Positions 1 through 64,000 of a stretch of DNA of 64,000 bases are shown here, piece after piece; positions within the stretch are counted from its first letter, which is position 1; the number at the start of each line of letters is the position of its first letter. Both the position numbers and the translations under genes were made by a program. The DNA is from Carcharhinus longimanus (taxonomy: Eukaryota): assembly GCA_030264375.1 (NCBI GenBank), contig JASCQW010000081.1, positions 93,422,445 to 93,486,444 of the forward strand. Reading direction: 5' to 3'. Below the pieces are notes generated by a model. That model saw only the letters and a list, made by a program, of their open reading frames with translations, was not told where the DNA came from and made no database searches.

Positions 1-123
1 CCTGAAAACTGAAAAAAAAGTATACGTTCTAACCAGAAAACTTCAATTGTCAATGTTAGATGTCCATTCAACTGCAATATTCTAAAGTTTCCAAAGAAAA
101 CTGAGAGAATACCGTGTGTTCTG

Positions 124-197
124 TTACACGGAGCCGTAGATCACTTCTGTTTTATCGGACTGTGCGCTACACCAGGGTGTTCCTTTTGTTTTTGTCC
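124..197 (-). CDS. Probable last coding exon, GTKTKGTPWCSAQSDKTEVIYGSV* (ITIM consensus VxYxxV)
   Basis: Acceptor gtctttctatttaatataccAG at 198-199; a phase-1 entry keeps frame to TAA at 126-124; possible donor (ACG|GTattc) after 113. Confidence 0.68.
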
Positions 198-3100
198 CTG
201 GTATATTAAATAGAAAGACAACAAACTAGTATTCTCATTGGCTTAAAAAAATGCAGCTCCTGTTTTGTTATCAGTCAAAATAAACACTCCTCCATTTTTT
301 TAATCGATAAAAGAGAACAAATATTAGATACATCACCTTCATTCTTCAAAACCAGCAGTTTCTCTGGGAAAAATAATTGAAAACAAGAAAGAAGTGAAGT
401 CATGCAAAACATAACTCACGAAAATCATACCTTAAGTTCATGAAGTACATTTGAAAACAAATAATGATACCATTTGAAAGTAAACTGAATATTTCAAAGA
501 AAATCGATACGTCATTTTGTTCTCACCGATATCTTTCTGAATGCCTATTAATGTTTCTCGTTCTAAATTAAAGGCAAGTATAATTATGTTAGGTGACAGT
601 ATTATTTCAAACATTCTATTTCGCCTCCAAAAGTGAGGTACAGTTGACCAGGAAGGAAATCAAACAGAAAAACACGGTCTATAAAACACTTCTTTTTTCA
701 TAAATAGTGGCAAGCTGTATTTTTAAGCTACTTCCTAAAAAAAATACTTCTGAATCATTAAATTAATTTTTCTTTCTCTTCCTTCAATGCAATGGTTAGA
801 TTCCTGATAGACTGATTTGACTCAACTTCGTCTTTCACGACTCAGATTATAAACTATGGAAAGGTACTGGAATCTGTTGATCATTCGATCTAAACATAAG
901 TTACGTGCAAATTGGGAACTTGAATGTGCTGGAGATCCAGAGAACATATTTCAACATTATAACGAAAATATCTGTTCTGTGGAAATCATGCACATATCTG
1001 GGATTTCTTTTGGAGCCTGTTATTGACACCTGGAGTATTATGTACAGTTCTGGTCTCCTTATTTGAGAAAGGATACACTGGCACTGGAGGGCGTGCAGAG
1101 GTGATTCACGAGTTTAATTCCGGAGTTGAGAGGGTTGGCTTACGAAGAGAGGCTGAGTAGACTGGGGCTATACTCATTGGAATTCAGAAGAATGAGGAGA
1201 GATCTTATAGAAACATACAAGAATATGAAGAAAATAGATAAGGTAGTAGCAGAGAAAATGTTTCCACTGGCGGGTGAAACTCGCACTAAGGGGCATAGCC
1301 TCAAAATAAGGGAAGCATATTAAGGACTGAGTTGAGGAGGAACTTCTTCACACAAAGGATTGTGAGTCTGTGGAATTTCCTGCCCAGTGAAGCAGTTGAC
1401 GCAACCTCAATGAATGTTTTTTTTTACGGCAAGGATAGATAATTTTTTTGAACAATAAAGGAAATAAGATTATGTTGAGCGGGCAGGTAAGTGAAGATGA
1501 GTGCACAAGAAGATCAGGCATGATTTGACTGAATGACGGAGCAGGTTCGAAGGGCCAGATGGCCTACTCTTGCTTCTATATCAACCGATTCCCCTTCCAG
1601 GAAACGTTCAGGCAAATCTTATCAAATGAAGTAATAAGGGATGATTTACCAGTCTTGGCTTCACGAATCATTGACTCTACATCGATAAACACGAGAAAAA
1701 CAGTAATTTTAAAATTTACCGTGCTAATATTACGATCTTTAAATGACAAAAGCAGTAGGTTTCCATTTTCCTCCGACATTAATAACTAATTACCAATGGT
1801 TTATCAATGTTCTTATTCAATTTTCCATGATGTCTGAGAGAATTATAATTTAGCCCAACACGTCTCTCTGTGTGCCATACAATAGCCCACATTATTTGCT
1901 CAACTAACTGTAGAGATTTTGCCTGGCTAGTTAATGCTGCTGTAAATAGAATCCCCCAAATTCCAGAATGTTAAACAACTGCTTAAAAATGTGTTTTCCT
2001 GCAACTGATTTTGGTAAGCTAATATTTGAAATACTCGGATCATTTTCAATTCCCACCTTCAGAAACGATAAAGGTACATTAGGTGTGATATGTTAATTAT
2101 TCACAAGAGTGGTACTGGGTTGAGATTATGCATCATGCGAGTGTTAATCAATTCAACCTGAAGTTGCTGAAGTTCAGAATAATGAGCAGAGATCTCATGT
2201 AAACAGAAATTATTCCACAAGGGGTTTGACAGAGTTTGGGCGTGTAGCCACGTGCCCCAAGTTGACAATTTAGATCACTGCTGTGCAATCCCGTGAGTAC
2301 TGAAATTAGTCAACATTGGTTCCATCACGGAATTATGAATAATTTGATTAGTTATGTTTGATCCTTATTAGTGCAGGGAAGTCATTTTTTTTTTCTCTCT
2401 CTCTCACTGAAACACCAGACATGAGCACATGGCGTATAAGATGATTTCAAGTCGATGATCGATCTTCATATTCCTGAATTGCCAAGCTGAAATGAGATGA
2501 TGTACGGTTTGCCCTTGTTTGCATATATTATCCTTGGTTTTTGTTTTAATGTTATTTGGCGATCAACATGCCGATGACAGTAAAGTAGAGATTGCTACTT
2601 TTTTTCCAGTTGGAATTTATTTTTCAATACAATTGTGTGGTGTTCAACTGCTCGGCCCACGATATTGTTCAAATTTAGCAAATTGCATGCACCGAGAAAT
2701 TCAATATCTGAGACGTTAGAAGTGGAAGTGTTGACAAAAGTAAACAGGAATGACTGCAGCAGCTGCTGAGATTCTACGCCACTATCCTGCAAAAAACAAA
2801 TCTAAATTGCTGCAAAGGGACAGAAACGACTGGGTATTGTTTAGCATAGTAACAATCCTTTTTTTGGAAAATATAGCTTCAGTCATAGTAAATATTTTCT
2901 CAGGTGGCCATTGACATCCAATTCTTGATCAAATACTGACAGGATGTCAAATGGAGTTCTCCCTCTGCTTGAATGCATATCTTACTTTTCACAAAGTGTA
3001 CAAATGGTATTGTGTGAACGGGAGCTCAGTGAAGAATTGTGATTGATGACAATTGCCACTTCCATTCCGTATTATTTTATCCCATGGCACGTGTTTTTGC

Positions 3101-6100
3101 TTTGTTGCCCTACTTTTGATTATTGCTCTAATTTACGAAAAGTGCGTCTCTTCAAACAATGTGTTTGGATACATATTTTACGAACGTTTTTCCATGCAAT
3201 CAGTAAGGATAGGCAACAACACCTCTTCCAGGATCATCCTCAACATTAGTGCCCCACGAGGCTGTTTTCTCAACACCCTATGCTATTCTTTATTCACCAA
3301 TGACACTGACCAAATTCCCCAGCAACCCGATTTTCAACTTTGTTGACGGCATCACCATAGGTCATCGGATCTCAAAAAATGACAAGACAGATTACAGGAC
3401 CGAGATAGACAATGTGGTGGACTGGTGCGACGAAAATAATTTCTCCTTCAATGTCAAAAAAAAAACGAAGGAGACTTCTACTGTTTTTTGGAAGTGCAGA
3501 GGAGAACATGTCGCTGTCTACTTTAACGGGACAAAGAAGAAATGATCGACAGGTTCAAGTTTTTAGGCGTTCACGTCATCAATAATAAGTCCTGGTTCCC
3601 AATGCCGACGCAATAGTTAAGAAAGCCCACCAGCTCTTCGAAATTTTTCAGAAGATGAAGGACATTTGGTATGTCAACTACAAGTTTCACCAACTTTTAC
3701 AGATGCACCACAGAAAGTATTATTTTTTGTTGCATCTAGGCTTGTTATGAATATTGTCCTGCACAAGGCCGCAATAAACTACAAAAAAACTAGTGAGTAT
3801 ATTCCAATCCATCAGGCAAACTATCCTCGCATCTTTTGACTCTGTGTACCCTTCTGGCTGCCTTGACAAAGCATCCAGCATAACCAACGCACACTGGGCA
3901 TTCTCTTTCATCCGAAAAAAATACAAAACTCTGAGATCACGTAACAACAGACTTAACAACAGATTATTTATTACCTGCTGTCATCAGACTTTTAAATTGA
4001 CCCACCTCGCATTGAGTTGATCTTTCCCTTCAACTAGCTGTGACTAACACTACATTCTGCAATCTCTCGTTTACTTCTCTATGAAAGTTATGTTTTGTCT
4101 ATATAATGCACAAGAAACAATAATTTTCACTGTATACTAATACATTTTACAATGATAAATCAAATCAATCCAGAAATGCTTTAATATTCCTTATGTTTGT
4201 GTTGTGTTTACACTCTTCGCAGGTCTAAATGTGAACGACGATATATTCCTCTATCAGAAGCATACTTGATATAAAGCAGTGTTGTTCTTTAGGTGCTCAC
4301 CTGAATACAATGCAAGAAACATACAATAATTCATATTTGAATGTGTGCAACGTTATTTACTTCTTGTTTCCCCCCTTGTGTAACTGTTCTAAATCTTTTG
4401 GCCGTCCTTTAACTATGTGTTTTCCCTGACTGTAACGGTAATACTCGTATCACAGAATGTGAATGCAAATGTACAGTAGAAAATCTCACAACACCAGGTC
4501 CAAGTCCAACAGACTTATTTGGAATTACGAGCTTTCGGAGCGCTGCTACTTCCTCAGCTGAGTGGAAAGATGGGTTCACAAACAAAACATAAATAGACAG
4601 AGAAGCAGTTGCAAGATAAAGTTTGGAATGCGATTCTTTTCCGGAAATCGTGTCCTTATAGATACAGACAATGTGAGTGGAGAGAGGGATAATCACAGGT
4701 TAAGAGGCTGTTAATTATCTCAGGCTAAGACGGTAAGTAGGATTTTGCAGGTCCAAAGCAAATGGTGGGGGCGAAATTGTGCGTGACATGAATGACTCCG
4801 TTTGAGGCTATCCTCATGCATGCAAAACTTGGCTAGACGAAATATACGTCACCACAAATGGCCCTGAGACTGGACATCCTTAGGCCTTGTTCATTGTGGC
4901 CGGGATTTCAATCAGGCCAACCTCAATGCATTCTACCAAGATACCATCAAGACATCTACTGTTCCACCGGGGGCCTAAATACCCCAGGCCTTTACGACTT
5001 AAAAAAATATAAAAAAAGTCTACTATGTATCATGCGACGCTGCCAATGTTGTCTGCATGAAAGGAAGTCCAGAGGTGTCTTACATCGGCAAGACCATGCA
5101 GCCGCCTCAAAGGATGAACAGACACTGCGCGACAATTGTCATGGAAGAGTGTTCCCTTCGAGCTGGGAAACACATCAACAGTATAAGGCATTCATGCTTC
5201 GATGTTCGAGTAAGTATTCTCCAAATTGATTGTCTTCATGACACAGGATAACGCAGAATCACTGAGCAGCAGCTGATAGCCAAGTTCTCACACATGAGGA
5301 TTGCCTCAACCGGGATCTTGGGCTCATGTCACACCACATGTAACACCCATCATTTAGCGTGGGAATGCAAAACCCTGCTAAATTCCCTGGCTGGTAACAA
5401 TTCTCTTCAGCATGTGATTATCTTTCTCTCTCCACTCACATTATCTATACTTGCAAATATGTAATTATCTGCAAAGACTCACATTCCAAATTTGATCTTC
5501 CAATTTCATCTCTATGTATATATGCCATGTTTATGAACCCATCTCTCCACACACCTGAGGAAGGAGCAGCATTTTGAAAGCTCGTGATTCCAAATAAACC
5601 CGTTGGACTTTAAACTGGTGTTATGAGACTTCTTACTGTGCCCACCCCAGTCCAACATAGTCATCTCCACGTCAATGCAATTGTAGTGCATACTCAAGTG
5701 TAACAACTTGCTCACATGAATCATTAAGAGCTATGCAACCTTGAAATCACGAGTAGCGAAACTTACGAACGAAAATTAAGTGCCAATACTTAAAGTGCAG
5801 TTTTTGTTTACAACTGAGCAGACAACATAAAATATTATGTTATTAAGTCAATCGGTAATAACAGTAACTACATGGAACTGTGTACAAAAATGATTGGTAT
5901 TGACTATAATGAAATGTGTTTTTTGCTTTCATTGCCTGTGGGAATCTGTTATCGGGAAATTGATAATGTAGACGCATTAATTGTCAAGTTGGATTCGAGA
6001 TTGTGATTGCCAGGGTGGATAGAGAGTGGTCTATATGATTTATGAACGATGTAATAGATTTACTATAATGGGGAATAAATGTGTCACCCTTACATTAGGA

Positions 6101-9100
6101 AGTAATCAAATGTTTGTTCCTTTACTTTCCAAAGAAAAGGGATTGACAGCTTGCTCCAGGGGAGTTACGAAAAGGCTTTGGGCGCAGGTTCAGTTATCGA
6201 AAGATGCAAGATCAATTAGAATTGTAAGAAATGTTTCTGTTATTAACTAACTGAGTAAGTAGACTGATTCTGTGACTGGACCTGACAGATGCAATTTAAT
6301 AATGTACATATGAATTGTATATTAGTGAATTGTGTTAATGCTTTATTAGCTCTATGAGAGCTATCTCAGAGGGTTCGCCTCCAGTCGTTTCTCTGGGGTA
6401 GTACACTCCAAATCTTGAATCACGAATACACGATTCTAACATGCCCCCGAGTTCCTTGTACTCAGCCAGAAGAAGTCAACCACAATAATGATATACTGAA
6501 ATGCTATCTGAATTAATGTTTGGTTTCTTTCTAATTAATTCTGATATGTGTACTCTTCGACATTTTGCCTTCTTTGACTTCACCTCAGCTCTTCTCCGTT
6601 TACTCACCATCATCTTTCTTATGTCCTTCAAGTTCTAAACAGCATAATAATTGTAATGATATGAAGACAACGACATGATGCACGTCAAACTTTTGAAATG
6701 ACAAGTTATTGGCATAGCTTATGCAGAGACTCTTCATGGATAACAACAGAAAACACACGGATACGTTGATTTATTAAATTCACATATTGCTTAGATTTGG
6801 ATCCTTCTGGATGATGCGGAAGTGTAAATGTCTTTACGGAGAAAATTCAGGTAATGCTGCAAACTAGTTTTGTTCTTATTGATTTCTGAGAAAGTGTCAT
6901 GTTGTCAATGCCACTCATCTAGTACTCGTCAAGAGGGATTCGATTGAATAACAAATGTCAAAAATTACATCAATTACCCTCCATAAAGAAAAGATACTGT
7001 TATTTTTAGGACAATTGATATTTCATTGATAATGGCAGAGCTATGGAGAATGCAACAATGAACAATTAAATGTCAAGCCTTTGTTGTAATTCGACACTAG
7101 CAGGCGAACGAAGGTTGGCGAGAGCATTGTCATGAGGAAATGACAGAACATATGCATGCCCCAGGAAACAGGAACAATGCATGGACATTTTATTTGTAGT
7201 CGCAAACAACAGGCTCTCTTGTGACTGAATGTTTGTTGCTTCAACTGTGTAAGCTAAAAGCCATGCACACCCGACTGATAACCTTCAAATGTTTGTCAAT
7301 ATAATTCAGTGGTGATCATTATAATGCAGTCGGTGTTGACCAATTGTGCAAGCAGTTGTAATGTCGGGCATTGCGTTTCGGATTTTTCAATCATTTACAG
7401 GTTGGATGTGCTGATTATTTCACTACTGCGAACCACCGTATCTGTGTGTTCCCCCAGTCAACTGAACGCACAACCTATGCAGCTGGCAGCGTAGGAATAA
7501 TGATCTCCCTATACAGTACTCGTTTGCCTGGTAAGGTGAATGCCGTTTTGTTTGCTGTTGCTTTCCTGTTAGAGGGCAAACCCTCCTTCAATATCTTTCC
7601 AAACAACGATGGCAATTTCGGAATGAATTGTCACATAGATCACGAGTCATTTGTTTCCTCGGAGCGCATTTTATATTTTTGGTAGTTCCATTTTAAATAA
7701 TAATGGAGGTTGTGCCATTAAGCGCTTCCACGGCTAAATTAGGCACATGATCGATATGGAGGAAACTCAACATTGTTGTTGTCGGGGTTAATTTGATGTG
7801 CAGTAAATGCCAACATCAAATCCTCACTGTCCTTTCAAAGGAATGCAGTGTTAAAGGGTCGAAGTTATTTTTATTTGATTGCTCGTCTCTGTTTCCTTAG
7901 TGTTACCACCTATATTTAATAAGAAATGTCGGTATTCCGACACGCTATCGCGGAAATGAATTTACCTTCAGTTTTCTTTTGCAGCCGCCATTCTGTTGAA
8001 CAGGAAATGATCCAGAACTAGGGTTACTTAAAAAAAAGTGCATTGTTCAAGTCCTTGGGATAAATTGCTGGTCTGTCACATTTCTTTGCACTTGTTTTTT
8101 TTTTGTTTTGTTTTCAGTACTAGAACTTTGTCGGCTTCCATGGTTATTGTTGTATATGTTCACATATTTAACAAAAGAAACTTTTTTTCTCCCCTAGTTC
8201 ACCAATTTGCATCGTTTTGCCTCTGTGAATACACTCCAAACTTTGACTTAAAACACCATGTATTTAACTACATATTCCAAGATGCGACTTCAGTAGCACA
8301 GTGCCGGTGTTCTTCAACCATCTGTTCAGCTAAAGCGCTGGTTCTTCTCCTCGGTGAACATAGTTTATATAGCATCGTTTTGACATAAAAGAGGAACGGA
8401 GTTTAACAGACACTGCTTTATCACGAACATACTAATAATTGAAAGACCATTATTTTGACGATAATTAGTTGTTGCATTTGAATCCAGTTTTGCAGATCGC
8501 CAGAATTTTGACACTGTGTAAGTAATGCCTCCGGCAGTTGCTTATGTTGAGGTACTTTATTGAGAAGAGTAAGAGAAACATTATTTTCCATTTCTAGACA
8601 CTGTGGTTCAAATCACATGTCTTTTTTTCTTTTCTCCAAAATCAATCATAAACTGTCTCTGATTTGAATTACTTTAGTTATTGTTAGCACAAATGTACCG
8701 TGTTAAAGGTAAATGTTGCACAGATCTGTCGTGTCCTCCTTGGTTGTGACATATCTGAATGCCTTTGAATAAAAGCAAGATGAAGAAATGTCCATGTGTC
8801 GTGGCTATTTATTTCACTTTGCTTTTCTTCTCGAAACATGGCTTAAAATTCGTGAATTATTCACATATACCTGACGTCCAATATTACATGAATGATTGGA
8901 GAAAGCGTCAAGGTAAATAACCACGTGTAATGAATGTCATACTGAGTTAGGAATACGATTGTTAAGTGAATCAGTGAACGAAATTAATCTGCAATTCTGC
9001 ACCCATATCCATATAAATTGATAACACAACTGTAATTTAATTTGTGTTGGATATGAATATAAAGAAACATTAATGTTAGCGAGTTCCCTCATTTATTCGT

Positions 9101-9196
9101 CATGAACTATTTCATTGCATCAATTAGCAATGGCAGAGGATTATACATTATAAGACAAGGTGAACACGGTGTGTTGAGAAATATCCATTTTGTTGT

Positions 9197-9240
<44 letters not shown>

Positions 9241-12200
9241 GGCTTACTTACTTACCACAATCTTGTAGTTTGTCATTAAGTTTATCGATTTCTAAAAGAA
9301 AAACGTACTTGATCTTTCATTATGGTTATACGCGCTGTATCACAATTGCAACTATTACTTTTCACCTCAGCAGCTGGTGCACAGGAGAACTGATGTCACT
9401 AGAACGTTGTTTTTTTTTCTAATGAATTAATATGACAATAATGTTCTGCAGTTCCGTTTAACGGAACAAAATTGATAAACTCATATTTCTCCAAGCTATA
9501 ATGCACATGATATGCATATTCCAAATCACTAAGCTTCTCTAAGTTAGATAGAAATCGCCTTACTCTCCACATCACTCACATTCCCAGCAAACTTTTTGCC
9601 TTCGCGAAACGTGGACAAACTAAGTTTGATTCCCTGATCTAAATCATGAAAGTACATTTTGAGTAGCTCTGTGCCAACAACTCATCACTACGTGGCCAAA
9701 ATATTCACCGTCTGGCAGGTAGAAATAATATTTCTTTATCATTTGTGTTGCTTACTAATCCATTCTCAACCCATATCCATATGTTAGGCCCAACTTGGTG
9801 CATTTCAATGTTGCTAAAAACAAAATGATCAGAATTTTTTAATGAACTGTCTTTAAAAAAAGCATACCAAATCCTCTAGTTAGCTTTACATACTGTACGA
9901 ACTGAATCCTCCAAACCTCTAGTAGGATCGCAGTTCTCGGTTTCACTGAATTAATTCCATGTTGATTTTGCCTATTTGCTCGAGAGTTTCTTAGAAAACC
10001 TCATCCAGACTAGGAAATTTAGCCCCATACTCAGTCCTCAGCTGCTGTCAGACTTTCTTAGATTTCCCAGCATTTGTTTCAGCATTGCTTTAATTCCCAG
10101 CATGTGCAGTATTTTTTTTTTACTTGCGTTTCTTTCAATGTCCTCATAGAATATTCTTTACAATAGTGTCCCATATTTCCCAATTATTGAGTTCAGCCAT
10201 CAAGTCCATAATTCTCAGTTTTCTCCCGCCACTCTTCATAAGTCAAGTAGTTAATTTTGCCATTGATCCGAAGCCGTTGGAGAGATTCTAGAATCGCTCC
10301 AATCTTTGTAAGATGATAACCGACACTTTCAGAATTTCCAGTCTTAGCATCCTTCCATTCAATTGATCAGGTCCTTTGCCCTTTGGAATTACTGACGTTC
10401 TGGTTAATTCATTTCTGAAGCACTATATTTGTAGTAATCATAATTTCCTGCAATGTCTCCTTCGCGTGCACACTCGTTCACTTGCATTTATGTTAAGTTA
10501 TGTGCATCTTCAGCCACACACAAAAAAGCTTCTGTATTTTCGTAGTTTCCTTGTTTTGGCCATGTATTCACCAGATTCTGTTTAAAGAGGATCTGCAGTT
10601 GTATTCATTACTTTTGTTTTCTTATTTTCTGTATGCTTATAGCAGCTCCTGGAATCCACTGTAACTTAATAAATCAAACAATATCGGACGGTTTTCATTA
10701 AAAAAAAAAGTTGTTGGGAAAGAAAGCTCAAAATTTCTTACTGCATCCTTGCAGACAGAAACCAAATTATCGCTTCCAGTCCTTGTGACTCCACTGAACG
10801 ATTTACATAAAAATGCTGTTGTTAAAAGTGCATGCACTTTGAACAGTCACAATAGTTTTAAGAAAAGAGAAACGAATATATTGTAAGAATTAATCGGAAT
10901 CGGTTATATATTATCCGTATTGTTGGTTGAAAACTATGTTTGTATGAAATTCAAGTGCGAAAAATCTATAATTGTAGTTTTCACGTTGACTTGACGAATG
11001 TGTGAGAAGGTAAGGAATTATTCATTAAACTTTGTTTTAGGGTAACATTGTGTTATTCAGTGAATAAGGCGTTCTCGCTATGTGTTTATGTGGGCACGAT
11101 TTGACGTTGTGCTTAATGAGCTTGAACAGAAATATGATTCAAGTCTATATTTAGAGCCTGCAAAACCAATATTCCAATGTGTTATTCCTGAGCCACAAGC
11201 AAATTGGTAGAGATAATGATTTCAAAGAGTTTGGTCCGTGACACTTCGAGCACGGAAAACAGTTCTGGGGAACATAGAACAATTATTTTAGGATGAGCTT
11301 CACCTGAAGCGAGCTTGACTTAATATCTTGGACAATTTTACAGATTGAGTATAAATGGGTCCTTCACTAATTAGTATATAGAAGACACAATATCCGGTTT
11401 AAGCTGATGGAAATGTTGCACGTAAATGAAAAGATAAACAAAATGAATTCAGAGCGATGATGTGGCTAATGACAGTGTGGCACAGCGTGGAAGAACTATT
11501 ATTGGGTAAATATGTAGGGATATGGGGGTAGGACCTGGATGGGATTGTGGGCGATGCAACTGGATGGGTCGAATACGATTTCTACGATTCTACAATTTAA
11601 TTGTAGCCGGAAAAAACATAAGAAATATACGCAGTGGCAATCTGCGAAACTGAACAATCCATTAGGTGAAGATTAAATAGTTCAAAGACAAAGAAAAACA
11701 CGCTGGTCAAAATTATGTGTAGGCACTCTTTACCCGATGAAGTATAAATCAAGGCATGACGATAGCGTGTAATAATGCATGCCGATAATGATCGATACCT
11801 ATTTGACCAATATTGCTCGAATAACGAAGTCACTCACTGTATATTGTAACTCCGAAAGTTCAAACTTTAAACTTCACACTTTAAATCGACAAAGGCATGG
11901 ACAATATGCAGCCTTCGGATGTGGACATTGCACAATTCGCTTGACAGTTATTGACCATCTCCAATATCACTGCATCTAACCATTCTCCCTTGGAATTCAT
12001 TGAATTTACGATAGCTAATTACATAACGATCAACGCCCAGAACATTTCCATTGAAAATGAACTAAACTGCAATGAACATATATTTGAAATCGGTTCAAAT
12101 CATGGGAGGGGCTAGGATTTTGGAGCGATTCATTCAAAATCTGACTCCCGGAAATCTGCAAAAAATTTAAAAGTTACAAAGCGCTTGGTCATTGGTATGG

Positions 12201-15200
12201 ACAACATAGGAATACATGAGTTGCATTTAAAATTTGAGAAATTATACCTAAACTGAAATCCCCTGAAACTCGAAATCCTGGACAACTCACGCATCATTCT
12301 GAACTGAATATAGAGCATTTGGAAAATTAACGTTCATTTTTATCGTTGAAACAAATGGTGCAGCTGGCTCAATGTTAGACTTATTCGATATTAAAAAAAA
12401 ACAGCTCCGGTGAGGCTGTACGTTGGAGAAGGTGGAGGATATTAGCCTTAACAGATTCAGGACTGACGTACTTCCTACTCTGAAATTAAAGTATGTAAAA
12501 GACTGGAATCTATGTAACAGGATATAATATCAGAGAGCAATACTAACGTAGACAAAATACTGCGGGTGTTAAAGATCAGTACAGTGTGGAACTGTAAGTA
12601 ACTAGGTGGGGATTGAGTGAAGGTGAAAGTGCTAATATTAACATTAGTGCTCCCAAGCTCATTCTGAATAATAATAAAGCTCCTTGATCAGATTGGTGTA
12701 CCAAAATCGTAGAATCCCTTGCACGAATCCGACATTGTGATGTGAAATAGCACATTATCATTTGAACAGGTGAACTAGAAGTAACATGTCTCTCTAAACA
12801 CGATGCTCGGGAAAGTTTGCAGTGAAAAATACAACTGATTTACCAAGTGATATTGCTTAAGAAGAATATTACAGTGCTGGAGATGAGAATCTCAAGCTAA
12901 GCAAATGAAATATAAAATACGCCTGGAGATAGGGAATAGAAAATAGAGAATCTTCCCGCTTAGAAAGGATAGCAGGACTAGAGGGCACAGCTTCAAGATA
13001 AGGGGGTGGGAGAAGCTTAGATCGGAGTTGAGGAGGAACTTCTTCACTTAAAGGGTGGTGAATCTCTGGTATTCTCTGCCCGTTGAAGTGGTGGAGGGTA
13101 CCTCGATGAATATATTTAGGTCACGCTTAGATAGGTTTCTGATAGAAAGGGAATTAAGGGTTATGTGGAGAAAGCGGGAAAGTGGAACTGATCCACTTCA
13201 GATCAACCATGATCTTATTGAATGGCGGGGCAGGCTCGAAGGGNNNNNNNNNNNNNNNNNNNNNNNNNNNNNNNNNNNNNNNNNNNNNNNNNNNNNNNNN
13301 NNNNNNNNNNNNNNNNNNNNNNNNNNNNNNNNNNNNNNNNNNNATCTTATTGAATGGCGGGGCAGGCTCGAAGGGCTAGATGGCCTACTCCTGCTCCTAT
13401 TTCTTATGTTCTTACGTAAATGTTACCCTGTTTGGTAAAAAGGTAAAATGCATCAAGGAGGAAAGAACAACGGAAAATATAGAAATATGCAATAGCATAT
13501 TCCTTCATAGAAAAGGGGAATACCTGATTTGAAAATGCACTGTGTTCTTCAAAGTGAATTGGCAGTGATGTTCAAAGGTTCGAACAATTTATTTTGAAAT
13601 AGTATCTGGAGTAATGTGAATTGGGCACAACAAGAAGGAAGGCAATTGTATGTCTGTTTGAGAAGAGTGAAGTTTGAAAGATGCTGAGGTGAGCATTATC
13701 TTTTGTTTAGTTTTTTTTTGACTGAAAATGGAAGAAAACAAATTAGTGCACGAACTATTTACCGTAACCAGCCAATTTCCAAGGGAGAAGAGTGGATGTG
13801 GGTCGGATGAATTGGGATTAGACGTTATTAGGGCAAACGTTGATTGGAAAATGGTCTTATTGTCAATGTATATTCGCAAGAAGGGCACGTATTAGGAAAC
13901 CCATCCAGTAGGTGCAGAATGAAAAAAAAAGCAGATGTAAAGATGATGAACTCATGTAAGGTGTGCTTCGTGACCTGTGTTTGTTGTCAAATACAGCTGA
14001 TGGTCTGAGAATGAGAAAAAGCAGGACTGTGAAAAGGCGTTGACTGCTGACGTAAGGCCGAATTGTAAAGTCTTCCGTAACCATAGCCATAATAAACATA
14101 TTGGTTAAATAGCGGGGCTAATGACAGATCAGCATTCGTGCACAGACGAGGCATTAAACGTAAGATGTATGTTATCAGTTGCCGAAAAAAAAACAAATTG
14201 CGGTCCAGTATCTGTCGAGAGAGGAGATAATTCAGAGACATAACGGATGTGAAATTGATTCGAATGATTTGTTAGATAGTAGGTCTACTGTTAACACTGA
14301 TGTGATCTTAGAAGAAATCTGATGAATCACACGAGTCCAATGGAAATAGTAGTGAGGATTGTAGAGTGATTGGCTTTAATGTTCCCATTTTTGTACACTC
14401 AGGCGTTATACCAGAGTACTGTGCCGTTGCTTAGGATACATTCGAGTCATAGAGTATTCGAGGTTCCAGCATGGAAACAGGTCATTGTAAAATAACTAAG
14501 CTCAATACAAAATACCTGTTCCGATAGTAATTGCCGAATAATAAAATAAGATTTATTCATTTCCTGTTCGTGAACGAATATTATTCACCGTTCTTGTTGG
14601 ATGTTTTGGTTTTGGTTGTCTTGAGGCAGCACGGCAGGAAGATTGCGTATTCCCAAATATCGAATCTCAAAACTTGCAGCAATTAAATGTTCATATTTGC
14701 TTTATGATCAATATTGGCATAAACTCGATTGCAAATGTTCAACATCTGTCAACCGCATATCAAACTCCAAAGTCAAGCGTTTTTTTTTCCTGTCGGTAGC
14801 CGCACGCGACTCCTCTCCTTCCCCACTCTTATCCCTCAACGCCCAACGACGAATTTGAAATTGCACAGTCTGTGAGTCATCGCACCCTGCAAGTTTCGGT
14901 GCAGGAATCTTTGATCATTCTGGACGTTCCGCCATGGCTTCGTCTAATCAAATCCTTGAAAATTAGGTATTTAAATCAATCAGCTGCAGCGTATTATTTC
15001 TGCAAGTTTCCCCTCCGCAGCCACGTAAATGCTGCACCCGTTTTCCACACAAACAAGCCCTTCTTGGTCCACCCACCACCCATCAACTTCACTCTCAAAA
15101 TCCATGAGGATTTTACACGGCGTTTGTTTTTTTTCTCTGTCTCGCCTAAACATAAATTATATCAGTAATGCTTCAATATTGAAATGTAATGAATGATATC

Positions 15201-18200
15201 CTAATTTCCTCTGAACATCCTGCTGCAGTATACCCGAAAGATTGCAATGCTAAACATAATTGAAGGGAATGGTTCGCCATATTAAGAACAACACATTCAG
15301 TCATCCTGGTTTTCTGTTGCAAGCTTAAGAGTAAGGATTACTAGTGTAGTGATATAATAAAAAAAAACTATTTCACTTCCATCAGCATTACTCACTTTCG
15401 TTGCAGCGGTTGCCAGCCAATTCTAAAACAGAATTATATTAGTGCTACAAAATGTCTTGCAACATATTGAAAAAGTATGACATGTAGTTTTGGGCGAGTT
15501 AAAAGAACACCGTTGAATAATACATATTATGTAATTAAATAAAATGTAATTTTTTTTTCCATTTTCACCTGCCTCCTTTTCACGTAGTTTATCTTCTGCA
15601 AACATGGGAAAGCGAAAACAGCATCGGTATTCTTGTAAAGCAACCATCATGTTTGGGTTACGCAGCCTCTAACTGGGTGCAAATCAAATCAGTTGCCTTA
15701 TTCCGGGTTATGGCGAAGTGAAGGAAACAAATTGCACCTGATTCTCAGAAGCGAGCAAATTCAGTAAATATATTTCGAATATTCCCTATTATTTTCGTTT
15801 TCCCTCCCCGTTTCTAATCTGCATTGTTTATTGATTCCGTAACTGGCAACCGCTGTATCAACGAACAAAATGCACTGGCCCGTCGTAAACGTTAGGTGCA
15901 TTAGATTAAACTGAGATTCGTAAACTCAAGAATTTTTAAATATCCACCGTCCAACTCCATATTCAATCGAAAGTCTGGAAATATTCGTATTGCCCCGTTT
16001 CACGTTGGAAATACTGTTTTACGATGTGACCGTGTGAGTCAAGTATCAATAAGAAACACACTGTTGAATAGTGCAATTAACATTAAACAGCTAAGCTGAT
16101 AGGTTTTATGCCATCTGTCTTTCTCACCTAAATCTTGGAGAGCCTTTTTCGTTTTCTTCAAATCTGGAATTCACAAGTAAAAGGCATCTGCTGTGGCACA
16201 CTATCGTCGGTCTCATATTTCTAGAGATTTCAGACTATCTTCTGACTGGATATTTTTGGAAACTTTTTGGCATTGCATACTTTATTGGAAAAATTCTGAG
16301 GATCATGAAGTGATGTGGCCTATAGATTTAGAAACTCACAAGTGAGCAGTCAAGCCTCTTTCTTGAGTACCTATTGACACCAGTTGAGCATTTCTAACTG
16401 TCAGCATAATTGCACAGATGAAAAACCTAATCGATCTGCACGTAATAAGGCAGGAGGATGAAAACTAGTTATTATTGTTGTAAATTATAGCGTTGACATT
16501 ATTAAGCGAGAGCCAGATAATGAACTAAAAGAGCATCATTTTGTGGTTTTAACCGTTCAAGAAAGTAGCTCACCACCACTTTCATAATTCACCGACGGTT
16601 GGACAACGCATGCTGGCTCAGTCAGCGAGATGCACGACATTAAGTTTTATTTTGTAAAGCTTGAGGTCCCAAACGTCAACTTCTGGAATCAATAAACAGA
16701 ACTTATAACCCTCATCCCGATAAAATCATATTTGCTTCCTTTCCAGTGAACTTATTCATTGACTTAACGTTAACTGCACCTAACTGCAAATTTACTATAG
16801 CACCTTCCCCCAAGATTGATATACAGGCTGGACATAATGGCACGTTTTACTTCTAATTTTATTCTTCCGAATAAGAATGTTTTTGGCAAGAGAAGGAAAT
16901 CCGGCGGGCAACCATTGGCTCCTTTCTTGGTTATGCACTGTTTAATTTAGGCGAAGAATATGGGCGATTAACGTGCATCAGGGCTAAAGAGGAAAAGGCG
17001 CCCTTTTCTCCATCTGAATTTAAAGGACACATAAAAAAAAAACATGGAACAGGAGTAGGTCACATTGCCCTTCGAAGCTGCTCCAAAATTATTATGAACA
17101 CTGCTGATTATTCCATTTTTAGTCAGCTTCTCCCTTCCCTCACTTATCATTTCATCCCCTTTGCTCCAAACAAAATCACATCTAACTTCTGCCGCAATGC
17201 ATACAACTATTTTCTCCTCCACTGCTTTCTGTTGTAACGAATTCCATAGAATAACACTGGCTGGGTGAATAAGTCTCTTCCCATCTCTGTCGTATATGAT
17301 TACTTGTATCCTTAGTCAATGAGCACATTTCAGGTTTCAGATACCTTCGGAAACATTATTCCCGTATGTGGCTTGAATTGTTTATGAGATGCTCTCTCAT
17401 TCATCAGAATTCAAGTAAATATAATCCTAACCGAATTCATCTCTGCCAGGAATTAGCCTGGTAAACATTTGATGCACTCTTTCAATTGTAAGAACATCGT
17501 TTTCTGTTAATAAGACCAAAACTGCGCAACATATTCCAAATGTAGCCTCACCAAGATCTGTATAATTGCAACAAGACATCCCGAGCCTGCATTCGAAACC
17601 TCCTGCTATGAAATCCAAAACACCACATGCCTTCTTGACCTGCTGCTGCACCTGAATGCTTACCTTCATTAACTGGTGTCTAGTGACACCCAGAATTCGT
17701 TGCATGTCCCTCTCTCTCAAATTGTAGTCTCAGGTAAAAATCAGACTCTTGTTGTTTTGCCACCAAACTTTACATTTATCCACATTGTACTGCACCTGCC
17801 ATGCACTTGCCCACTCATTCTGCTTGTGTAAACTTGAAGATACCACACATAATTCAGTCATTTCAATCAACAATATGAATTATAAATAGTTGTAGCCCAA
17901 GCACCGATACTTATAGTAATCCAGTTGTTACTGCCTGCCATTTTAAAAGAAAAGTTTTATTCATACTCGTTCCTCCCTTTCTGCCATCCAGTCTCTATTC
18001 ATCTCAATGCAAAACACTCACCCTCATGGGCTTTAATTATCTTGCTAACTTCTTATGCCAGATAATGCTGACAGCCTTCCAAGAGACCAAATGAACTGCA
18101 TTTTCTGGCTCCCCGCCGTTACAACTATCAGGTAAATCGGAGTTTTCCAATAGATTTTTGAATCATTATTTACCTTTAACAAATGCAAATCTCATACTCT

Positions 18201-21200
18201 CGCATGTTTATTGGAAAACATAGTTCTGCGATTTTTCCAGGCTTAAAGATGCAACAAATAGGAATGATCATTTAATGCAGCTTTTCCTTGGTCTCTTTGA
18301 ATGATTGCCATCTCCTATCAAGCGGCATCAAATTAAGTACTGTATCTCAATGTGTTATAACCAACTTCCACCTTATATTATGTCTTTTAATACAGGAACT
18401 TAGGAACAGAATGAAACTCATCACCCAGCAAAATTATATTGTAATACGTTTGCTAATGCCCAAGGGTCTCACACAACGAAATTGCAAATTAACTCCTTTT
18501 ATCATTGCACATTATCCAGTCTAGGATGGCCTACCCGCTAATTGTTTTTTTTTTCAGTGTATTGGCTCAGAAAGTATCCCATTTTCACTACAGAAGTTCT
18601 TCCTCTTATGGTTTGTAACGAATTTCATTTTACCAAGTTGTATGCAGATTAAGGTCAGCTATGATTGCAGATTTCCCTTCATTGTAACTATATCTATATT
18701 GCCACTTCACGCCATTACCAACATCAGCATTGCAGTATGGATGTCTGTATACAACTATCAAAAGCGTACTTTAACCGTCGGAGTTTCTCACTATTACCAG
18801 TGCAATTCATCATCGTCGGAGCTATTTCTTCACTGTCGCATTAATTTCCACTTTAACAAGCAATGCAACACCTCTACCGTTTCATTCCACCTGTGCTGCC
18901 TAATTTATGAATATTGTCGATGATCGGTTCCCACCCCTCTTCAACTGCAGACATTTCCCTTAAATCCAAAGTTATCATACCGTTTACAGTTTTTGGGAGA
19001 TCAACCCATCCATTTTCTTACAAATGTTTTGCGTGCCGAGGCACACAATTCGTAAGGCTTGTCTTTGTTTTTAACATGACCTGTCATATTCCCATATTAT
19101 ACAGTTTGATTCTGTCAACCGATTCAGCTGCCAACCAATTATCTTATTCAACTTTTGTCCTTTGTTCTTATCCTTGATTGATTCTCCCCGACTCCTGACA
19201 AATTCGTATCCCCCGCCACAATATTGTAAATCATCCTTGAACATTCTAGAAATGACTTTTCTAAAGACATAATTCCCAGTCTTGCGCATGTGTAATTCGC
19301 CCAGATTGCAATGGCGCCATCTCCACCAGAATGTATCTCAATGTCTCAGAAAAGTGCATCACAACATATCTCGAGCCATGTATTCATTTGATATACCCAA
19401 TGATTTCCAAAAGGACGTTCACGTCACACTGGCAGTAGTCCTGAGATCACGACCATTGGGGTCCTTGTTTCCCAACTTCCAATATTCTACCATTGCGATC
19501 GGACGCATCCTTCTGCTTTCACCTATGCTATTTGTACCAATGTGCACCACGACCACTGGCAGTTCAACGTCTCCATTCAGAACGTCCTATAACCCTCCGA
19601 GAAATCATCGACCCTAGCATGTGGGAGGCAACATACCATTCTGGAGTTTTGTTTCTGGTCAGAGAAAAGCATCTATGAACCACTTGCAATTTAAACGCAA
19701 TAGTGATTGATTGTCATGCTTGTTTTTTATTCCTCGTGTGCAATAGTGCGAATGTGAGGAATGTGGCTGTTGTTGCTTTCTCCAGCACAATTACCCGTAA
19801 CGTCATCAAAAGCAACACGTCCCTTTGACAAGGGAATTACACACTGGGAGGCTTTAGTTACATTATCTCCCCACAGTCCAAGTGTCTCCTCGAACACTGT
19901 TCTGAACTCCATTAGTTAAGCAGAATACTCAATATTTCCCCAGAATTACACTCAGATTCAAACGAGTGAAATCCATATGCATGATTTGAAGATCATCTAG
20001 ATCAGAATCAGGAATCCCCATTCCCTCTGAACCAGAAAATTATGTAGTCTCAGGCAATTTCAACAACATATTGATTTCCCGTTTTTTTTCTGGCCAATTT
20101 GGACATCTCCACATCACAACTTTGACACATCAGCAGTTCGGCCTCATTGCTATTCTCGAGCCCATTGTTCTGTCCACTCACGTAACCCATTTATTTAGCC
20201 ATTCACAATCATTCATTCCTGTTTCGAAATTAATCTCTTAGCCACCTTTGCAAAACTGAAAATGTTAGCTCCCAAAACTAGCCACCTCTTATCAAAGAGG
20301 GTGACGTTGAATATTTCTGAAGCAGAAAACGGATTGCTGTTGGGAAACTAACCTTCGATGTAAAACATATTGCCAGGATGGAATACCTGGATGATGNNNN
20401 NNNNNNNNNNNNNNNNNNNNNNNCGCGTGGTAGTCTCGGACATCTTCAAAATCACTTTGCAAAAACTTGAGTCCTTATCTTCTTTAAGAAGACAACCATC
20501 ACCCAAGCACCAAAGAAAGGCCAAGCAGCGCACCATAATTTCTATCATTCCGCGGTCTCAAATCCATCATTATGAAGTTCTCGAAAGAACTAGTCATGGC
20601 ACGGATCAATTCCAGCCTCCAGACTGCTTGGATACAGCACAGTTTGCCTCTGCTGCAACCGGTTCACATCAGATGTCATCTCCATGGCCGAGCCCCCAAC
20701 CCTGTTATCTAGTGTCCAGTTAACAAAGGCACCACTGTCAGACACTATTTATTTGCCAGAGCCCAGCGTTCAAAACCACTATTTCTCCGAAACCTCTCTC
20801 TAAACTCCATATCCTGTGCCTCGGCTCTCCCACCGTGACTGGATTCTGACCTTCTTAATCCACAAACCACAATCTGTATCGATAGGCAGCAAACCTTCTT
20901 CGTGATAATCCTCAACGCAACGTCGCACAAGGCTGTGTTCTCAGCCCCCTACTATACTCCTTATACGCACATGACTGTGTGGCCAAATTTCTCACCAACG
21001 CGATTTACAAGTTTGCTCACGATATCACCGTGGTGGGTCGGATCTCAACAATAACGAGACACAGTACAGAAATGAGATGGAGAATCTAGTGAACAGGTGT
21101 CGCGAAAATAATATCTCTCTCAATGTCAACAAAACAAAGAGATTCACATTGACTTGGGGAAGCGTCGAGGATAATATGGTCCCTCTGCACAACAACTGGG

Positions 21201-24200
21201 ATGAAGTCGAGAACTTCAGGATTTTAGCTATCCAGGTCACCAACAACCTGTCTCGCACCGNNNNNNNNNNNNNNNNNNNNNNNNNNNNNNNNNNNNNNNN
21301 NNNNNNNNNNNNNNNNNNNNNNNNNNNNNNNNNNNNNNNNNNNNNNNNNNNNNNNNNNNNCCCCCCCCCCCCCGCCCCGCGCCACATCCCGCCATGCCGA
21401 CGTTACAATGAAGAACGCTTCTAATTTCTCAGGAGACGAGAAATTTGGTATCTCCGCTATGACTCTCACCAACATTTACAGATGCAGCAGAGAAACCATT
21501 CCTTATTGTTGTATCGCAGTTTGGTACAGCTCCTGTCCTGCCCAAGACCTCAATAAAATACAGAAGGTCGCGCATGCCCATCATGCAAACCAACCTCTCT
21601 TCCATTGGCTGTGTCTACACTTCCATATTGCTCGGCAAAGCTGCCAGCATATTTAAGGACCCCGCACACCTCAGGCATTCTCTCTTCCACCTTCTTCCAT
21701 CGGGAAATAATACAAAACACTAAGGTCACGTGCCAACGAATTCGGAACATTCCCTTTGCTGTTGCCATCGGACCTACTTCGTACTCGCTTGATTTTTCCC
21801 GTACACGCCAGCTATCACTGTAACACTTGATTTTGCACTCTGTCATTTTCTCCGCTATGAGCGGTATGATTTGCCTGTTTTGCACACAAGGAACAATACT
21901 TTTCACTGTATGCTAGTACATGTTACAATAATAAATCAAATCAAATTGTTAGCGCGAGTGGGCCAAACGACCACGACGGACTCAGGGTGTAGTTCAATAA
22001 CGGCACAGCTTCATTTTCTTTTACGTCGACGGAGGTGCAGTCAGGACATACAGTCGGACTGTCCCGAAGGCGCTCTAAAGGTCCACCGCAACGGGCTATA
22101 GTTATACCTGAACTTCGGTGTAGTTTGCGATTCAAATGCTAATACTTTATTTACAGCATTCGACTGTAGCCATCCTGTCTCGCTGTTTTCGACTGTTAGG
22201 ACGATTGTTTTAAGTGTGTGTTCATCGTTTTTGTCTGATTGGTTATCAATGGCCTAGAATCTCTAGGGTTTGAACAATGGGTTTGTGATTGATCTCAAAG
22301 ATTTTGAGGGGCCAGGGACGGTTCCTTAGCTATGCTAATTTTTAGGTTGTTTGACTGGTTTAGAAGTGCTGATTTGGTGCTGATTTGGTGGGGTGGATGT
22401 GTGTTTTTTTTAAATTTAGTTCCTGTAGGTGCCATCCTGTCCTACATCCCTTGTGTTTTAGCCCTCATGTGCATTCCAAAAGCATGCTTTTGCCTGCTAA
22501 TCTGTGTTTCCATCTTTGTGATTTTTAGTGCAGAGGCTCTGAGTGAAATTTTAGCCTGCTTCCATATTGTGCGCCCAATTTCATAAAATTTTTTGTCCGA
22601 TAACAAAATGAACGTTGAGTCTGCAGGAAGAACTCAGGAGTAGACAAACAGCCGAAATATACACATAAAATTTATTGTATTCTACTTGGTATAATCGCGA
22701 AATACGTGCTGCTATGCAACATTTTTCACTTAATATATGGTCTAGTAAAGCAATGTGTCTGAACTTTGGATGCTGAGAGATAGATATTTGATGTCACGCA
22801 AAGGCACTGCTCAGGGCATCGTGTCTGTACCACAAGGAACAACACGCAATCATATTTCCCATCGGACGGTCTATCCAGCTGCTCAGCAGAGGGTTTAGTG
22901 CGTTTACTCAGTCTTTTTTTTAATACATTTAAGTTGACAGTTTCTGCCTTTATCACCTTCACTGGCAGTTTGATTTGTACCACCCGTAATTTTCATAAAT
23001 TAAGTTGTATTCGTTTACTGACTTGTTCTTCTGCGCCAGCTTTACATCTATGTCTCTTGGTAATAAACCGACCACTGAGGCGACATATTGTTCCCTTGAG
23101 GTCTGTTTAGCTCTGCATAGCTATTTTGGCAACTTGTTGAATGATCTTCCTCAGCATTTCCAAACTTCTCTTACCATAAGACCATCAGATATAGTAACAG
23201 TATTAAACCACTTTGTCCGCCGAATGTGCTGTGCCATTCAATCATAACTCCCATTCCATTGCCTTCTCCCTGGAACACTTGATCATTTAATTGACCAAGA
23301 ATCTATTTATCTGTGTCTTAACTACAATCGCAATTTCAATGTTGAATTATTGTCATTTTTTTTCAGTATATCAGCCGTGTCCTCACGTGTGCAATCAAAT
23401 CGCCCTTGTAATTTAATTTCCATGACCTCAGGCATTACACTCACTCTGTTTTACATGCTGATAACCCACGTCTAGCATATCGTGGTTTCTCTTACATCCT
23501 AATACTCGGTAGAAAGCGCCGGATTTATTGCAACTTATGATCCATTGTGTTATCAATATGAGGACGTTCATTTTTGCGTGGTTATGTATCACAAGGTGCA
23601 TTTGCTCCATTACATTTCATACGGACAAACATTTTAGAATCTACTGTTGGCACGCCCTAATTGCATTGACATATAATCGTCCGAGTTTATCACACTTGAT
23701 ACCTTCACTCCCCAGTGGCAAATAAATTGACATGTTTTTTTTCTTCACATGCACACTAATCAATACACATTGCTTTCGAATGTTGTCATCATTTCCATTG
23801 GATTATTTTTGTGGCATTATGAATACTTCGGCATTATGATCTTTGATTTAAATATAAAAAAAAACATGAAAAACACGGGCTTATCACTGAAGATAGTGGA
23901 ATCCCACTGCAGGCTGGTATTTGATGACGAGAGAAAGAACATTTGTCTCTTGTTTCGTGTTTCATGCAACAGGTTCAGCCACTTCCAAATTTCATGATGT
24001 TTGTTTTATTTTGATTTCTGTTAATCTCAGTCTTACATCCTGGTAGACGAACAAAACGATACGGCCCTGATTTAGCCTCCTCACCAACCACTCAACTGAT
24101 TCAATACATATATTTTCAATTGCCTGAAATATAGCATATGCAAAGAAACCATCAAATTCTTCATCGTATTTATTGTTCCTTCTTTTTTCTAAAAAAAATG

Positions 24201-27200
24201 CAATCACTTAGAAGGTAGTTGTCATATGTTTTCATCGAATTTGTTAAACCGGTTCGCATGATATCCCTCTCAAGAATCCATTGTTCCATCCTTATGGCAT
24301 AGTAGAAGTGGAAAGATAAATCTCAGTACAGCTACACCACAGGCAGTGCTAGCAGGAAGGAGAAGAATTGTTTTCAAGAACCTTCACTGTCCTGACCTTA
24401 AATATGATAGCAAAGTATGCTCTCGTTCCACCTGGTTTGTATATTTTGGAAGTTCGATGACTTGTCCGGAATGTTATCTTATTTTGCTTAGAACATTCAA
24501 CTTTTTGCTATACCCCTCATTTACCACTTGTATGCGTCTACTATTAAATTATCGGCTTATGACATAAACCTTCCGCAAATAACTTATTGATCTGTGTCAT
24601 TAGTACCCATTTCTTGGTTCAACTTAATATCCTAGACTATTCTGTTATGGGATTGTTTATGCTTTTTTTTTCTGTGGAGAAAATGATAATTCCAAAGAAA
24701 ACATTTTGAAAGCCCGCTAACAGTTTTGGCACGATCATATCTCGAGTGCCAATGAAGTTGAAGGGTATGTTTCTGAAACTGCACGTGGAATTACTTGATT
24801 GGCGTATTGACCTTCAGTTGCCGACAGACTTTTTATACTGATAAGAGTTGGTTGCCGATCTGGAGAAGGACGTAGCTTAAGAAAGTTGATATTTTTAGTT
24901 GATCTGTAACAGGCACTGTGAGTCCCTCTCAACAACGTGTTATTTTTTTCTTCCCATTTCATTGTCTGTTATCTGTTCTTTCCCCATATATTTTCGGTTG
25001 TCACATACCGTGCTATAAACGTCATTTCTGCATGCTGATAATAAGATGTTCTCATGATTTCAAAGCTCTCAAAACCGAATTTCACCCCAATTATGTTGAT
25101 GAAAATGCATGAGGTGCAGGTAATCATCTTGCAGGTAAAACGTCCGCCTTAAAAAATGCCGCACGCGTTCTTTCTCCGCCACTCCCCCTTTCCGTAGGAG
25201 AAGACATTGCAGTCAAATTAAAGTGAACTTACAAACGTCCATGTGTGAGGTAAGAAGGGAAACGCAGTTTTCTTGACAATTTATCGCATTTCATTGGTCG
25301 CATGCTTTCTGATTTAAGAAATTAAGCTACCAGAAATATTATTTATTGAAGACTAAAACTAAATAATAGGAATTTGGATGAAATCAATTAATTTTCGAAA
25401 TAGTTCTTTTGTTCCATTGTTTCAGTGTTCAACTGAATAATTAACTTCCCTGTCGATACGGAACTTACAGCCCTCATCTTTCACAGATTGTTCTTTTTTT
25501 TTCGCCCCATACTGCACCTTCTTACTTCAGATGAACAACCAAAGAGAACATCCAGTGCTATTCCTTTCAGCTGATTTAGTTAATAGTAAAAGGTAATGGT
25601 ACAATTGAACAGTAAAGTTACAATAGTTATTGCTTAGGATTGTTTTGAATTGTGTTTAATAAACTGGGAAAAGTTTTTCGCTGACACCGAGATGGCATAG
25701 GGCAGCAGATAGGAACGGTAAAGTTATGAATGATTGCATAACATGCTTAAAATAAGTTCTAAAATGGTAAATAATTTGAGCACATTATAACAATTTTAAT
25801 CAAACAATGGGTATGGGGAATACAAATCACCTTTATTGTCTGAAATTGAATCGTTACTGAGCATGAAAAGTAATTGAAACACAAATGAAAGACAGTTATC
25901 ATGGAAATATACGATTTATCAGAACGAATGATAGGAAACATCCTTGCAGGAATCGTAAATTCTCTCCAGTATAACATAAATAATAATAATGTGAACAAGA
26001 GGGATATAATTACAGGAAATAATAAGAAAAAACCAAGAAGACCAAGAACAAGAACAAGTTCAGAACTGTGATAAACTATGATTATTTATNNNNNNNNNNN
26101 NNNNNNNNNNNNNNNNNNNNNNNNNNNNNNNNNNNNNNNNNNNNNNNNNNNNNNNNNNNNNNNNNNNNNNNNNNNNNNNNNNNNNNNNNATTTATTTTCT
26201 CATGTTTTACCTGTCTCGTTGTCGCGTATTTGCTGATCTGTATTATCAGTGCAACGTCAGTGTCCACATTGTTTCATCATTCAATACAACAGACCCACTG
26301 CCCAGTATGAAATAATAAAGGCGTATTTACTATCAAATGAACTTGTAAATCGAATTAATTGTGTAAAAGAAAATCGAACGGAAAGTCAAAAAAGATGCAA
26401 GAGCAGGACAATTGTGACATCGATTCATATCGACAAATAGTCACCCAAGGAACATCTTCTTCATTGCTTTCTTCATAATTCTTTGACGGGGCTGTTTGGC
26501 ATCTTCCCTGACTTCTTGGCGTTTGTCCGCTCCCCCAGACATCTGCTGCCCTGACAACATTTCTAACAGCATATCTGTTTTCGGAATAATTTGTCAGATA
26601 TATCAAGAACATGTCCTGTCCAACAACGCATATCTTGGATGGTTAGTGTTCGCAATGTCGGACTGCGGGCACGGGGGAGAACACTGCTGCCGAACGTCAA
26701 TGCCAATCAGCTACATCAAAATAGGAATACACAATATTTTAATCCTGGGTCATCAAGAATAACATTTGTCAAAAAATAGGGTGTCTGCATATTAGAATAA
26801 GAAAAATCAAAGTATTCCTACTTAAAACCTTTGAATTATGTTATCGCTGAAATGCATAAAAAAGGTGGTGTATTTGACTCACTTTTTCGATCCAGCTCTC
26901 GTTTCAATTCTTCAGCATCTGTAGCCGAAATCGGAAGGATTTAGTCTGTTGCATGCCATCCTATTTTTTTCTGTTCCCAGAAGGTAAACGTAACGTTTAT
27001 TAGCGTGTCCTTGACATCCCACTTGACTGCAAGCTGAATAACGGCTACATTTCGTTTTGATTCTGAGTGTTTCACTACGATCATCAGGTGCCGCATTTCA
27101 ATGTGATCAAGAAATGATAATGAAGGTATAATAGTACAACATGCGTGTTGAGCAGACATGAATGTGTATTTTTCCCGAAATTAAGAAATGAGGCTACCAG

Positions 27201-30200
27201 ATTGAATCGTTTAAAGCAAGGACAGATCGATTTTGGAACTGCAATGGAATTATGTTTTATGGTGAGCTGGCGGGTAAGTGGAGCTGAATCCACGAAAAGA
27301 TCACCCACGACTTTATTGAATGCTGGAGCAGGTTCGACGGGGCAGATGGCTCTTAGTTCTTATGGTCTTATGTCTTTATAAACAATTATCAATGATGATC
27401 ATTTTGGCTAAGCAACCACCAGTTACTGAAATGTAATAAGTGCAATCTAGACGTTGGGGCATGGGGGCATGGAAATATTCACAGCAGTATTTCGCAATTT
27501 CAGTAAGAAATCGTGGGAATACCTCTTCTGCAATCCGCTGTATTTAACTCATTTATACAGTGTTGTGATGGACTAGATCTTACATCTACGATTTGACGTA
27601 CACTCTTTCGGGAGTGGTAGGTGGTGAAGTGCTTTTAAATGTTCTAACATAGCTCTTGAAGTGGAAGTTGGAGTTGTTGTTTGTTTCTTCCTTTCAGTCA
27701 CGATATGTTCTCCTTATAATCATCTAATCATAGGATGTATCCAATGCATAACACAACATTTTCCCACGCCCTTCCCGCCGCCCAATCCCGTAATCTCGCT
27801 CACTTACAATGGCTAATCCACGAAAATACAAACCCTTGGAATATAACCGAAACTAAATAATCGAACCACAAAATTTGCAGGTCAATGGACGATGGGAATA
27901 AAACAGAGCGCCCGGTCGTACTCACGCAGACGGGAGGAACGTGCAAACTCCGCACAGTTGATATCAAATCCGGTTACTAGTGCCGCTAGGCTACATTGGT
28001 AAACACTCCGTCACCGTATGATCCCTTTTCTTCGGAAGGCTAACACAGAGAAAAATAGAACAAGTCGTCTTTGGTGTTGTCAGTCGCTGTTAATTACATA
28101 ATATATGCAATCCTCCATTTAAATAGTTGAGTTCAGTCCGAACAATGAATCACCCGCACTTTGGACTTGAACAATCGAATAATTTCTTCATGCTTAGCAA
28201 TTCCAAAGTTCATCCTGTACATTGTCGATTGGACAACGTGCCCGAATATTTTATGCAACTGAAAAAAACAAAATTTTCTAAGTGATATTTTATGCGTGGT
28301 TCAGCAGATCGCAATAAAGCGGATTCTGAATATGAATTTGCTTCTATCACTTTTTGTTCAAAGTTGGGATGGGTGCATATCATCATGCGGGGTGTAGTTC
28401 TGCTGCCTTATAATTCAGGGAATCTGTAGAAACCACATAGTGCAGAAGGAGACCATTCGGCCCATCGAGTCTGCACCGACCACACTTCCACCCAGGCCCT
28501 ATTCCCGTAACCCTTCATATGCACCGACCCCACTTCCACCCAGGCCCTATTCCCGTAACCCTTCACATTTACCGTGCTAATGGTCCTAACGCTAGGATTG
28601 ATTGAGCATGACCAATCAACATAACCGACACATCTTTGGACTGTTCGAGGAAACCGGAGCAGGAATACAGGCAGAGCGATAATGTACAAATTCCACATAG
28701 AGAATGACTTGAGTCCAGAATTGAACGCAGGTGCCTGGCGTTATGTGACAGCAGTGCTAACTACTGTGACACCATGCCGCCCCAAAATGTAGTTGATGAG
28801 AATGTGTGGACATTGTCTTCCACGGACAATTACAGATGCCTCCTTAGCCTAAACATATCGTAGCTTTAAAAATATAGTTATGTTTAAAGTTCAGTTATGG
28901 AACATCGCAATAAATTAGCAAAACATTTTTATAATGTGAAACTGTATAAGTTATTGAGTATTGTTTGCATGATGTCTCCATGTAAGCCAGACTTTGGCAT
29001 TATTTATCCACATTTGGAATAATAAGCAAGAAAGAAGTGCGCAAAGAAAATGAAAGACAAACATGCTCCAGAGTCTTCCTTTAATGTAAAATGCATTTTA
29101 TTTCTCTCTTCGCTCCATGACTGTGGTCCGAACTGCTGAATCTTCCAGCCCTTCTTACTTTCTAACTACTATCCACAGGATTTTCACTTTAGTGTAGTGT
29201 TAATAGATTGACCTGTCCTTGGCGTCTCATCGAGAAAACGTGAGAAAAAAATGTTTGCTTCATAAGAAAATGCGTTGGATGTCTTAAGAAACGATGTCAA
29301 AAGAATTATTCTCTGTACATTCCAAAATGTTTAATTTTTCAAATGGCATACATTTAAGTAGCGTAATATGCCCAACAGCATAGCAAAACTATGATCGAAA
29401 TAACTTGCTAATTTCACTTCCGCATACATTAAATAACCAACATACGACAATTGAGTTTCAAATGTTCAAATGAGATTACGTATCCGATATTAATGCATGA
29501 AGCTGCCGTGCGTCCTCAATATTGGGAACAGGAGATGGGTGGTTTATTTTATCTTCAACGTATGTGTGACATATTCAGCGTAAGCTAAATTAATATTCAG
29601 GATAAACAAAAAAAAAGCAGCGCACAAGTGATTCGAATTTTCGCGTATGCTGCTAAATGTAAAATAGAATGTGGCAGTAAGTTCAATTGAAATAAAATAA
29701 TGAAATCTGCAAAATGCTTTGACGATTGATTGTCATTCTGTTTTCAGCAGTCGTTAAAACTTTAATGATGTTGATAGCTGTTCAAGAAGAAATTGCACGA
29801 GATAATGCTGTTGGTGTTTGGGTTTGTAAAGGATGATGATGTGAAGCCTTCAATTGTTGGGTATTAAATTCAAATTGTAATTGTCGATATTGTCGCTAAA
29901 AAAAAAATGCTATGTAAGAAATGTGTATCATCTTTAGGTAGTCTTGCCTATATTGCCCATACCCAAAACGATCCCGCTAATGCTTAATCTGCCGAAAAGT
30001 CATTCAAACATCTGAGAAATCAGAACAGATTGAAAAAAAGAGGGATCACCATCAAATGTGGCATGTAAAATGATAAGTGCGCAACTTAGTCAATACTGTC
30101 ACGTCCTTTTTTTTAAGAACATCGGGAAAGCTGTCTAATAGACTAGTCAAGGACGTGCCTTACATATGCGTCCTCATTGAAACATTCCTTCGACAACCCG

Positions 30201-33200
30201 AAATCACCATTATTGGCTACGTTCTATCCCTCAGGTGGGGCAGATCAATCATAAGCCGTGCAATTGTGTTTTATGCATTCTGTTATCTTTAGCATTGACT
30301 CCGGACCACATGTCATCACATCACTTGGCATCAATGTGTACTGACTCCACAGGTCGTATTCAGAATTTACAAGGCATATGACTGTCTTTTAGCTGAATAT
30401 TCGTCATCTGCCTGTCGTGTACATTTCAAGTAATTCTGAAGCAGCCGAAAACCTTTCAGAATAAAGAAGATCACTTCATCTGCATGGAGAAGGAAACATA
30501 TTTTCAGCCTCTCCACCCATAATGCCATGGTGCATACCATCTACGTTAAGACAAGACACGTCTGTGAATCCTAAGCCCTTATTTGAAGTCATATTCCAAA
30601 CCCTTGGCCGTTACCAGGTGGATGTGCAACGGTAGATGTTGTAAGGGAAACACAGCGCAAGATCTTCTCCATATTAACTGGTATCCTGATGAGAAACTTA
30701 ATTGCCACTCCTTCATTTTGGCTATATCCAGCTGTGGTGTAGAAACAGTGCATGAATTACAGCTACTCAAGAAGGGAAATAATCTTGCCGGGAAAAATAT
30801 GGTAAATGCATTGAATCGCCAATCCTTTGACAACATGAAAACATGGTTGGCTATGTCTTTTTTTTTTCGTGAAAGAACTTTGCTTTCACTCAGACCACAC
30901 ACTCACAATATTCCATATACATATGTTGGTCTTCAATTTGAATTAGGAATTCCTTCTGTCAGATTTGCTTACTGAGACTCAAGAGCCACTCCTTGCTGAA
31001 GATCAGAAACACTGCACAACATTTTGTTTGTCCATCTATGCGAAATTTGTGTCGCTGGCTGGCCAAAATGTATTGTCCATCCTTAGTTACCTTTGAGAGA
31101 GTGATGGTGATGTGCCTTCTTTAATCCGTGCGACCTCTTTGCTGTGTACTGACACAAAATACTGTTATGGAAATAATTCTAAGGTTTTGACCCAGCTTCT
31201 GTAAAGGTACGGCGATGTAATTCCAAGTCATGATGGTATGTTGCTTGGAGGGGAACATGCAGGTGGTTTTTCTTCCATATATCTGCTGCCCTCAGCCTTC
31301 CAGATGGAAGTGGCCTTGCGTTTGGAAGGTCCTTGCTCAAAATCAATAGTGAATTGCGGCAGTGAATCTCGTAGATAATATACACCGCTGCCACTGAGCG
31401 CCAGCGGTGGAGGGATTAGATATCTGTTGATGTAGTGCCAATCAGGCGAGATGATTTGCCCTGAATGTTATCAAGCATCGTGAGTATTGTTGAAGCTCTA
31501 CCAATCCGGAGAAGTGAGGAGCATTCCAAAACTCTCCTGACGTTTGTCTTGTAGGTTGTGGCAAATATGTGCGGACCCAGCAGGTGAGTTATTCCCCACA
31601 GGATTCCTAGCCTTTCACTTGCACTTGTAGCACAATAAGCGCCGTCTCTTGCTCTAAATCTTTAGCTATCTTATCGTAATACGACACTGTTGAATAGATC
31701 AAGCAAATAAAACAATCCATATGGCTGTCTGCTGTGCCATACTGGCTGAATGAGTCAGAAAAATTGGCATGGAATATGGCTCATGCGCTTCTGAGATATA
31801 AAGACCATTCGTTCTCACCGAGATTGGTACGCATCATGAATTTAACTTGGGAATCCAACTGGAGTTAAATAATTAAATGGGATTGCAGGTGAAAACTGTT
31901 CAGCCGTAAATCGGTATTTTGTCAGTCCTTCCAACCGCGCCTCTCTGCCGAGCAGTGCAGTTCCTACTTTCCGTTATTGCCTGCAAGAACATTTCCTGTA
32001 ATTTCCCAAAACTATCCATTTGAAATCATTGATAATGCCCAGTTCCATTTACGTGTTAGGAAGCGAATTCCAACCCATTCCTTTCGATAAATGCAGCGTC
32101 CTTTTTCCAATTCTTGCCCACAGCTGTATACATCCGATTCCTATACCCAAAGAGAGTTAATGCGTTTGTCCAATGCTTCTCGCAGGTGATTTGGAAATTC
32201 AGTAGTTGCGTGGTGCAGGACATTTAATGTACAGAGGAACTCATTATACTTTGTTTCGCCCTGCCAGAGGGAACAAAATGAATCACCGACGACTTTCCGC
32301 GGAAATTAGCAGCTATCGCTGAACGCAGTTTAGGAAACAACACTATAATCTGTATAACATGAACATATTATCCTGCTGTGAAACTTTATTTTGTGGCGAA
32401 ACAGCAGGCAGCGTCAAATTATTCATTAAATGCTTAATCAAATGCACGTCAGCTATTTCAATAGGAACAGTTTAAGTAAGAATGACACTCTATTAAGTCA
32501 CTTGGTAATTCTTGACGTTGTTTTCCGAACAGAAAGCCTCTCCCCTCTGTAGACACTGTTTATTTCTGGATCATGTTTTGTTTTTTCAGATTCTGGTTGA
32601 ATTTCAGGACAGATGGTACTGTTATTTTCACATCAAGTGTACTTTATACATTCAAAATGTAAAGAATGTTGTGGTTTTCTGGCAGGCCAGGGAAACGTTG
32701 TTTCAAATTTCAGCGTGTCCTCCAAAATATTTCACCTCATTCAATATACAGGATTGGGAACTCTTGTGGAAGTTGCACAAGGCATTGGAATGGCCACACA
32801 TGGGATAATGTGCATAGTTATGTTCACCCTATTATTGAAAGGATATTATTCAACTAGAAAGTGCAGAAAAGATGATACCAAGAATTGATTGTTTGAGTTA
32901 TAAGGAGAGGCTGATAGAGTATTTTTTTTTCTCTCTCTCGAGCGTAGAAGGCTGAGAGGTGGTTTTATAGAGGTCTAAAAAAAATGAGGGACTCAGATTA
33001 GCTCGATATTCAATGTATTTTCCCAATTTAGGGAAGTCTAAAACTAGAGGGCATAGGTTAGAAGTGAAAGAGAAGAGATGCAAAAGTGTCCACCGGGGCA
33101 TTTTATTATTTTTTCACCCAGAGAGGGGCGAGTGTCTGGAGAAAAAAAAACAACTGCCAGAGGTAGTAGTGGATGTGGGTACAGTTTTTTTTTAAACAAA

Positions 33201-36200
33201 ACGTATTTAGACAGTTGCATGAATAAGATGGGTACAGAGGGATATGAACCAAATGCAGGCAATTGGGATTAGCCTAGTGGTTTAAAAAAAAACAAAAGAA
33301 GAGCATGAACAAATTGGGCCGAAGGGCCTGTTTCCATGTTGTAAACCTCTATAACTCTATAAGCGACGCAGTTTTGCAAGAACAACATCATTCAAAGCTT
33401 GGGGTCAAGCTGTTGGCAAGCTCATACTTCAAAAAAAAGAAGTTGCGATAAATAGAATCTTATTAACGAAGCAACAGTAATCGTTTCACTTTTGAATCGT
33501 TGGCACAACGACTGAAATACATAACTTTGTTTTGGAATCTTTCAGTATGGCAATGGCAAATAAACCAGTTTGGAAATTGAATTGCAATCATATTAAGACC
33601 AGGGGAAACCCGGTTTGAAAACTATTTAAAATTATTTAGAACAGCCAAGTGAAAAAAAAATCAAAAGATGCGACAACTAGCTATTTAGTATCCTTCTAAA
33701 TATTTATACTGTGGAATCGAGTGTGCTGACTTCATTTTTGCACTGTACAAACAGTAACTAGAGTTTCAATGTTTTCCCTCGAGACTGAGATATTTCTGCC
33801 TTTGATAATGGTGTATCCAATGCCATCATGGAGAGAATTAATTATCCCCTAGCAGAAACAACATGATGCTTCTATTAAAGCAGAGCTTATTTTTTCTAGC
33901 CATTGTAATTTTGACACCATTAGTCTGAAAATAAAGCATCAAAATAATTAATTTAGGATGGCACAGTTGCACAGCGAGTGGCACTGCTGGTGCATAGGCC
34001 CAGCAACCCGGGTTAAATTCCGGCTCGAGTCAGCTCTAAATGGAATTTGCGCATTCTCCCCATGTTTGTAATATCCTCTGACTAGTTTCCTTCCACAGTG
34101 CAGAGGTGTGCCGATTATGTGAATTGGCCTGTCTAAATTCCTCCCTTCGTTTCGATGCGAGGGGGGTTGGGGCTGGGGTGGGGGGGCGGGGGGCGGTGGT
34201 TACCAGGTTAACTNNNNNNNNNNNNNNNNNNNNNNNNNNNNNNNNNNNNNNNNNNNNNNNNNNNNNNNNNNNNNNNNNNNNNNNNNNNNNNNNNNNNNNN
34301 NNNNNNNNNNNNNGCAACGCCATCCACGCTCTCAAGACCAACCGCAACATTGTCATCAAACCAGCAGACAAAGGAGGGGCCATCGTCATAATGAACAGAA
34401 GGGATTACTGTAAAGAAGTATACCGACAACTAAACAATGAGGAACACTACAGACAGTTACCCACAGGTCCGACCAAAGAACACACTCGACAACTCAACAC
34501 TCTGATCAAGACCCCATTCACCTGACGAAGGGACTAACCCAAAAGCTAGTGAGTGTACTATCAAATAAATGGGTTGGACCTGAACCTGGTGTTGTCAGAC
34601 TTTTTACTGTAATTATCACATCACCAAAGTCGCCAAGCAATGCTTTATGTAAAAAGCATTCGGATTTCTAACGGCATTCTTAATTATTCTATTTCCAAGG
34701 AAATTTGGAGTCGTCCATGCTATGTCTTGAGCAACTATATGTGTACTTTAATTGTTTTTTTTGCCAAGAGAAACAAACATGGTGTGTTATGTTATTTATC
34801 TGTCGGAAAATTGAGAGCAGGGAAGGTGGAACATCCAGCTAATTTACAGGAATATGGACATGTCCGTGTAGCGAGATATTTTGTTTTAGCAGACTGGGCA
34901 TATTTGTTCTTCATGCCCAACGAGAAATTACCGCATTGATAAAACGACAAATAAATGATCTGAAAGAAGATAAGGAAATACTGTCCATACTGGACACCCA
35001 ACACCAATGGTAATTGTCATTGTCTTATTAAACGAACGACTTGGCAAGTGGTATGGGTTCAAACGGGTGAGAAAACGAATGGAATATCGCAAAATACATT
35101 GTGTGAAGGAAAGTTTTCCATTCAGGAGCCACAAAATATTGGCACGCAGAAAAGAGATCTATTCCGTTGAGATGTTCAGCGATTATGCAGTTAATTTAGT
35201 AGTGTTCCAGGAATTCAGACAACAAACTTGGTGGCTAGGGCTTGAAGATAGTAACCTTTTGTTTGCAGGTCATCTGGGGATATGGTTGATTGGGAACTTC
35301 TAAGACACGTGGAAAAGAGCAATGTGTGTGGCAAAGCATATAACGGCAAGTTACAGTAAGTCAGGAAACGTTAGAAGCTAACATTAATTCTGTATGAAAG
35401 GATGAGATGCATGAATGGATTACTTGTAATTGAGATATATTAGGTATTACGGGGACATTGCAAATGGTCGTATAGTTTCTGCTATAAAGCTTACATAATA
35501 AATAACATTTTGAATTGAAATTTGGAATAAAAACAACGAATGTTAATGCAATAGTCAAACATGACATGAGACATCTGTGAGCAGAAATCTCGGTGTGGTA
35601 TATCATGAAATAGAGAGAGGTATATTTTGAACTGCAGGAATAAGAGATCGACAATATGAGTAGCCGATAGCCCACAAACAGCACTGGTCTCATTGTGTAC
35701 ACGCATTTAGACAACCAAAATAATAACAACGATTATTTTGTATACGCTTTTGAGTGGCTTTTTTAAATTCGGTTTGTAGAATGGTTTCGTGAGAAACCAT
35801 TGTAACATGATTTTGTGGAATCAATCATGGTAAAGCTGTTCGGTATCTGATTTTGCTGCCCGGAGTAGAGTATATTAGCAAACTCATTAAAGTATCTTCC
35901 CGGGAAATGTATCATGTTTAATTGGATGCTATGCTAATTTGAAAACCCCAAACCCCACTAGCAATTAACACGATTCAAATCAATCTTTTTTTTAAAATCG
36001 ATTGGGTAAATGGACAAAAATGTGAGGTAGTGGAAAGACAGTGGAACACCTTCAAATAAACTGTTAAGCCAATATATGAGGAAGCATGACTGCCGTTGGA
36101 ACACCATACTACAGAAAATATTGATTTACGGAAAGCAAATTTATCCAGATTAATTTGACTTATTTTCACGCTATTTCAAAAAAAGTAGTGAATTGGAGGT

Positions 36201-39200
36201 TATATTATGTGAGGATTGCTGAAGTGAATGTGATGAGTTGTGACACATAAATGCTATCTATGTAGATAAGGATTCGTCGCTTTGACAATAAAATAACAAG
36301 ATAAGCTCTGCATTATTTCAATCCCAGTGAGCAAAACACCGATATAGTTGGAACATTCATTATTTTCAACTTGGCATGTAGGGATAAGTAGAGTGCTATC
36401 TGCTCCTGGACCTCCGATGCGTGCAGAGATTAAAGGCCAAAGAAATAGCGACAAACATATTAAATTTTGAAGAGTACACCAAGCTAAACTGGAACACAAG
36501 TTATGAAAGGGCCGGTAGCAAACAGGAAAAAAAAGGACACGGGGCTTTTAAATTAACTGGCAGAAAGGCGACAAATGTACGGTCTGAAACGACAATATTA
36601 TGACATATGGGACGCCGTCATTTAGCACGCAAGTCGAGAAAACAATTGGAAAGGTAAATGTAATGTTAGACTCGGTGGCACAGTAGCACAATGCTTAGAA
36701 ATGCTGCCTGACATGGCCAGAGAGCCGGGTTTGATTACCAGGCACTGTTGCTGCAGAGCCTGTGTCTTCCTCTGTCTGCGTGGGTTACTCTTGGTACGCC
36801 GGTTTCCTCCCAAACCAGAAGAAGTTTTTTTTTTAGCTGCATTCGTCACGCTAAGTTCCCCTCAAAGCACTCGAACAAGAGCTGGAGTGTGAAGACTCGG
36901 GGATACTCACAGTAATTTCATCGCAGTGTTTATGTCACCCTAACTGTGATTCTAATAGATACACTTCTACAGTTTAAACATCGTTGCAGCTGGATTTGAA
37001 GAACACATCAGGCTACAATTGCACATAGAATAAATATATCTGGAACTCTGCTTTTGCTCTCCAAACTTAAAGAAGTTCACATAGATATGTCAGACAGTCC
37101 AGAGAAATTTCAGTATACTGATGCTGGACTGATTTTTTTTTCCTGATGGTGCAAGGAGTCAAACATTGAGCAGACATGCGCAGCAATAAAGGAGAATAAA
37201 ATATAACCTTCCATAAACATGCCGCCAATATGTCATTGTGTCAAGATTGCGAGGCTGTGCGAATAGTTGGACTTATCATTGTACATGGTTGTTGACGCTG
37301 CATCGTTCAATAGATTAAATATGGTATACAGACATATTTAGCTCTCAGGAAGGCAAATGATTGGAACTTTATGCCAGACAATGAGCTGATTTATCTTTGA
37401 TTAGATGCGCATGAGACATTCTTGTAACTGCTACTTCAACACATTTTTAATGGAGGAACCCTGAATGAGAAAAAATAATTTCAACAACGAATACATTTTA
37501 CATATTTCCACTGTGAAACGTTTATTTTAGATTTTTTTTTCATCCTAACTATATACATGCTTGTGTTTGTAAAGTCGCAATGTCAAGCGATCTAGACTTT
37601 ATTCCAATTCTGCAACCTATGTTGACATATTTTTCATATTGCACGGAATTCGTTAAAAAGTATAATTAATACATTCTACAGTAAGCATCCAGCAGGAGAA
37701 TACACATTTTGTGGTAAATTCAGCCCTATTTACTCACCACTATCCAGTTTAAGCTGTTTTATTTCTGTAAATACAACACGTTGCGGCTAAATTATTTACA
37801 CGATAATTGGACACATCTGAAGCGTACATTTTAAGTTTCTCGCTAGCTTGACAAGAGCAAAAAAAACACACAATAAAAGAAATGACAGAATAACACAAGC
37901 CCTTCGCCTCCATAATCACGCAGGGACCATTTTGCCCGTCTGAAATGAAACCCCTTCTGAAACCATATTTCCTTCCTATTCATGTTATTTTCCAGACGCC
38001 AGTCAAAGGTCACTACCATATCTGCTTCCACGACATTCCCCGGCAGCTAGTTCCAGGCAGTCACCACGCTCTGTGTAAAAGTACTTCCCTGGTGCATCTG
38101 TTTGAAACTTCGCACGCCATACAGTAAACGCATACCCTCCAGCAATTGACTCTTCCAATGTGGGGAGGGGGAATAAAAACATCTGACTATCCACGCTCTC
38201 CATGCTACTGTTAAATTTGCAGACATTTCTCACTATCGTTCCTCAACATCTGTCGATCCAGTGAGACCAAACCAAGTTCCTCCTCATATCCAGTGCCCAC
38301 TATTTCAGGCAACATCCTGGAAAATGTTTTTTCTACTCTCTCTAAAGCCTCCTCATCCTTCTGGTACTGAAACAACTAAAATTAAGCACAATGCGCGAAG
38401 TGCAGCCTAACAAAGATTCTATAAATCTGCAACATGGCTTGCCATTTTTTTTAAACGCAATGCCCCGGCTAATGAAGGCAAGCACACCGTACGTCTTCTG
38501 GACTAACGTCTCCACCTGTCTGGCCACTCTCAGAGACCTGTGTACCTGTGCAAATAGATTCATCTGCCTATCGAATCTGTTAAGGGTTCTACCATGTACT
38601 GCACATTTTCCATCTGTACTATACCTTACAAAATGCTTGATGTCGCATTTGTCCCGACTGAACTCCATCTGCTATATTTCAGTTGAAGTCTCCTACCTAT
38701 GCTGCTGTATCCTTCGATTGCCCTCATTGTTATCCACAATCCCGCAATCTTTGTGCCGTCTGTAAACTCAATAATCGAACCAGTTACATTTTGCTCCAAA
38801 TAATTTCCTATGTATTGCAAACAGCGCAGGTCCCAGCACTGATCCCATAAGTCACATTTCTCCATTCACAAGCGCACACTTCCAATTCTATCTGCTGGCT
38901 TCTATGACTGAAACAGTTGTCTATCCATTTGCCAGTTTACCTCTGATCCCGTGCGACTTCACCTTCTGTACCAGTCTACCATAAATGGCATTGTCAGAGA
39001 TCTTTCCGAAGTCCACGTATAGAACATCCACTGCCTTGCTTCATCAATCATCTTCATCACTTCCTGGAAAACTAGATGAACTTACTAAAACAACACCTCC
39101 CCCCTCCCCCGCCTTCCCAAAACCATGTTGTCTCTCGATAATACGCCCATATGGAAATAAGTGGGCGTATTATTTATTTCTAAATGGAAATAAATACTGC

Positions 39201-42200
39201 CTCGAAGAACCTTCTGCAATAATTTCCCCTACTATTGAAATAAAGCCCAACGGTCTGTTATTACCTCGATTGTGGTTGCTTGGCTTTTTATACACGAGGC
39301 AACATTGGCCACTCTCCAATCTCCCAGGACCTCCTCTAGAGACACTAAGGATACAACGGCTTTTCTCAAGGTCCCAACAATTTCCTCTCTTGACTTTCAC
39401 AGTATCTTGGGGTATATCCCAACTTGCCTATCTTAATGTTCTTCAAGAATCTTAATACCTCCTTCTAGATCTCAAAATGGCACAAACTGTCAACGCACTG
39501 TCCACTAGACTATTCACCACCAAATCTTTCTACTTGGTGAATTCTGATGCAAAGTACTGACTTGACACCTCACTCATTTCTTCTGGCTGCACGCATCGAT
39601 TCACTCCCCTGCCCTTGAGTGGGCTAACCCTCTCCCTGGCTAACCTATTTCTCTTAATGAATATATATGAAGCCTTTGGCATTTTCCTTAATCCCGTTGG
39701 CCAGACTGTTTTTGGCCCTTTTAGCCCGCGTGACCCCATGCTTACATTTGTTTTAACTTCCCTTGTATTCTATCCTTGGCTTCTCTGTTCCCAGCTCCTT
39801 GCCTTGATAAATGTCTCACTTCATTACTTTTGATCAGACTGACAATATCTGTCGTTACCCAAGGTTTCTGAAACTTGCCTCATTTATTCTTCATTCTTGT
39901 CGGAATGTGCCAGCCGTGAATTACGTTTGAAATTATGAGGATTGTGGACAGGCTGAAGAGGAAGCAGTCTTTCCCTGAGTTGAAGTTTAATTATTAGTGT
40001 CGCAATTAGACTTACATGAACACTGCTTTGAAGTTTCTGTGAAGAACTTAGTTGAAGGATGATTAACAAGGAGGCATTATTTTGTGGTGAGGGAAAGGAC
40101 GTTAAAGGGGATATGAGGATTTGGGTCTCAGCCATATCGCGGCCAGAGAAGAATTACTGAATAAATACTCTGTGGCAATTGTCAAAAGAAAGGATTCTGT
40201 TATTTATAATTCCCCATTCAATCTTAGTCCGGAACTGACATTTTTAAAAAAAACGTGCCGTTGTTCATGAAGGCAAAGTTATAGATTCTCGGCATCATTA
40301 GGTCGAAATTACTTTCGTAAAATGGCAAACAGTCAGGACGTATTTTTTTGATGCAGGCACGTAAAGCGTTATATCTTTTGCTCTTTCGACTTATGCTGAC
40401 AAACATGGTTCTGAGTGTCGGTTTCAAAACTGCTACATCTGCATTTATTTGCTGTTGTTTTAGCGCTTTGTGTCGATTTCTATTTGCATTTCCAAACATT
40501 GTGCTGGTCTTTTATTATGTTTATGGTTGATCGGAAGTTGATAGGTCGTTATGCATTTCGCCTTCAAAAGAAATCAATTGAACCGAAGGTTCGGATAAAA
40601 TTAAGAGCATTGACAAATTAATGTTATTACTTTACATGATCTTATAAATAATATATATATATATATATATATTTGAACTAAATTATCATTTTTAGGCAGA
40701 CCTCCATAGAAGTGTTATGTGGCTATTATTTTAAAATGGTTTACCTTCATCCTTCAGAAGCAACAGCTCCGCTAATGAAGAAGACAGATTTTGAGAGCAA
40801 TGCAAACAATTACTTTCAATTGCATTTATTAGTTGCTTCATGCACGCGTACTACTGTGCAGGTACACAAATTTACTTTGTGTGTAGATTTAATTATACCG
40901 GATGATTAAGCTTTTTTTTTCTTACCGACATCCTTACGAATTTGTTCCAATTTTTCCTGTTCTGAAAACAACGATGCACATGTCAATTTCGATCCGTTTG
41001 CATCAGACAGCGTTCGGCATGAATAGTAGACGAGGAAGCTAACCACCCGATCTATTTGGAACTAAGCATGTCTCTATTATCGCTATTCATATTAAAGTTT
41101 GTCTTGATCTCTCAGCAAAGGATAGAGTAAAAATTAATGAAATTGTGCTTGCAAACTGCAGTAGACTGCGAACAGATTTGCAGATTCGGACATGACAACT
41201 GCAATTCTGCGGCCCTGTCTGCCACGTAATTGAAGCACTCGAGGGGCGGACAGTAGAGATGTGCGTTCGTTTCAGGCTGGAACTCCCCATTTCCGTTGAC
41301 GTGACCATAATATCCTTTAAGTAATTCCATAACACCAAGTGAAAGTTCAGCAGGTTTATTTGGTAGCACGAGTTTTTGGACTGTCGCCCCTTAATCAGGT
41401 GAGTAAAGAGTTCAGTTCACAAAGAGGGCATAGAAGACACAAATTCAATTACAAGATAATGGTTTGAATGCGAGTCTTAGCAAGTAATCAATTCTTTACC
41501 GATGCAGACAATACGAGTGGAGGGAGGGTTATGCATAGATGAAAGAAGTGTGAATTGGGTCCAGCCAGGACAGTTACTGAGACTTTGCGAATCCAGGCAA
41601 GTCATGAGGGTTACAGACAGTGTGACGTGAACCCCACATCCCGGTTGAGGCCGTCCGCATGTGTGCGGAACTTGGCTATCAGCTCCTGCACAACGATGCT
41701 ACGTTGTCGTGTATCATGAAGGAGTACTTACCTGAAGAATAGAGGTTGTATATGCTTGACTGCTGATTCGCTACCCGACAATTAGGGAACAATCCTGCAT
41801 CGTGATTCTTGAGCGGTGTCCATTCATCCATTGCCATAGCGTCTGCATGCCTCGGCACATCCTTTCCAGCAGTGAATCACATAGACAACGTTGGCCGAGC
41901 CGTAAGAATATGTAGGTGTACCTGGTGGGTGGTATTCTCACGTGAGATGACGGCATCCTTTTCGGTGATCCGGCAAGTCTTGCAGAGGTTGCTGTGGCAG
42001 GGTTATGTAGTATCGTGGTCACTGTTCTCTTGCGTACTATGGTCCGTCGAGGTTGCGCGGTTGTTTGAAAGGATCTCTGGAGGTGTGGTGATGGCTCGGG
42101 GAGATGTTTGTCTTCGATGAAGACGGACATCTCGCCAAGGCATGGCCACACCTCCAGTACTTGCCTTCAGACAATGCGTGCAACGTCAAACAGACCATTA

Positions 42201-45200
42201 TATGGAGCAAGATACCGAGCCTCAGGAGAACAGTGACCACAACACCACACAAACCTGCCACAGCAATCTCTGTAAGGCGTGTCGGATCACCACCACGGAT
42301 GTCATCATCTCACATGAGAACACCATCCACCAGGTACACGGCACGTACTCTTGTGACTCGGCCAACATTGTCGACCTGATTCACTGCAGAAAAGGATGAC
42401 TTGAATTATAGTACATTGGCGAGACAATCACCAGACAAGAGTGTTTCCTTCCTGTCGGGGAACACTTCAGCAGTCAAGAGCATTCAGCCTCTGATCTTTG
42501 GGTAAGCGATCGCAAATGAGGCCTTCACGACACACGAGAACACAGAATCGCTGAGCAGAAACTGATAACCAAGTTTTGCACACACGAGGATAGTCTCAAT
42601 CAGGATATTGGATTAATGCCGCACTATCTGTGGCCCCCACGAATTGCCTGCGTTTGTCAAACCTCACTAACTGTCGTGGCTGGAGACAATTCTCATCTAT
42701 TTAAACGATGTTTTACCTTCTCTCCACTTACAATGTCCGCGTCTGTGAAAACTCGATTACATGTTACGACTCGCATTCCAATCATTATTTTGTAATTGAA
42801 TTGGTGTCTATATATGTCCTGTTTGTGAACGGAACTCTTCACTCAGCTGTTGAAGTGGCAACGTTCCGAAACCTCGTGGTACCAAATAATCCTGTTGGAC
42901 TTTAGCTTGGTGTTGTGAGACTACTTATAGTGTCTACCCCAGTACAACGCCGGCACTCAACATCACAAAATTGCAATGGATGATTGAAACTCCAGTTGAA
43001 CCATTAGTTCATACTGCGGAGGATACAAAATTTTCAATTTCAACCTTTCGAACATGAGCGATATATTTATTTCCCATTTCGTGTACCCTGTTTCCTGTCT
43101 GCAAACGTCGTTTAAGTCATTGCTTTCTCTGCGATTTCTCGGACATGCAATTGTCTGCTTGCATTATTGCGATTCATCAGACTTCTGCATTTCCAGATTT
43201 TTGACTGGCTGACTGATACTTCTGATAAACATGAGATCAACTGCAACTGTGGCAGGGAATTCCGACAATAATTATCCATTTCCAATTATGCCTCACCGCT
43301 GTCCATAGTTTTTGCGATGACACATTCTTAGAGTGTTGAGAGATAGAAATGTGCATAATCAGGCTCTTGCATCTCTGAAGTAATTGCAATTGCATTTATT
43401 GTGAGGGCGATGTAAGGATTGGTGTATAACTTTGATATGGTCACTTTTCAGGTAACATGTACTAAACACTGTAAGTGATTTTCGCTTGCTGCCATTATGC
43501 GTTATCAAAATATCAATTTGACCTGTTCCAAAACAGCCTCCTGGCCGCGCACACTAAAGGATGTATTGCAATAGTAATACGTGGAATATAAATTAATTTG
43601 ATCACAAGGCTACCAGTGTTGTTTTTACTTTTTTTGTTCTGAATGTCGCACTACATGTACAGTCACAATTTAAGAAATATTAAATAGAAAGTAATTTATC
43701 CACTCAATTGTACCTGAATCAAGAAAGGTGACATTTTATGGCCGCGCTCCCCCGAAACCGGAAAAATCCACCAAGATCAACACACTTTTCCGAGCTCACC
43801 AGCTCTTATTCCCGATGTGGGCGGAATGAGAAAATTGGCCGTAATTGTCTTTGCGTGAAAAATTGTTAATTTTGCATTTGTTACTCTTCAATCTTCCCGG
43901 GACAACGTGCCACTCCCCTGCATCGGGACGTTTAACTTTGAGTGTGGTGCAACAGAATTGGACATTAGTCGCATCAGATAATGCAACCTGCAAAGAATAT
44001 TTACCTTTCTCACGGTCAGTCACGGAATCTGATGTCAGATTTAAAAAGTCAAAATGACAATTGATGATTGCATGACAATAAATAATGCCGCACACGTTAT
44101 GGATCTAAATGTATTAATTCAATGAAAAAAGACAATAACATCGAGTTTCCATTGTTTAAGAATTTCATTTCGATACTCAAATTTTTACTTTTCGTCCAAT
44201 ATATATTTTTTTTCAATACATAGAATTTATTTTTTGTCATACAGGTTCGTCAAATTAATGTCAATACTTATCGANNNNNNNNNNCTTCACCGGAGATGCA
44301 ATGCAATCGCACTAGAAACTACCACTGCGTTTTTCAAGCTTTAATATTAAACATTACTACCAAGAAAACGATTATCAAAATTGGAAATGAATTTTCTTTG
44401 GGATAATGCAAGATGCGTGTTTTGCAACTTTTGTGTAAAAGTAAACCAAATAAATTGCAAAATACAGCAGAGGTGTGCCGAGATTGAGCAAATGTGTGAT
44501 TGATCTGAGATTGTAATGTCGAAAGCAAATTCGTTACGTTCATAAACTGATTTTTCAATATAAGAATGCAGGAATTTATCACGAAATCACGCGCCATCTA
44601 ATTTCGACGGAACTTTCTTCTCTAATACAAAAAAAAGTCGAGATGGCCATCACTAAAAGCAAATTCATAATTACTGTCCATTATCTATTCACTTATAACA
44701 CTGCAAGGGAGTATGACGTTCCCAAAGCTGCATTCTTTTGATTTTAGACTGGAGGAGAAGCAGAGTCATCATTTATTTGGATTACAACATACACCTATTT
44801 CAGGAAACGTATCGTAATTTATTGATTTACTGACTGGGAAATGTTGAGACCTTACTTTTCAATGCCCGGTTGAGTACACCGTGGAATGGAAATCGTAAAA
44901 AAAATACAGAGAGTGTCATCATAGAAAATTGTGTTCAACAAAACATGCAAAGCCTAATAATAGGCAGGAACTTAAATACACCGAGTAGTGTGATGTACAT
45001 CTTTTTGGCATAAATGACAGCGAGTAGAGTTGCAGCGTTGTCAGTATGCGTGTTTGTGTTTAGAGGAACCTCAGTACGTTGATGCATGTCTTGAAAATGT
45101 ACAGAACATTTTGACGGAACAGTTAGCTAGAGAGACTCTCAAACTACCTCGAAAATATGCCGCATACTTGTAGGCAGTGTCTGTTTAGTACAACAAGGTG

Positions 45201-48200
45201 ATTTCATTGTTCATGGGTCTTCTTTGATTCTGATCTTCATATTCCAACTGCAATCGAAGTACAGTGAACAGGCTTGGCGTTTTATTTTTGCTTCTGTTCA
45301 TCTTCCTGATATGTTCACCGCCTTTAACACAACAACGTTTCACAAAACGCTGGGAAAAATGGTTGTACGACAATTCTTTGTTGTTCCATTCATTCCTTCC
45401 CATAAAAAATGGCATGTGCTCAGTCATCCTGCTTAAGTAAAGCCGTAAGGTAGGATTTAGCCTCCAAACGGCAGCAAATACATTGCAGTAGCCTTCAGGG
45501 GGTTTTTTTCTGTTATCTTCGAACCTATTATTTTCCTTCCGTCCTGCAATGTGAGGAGTTTATATGCATTAATTTCTCTCAGTCAGCCCTGCTTTATCAA
45601 TGTTGTATTGCTCAATCTGCTGTTGGATGAATCATGAGATTCTTGATATGCCAATCAGTGATCGTCAAATTACTCAGAGTCATAAGCAGCCCGGGTATGC
45701 CAGTTGGCGTCAATTGTTTGCTTAAGTCGTTATCAGTTGAAACTGCTGCCTGGAACACTGCTCTGCGTCTTCGCTATGAAGGCTGAAACAGCAAATTGCT
45801 ATGAGCCTCTACAAAGCAAACATTTTTTTCTTGTTTTGTCAAAAATGAATGAATGCGAACGTTCAGCCTAAATGCCTCTCTTTTTTGAAGATGCCGTGGG
45901 GGAAATCATTTCTGCTATCTTCCTTGTTGGTTCTGGTTAACAGTTTTTGACCAGTGTAAGAGAAGCGTCAAACCTCTTGTATCAGGTGGCAAAGAATGAT
46001 GAAGCAAGGGGAGCACATGCGACTCACTGCTGACGACTGCATAACATTTGCAAGGAGCCGAATCAATTGTCTTCTGCTCTAAAGTGAATGCCTTCCGGAA
46101 TGGCGGTGGATAATTCGAACATTCAAATACAACAACAGGAACTGCTCGTATGGGGCGTGGTAGATATCATGGAGGCTTGTTCACTGAATCTTTGCCTACA
46201 TACAGTGAATGGAATCTGTGACAGAGAATCTTACCATGCCCTCACCCCTGCAAGATTCCGGGAAACCACACTTTTCCCATTGCTAATCTCTGTAACCGAC
46301 ACTTTCGGGACACTTTTATCACATGTTCCACATACATACTACAGTAATATTTGACAGACCTCATCAATGGAAGCTCAGTACTTTGATGCATTTAATTGAA
46401 CTGCCATGTACGTTGTGACCATCACTGGAAGAAATCGATAGCCCGTATCAATACGAATATTCTTGGAAAACATTCCAGCATTGCTTTTATTTTCTAATTT
46501 CATTGTTTAATTGAAGGAAATAACCCACAGTCGAATAAATAATTCACAGAAAAGTGTGTTCAAAACAGTACAAAGAACGATTGCATGCTGGGGTGCTGTA
46601 AAAGATATATTGTTTCTCCAGGCTGGAAGTCAAGGGAAAATTGAGAAATATCTTATTGAAAACCTGCCGATACGGATGATGACGACCATCCGTATATCAT
46701 AATGTCGTGATGATGACTTGATCAATAAGCAACAATGCTTCATTGAATGTACCGCCGATTAATCGAGGATGCCAACTACTTCCATAAATCTAAAACAAGA
46801 TCTACATTTGTTATTGCTCCAGCAATGCAAGCTGGCACGCAAGACACCAAAGCAAAGCTAGAAGCATAACTTATCCTTTTGCCCCCCCACGCCCCCCCCC
46901 AATTTTTTTTTCCGCAACTGAGTTTGATCATGGATTATTTCAGATGCAAAGCCATTTTCTCTCTTGTCCTCCATAGTGCTTAATATCAAAGGCATCAATC
47001 AATTTTCTGCAACATGGTATCACGTGCGCCGAGTGACACTTTCTTAACTGAAGAAATCTCACCTCAGCTCAGCCATAAATCGCAAGAGGACTATTTTAAA
47101 ATGGTCTTTCTTCTCCATTTCAAAACCGACAATGCCTGAGTGGACAAGACATCTTCCATTTCTTGTACGATGCCTTTCGATCATTTCAAAGTGGCGATGG
47201 GTATGTTAGCAGTGGAATACCGGCACGTTGGTTAGCACTGCTGCCTCAGAGCTCCAGGGTGTCTGTCTGATCTTCATGAATCTGCATGAGCTTTCTATGG
47301 GTGTTCTATGTCGCTCCAACACCCCAAAATTTCAAGCTAGGTTGCAGTGAAAAAATGTTCCTGAGTGCATGTTAGCTTCTTTACCCATGGTGAAGGTAGA
47401 TGTTTAACCAGGCAGCACGGGCGCGCCTGGTTCACCTTCTCATTTGAAGAACCTTTGTAGTCCACCTGCACTGTCAGGTATCTCTGGTTTCTATGGATGG
47501 TGAATCTGCCCCGCACACGTTGGAACACACATCATGCACAGACCTTAATCTGTTATAAGGACATAAGAACATAAGAAATAGGAGCAGGAGTAGGCCATCT
47601 AGCCCCTCGAGCCTGCCCCGCCATTCAATANNNNNNNNNNNNNNNNNNNNNNNNNNNNNNNNNNNNNNNNNNNNNNNNNNNNNNNNNNNNNNNNNNNNNN
47701 NNNNNNNNNNNNNNNNNNNNNNNNNNNNNNCACTCCCCCAATCAACATTCGCCAATTCCTCTCTCATCCTACCATACTCCCCTCTGTTCAAACAAAGGAC
47801 ACACGTCCGGGAACCCACTTCCTCCTCCTCCATCTGCATCAGAAACTCCACCATACAATGATCACTCTTCCCAAGAAGATCCTTCACCAGAAGGTCCCTA
47901 ATTCTACCCGCGTCCGGTGCGTCATGGCGCGTCTGGCTGAAACATTATCAGTTGTAACACATCTGTGTCGAGAAAAGACATTTTATAAACTCTTTCAAAA
48001 CGGGATTGCCTGGGGGCACATTGACTAGCATTGCTGCCTCATAGCCCAGAGGCCCTGGTTCAATTCTGGACTTGGCTGACTTCCTGTGTGGAGTTTTCAC
48101 CACTGTCTAGCTGCGTTTCTACCAGGTGCTCCGATTCCCCTCACAGTTCAAAAATATTTAGGTTAGATAGATTCGCCAAGCTGAGTTGATGCTTAATATC

Positions 48201-51200
48201 CCCGGATATGTGTTTTAGAGGCAATTTCTGAGAAATACTTTGGGTAACACGGATAGTTTCTGGGGAAAGGGAGCTCTGTTGGACGGTTTGGAGGCTCGAT
48301 GAACCAAGTGAAGTCCTTCTGTACTGTAAGCTTTCTGTAATTCGATAATAAAAAAAGTTTCTTCATAGTGCAAAGCAATCCTGATTACTGTAAATCCAAA
48401 TTGGAAATCTACATCCTGTGTTCCACAATTTGGAGGCATGTCATGATACTCTCCACCATCCCCACCCCCCACCCCCCACCCCGCAGACCCCCAAGCAGAA
48501 TTGCAATTATTCAGAGAAACTGAATTGCAGAATGCACTCTTCGGCCTGTAACATGAACAAAATATCATACAAGAGCCTCTTGCGACCAGCAATCAGATGG
48601 CCGCATTAAGAAGTCTTAGGTTATGCAACCTGCCCGTTTGCTAGAAAGGTCGAGTCCCTGACTCTGGGCCAAGTTATTATCTGAGTATTCATTGCAGTGG
48701 ATGCGTTTCTCTGAAAAAAAAACGGGACATTCTACAGTCAGTCACCCTCTCATCGGAAGGAACATTCTGCTTGTATTCTGATTCAGAATGATAGCCAAAT
48801 GTAAAACCCATAATTGAATGTTAAGTGTTCATACATTTGAACCTCTTCAGTTTCATTTTTCCTCCCCTCTCCCCACACCACCACCCCCCACCTCCCGCCG
48901 CCCTTTTATTCTGTGTACATTATTTGGATTGTTAGCGTGAAACCACTCTTGTGTGTGAGTGCGTGTGTGTAATGATGAACGCCCGTTTAAAGTCATTATT
49001 TTTTTTTGGAGAATTTCCAACTATAAGAGTTGGGCAACCCATTTTAAGTCAGAAGTAATACATCTGTTTGTGGATGGATAGAGAGTAAGAGATCAACTAG
49101 TATCCTGAACAGCAGTTGCCCCTTTAATCCCCCCACCCCCGCCGCCAGCCACCCACAACTCCCACCCACGAATGGTAAAGCGACAAAATGCAACATGAGA
49201 CCTCCCTTTCTACAGATCTTTCAAAGAAAGCCTGCGCGTCGATCCCCCTGCTTTCCCCAGTGAACCGGTAGGTATTGAGTGCGACGAAACAACACCAATT
49301 CTGTCGTTTTGCAGCCTAGCCAGTGTGATACCTTGCTTTTTATTCTATATTTTGTCGAGCTGCTTCACACACATCCGATTACTGAGGCAGATCACCGTAT
49401 AGCACCTTCAAACGTTGTCGAAGATACAAGTGGCTGAAAAGCTTAACCTACACCAGTTATAAGTGAAGTCAGAATATATTAGATAAACGAAATCCAAAGG
49501 CAAAGGAATCTCAAATCATACTCACATTGATCGAAAGGACAGACGTCCAGATTCAAAAAAAGTCAACGTGAAGGTGACATAGAGAGTGTAATTCCCCCGT
49601 TAATACTCAGATTCGAGTCTTCGTGCGAATGCTAGAATTCCTACACATTTCTGAGTTTCCTAATTACCCCTTCCATGACTGCACAGGGAAAATGAAAACT
49701 ATTGAGTTGGAATAGATTTTTTTTTTAGGAAGAAGACGTGTCAATGTCGAGACGTGAAATATGCGGACTGTGGCTGTGCTCCAGAAAAGCCCACACAAAG
49801 GAAAACGTGATTATGCCATGATCGTTCATAACGTTGTTAATGACAGAAGCATTAGCGGTTGCCACGCAATGGTTTCCATTTAGATATATCCAAAAAAGCG
49901 TGACTCCAAGAATAAGTAAATATTTATTCCACATAACCAACCACCTTATAGCCCTCAAAATGAATTGCGGGAGGACTTGAACTCGTATGGCAGGGGTGGG
50001 GACGCAGTAAAAGGCTAGAAAATGAAATGACCGAGGGATACTAGGAGACTGCGGCCAGTAAGTACAAGTAGAAGACTGTCATGGAGAGGTTATTCAAAAT
50101 TGAATGACTGGCTCTCCGAATTGTAATTTATCTTCCTGCGTGAAGAAGGACATTCAAGAACTTGAATTCGAAATTGCAACTATAATGTTGTAGCTATTAT
50201 AGAGACTTGTTTCAGAAGGGGAGGGGGTGCTGGAGGGGGTCAATACTGGAGGCTTAACGTTCCATGATTTTGATTGTTCATGTTTGATAGTCAGGGATGT
50301 AAAAGCGGTCGGAGAATTGCAGTATTGATTTGAGAGAAAAATCATAGCTGCTCTGGAGGAAGAGGATAGCGCCAAGGAGATTGACAGCGAGGCCATATGG
50401 TTAGAGGTCAGTAACAGGGAGGGTACAGTTGCTGGGTTTGTAGTAACGGCGTCCCAACAGCCAGCGGAAGTTAGTGGAATAGATTTGTCGAGAGGTTATT
50501 CAAAATATAGGAACAACAAGGTTGTTGTTGTGGGTGATTTTGACTTCCCTTATATTTGCTGTGATTCACTTAGTGCTAGGTGATTGAATCAGGGAGATTT
50601 TGTTCGATGCGACTCGATGGGTTTCGGAAAGCAAGACTCGGACAATTCAAATAAGGAAGGGGTCATACCAGACCTGGTATTGCAGAATGAACTGGTCAAA
50701 ATAGTCAAAGTGTTAGTGAAGAAGAATTTTGGCAAAAGTGGCATAATTTCCCTAAGTTTTAAGTTACTTATGGTTAAGCAAAGGGCCACAAGATGGAGCA
50801 GTAGTTAGTACTGTTGCCTCACAGTGCCTGGGGACCAGGGTCAATTCCAGCCGCGGGTCACTGACGGTGTAGAGATTGCACATTCTCCCCAAGTCAGCAT
50901 TTTTTTTTTCTCCAGCTGATCTGGTTGTCTGCCACCGTCGGAAGATAGGATTTTTATGTTCATTGGCCATGCTATATTGACACTACTGTCAGGGGATTAA
51001 TAGGGAAATATATGGGTTTGTGTGAATAAGCACCTGAGTGGGATTGTGGTTGATGCAGGCTAAATGGGCTTCCTTCCGCATGGATTATATCATTTTATTA
51101 TTTTAAGGATAAGAATAGATTCCTGTTGAAAGTTAAGCAATGCAGGAAGGCTAAGTATGATAACAGGAACTTGGGAACTTAGATTGGCTGTGGATTTGAT

Positions 51201-54200
51201 GGTACACACTGTCATGCTGGACTCCTTTAAAAACAGTTGATTGGAGTTCAGCATCGGCATATTTCGTGAAAATGAAGGATAGAGATTCTAATATATGGGA
51301 AATTTGGATGACAAGAGAAGTTGTGTGGTGTGTCAAAAAGAAGAACGTGAGCCATGCATACATTTTAAGAAAGTGAAGGGAGACACAGACCTTGAACAAT
51401 ATAATAATAAAAATGTAGAAATATAAACCAAAAACAATGAACTAAAAAAAGAAAAAAAATGAACAAAAATGGCAAATAAAAATAAAAATATTAAAATAAT
51501 ACTAACTATATCTAGAATATCANNNNNNNNNNNNNNNNNNNNNNNNNNNNNNNNNNNNNNNNNNNNNNNNNNNNNNNNNNNNNNNNNNNNNNNNNNNNNN
51601 NNNNNNNNNNNNNNNNNNNNNNTGGCAGTGCATTCCAGGCCCCCACCACCCTCTGTGTGAAAAACCTCCCTCTAACATCCGAGTTATACCTCGCCCCCCC
51701 TCACCCTAAGCCCGTGGCCCCTCGTAATTATTGTATACAACCCAGGAAAAAAGCTTACCACTGTTCACTTTATCTATACCCTTCATAATCTTACACATCT
51801 CGATGAGATCTGCCCTCATTCGCCGCCTTTCTAAGGAGAACAGCTCCAATTTGCCCAATAATTCCGGTGTCCTTGGCAAACAGGATTAAAGAAATGCCCA
51901 AGACATTTCATGCGTAATTACCGAGTTAGAGGATAGCTCGGAAAGTGTTTTCTGCCAATAGGAAATTGATTCGATCTGTTGGGGACAACTGATATAAACC
52001 CATCTGCCAGCTGACTGGCCCAATCACAACCACTTTCTCCTAGATAATGAACGTGCGTTCCTTGACTAAAAATTCTGGAAAATGAGCTGGCGCTGCTTCC
52101 TCAGCAGCACTGAAGTAATCCGTTGGACTACACGTCATCACTGCCGACCATATCCGCAAGTAAATCATACGTTGCAAATCCGGAAAGCATTGTTGTTCAC
52201 GATAAAGTGTAATTATTCACTTTTCCGCTAATAAAAAAAAGGGGCACAAGACACGGCATCGTTCGACATCAAGCATATCAATTGTAATGAAGATAAAGTT
52301 GCACAAGTCCCAGATGACCATATCTGCTCTTCCCCTCAAAAAAGAGCGCTCAATTATGGTGATTTACCCAGATGGTCAGCATCCCTCAGGCAAGGGGCAA
52401 AGTTGAAAAGACATTCTGGCTGAATAATCTAAGCACATACAACATTCATCCCGCTCATTACAAACCAGCCGATTCTGCTATCTGACCGATAATAATAGCT
52501 GCAGACGTAATGGAAGATTTCATTGAGTTAAACCATGCCTGCATTTGAGTCCAAGTGATCCGATTATCAGCAACTATTCGGTGTTGTGCCAGAGAAGAAA
52601 ATGTAGCGAACGTGTTCAAGTGGACGTGTTAGTATACTTGTAAGGATAGCCATTTGGGGAAACTGATATATTTTGTTAAAATAGTTCGCATTGGAAAATA
52701 TTGTGGATGCAAATTGGAAATTATGACGACTGCTCTCGGTTCGCAAATTCATTTATTTTATTAAGAATGCAATGAAGTTAACAGTAAAAATCCTCAACTG
52801 GATTAATGCTGGCTCTTCAAACTTTTTTCTACAACAGTTTGTCTCATTTGTTTCTATGGAGGTGCAGGGATGTTTTGATCTTGAGTCTCGCAATCCATTC
52901 CAATGTTGAAACTTCCGCAGTCTAAGTGACAGCGCGGTTACCAAACACTGATCTTGTCGGGAGCAGGCTCATATTGTGGGGTGTGTTGGAAATTAAGCTT
53001 TGAGAGAGATGCGTGAGTGGGTCGTGGCTATATGCCAGTCACAATCTAAAACCTACTTTGCCATCTTCCTGTGGAATTCGTGGTTGTACAGTTCGTTGCC
53101 ATTCCTGGAGTGATTGAACCAAGTCGTGTTTTCCTTGGAATAGTTTGACCTGAGACTATCTAATAAACATAAGTTATCTTTCTGTGTCTGTGAAGATGTA
53201 GGTCAGTCTGGAAGGTTTCAATGGAAGGAGGGTTGTTGTCAGAATCGAGAGCTCGAATGTGGCCAAATGGTATTTATATTAAAGGCGGTATCAAATTATT
53301 AACTTGATTTTTTTGGTCTGGCTATCATTCCATCTCAGCGAATTCCAAAGGAAAGAAGAGTGCGTTTGCTTCAAAAATGTTGGCATATAATTCCACATCC
53401 ACCGTGACTTTGCATATTAATTGTCCCCAGTTTCAAACATTCGCCACTATACAGAACCCAGTTTGATTATGCTGAAGGTATATAGCTCCGACATCATTAA
53501 TGCTTTCAGTCACATTTTCCTTCCGCCAGATAACAAGCTCAAGGCCACGGAAATGTTGATCTGTCAAAAGGCCCAGGAAGTGAAGAAAACAACTTTACTC
53601 CGAAAAAAAAAGATAAATTGGATTTCTGTAAAGTGTGTTTGGGGACTGGATTCATAGCGATATTTTTAGAGTCAATCTTTCGTTAAACAAAAGTTTTCAG
53701 CACATCTGCGATCCATCTTCAAACCAACGAAGTGCTAAATACATGGGAAAAATAAAGCATTAAATAACGTTGGACTAAACAGGTGAAAATTGCAGCCTCT
53801 TTATGAGCTGGAACAGACCAAGCTTTATTGTGTCTTTTCTCTTGAATATATCCTCGGCGTGAAATAGTTTTCTTTATTTCACTCCTACACCCCACAACTG
53901 CTGACGCAAATTATTGGAAATGGAATTGACATGAGTTATTTACTCACTTGTATGCTCCTTAAGTGTTTTGATTTCTGTGGAAGGGGCGTGAAATCATTAA
54001 AATAATGCATGAAAAGGAAGACCACCAAATTAAATTGAGAATACTGCTGATACTGATTGCCAAACAAAAACATTAAATGCGCCGAGCTCTGACAAAGGGT
54101 TATCCTGATAGGAAAACTTGGCTCTATTCTATCTGTCAGATACTATCAGACCTACATTTTATGGGATTTATGTGCTGGTCAATTATGCCCTTCAATTTCT

Positions 54201-57200
54201 GGAATCAGTTCACAATGGAGTCATGAACTAAACGGAAAATGGAACGCTCAACAATGAGTGAAGTTCTCCAGAGTATTCAACAACAAATTAGAATAAAAAT
54301 CTCGAGAGTTCTAAGTGAGAATAAAATGTTACAATCGAAAATCGCACGGTACTTATTAGTGATAAGAGGTGGCTATGCAAGTTAACGTTAAATCTATATA
54401 TCCAGTTCCATCAACTGACGAAAATTAAAATCATCACCAAGGATACTGAATGGAAATTCATGCAAATATACAGGTACTTGACTTTATTCAGGCGTTTGTC
54501 GGGAAGGTCGACTGCTCGGAAAAACACTTTTCGACTTTAATTCAACAACAAACACATCATATGTTCTGTCTGACTTAATAAATAATGCTCCAGGAATAAT
54601 GTGATAATAGCAGAGAAGTATTTCAGGGTAAATGAAATCTACTTCCCTTTTTAGTCGACAGGTTAATTGTAAATTAGTGCTAGCATATTTGGTGCACGAT
54701 GTGGCAATCCGATGAAGACAAAAAAAATCCAATGAAAGTTTTGCTGTTGCGAGAAAATGTGGCAAAAATGCATAAGATCACTGCGGCCGAATCATTATAT
54801 AGGTGCTGTATGTGTATATGACGGGAGGACGGCATTGGTGGTGGTGACAGAGATGTACATGTCCATGATGATGCGGCTAGGCATTATGGCCGCCGTACTC
54901 AACACACGAAGAAATCAGATTATTTCAGTATCAGTGCCGAATAATTAAAACGTGCGCGTGCATGCGTGAGTGCCTGCTTGCTTGCGTGAGTTCATGCGTG
55001 CGTATGCGATTCTTTGTGCCTTTGTCTCTTTCTTTGTCTGTGAGAGATTGAATACATTAAGATTCATTCAAATGGTATTCGATGAAACAAGAAAGATCAA
55101 ACACTCTGGTTTCATCTTGTAACAGAGGTATTTTGGCTTGAATGAAGATTTTTTTTTTTACCGTCATCTCTGGAACGTAGAACGTCAGCTGCAGAAAAAT
55201 ATGCGCAGGACAATCAATTTTTATACACATTGAGTGAAGTTTATTTTCGTACATTTGTATCGAAGGCGTCTGAAATGCATACATGATGATGCAGTTAGGC
55301 ATTATGACCGTCAGGCTCAACGCACGAAGAAATCAGATTATTTCAGTATCAGTGCCAAATGAAGCGAACAAAAAAAAAATCGTGTGGATAGGAAATGGCA
55401 ATTGTTAATTGTTTAGACGAGTCTGGTGAAACATATAAACTACAGCACAAACAGGCCCTTCTACCCACAAGTTGCGCCGAAAATTTCCCTACCTACTAGG
55501 CTTACCTATAACCCTCTATCTTACTAAGTTTCATGTACTTATCCAAAAGTCTCTTAAAAGACCCTATCGAATCCGCCTCCACCAACACTGCCGGCAGCCG
55601 ATTACACACACCCACCTCCCTCTGAGTGAAAACCTTACCCTGACATCTCCTCCAAACCTACGCCCCAGCACCCTAAACCTGTGTCTCTTGTGGCAGCCAT
55701 TTCAGCCCTGGGAAATGCCTCTGAGAATTCACTCGGCTAGTACCTGTCATGATCTTATGTCCCTCTATCAGGTCACCTCTCATCTTTCATCTCTCCAAGG
55801 ATGAAAGACTTGATCTCTCTCACCCTATCCTCAAATCGCATGCCACCCAATCCAAACAACCTTGTAAATCTCTTCTGCACCCTTTCTCAGGCTTCCTCAT
55901 TCTTTCTGTAATGAGGCGACCAAAACTGGGCACAGTACCCCAAGTGGGCTCTGACCAGGGTCTTATATACTGAAGCATTATCTTCCGACTCCTAAACTCA
56001 ATTCTTCGATTGATGAATGCCAGTACACCATACACCTTCTTAACCACAGCCTCTACCTGCGCAGCTGCTTTGAGCGTCCTATGAACCCGGACTCCAAGAT
56101 CCTTCTGATCTTCCACACTGCCAATAATCTTACACTTAATATTATATTTTGTCATCCTATTTGACCTGCCAAAATGAANNNNNNNNNNNNNNNNNNNNNN
56201 NNNNNNNNNNNNNNNNNNNNNNNNNNNNNNNNNNNNNNNNNNNNNNNNNNNNNNNNNNNNNNNNNNNNNNNNNNNNNNNNNNNNNNNNNNNNNNNNNNNN
56301 NNNNNNNNNNNNNNNNNNNNNNNNNNNNNNNNNNNNNNNNNNNNNNNNNNNNNNNNNNNNNNNNNNNNNNNNNNNNNNNNNNNNNNNNNNNNNNNNNNNN
56401 NNNNNNNNNNNNNNNNNNNNNNNNNNNNNNNNNNNNNNNNNNNNNNNNNNNNNNNNNNNNNNNNNNNNNNNNNNNNNNNNNNNNNNNNNTCCCCCCGCGA
56501 TCCCACGCCCCCTCACTTTCTCAATAAGCCTCGCATGGGGCACGTTATCAAACGCCTTCCTGAAGTCCATATAAACTGTGTCTTCCTTCATCGATGTGTT
56601 TAGACACATTCTCAAAAAAATCAGTCAGGCTTGTGAGGCATGATGTGCCTTTAACAAAGCCGTGCAGACTATTCTTGATCATACAATGCCTCTCCAAATG
56701 TTCATAAATCCTGCCTCTCAAGATCTTCTCCATAAACTTATCAACCACTGAGGTTAGACTCACTGGTCTATAATTACCTGGGCTATCTCTTCTCTCTTTC
56801 TTGAATAAAGGAATCACATCTGCAATCCTCCAATCCTCCAGAACCTTCCCTGTCTCCAACGGTGACGCAAGGACCATTGCCAGAGGCTCAGCAATCTCTT
56901 CCCTCACCTCCCACAGTAACCTGGGGCACATCCCATCCGGGCCCAGCAACTCATCTGGCTTGATGTTTTTCAAAAGCACCAACACATCCTCTTTCGTGAT
57001 GTCTATATGCACAAGCTTTTCAGTCTGCTGTAAGTCTGCACTAAAACCACCACGATTCTTTTCCACTGTAAATACTGAAGTAAAGTATTCATGGAGTACC
57101 TCTGCTACTTCTATTGGTTCTATACAAACTTTCCTACTGTCACACTGATAGGTCCTATTCCTTCACGTCTTATCCTCTTGTTCTTCACATACTTGTAGAA

Positions 57201-60200
57201 TGCCTTGTGATTTTCCTTTATCTTGCCTGCCAAGACCTTCTCATAACCCCGTCTGGCTCTCCTAATTTCCTTCTTAAGTTCCTTCCTATGAGCTGGAATC
57301 TCTTCTAATTCTCTAACTTTACCTAGCTCCCTGAACCCTTTTGTACGTTTTTCTTCTTGAGTAAACTCATTGCAGCTTTCATGCACCACAGTTCCTGTAA
57401 CCTACCATAACGTCCCTGTCTCATTGGAACGTTGTTGTGCAGAACTTGCACATTCTCCTCATTTGCACATTCTCCTCCTGTCTGCGTGGGTTTCCTCGGG
57501 GCGCTCCGATTTCCTCCCACAGTCCAAAGATGAGCGGGTTAGGTTGATTGGCCGTGCTAAATTGCCCCTTAGGATGCTTAGGTTAGAAGGATAAATGGAT
57601 AAAATATGTTGTGATCATTATCCATAAAATGTTCTCCCACTGAGTGATCTGACATCTGCCCAGGTTCCTTTCCACAACCAAATCAAGTGCAGCCTCTCCT
57701 CTTGTAGGCTTTTCCACATACTGTGTCAGGAAACACTTCTGAACACATCTAACAAACCCCTCCCCATTTAAACCCCCTACCCTAGGAAGATTCCAATCGA
57801 TATTTGGGAAATTAAAATCTTCCATCACGACAACTCATTATTACGTCTTTCCAGGATCTGTTTCACTCTCTGCTCCTCAACATCCCTGTTTCTTTTGGAT
57901 GGCCTATAGAAAAGACCCAGTAAAGTTAATGACCTCTTCCTGTTCCGAACATCCATCCACGGAGACCCCTTAGACATTTCCTCCATGGCGTTCATCATTT
58001 CTACAGGCGTGGTACTATCTATGATCGACAGTTTTATTCCCCCACCTCTTTTTCCTCCCTCGCTGTCCCTTCTGAAACACTTGAAACCCGGCACATTAAG
58101 CATCCAGTCCTGTCCTTGAGTCATCCAAGTCTCTGTAATGGCCACCACATCACATTTCCAAGTAGCGAGCCACTGTCTAAGCTCATCCGCGTTGTTCACA
58201 ACACTCCTTGCATCAAAATAGACTCATCTCAAACGTTCGAACTGAACACTCCCCTTCTCCATCACTTCCCTATCCTTCCTCTCACACTGTCGACAAGCTA
58301 TCTCTAGTTGTGAGTTAACCTCCTCTCTCCCAGTCACTACATATTGATTCCCAGCCCCCTCCTCTCAACCATTCTTGTTTAACTCTCCCCAGCAGTCTTA
58401 GCAAACCTCTCCACCAGGATATTGGTCCCCTGGGGTGCAAGTGCAATCCACCCTTTTTGTACAGGTCACACCTACCCCTAATGAGGTCCCAATGATCCCG
58501 AAACCCGAATCCCTGCTCCCTGCTCCAATCCCTCAGCTGCGCATTAATCCTCCACCTCATTCCATTCCTAGTCTCACTGTCTCGTGGCACAGGCAGCAAT
58601 CCCGAGATTATCACATTTGTGCTCCTTCTTCTCAACTCTCTACCCAACTCCATATGTTCTCTTTTCATGACCTCTTCCCTTTTTCTACCTATGTCAGTGG
58701 TACCTGTATGTAGCACAACCTTTGGCCCCTTCCCCTCCCACTTTAGACTTTCCTGGATGCGATCAGAAACATTGCGGATCCCGGCAACGGGGAGGCAAAC
58801 TACCATCCGACTTTCTCGACTGCTTTCACAATATCACCTGGCCGACCCCCTCACTGTTGACTCCCGTATCACTACTGCCTTCCTCCTCCTTTCCTTACCT
58901 TTCTGAGCTGCAGGGTCGGACACCGCGCCGGAGGTACGGCCACTGCTGCTCCCACCAGCTAGGCTGTCCCCTCCCCCCCCCGCCCCGCCAACAGTATTCA
59001 AATAGGATTACTTATTGTTATGGGGCACATCCATTGGGTAGCACCTGACATTTCCCCTTCCTAACCGTGACCCACTTGCCTGCCTCCCATGGCCGCGGTG
59101 TGACCACCTGCCTGTAACTCCTATATATCACTTCCTCGTTCTCCCTGACCAGACGAAGGGCGTCCCTATCGCGGTCCCTTAAGAGCCTCAGCTCGACCCA
59201 CCCGGCGCAGATATGGGCGCCTCGGAGGCCAGGAGACTCCAGTGCCACCCGCATCCGACACTGAGAACAACAAACTGGCCTCACACTCAAAATTCCCCTT
59301 TTCCTCAAATTCCAAAGGAAAATGAACTAAGAATTAAACCTACCTTGCCTGGCCAGTTTCCATCTGACCCCGTTGAGCCAAAGCCCTTCTACTCTCACTC
59401 TACTACATGCTAACTCCGCTGTCTGCTACCGACGCTGCCCGCTGGACAGTGCCGCCTGATTTTTTAAAACCTCACGCTCTAACAAACCATTCCCACGTCA
59501 CCCCGCGGCCCACTGCCGCTTCACCCTTTTAAAAACTTGGGGGGAAAAAAAGCGAAACCCCGGGATTAAGCAAGAAAAAAAGTCAATCGTCTACCCTTCA
59601 CACTCCCGCCACAAGTCGTTCCTCTCTACTTGCTCCAACGAACAACTAGAACGATTTCCCAGGTAAGTAGCTTCTATATATGGAAAAATAAAATAAGCCC
59701 TTCCCAGTTCACCAGGACTTCGTGGTGTGCAGATTCCTATGCATATCCGTCAAATTTTAAGCATCATCTTACTGACAATTTACTGAATAGTTTTTGACAT
59801 CGCTGTAAACAGAAATGTAAGTCAAAATGATTGGTCCAACTATGACAAGGATATTCAATTCTCACATTACCATACAAACAGGAGAAAATAAAAGTGTGTG
59901 TTGCGTAAAAGAGCAATCAGACAGCATGGCAAAGAGTAACTGAAAATTACGTGTCTACTGGCCTTTAGATCGGATTGTGCTGAAATATCCCTTTTAGGAG
60001 GAACATATTAAGTTTCTAATTTCTGAATTGAAAGTGAAAGCGATGCAACTTATCCAAAAACTGTATTGCCAGTACCTTGAGATCAAACGTTCATGTAAAT
60101 GTCATACGAGTACATGAATCAACGGCGTTAATGTTTGAAAACTCAGTAGCGCATTGTTTTTGTTTCCCCGAACACTCAATGTATTATGTATCACTGATCG

Positions 60201-61627
60201 CAGGAAATTTGAAGTAAGTGTCTTGACCAATATTAAAATACAAATAATTCTTGAGACAAAATACAGTACTGTACCAGCATTCTGTAGTCTTTCCATTAGG
60301 TTTTCGATTTCTTGTGAGAGTATCATGAAGAAGAGGGATGGTTAGTATATTATTCTGCTAATGCATTCAGCCTACGCTGAATGAGTTCTGGCTGCAAGCA
60401 GGTCATATGTACTTCAGGCATAATTGGAGTTCCTATGCCCCAAATGCCTTCTCCTCCGATAGATAACGTTCGACAGTCCCTGGTTAATTCTCGCAATTAT
60501 CTACCTGCAATGAAGATAGAATGATGCACTACGCGGTTAGCAAATAATGTTTCAGTTATTAAATCAAAAATAAAATCGTGCAGTTTTGCAGAAAATTGTT
60601 GCACCGGGGTCACTTGACAAGAAATTAAATACTTGTCGGCACATTTCCCTTTATTAAGGGAACGTCTGAGCCAGCCATTGGCCGCTTATAGAACTACAAA
60701 TAATGTTACCAATTGGTGAATTAAAATCAGAAGCCAAGCTTTGGATTGATAACTGTGTTCACGCTGTTCTATCGTTTTAGTATAGTTGTTTAGTTATTCG
60801 TTTCGATACAGTGCAGAAGGTGAATGATGTTCGTAGGTACAGTCATCCTGGCAGACATGCGTAACAAGATGGCAGCAAAGATCAGAGACAAAATTAAGTC
60901 CTGACGTAGGGCAAAGCTTCACTGAAAATTTTGCCCATGAAGCATTGGTTCAGCGCAATATGCTAGGGCATTAGAAGGGGTGCGTAAGTTTTTGAAACAA
61001 TGACAGAGATACGCCTTGAAGACGACCAGCGTTTTACATGTTTCTGAGGAAAGCTGGTTTGATAAAGGCGCAGTGGTGTTTCTGATCGAAATATTTCAAT
61101 ATTGACTCTAATATTTCATCTACTGACCACGATGTTACTTATTAATCATGCACATGCATATAAATAACGGTTTGTGAAAAGATAAGAAGATTCTGTGCGC
61201 ATTGTGTTTTCATTCCAAACTACTTGGACGAACTAATTTGCTTTTGCATTTGTTTATCTTCACGTATATCATCAGAAGGTATATAGGAACACGGGTTAAA
61301 TTTCGAATTTTGTTTTTTTTTTCCAAGGGGGAATTATGGAGTGTGGAAATGACGGAAAATATGCTTTTGCTAGATTTGTTTTGTTTTGCTGACATCTGAA
61401 ATGTTCTTTTTCCACATTCAATTTAGTGTAAGTGTGGAGATGCCTGTTCCATCACGAAATACTGAACTGAAGACTTAAAGACTTGGGTCATTTACTGAGC
61501 AGTGGTCATTTATAATGAACCAAAATTGATGCTTATGCTTTATTAAACTTTAAAACCTGAACTATTACCACGTGATGTTTTAAAATTCGAATTCATTTAC
61601 CAATGTCCTTGGCAAGTAGTTGTCTCA
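124..61627 (-). CDS. Partial (5'-truncated) multi-exon gene: coiled-coil region built from >=19 phase-1 microexons plus a terminal ITIM-like exon; candidate butyrophilin/BG-like receptor tail
   Basis: 19 short segments, each bounded by a pyrimidine tract+AG and a GT donor on the minus strand. All lengths are multiples of 3, all are phase 1-1 and stop-free, they are mutually homologous, and they encode heptad-patterned E/K/L-rich peptide. The last coding exon ends in VIYGSV-TAA. Confidence 0.85.
337..363 (-). CDS. 27-nt microexon, EKLLVLKNE
   Basis: caattatttttcccAG|AGAAACTGCTGGTTTTGAAGAATGAAG|GTgatg. Confidence 0.82.
527..562 (-). CDS. 36-nt microexon, ERETLIGIQKDI
   Basis: cttgcctttaatttAG|AACGAGAAACATTAATAGGCATTCAGAAAGATATCG|GTgaga. 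Confidence 0.85.
1020..1582 (+). mobile_element. CR1-clade LINE 3' fragment (HER1-like)
   Basis: ORF 1126-1323 (LAYEERLSRLGLYSLEFRRMRRDLIETYK) is the CR1 ORF2 C-terminus; 3' UTR gggccagatggcctactcttgct. Confidence 0.9.
1650..1676 (-). CDS. 27-nt microexon, ESMIREAKT
   Basis: tttttctcgtgtttatcgatgtAG|AGTCAATGATTCGTGAAGCCAAGACTG|GTaaat. Confidence 0.78.
3190..4170 (+). mobile_element. Rex1/Babar-type LINE, decayed 3' portion
   Basis: RT motifs (GAPRGCFL...YSLFTND; FVDGITIG...DYRTEIDNVVDWCDENN); ends in aataaatcaaatcaa-type tail shared with 21945. Confidence 0.8.
4480..5672. mobile_element. Penelope-like element with inverted terminal arrangement (left arm -, right arm +)
   Basis: GIY-YIG remnant (SYIGKTMQ...RMNRHCATI) at 5057-5251; 4480-4830 is the reverse complement of ~5290-5640. 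Confidence 0.85.
5940..6300 (+). mobile_element. Highly decayed CR1 RT fragment
   Basis: Remnants of VDVVYMDF and KWQMQFN-coding sequence (gacagatgcaatttaat). Confidence 0.5.
6608..6634 (-). CDS. 27-nt microexon, ELEGHKKDD
   Basis: attatgctgtttAG|AACTTGAAGGACATAAGAAAGATGATG|GTgagt. Confidence 0.85.
7966..7992 (-). CDS. 27-nt microexon, EWRLQKKTE
   Basis: tcatttcctgttcaacAG|AATGGCGGCTGCAAAAGAAAACTGAAG|GTaaat. Confidence 0.85.
9200..9235. repeat. (CA)n microsatellite
   Basis: Perfect AC run, 20 nt downstream (minus strand) of the 9256 exon donor. Confidence 0.97.
9256..9291 (-). CDS. 36-nt microexon, (K/E)IDKLNDKLQDC
   Basis: cgtttttcttttAG|AAATCGATAAACTTAATGACAAACTACAAGATTGTG|GTaagt. Confidence 0.9.
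11470..11596 (+). mobile_element. HE1-type SINE remnant (head fused to tail)
   Basis: gtgtggcacagcgtgg head; gggtaaatatgtagggatatgggggtaggacctggatggg tail; ttctacgattctac terminal repeat. Confidence 0.6.
12850..13413 (+). mobile_element. CR1 LINE 3' end (contains N gap)
   Basis: VVNLWYSLPVEVVEG...FRSRLDRFL; tail ggcctactcctgctcctatttcttatgttctta. Confidence 0.9.
15396..15422 (-). CDS. 27-nt microexon, ELAGNRCNE
   Basis: aattctgttttAG|AATTGGCTGGCAACCGCTGCAACGAAA|GTgagt; same class as ELEGHKKDD. Confidence 0.8.
15569..15595 (-). CDS. 27-nt microexon, EDKLREKEA
   Basis: ttcgctttcccatgtttgcAG|AAGATAAACTACGTGAAAAGGAGGCAG|GTgaaa. Confidence 0.85.
16128..16163 (-). CDS. 36-nt microexon, DLKKTKKALQDL
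   Basis: ccttttacttgtgaattccAG|ATTTGAAGAAAACGAAAAAGGCTCTCCAAGATTTAG|GTgaga. Confidence 0.85.
17390..18190 (-). mobile_element. Decayed CR1 ORF2 fragment
   Basis: ORF 17427-17720 (ILGVTRHQLMKVSIQVQQQVKKACGVLDFIAGGFE). Confidence 0.85.
19190..19920 (-). mobile_element. Decayed CR1 ORF1 (esterase) remnant
   Basis: Colinear similarity with 58315-59100 (e.g. gtaccaatgtgcaccacgaccactggc...gggaggcaacataccattctggag). Confidence 0.6.
20424..21945 (+). mobile_element. Rex1/Babar-type LINE RT and 3' end, frameshifted
   Basis: FKKTTI..PKK, LQFA, IYKFAHDITVVGRISNN, NISLNVNKTK motifs; tail caataataaatcaaatcaaat. Confidence 0.88.
21950..22590 (-). mobile_element. Possible very old Penelope-type (GIY-YIG end) remnant
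   Basis: Weak resemblance only; no intact motif. Confidence 0.3.
26211..26237 (-). CDS. 27-nt microexon, (N)QQIRDNET
   Basis: gcactgataatacAG|ATCAGCAAATACGCGACAACGAGACAG|GTaaaa; resembles EDKLREKEA exon; pyrimidine tract weak. Confidence 0.72.
26430..26770 (-). mobile_element. RTE-clade LINE 3' fragment
   Basis: Minus frame SSVLPRARSPTLRTLTIQDMRCWTGHVLDISDKLFRKQI resembles the RTE C-terminal 'LRWAGHV.RM.D.RLPKQI' motif. Confidence 0.65.
26883..26918 (-). CDS. 36-nt microexon, DAEELKRELDRK
   Basis: ccttccgatttcggctacAG|ATGCTGAAGAATTGAAACGAGAGCTGGATCGAAAAA|GTgagt. Confidence 0.85.
27140..27378 (+). mobile_element. CR1 3' UTR fragment
   Basis: gaatgctggagcaggttcgacggggcagatggc...ttcttatggtcttatg tail. 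Confidence 0.75.
27770..28020 (-). mobile_element. Decayed tRNA-derived SINE
   Basis: acagagcgcccgg...cacgcagacgggaggaacgtgcaaactccgcacag central domain on the minus strand. Confidence 0.6.
28420..28783 (-). mobile_element. HE1/V-SINE-type SINE with internal 48-bp tandem duplication
   Basis: Head gggcggcatggtgtcacagtagttagcactgctg at 28783; duplicated unit starts at 28473 and 28521. Confidence 0.9.
30300..30760 (+). mobile_element. Very decayed CR1-group LINE 3' fragment
   Basis: Colinear with the reverse complement of 31170-31600. Confidence 0.5.
31030..31630 (-). mobile_element. CR1-group LINE 3' end
   Basis: ORF 31179-31394 (AAVYIIYEIHCRNS..LPNARPLPSGRLRAAD..TFTEAGSKP); typical shark LINE 3' UTR. 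Confidence 0.75.
32740..33362 (+). mobile_element. CR1 LINE 3' fragment
   Basis: SKTRGHRLEVK, QLPEVVVD motifs; tail gggccgaagggcctgtttccatgttgtaaacctctataactcta. Confidence 0.88.
33955..34200 (+). mobile_element. tRNA-derived SINE, 5' part
   Basis: ggcacagttgcacagcgagtggcactgctg...cccgggttaaattccggc (A/B boxes), ggaatttgcgcattctcccc. Confidence 0.8.
34313..34610 (+). mobile_element. Penelope-like RT fragment joined to terminal repeat
   Basis: NAIHALKTNRNIVIKPADKGGAIVIMNRRDY (Penelope RT signature), then the PLE terminus cacctgacgaag...aaataaa...cctggtgttgt. Confidence 0.88.
36672..36960 (+). mobile_element. tRNA-derived SINE with a distinct 3' tail
   Basis: ggtggcacagtagcacaatg head, tctgcgtgggtt core, ggagtgtgaagactcgggg..cacagtaatttcatcgcagtgt tail. 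Confidence 0.75.
37738..37764 (-). CDS. 27-nt microexon, EIKQLKLDS
   Basis: gttgtatttacAG|AAATAAAACAGCTTAAACTGGATAGTG|GTgagt. Confidence 0.85.
37870..39880 (-). mobile_element. CR1 LINE ORF2 (RT) about 2 kb, decayed
   Basis: ORFs 39530-39739, 39170-39400, 38626-38865 and 38342-38668 are successive CR1 ORF2 segments. Confidence 0.92.
40651..40672. repeat. (AT)n microsatellite
   Basis: atatatatat run. Confidence 0.95.
40745..40771 (-). CDS. 27-nt microexon, AELLLLKDE
   Basis: ctgtcttcttcattAG|CGGAGCTGTTGCTTCTGAAGGATGAAG|GTaaac; 20/27 nt identical to 337-363. Confidence 0.87.
40926..40961 (-). CDS. 36-nt microexon, EQEKLEQIRKDV
   Basis: cgttgttttcAG|AACAGGAAAAATTGGAACAAATTCGTAAGGATGTCG|GTaaga; paralogous to 527-562. 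Confidence 0.87.
41330..42965. mobile_element. Penelope-like element as a long inverted pair (left arm -, right arm +)
   Basis: ORFs 41771-42151(-) and 42104-42399(+) encode the same GIY-YIG-proximal region; the terminal repeats at 41330 and 42920 are reverse complements. Confidence 0.88.
44005..44028 (-). CDS. 24-nt microexon, (N)SVTDREK
   Basis: ctttttaaatctgacatcAG|ATTCCGTGACTGACCGTGAGAAAG|GTaaat; phase 1-1; positional counterpart of 1650-1676. Confidence 0.6.
47222..47380 (+). mobile_element. Decayed SINE head
   Basis: ggcacgttggttagcactgctgcctcagagctccaggg. Confidence 0.6.
47561..47910 (-). mobile_element. Young CR1 pieces flanking an N gap (3' tail and endonuclease segment)
   Basis: acataagaacataagaaataggagcaggagtaggcc tail; DLLGKSDHCMVEF...NRGEYGRMREELANVDW. 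Confidence 0.85.
48012..48340 (+). mobile_element. HE1-type SINE
   Basis: gggggcacattgactagcattgctgcctcatagcc...ctggttcaattc head; ctcgatgaaccaagtgaagtccttctgtactgta tail. Confidence 0.75.
49950..51400 (+). mobile_element. Decayed CR1 endonuclease region interrupted by a SINE (~50785-51095)
   Basis: IATIML, VVVGDFDFPYI and PDLVLQNE motifs; SINE head gcagtagttagtactgttgcctcacagtgcc. Confidence 0.8.
51623..51860 (-). mobile_element. CR1 3' fragment
   Basis: ggcagtgcattccaggcccccaccaccctctgtgtgaaaaacc. Confidence 0.8.
53948..53974 (-). CDS. 27-nt microexon, EIKTLKEHT
   Basis: gccccttccacAG|AAATCAAAACACTTAAGGAGCATACAA|GTgagt; paralogous to 37738-37764. Confidence 0.85.
54864..55356. repeat. 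75-bp direct repeat pair (54864-54938 / 55282-55356)
   Basis: catgatgatgc.g.taggcattatg.cc....ctcaac.cacgaagaaatcagattatttcagtatcagtgcc occurs twice, 418 bp apart. Confidence 0.9.
55162..55188 (-). CDS. 27-nt microexon, ADVLRSRDD
   Basis: atatttttctgcAG|CTGACGTTCTACGTTCCAGAGATGACG|GTaaaa; phase 1-1. Confidence 0.8.
55431..59640 (-). mobile_element. Near full-length CR1 LINE (5' UTR, ORF1 zinc finger + SGNH esterase, ORF2 APE + RT), inactivated; same orientation as the host gene
   Basis: ORF1: CCSQCRM..HICAG and VVCLPVAG..HTGTTDIG..GLHLHPRG; ORF2: VVAITETW, DFNFPNIDW, GPDG..PRLL, NYRPVSLTS, YMDFRKAFD; frameshifts and N gap. Confidence 0.93.
57430..57575 (+). mobile_element. SINE core fragment nested in the CR1
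   Basis: ttgcacattctcc...tctgcgtgggtttcctcggggcgctccgatttcctcccacagtccaaagatg. Confidence 0.8.
60275..60310 (-). CDS. 36-nt microexon, EIENLMERLQNA
   Basis: cttcttcatgatactctcacaAG|AAATCGAAAACCTAATGGAAAGACTACAGAATGCTG|GTacag; 25/36 nt identical to exon 9256-9291; AAG acceptor is weaker. Confidence 0.75.
61601..61627 (-). CDS. 27-nt microexon, (V)RQLLAKDI
   Basis: tcatttttctgcAG|TGAGACAACTACTTGCCAAGGACATTG|GTaaat; phase 1-1. Confidence 0.8.
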
Positions 61628-62949
61628 CTGCAGAAAAATGACACTGTGATCGGCATTTTGCGAATAACACACAATACATTTACGTCGAATTTATCCAAAT
61701 CATTTAGAACGAATAATTCAAAAATTCGTACCAATTCCTTTAACTCTAATCAAAGGTAATTATTTCACGAGTTTAAGGTATAATTAAGGTGCTAATCTTT
61801 AATGCTAGCTTTTCATTTGCCGTATTTTTGTCAGTTAGCAGTTGATCGTGTTTCATGTCAGGAAAATGTGCTTTTATCAGGTGTTTCTCTGTTCCGCAAT
61901 AAAAACTTTTACCTCTGGGATTTTAATCTTTCACAATCAGGATCAGGTTATGCAGCACAAAACGAGTTGCCAAGCGTATAATCTTGATAACAATGTCATG
62001 TCATTGTAATTTGAAAGAGAGAACACATCATTGTGTTAGATTGCAGTAACTATTTTCAAGTATATATTCTCTATTTGAGTCACGGTGGAGATCTGCTGAA
62101 CGCTGGTTGCAGGAATTAGTTACTTTTCATTGTATTTTGGTTTGGGATTATTTTACGAACAGAGTTGATTTGAGCATGGGATTCCCAAGCTGAAAAAAAA
62201 ACTGGTTTGTTGTGGTTTATCATTTATAGCAATGCAGGGATGACTGCAGGTGCAAAGTGACAGATTAAGGAGCTTATTTATACCCGTGATGTTGAATTTG
62301 GTACTGCGAAACATCTTCATTTTTTATTAACACCAAAAATACCAAAGCTTCCATCCACTTCCATATATTCGTCAATTTTGCTTATTTTAAATCATTAGTT
62401 TAGGAATTATCCATGTCTTCAAAACCGAGTGAATTTACTCTGCAGATGGATTCAGGGTTGGTTTCAAAAATGGTTTTGCCAATGAAAGTGGCCTAAGGAA
62501 ATTACAGTTTATTGTGCTTTACCAGGATTTTAAGTTCATTTCATGAAATTTCCCGTGGTTACTGACACATCCTGGCATTAGTTCAAAATGTGCTCGGATT
62601 TCGAAAACCACAATCTTGTTTTTGGATATGTTCCTCCCCTCATGACTTCTACTTGGTAAGCTAATCGAGCGAAACAACTTTGAAAGATAGCAAGATGCTC
62701 TTACTGTGGCGTATTCATTATCTACTGGGAAAGTTGCACTTTTGGTTAGGGAAAACATCACGGCAGTACTGAAGCGGGGTAAATCCGAGGGTCTGGCAAT
62801 GAGTCTATATGAGGACAACTGAAAATAAGGGAAAAATCATGGTAGGTTGTTACATAAGGTTAAATTTCACGGGATGCAGCTTGAGGTATCTAAATGTATA
62901 CAAAATTAGCGTCTTGAAAGAAGGCAGAGGATGCTTGTACAGGATTTTT

Positions 62950-64000
62950 TTTTTAATTGAAGACCTGTGTGCCAGTAGTGTGCCTCAGGGACGAGTGCTG
63001 GGCCCACTGTTATGTAGCATTATATTAATGATTTGGATAAGACTTTGGGAGGCATGGTTTGTAAGTTTGCGGTTGACACCGATATTGGTGGCGTAGTGGA
63101 TAGTGAAGAAAGTGTTCTCCGATTAACACGGGCTCTTGATCAATTGGGCCAGTGGGCTGNNNNNNNNNNNNNNNNNNNNNNNNNNNNNNNNNNNNNNNNN
63201 NNNNNNNNNNNNNNNNNNNNNNNNNNNNNNNNNNNNNNNNNNNNNNNNNNNNNNNNNNNCTGATGAATGACAGGTCAAGTTTAATTTAGGTAAATGTGAG
63301 GTGATGCATTTTGATCGATTGCACCAGGGCAGGACTTACTCAGCTGATGGGAGGGCGGTGGGGAAAGATACAGACAAATAGGTCTAGTGGTACATGTTCA
63401 TAGCTCCTTGAAATTGGAGTCACAGGTGGACAGAGTAATGAAGAAGGCATTCAGCATTCTTGTTTTCATTGGCCAGAATATTGAATGCTGGAGTTGGGAT
63501 GTCTTGTTGACGTTCTACAAGTCATTGATAAGGCCACATATGGAATACTGTCTGCAGTTCTGGTCACCCTATTACAGAGCAGATGTACTCGGATGTTACC
63601 AAGACTTGATGGTTCGGTTGTAAGGAGAGGCTGGATAGACTGGGACTTTTTGTTTTCTTGACACATAGAAGATTGAGGATCGATCTTAAAGAGGACTGTA
63701 AAATAATTGGGGGATAGAGCAGGTAGATAGTCAATACATTTTCCCAAAGTTATGGAAATCTAATATTAGAGGGCTTAGGTTTAAGATGGCAGGGGAGAAA
63801 TACAGAAGTGTCTAGAAGGGCACTTTTTTGACACAGAGGGCTGTAAGTGTCTGGAACAAGCTGCCAGAGGTAGTAATGAAGGCGGGTGCAATTTAGTTTT
63901 TTTTTAATGTTACATGGGTAAAAATGGGTATAAAGGGATATAGGTCAAATGCGGGAAATTGGGATTAGCTGAGAGGTTTTTTTTTAAAGGTGCATGTTGG
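62950..64000 (+). mobile_element. CR1 RT 3' portion
   Basis: SVPQGRVLGPLL, CKFAVDTDIGG, QVDRVMKKAFSILVFI, RPHMEYCLQFWSP. Confidence 0.92.

Follow-up and report, generated by a model that had tools for sequence, protein, structure and literature searches.

The window analysed here, 64,000 nucleotides of the forward strand of contig JASCQW010000081.1 (hereafter C81; positions 93,422,445-93,486,444) in the 2.68-Gb genome of Carcharhinus longimanus, carries part of a minus-strand micro-exon array that is almost certainly real. On balance, we lean towards reading the window as an internal slice of a much larger array (block B) that would encode an elasmobranch coiled-coil-B30.2 rod protein, soluble, without Ig, transmembrane (TM) or RING parts, and serving as an innate sensor or scaffold. 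Positions marked 'rel' are counted from window base 1 and, the gene being on the minus strand, higher values lie upstream. The DNA examined extends from rel -40,000 to 934,000, continuous save for N stretches (36 kb within the 790 kb of block B), plus further samples downstream.

A sequence-only reading had proposed 19 minus-strand segments of 24, 27 or 36 nt, bounded by AG and GT, phase 1-1 and stop-free, and all were re-found between positions 337 and 61627 (12 of 27 nt, 6 of 36 nt and 1 of 24 nt; 564 nt in total). Joined, they translate to 187 aa (about 188 had been proposed) with no stop and a hydrophobic periodicity of 3.5; the power at this period is 3.63, compared with a mean of 1.0 and a maximum of 2.3 in 200 shuffles. 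When the window was scanned for splice sites, the minus strand had more stop-free phase-1 segments than the plus strand at each length (18 vs. 2 for 27 nt, 10 vs. 6 for 36 nt and 11 vs. 4 for 24 nt). Across 944 kb, with a splice score of at least 6, the minus and plus counts were 54 vs. 3 for 27-nt and 46 vs. 4 for 36-nt segments, with a weak excess for 21-nt segments (7 vs. 4). Among minus-strand segments scoring at least 4 in the same 944 kb, 88 of 94 (27 nt) and 68 of 74 (36 nt) were open in phase 1, as against 49 and 42, and 23 and 39, respectively, in the other two frames. A cross-validated exon classifier, for which the 944 kb were split into alternating 50-kb blocks for training and testing, called 142 exons on the minus strand (70 of 27 nt, 66 of 36 nt and 6 of 24 nt) vs. 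2 on the plus strand; its sensitivity, measured on the window exons, was 14/19.

The individual exons were placed by the splice scan, by the classifier and by alignment to P0165, a catshark protein of 945 aa found by a profile search built from 11 family B30.2 domains. P0165 consists of a 770-residue coil and a B30.2 (PRY-SPRY) domain and lacks Ig, TM and RING domains; its only Pfam match is SPRY. In transcript order, the window exons are as follows.

61601..61627, minus strand: 27-nt phase 1-1 coil exon; splice scan and classifier, in a 47-aa gap-free run on P0165, 27/47 identical
60275..60310, minus strand: 36-nt phase 1-1 coil exon with weak splice sites; classifier, same 47-aa run on P0165 as 61601..61627
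55162..55188, minus strand: 27-nt coil exon; splice scan, classifier and P0165 alignment
53948..53974, minus strand: 27-nt coil exon; classifier and P0165 alignment
44005..44028, minus strand: 24-nt coil exon, a weaker call; opens a 37-aa gap-free run on P0165, 17/37 identical
40926..40961, minus strand: 36-nt coil exon with a second possible donor after 24 nt; classifier and P0165 alignment
40745..40771, minus strand: 27-nt coil exon; classifier and P0165 alignment
37738..37764, minus strand: 27-nt coil exon; classifier and P0165 alignment
26883..26918, minus strand: 36-nt coil exon; classifier, placed in the exon chain on P0165
26211..26237, minus strand: 27-nt coil exon, a weaker call; adjoins 26883..26918 on P0165 in the chain
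16128..16163, minus strand: 36-nt coil exon; classifier, 29-aa gap-free run on P0165, 17/29 identical
15569..15595, minus strand: 27-nt coil exon; classifier and P0165 alignment
15396..15422, minus strand: 27-nt exon; splice scan and P0165 alignment
9256..9291, minus strand: 36-nt coil exon; classifier, opens a 68-aa, 7-exon gap-free run on P0165 659-726
7966..7992, minus strand: 27-nt coil exon; classifier and P0165 alignment
6608..6634, minus strand: 27-nt coil exon; splice scan, P0165 chain and alignment
1650..1676, minus strand: 27-nt coil exon; P0165 chain and alignment
527..562, minus strand: 36-nt coil exon; classifier, 7/11 identical to P0165
337..363, minus strand: 27-nt coil exon, the lowest in the window; classifier, 6/8 identical to P0165

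The exon that follows 337..363 is also of 27 nt, lies about 3.6 kb below window base 1 (rel -3,575) and is identical to P0165 at 5/8 residues. A further 36-nt segment, 51795-51830, was dropped as an exon, not being called by the classifier; it resembles what we take to be a common LINE stretch. Many 27-nt exons (15569-15595 and similar ones upstream) have tandem acceptors three bases apart that could give 24-nt forms. Four sequence runs matching window 1-17000 are contig sets that cover introns and exons alike, with no joint between exons among the matches listed, and are uninformative on expression; for window 1-200, no RNA run was listed.

The exon lengths, the phase and the heptad profile support the earlier proposal that 9- and 12-codon phase-1 symmetric modules encode a long coiled coil in a chondrichthyan gene. 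A 36-nt exon and a 27-nt exon together contribute 12 + 9 = 21 codons, i.e. three heptads. In the 36-nt exons (n = 60), positions 2, 5, 9 and 12 are hydrophobic in 95, 92, 85 and 67%, respectively; in the 27-nt exons (n = 62), a hydrophobic residue occupies position 4 in 84%, and lysine is found at position 7 in 44. In the 21-residue tandem unit, the a/d positions are 2/5, 9/12 and 16/19, with the conserved lysine at the remaining core position; 36-27-27 runs, in which the register is shifted, are also present. Because all exons are phase 1-1 and multiples of three, any exon can be skipped or duplicated without a frameshift.

Window exons align with P0165 in four gap-free runs in genomic order, with 27/47, 17/37, 17/29 and 32/68 identical residues (46-59%); the first of these starts at an exon 8 kb above the window. 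The 68-aa run scored 161, a value reached by none of 300 exon-order shuffles (mean 54.5, maximum 137), whereas five other coiled-coil proteins scored 25-51, P0001 scored 24 and P0008 scored 76. The exon-chain score was 388 for P0165, 189 for reversed P0165 and 135-180 for other coils; as this control is not clean and the excess over reversed or unrelated coils is only about twofold, we rely on the gap-free runs. The 9- and 12-residue coil modules are homologous to those of the P0165 family and stand in the same order. Judged from these alignments, homology of the array to an elasmobranch coiled-coil-B30.2 family appears highly probable.

Tandem duplicates with homologous flanks, both duplications being recent, are present at rel 446,000-493,000 and 874,000-885,000, and most exon changes in them alter a residue. 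Over 22 non-independent pairs, the divergence was 0.21 in the flanks and 0.19, 0.16 and 0.29 at the three codon positions. In residues, the duplicated exons change nearly as quickly as the flanks and show weak constraint, a point against the rod-protein reading. Such weak constraint, together with the weak splice sites of some exons and the fact that no ends were found, would also suit a dead or dying array that has lost its ends and is no longer translated. We consider this very unlikely, however, since the phase-1 frames are kept far over chance (88/94 and 68/74), copies with flanks diverged by 11-32% still agree in exon length, heptad positions and splice sites, and the window exons match a catshark protein at 46-59% identity without gaps.

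Every close homologue found is from a shark, ray or skate. The direct homologues are catshark P0165 and P0001-P0003, electric-ray P0008 and its isoforms, and P0034, P0039 and P0158; their annotations are automatic and span 267-945 aa, compared to at least 1,318 aa in the called exons of block B alone. The suspicion of mis-annotation proved justified: relatives go by the names 'TRIM39-like' or 'zinc-binding protein A33-like', although by Pfam P0001, P0008, P0165, P0158 and P0034 contain SPRY only, without Ig, RING or B-box. The annotated starts look incomplete; in P0158, P0034 and P0032, where they are hydrophobic, we read them as intron sequence taken in by the annotation and not as signal peptides. 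Between annotated isoforms of catshark and of electric ray, the differences are whole blocks of 9 and 6 residues; models of this kind could hardly be predicted from DNA alone, and we infer that they rest on transcripts. When the coil of P0001 was compared with longer proteins, none of 4291 candidates matched, and the P0165 coil gave no usable match in the protein atlas. A literature search of largely open-access papers listed none on a shark coiled-coil-B30.2 family.

Two further arrays of the same exon kinds, both with a terminal B30.2 exon of the same subfamily, flank block B on C81. Block A, directly upstream, ends in an intact SPRY/B30.2 exon (rel 844,102-844,728, minus strand, E = 4.5e-12); its closest longer relatives are the catshark proteins P0001-P0003 ('TRIM39-like', without RING or B-box), with B30.2 domains 66% identical. 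P0003 maps exon by exon on block A, including a contiguous run of 33-24-27-27-48 nt, and electric-ray P0008 is an orthologue with the same layout as P0001-P0003. In block C (C81 91.99-92.46 Mb), 1.4 Mb downstream, such exons precede a B30.2 exon (minus strand, 91.99 Mb) which is the best genomic match of the P0165 B30.2 domain (63% identical, same subfamily).

Block B itself is far larger than the 62 kb originally proposed, running from about 789 kb upstream of window base 1 (rel ~789,000) across the whole window and at least 26 kb beyond its lower end (rel -26,400), i.e. at least 815 kb. The 127 exons called in rel 1-790,000 amount to 3,954 nt or 1,318 codons; scaled by the 14/19 sensitivity, they give an estimate of about 170 exons. 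Exons are unevenly spread, with 2-14 in each 50 kb. In the DNA examined, block B showed no first exon, no last exon and no CpG island that would mark a promoter. A genome search gave no SPRY/B30.2 match between 91.99 and 94.27 Mb, and neither a B30.2 frame nor another clear exon was seen in the 10 kb beyond the last block B exon (2.8 kb of it N). Below the window, two candidate exons have lengths that suit the P0165 register, but their sequences do not match it (scores -9 and -5). Most likely, block B finishes with a B30.2 coding exon that lies in an N stretch or further downstream. Inside block B, a proline-rich open stretch of about 500 nt with plausible splice sites (rel 319,371-319,888, minus strand) is either an exon or a repeat.

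P0165 may, on sequence comparison, be the orthologue of block B, of block C or of a joined B+C. In the last case, blocks B and C, perhaps with A, would form one transcription unit of about 2.2 Mb, with the window exons spliced across a long exon-poor stretch to the 91.99-Mb B30.2 exon or with the B30.2 exons as alternative ends. The two blocks are on the same strand with no other B30.2 in between, P0165 bears both window-like runs and the block C B30.2, and the exon preceding its block C-like end is closer to the window than to block C. However, four samples at 92.61-93.25 Mb (22.6 kb) contained no exons, compared with eight in three samples at 92.13-92.45 Mb, a thin sampling that favours a break between B and C; block C repeats modules also present in B, which fits paralogy; and no exon was called in the 55-kb gap between blocks A and B, nor in rel 790-850 kb as a whole. 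A joined unit is therefore unlikely. The opposite reading, that block B consists of several shorter tandem genes with their first and last exons missed, draws on the uneven exon density, on a recognisable 27-nt exon pair that recurs several times along the array and on the length of annotated relatives (295-945 aa). Block B showed no match to B30.2, Ig or RING and no CpG island, and the recurring pair occurs three times in P0165 and is thus no mark of a gene boundary; tandem genes are, accordingly, distinctly unlikely.

The array had been interpreted as the tail of an Ig-superfamily inhibitory receptor, with leader, IgV/IgC and TM exons expected beyond position 64000. The upstream DNA was scanned and no receptor exons were found: in 944 kb (36 kb of block B being N), tblastn with 162 proteins including shark butyrophilins detected no Ig exon, and Ig regular expressions matched chance frames only. 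Seven TM candidates in the 944 kb were rejected, none having a receptor-exon context, and no leader-exon candidate was found between blocks A and B. IgC matches come no nearer than 90.2 and 99.7 Mb, with none between 90.3 and 99.7 Mb; for the V-set, of which 150 of 928 candidates were scored, the closest lie at 89.6 and 98.4 Mb. No RING match was found between 91.82 and 94.75 Mb; the nearest upstream on the minus strand is a broken RING/B-box exon at 94.75 Mb. This exon (C81, minus strand), which contains a stop and a frame change, is probably a TRIM pseudogene.

In pairwise BLAST comparisons of six family B30.2 domains, the median bits were 112-135 inside the family, 73-92 with 24 Ig-bearing proteins and 71-87 with 18 TRIMs, which suggests that the family B30.2 is a group of its own, about equally far from butyrophilins and TRIMs. 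A BG- or butyrophilin-like membrane receptor without the ITIM, with leader, Ig and TM exons far upstream or in N stretches, would account for the BG-like exon design (PMC5938342, PMC8813856), for the true butyrophilins in the same cluster and for the incomplete look of the homologue starts. We hold it to be improbable, given that 944 kb yielded neither an Ig nor a convincing TM exon, that no family member scanned has an Ig domain and that the family B30.2 is about as close to TRIM domains as to those of butyrophilins. Without RNA support, the claim of an inhibitory receptor is best given up.

The ITIM of the proposed receptor came from a putative terminal exon at 124-197. This segment does translate to a 23-residue tail ending in VIYGSV and a stop, as had been claimed; as a terminal exon, however, it finds no support, being mostly the antisense of a dispersed repeat, and the homologue continues with a coil exon. 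The repeat piece is the following.

86..184, plus strand: inverted 5' piece of a dispersed repeat, antisense to which is most of 124-197; read as outside the gene

Window 86-175 has matches at five dispersed places (76-79% identity), the plus strand of the window aligns to repeat copies over about 100 bases, and window 151-184 (34 nt) is a 100% identical inverted copy of the sequence that opens the repeat body about 2.1 kb below the window. The repeat body has 1396 candidate copies, of which 40 were scored (75-78% identity apart from itself). From its motifs, the repeat is probably a LINE endonuclease region; its frames gave no match in Pfam or among solved structures (PDB). The layout would fit a twin-primed 5' inversion, although the 34-nt inverted copy could be a local assembly artefact beside an N stretch. 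The acceptor score of 124-197 is only 1.3, and ITIM-like endings arise by chance in 33 of 1574 minus-strand and 41 of 1371 plus-strand acceptor-to-stop frames (2-3%). When P0165 was followed past exon 337-363, the 27-nt exon at rel -3,575 scored +24 and the proposed ITIM tail -12; that the catshark homologue runs on into the next 27-nt exon is the strongest argument against this tail as the main end. Thus, the ITIM exon is very probably spurious as the main end, and a minor exonised form with 124-197 may exist. In chicken BG1, an ITIM was gained via a fixed intron read-through, as described in PMC5938342.

A secreted coiled-coil-B30.2 protein with a phase-1 leader exon was also weighed, modelled on the teleost proteins P0166-P0168 (1,620-1,630 aa), which exist and start with a hydrophobic stretch. 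Their B30.2 domains, however, share only 26-29% identity with the family, the window run scores 38-51 on their coils compared with 161 on P0165, and no leader candidate precedes block B, leaving this reading with hardly any plausibility. P0166-P0168 themselves, which carry uninformative names and, at 1,622-1,629 aa, combine a hydrophobic start with a very long coil and B30.2, could possibly form a separate secreted family.

Under the soluble-rod reading, the block B exons, when joined, would yield a rod of at least 1,300 residues and about 200 nm or more, the rise of a coiled coil being 0.15 nm per residue. The product would be a cytoplasmic rod, probably a parallel dimer, with two B30.2 heads for ligand binding together at one end, as in TRIM and butyrophilin coils; its length would change through exon skipping and tandem duplication. 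Innate-immune sensing or scaffolding would be its likeliest use, given the location in the TRIM/butyrophilin cluster and the fast-changing residues. A more far-reaching version, which we regard as rather doubtful, would have one unit of 0.8-2.2 Mb with about 170-400 interchangeable 27/36-nt exons, encoding a rod of hundreds of nm with a B30.2 tip and a repertoire of spliced lengths, as a third ancient branch beside butyrophilins and TRIMs and independent of bird BG.

The C81 neighbourhood of the window is a TRIM/butyrophilin cluster. In genome searches, 54 of 107 B30.2 matches (85.9-102.0 Mb) and 8 of 24 butyrophilin IgC matches (85.9-102 Mb) fall in this part of C81, and many RING exons lie in the same region as the B30.2 cluster. 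These counts and the symmetric split-codon micro-exons bear out the suggested kinship with butyrophilin, BG and TRIM in design and neighbourhood. Butyrophilins and MHC class I share one chromosome in several cartilaginous fishes, according to PMC12841164.

As characterised in PMC8813856, BG proteins comprise IgV, TM and many heptads, and butyrophilins IgV, IgC2, TM, few heptads and B30.2. The exons encoding BG tails are 21 nt long and number 13-36 per gene in one haplotype (PMC4046983), with up to 38 repeats according to PMC5938342; a soluble BG tail, 'zipper protein', affects actin-myosin interaction (PMC4046983). The array resembles chicken BG in its long coil made from many small symmetric split-codon exons, in tandem duplication and in its position beside TRIM genes, at least as these sources describe BG (PMC5938342, PMC4046983, PMC8813856). 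It differs in exon length and number, BG having 21-nt exons (few of 18/24 nt) at 13-38 per gene whereas the array has 27/36-nt exons, at least 127 in block B; moreover, BG heptads follow IgV and TM exons and are not accompanied by B30.2, whereas in the shark family no Ig or TM was found and the proteins end in B30.2. This C-terminal B30.2 after heptad exons is seen in blocks A and C and in the homologues; for block B, no end was found in the DNA examined. With butyrophilins, the family shares a heptad region followed by B30.2 and the same gene cluster (PMC8813856, PMC12841164); however, BTN/BTNL have IgV, IgC2, TM and few heptads, and none of the IgV-IgC2-TM set was found here.

TRIM-B30.2 proteins (TRIM39, A33) have a coiled coil and a C-terminal B30.2 and lie in the same cluster, but no RING or B-box is present in the family members scanned, and the shark coil is many times longer and built from micro-exons. 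Enterophilins of the rodent gut are soluble proteins with many heptads and B30.2, and are much shorter. They are set beside the array by description, not by sequence, as a resemblance only; an interaction of enterophilin-1 with SNX1 is reported in PMC13749957. The array is thus BG-tail-like in gene design and, on the features tested, falls outside BG, butyrophilin and TRIM.

These observations point to a hidden, elasmobranch-wide family in the TRIM/butyrophilin cluster, wrongly named and probably truncated by automatic annotation; its three arrays at C81 91.99-94.34 Mb are nearly invisible to ORF finding. The design, a two-exon, three-heptad module at several times the scale of a BG tail, keeps the B30.2 that BG lacks. 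It bears on the origin of coil-plus-B30.2 immune proteins in early jawed vertebrates and on the question of B30.2 domains without a receptor, raised in PMC8813856, and is a natural test case for the splicing of hundreds of micro-exons set in large introns.

Elsewhere in the genome, six further B30.2 exons close to the B30.2 subfamily of the array family lie on C119 at 6.3-11.3 Mb, possibly a second cluster of micro-exon genes. Within the window, positions 41435-42809 form a 1.4-kb palindromic element of nested inverted repeats (arms of 288, 81, 56, 117 and 39 nt), related pieces of which also occur at 4473-5656; this element is probably a non-autonomous DNA transposon.
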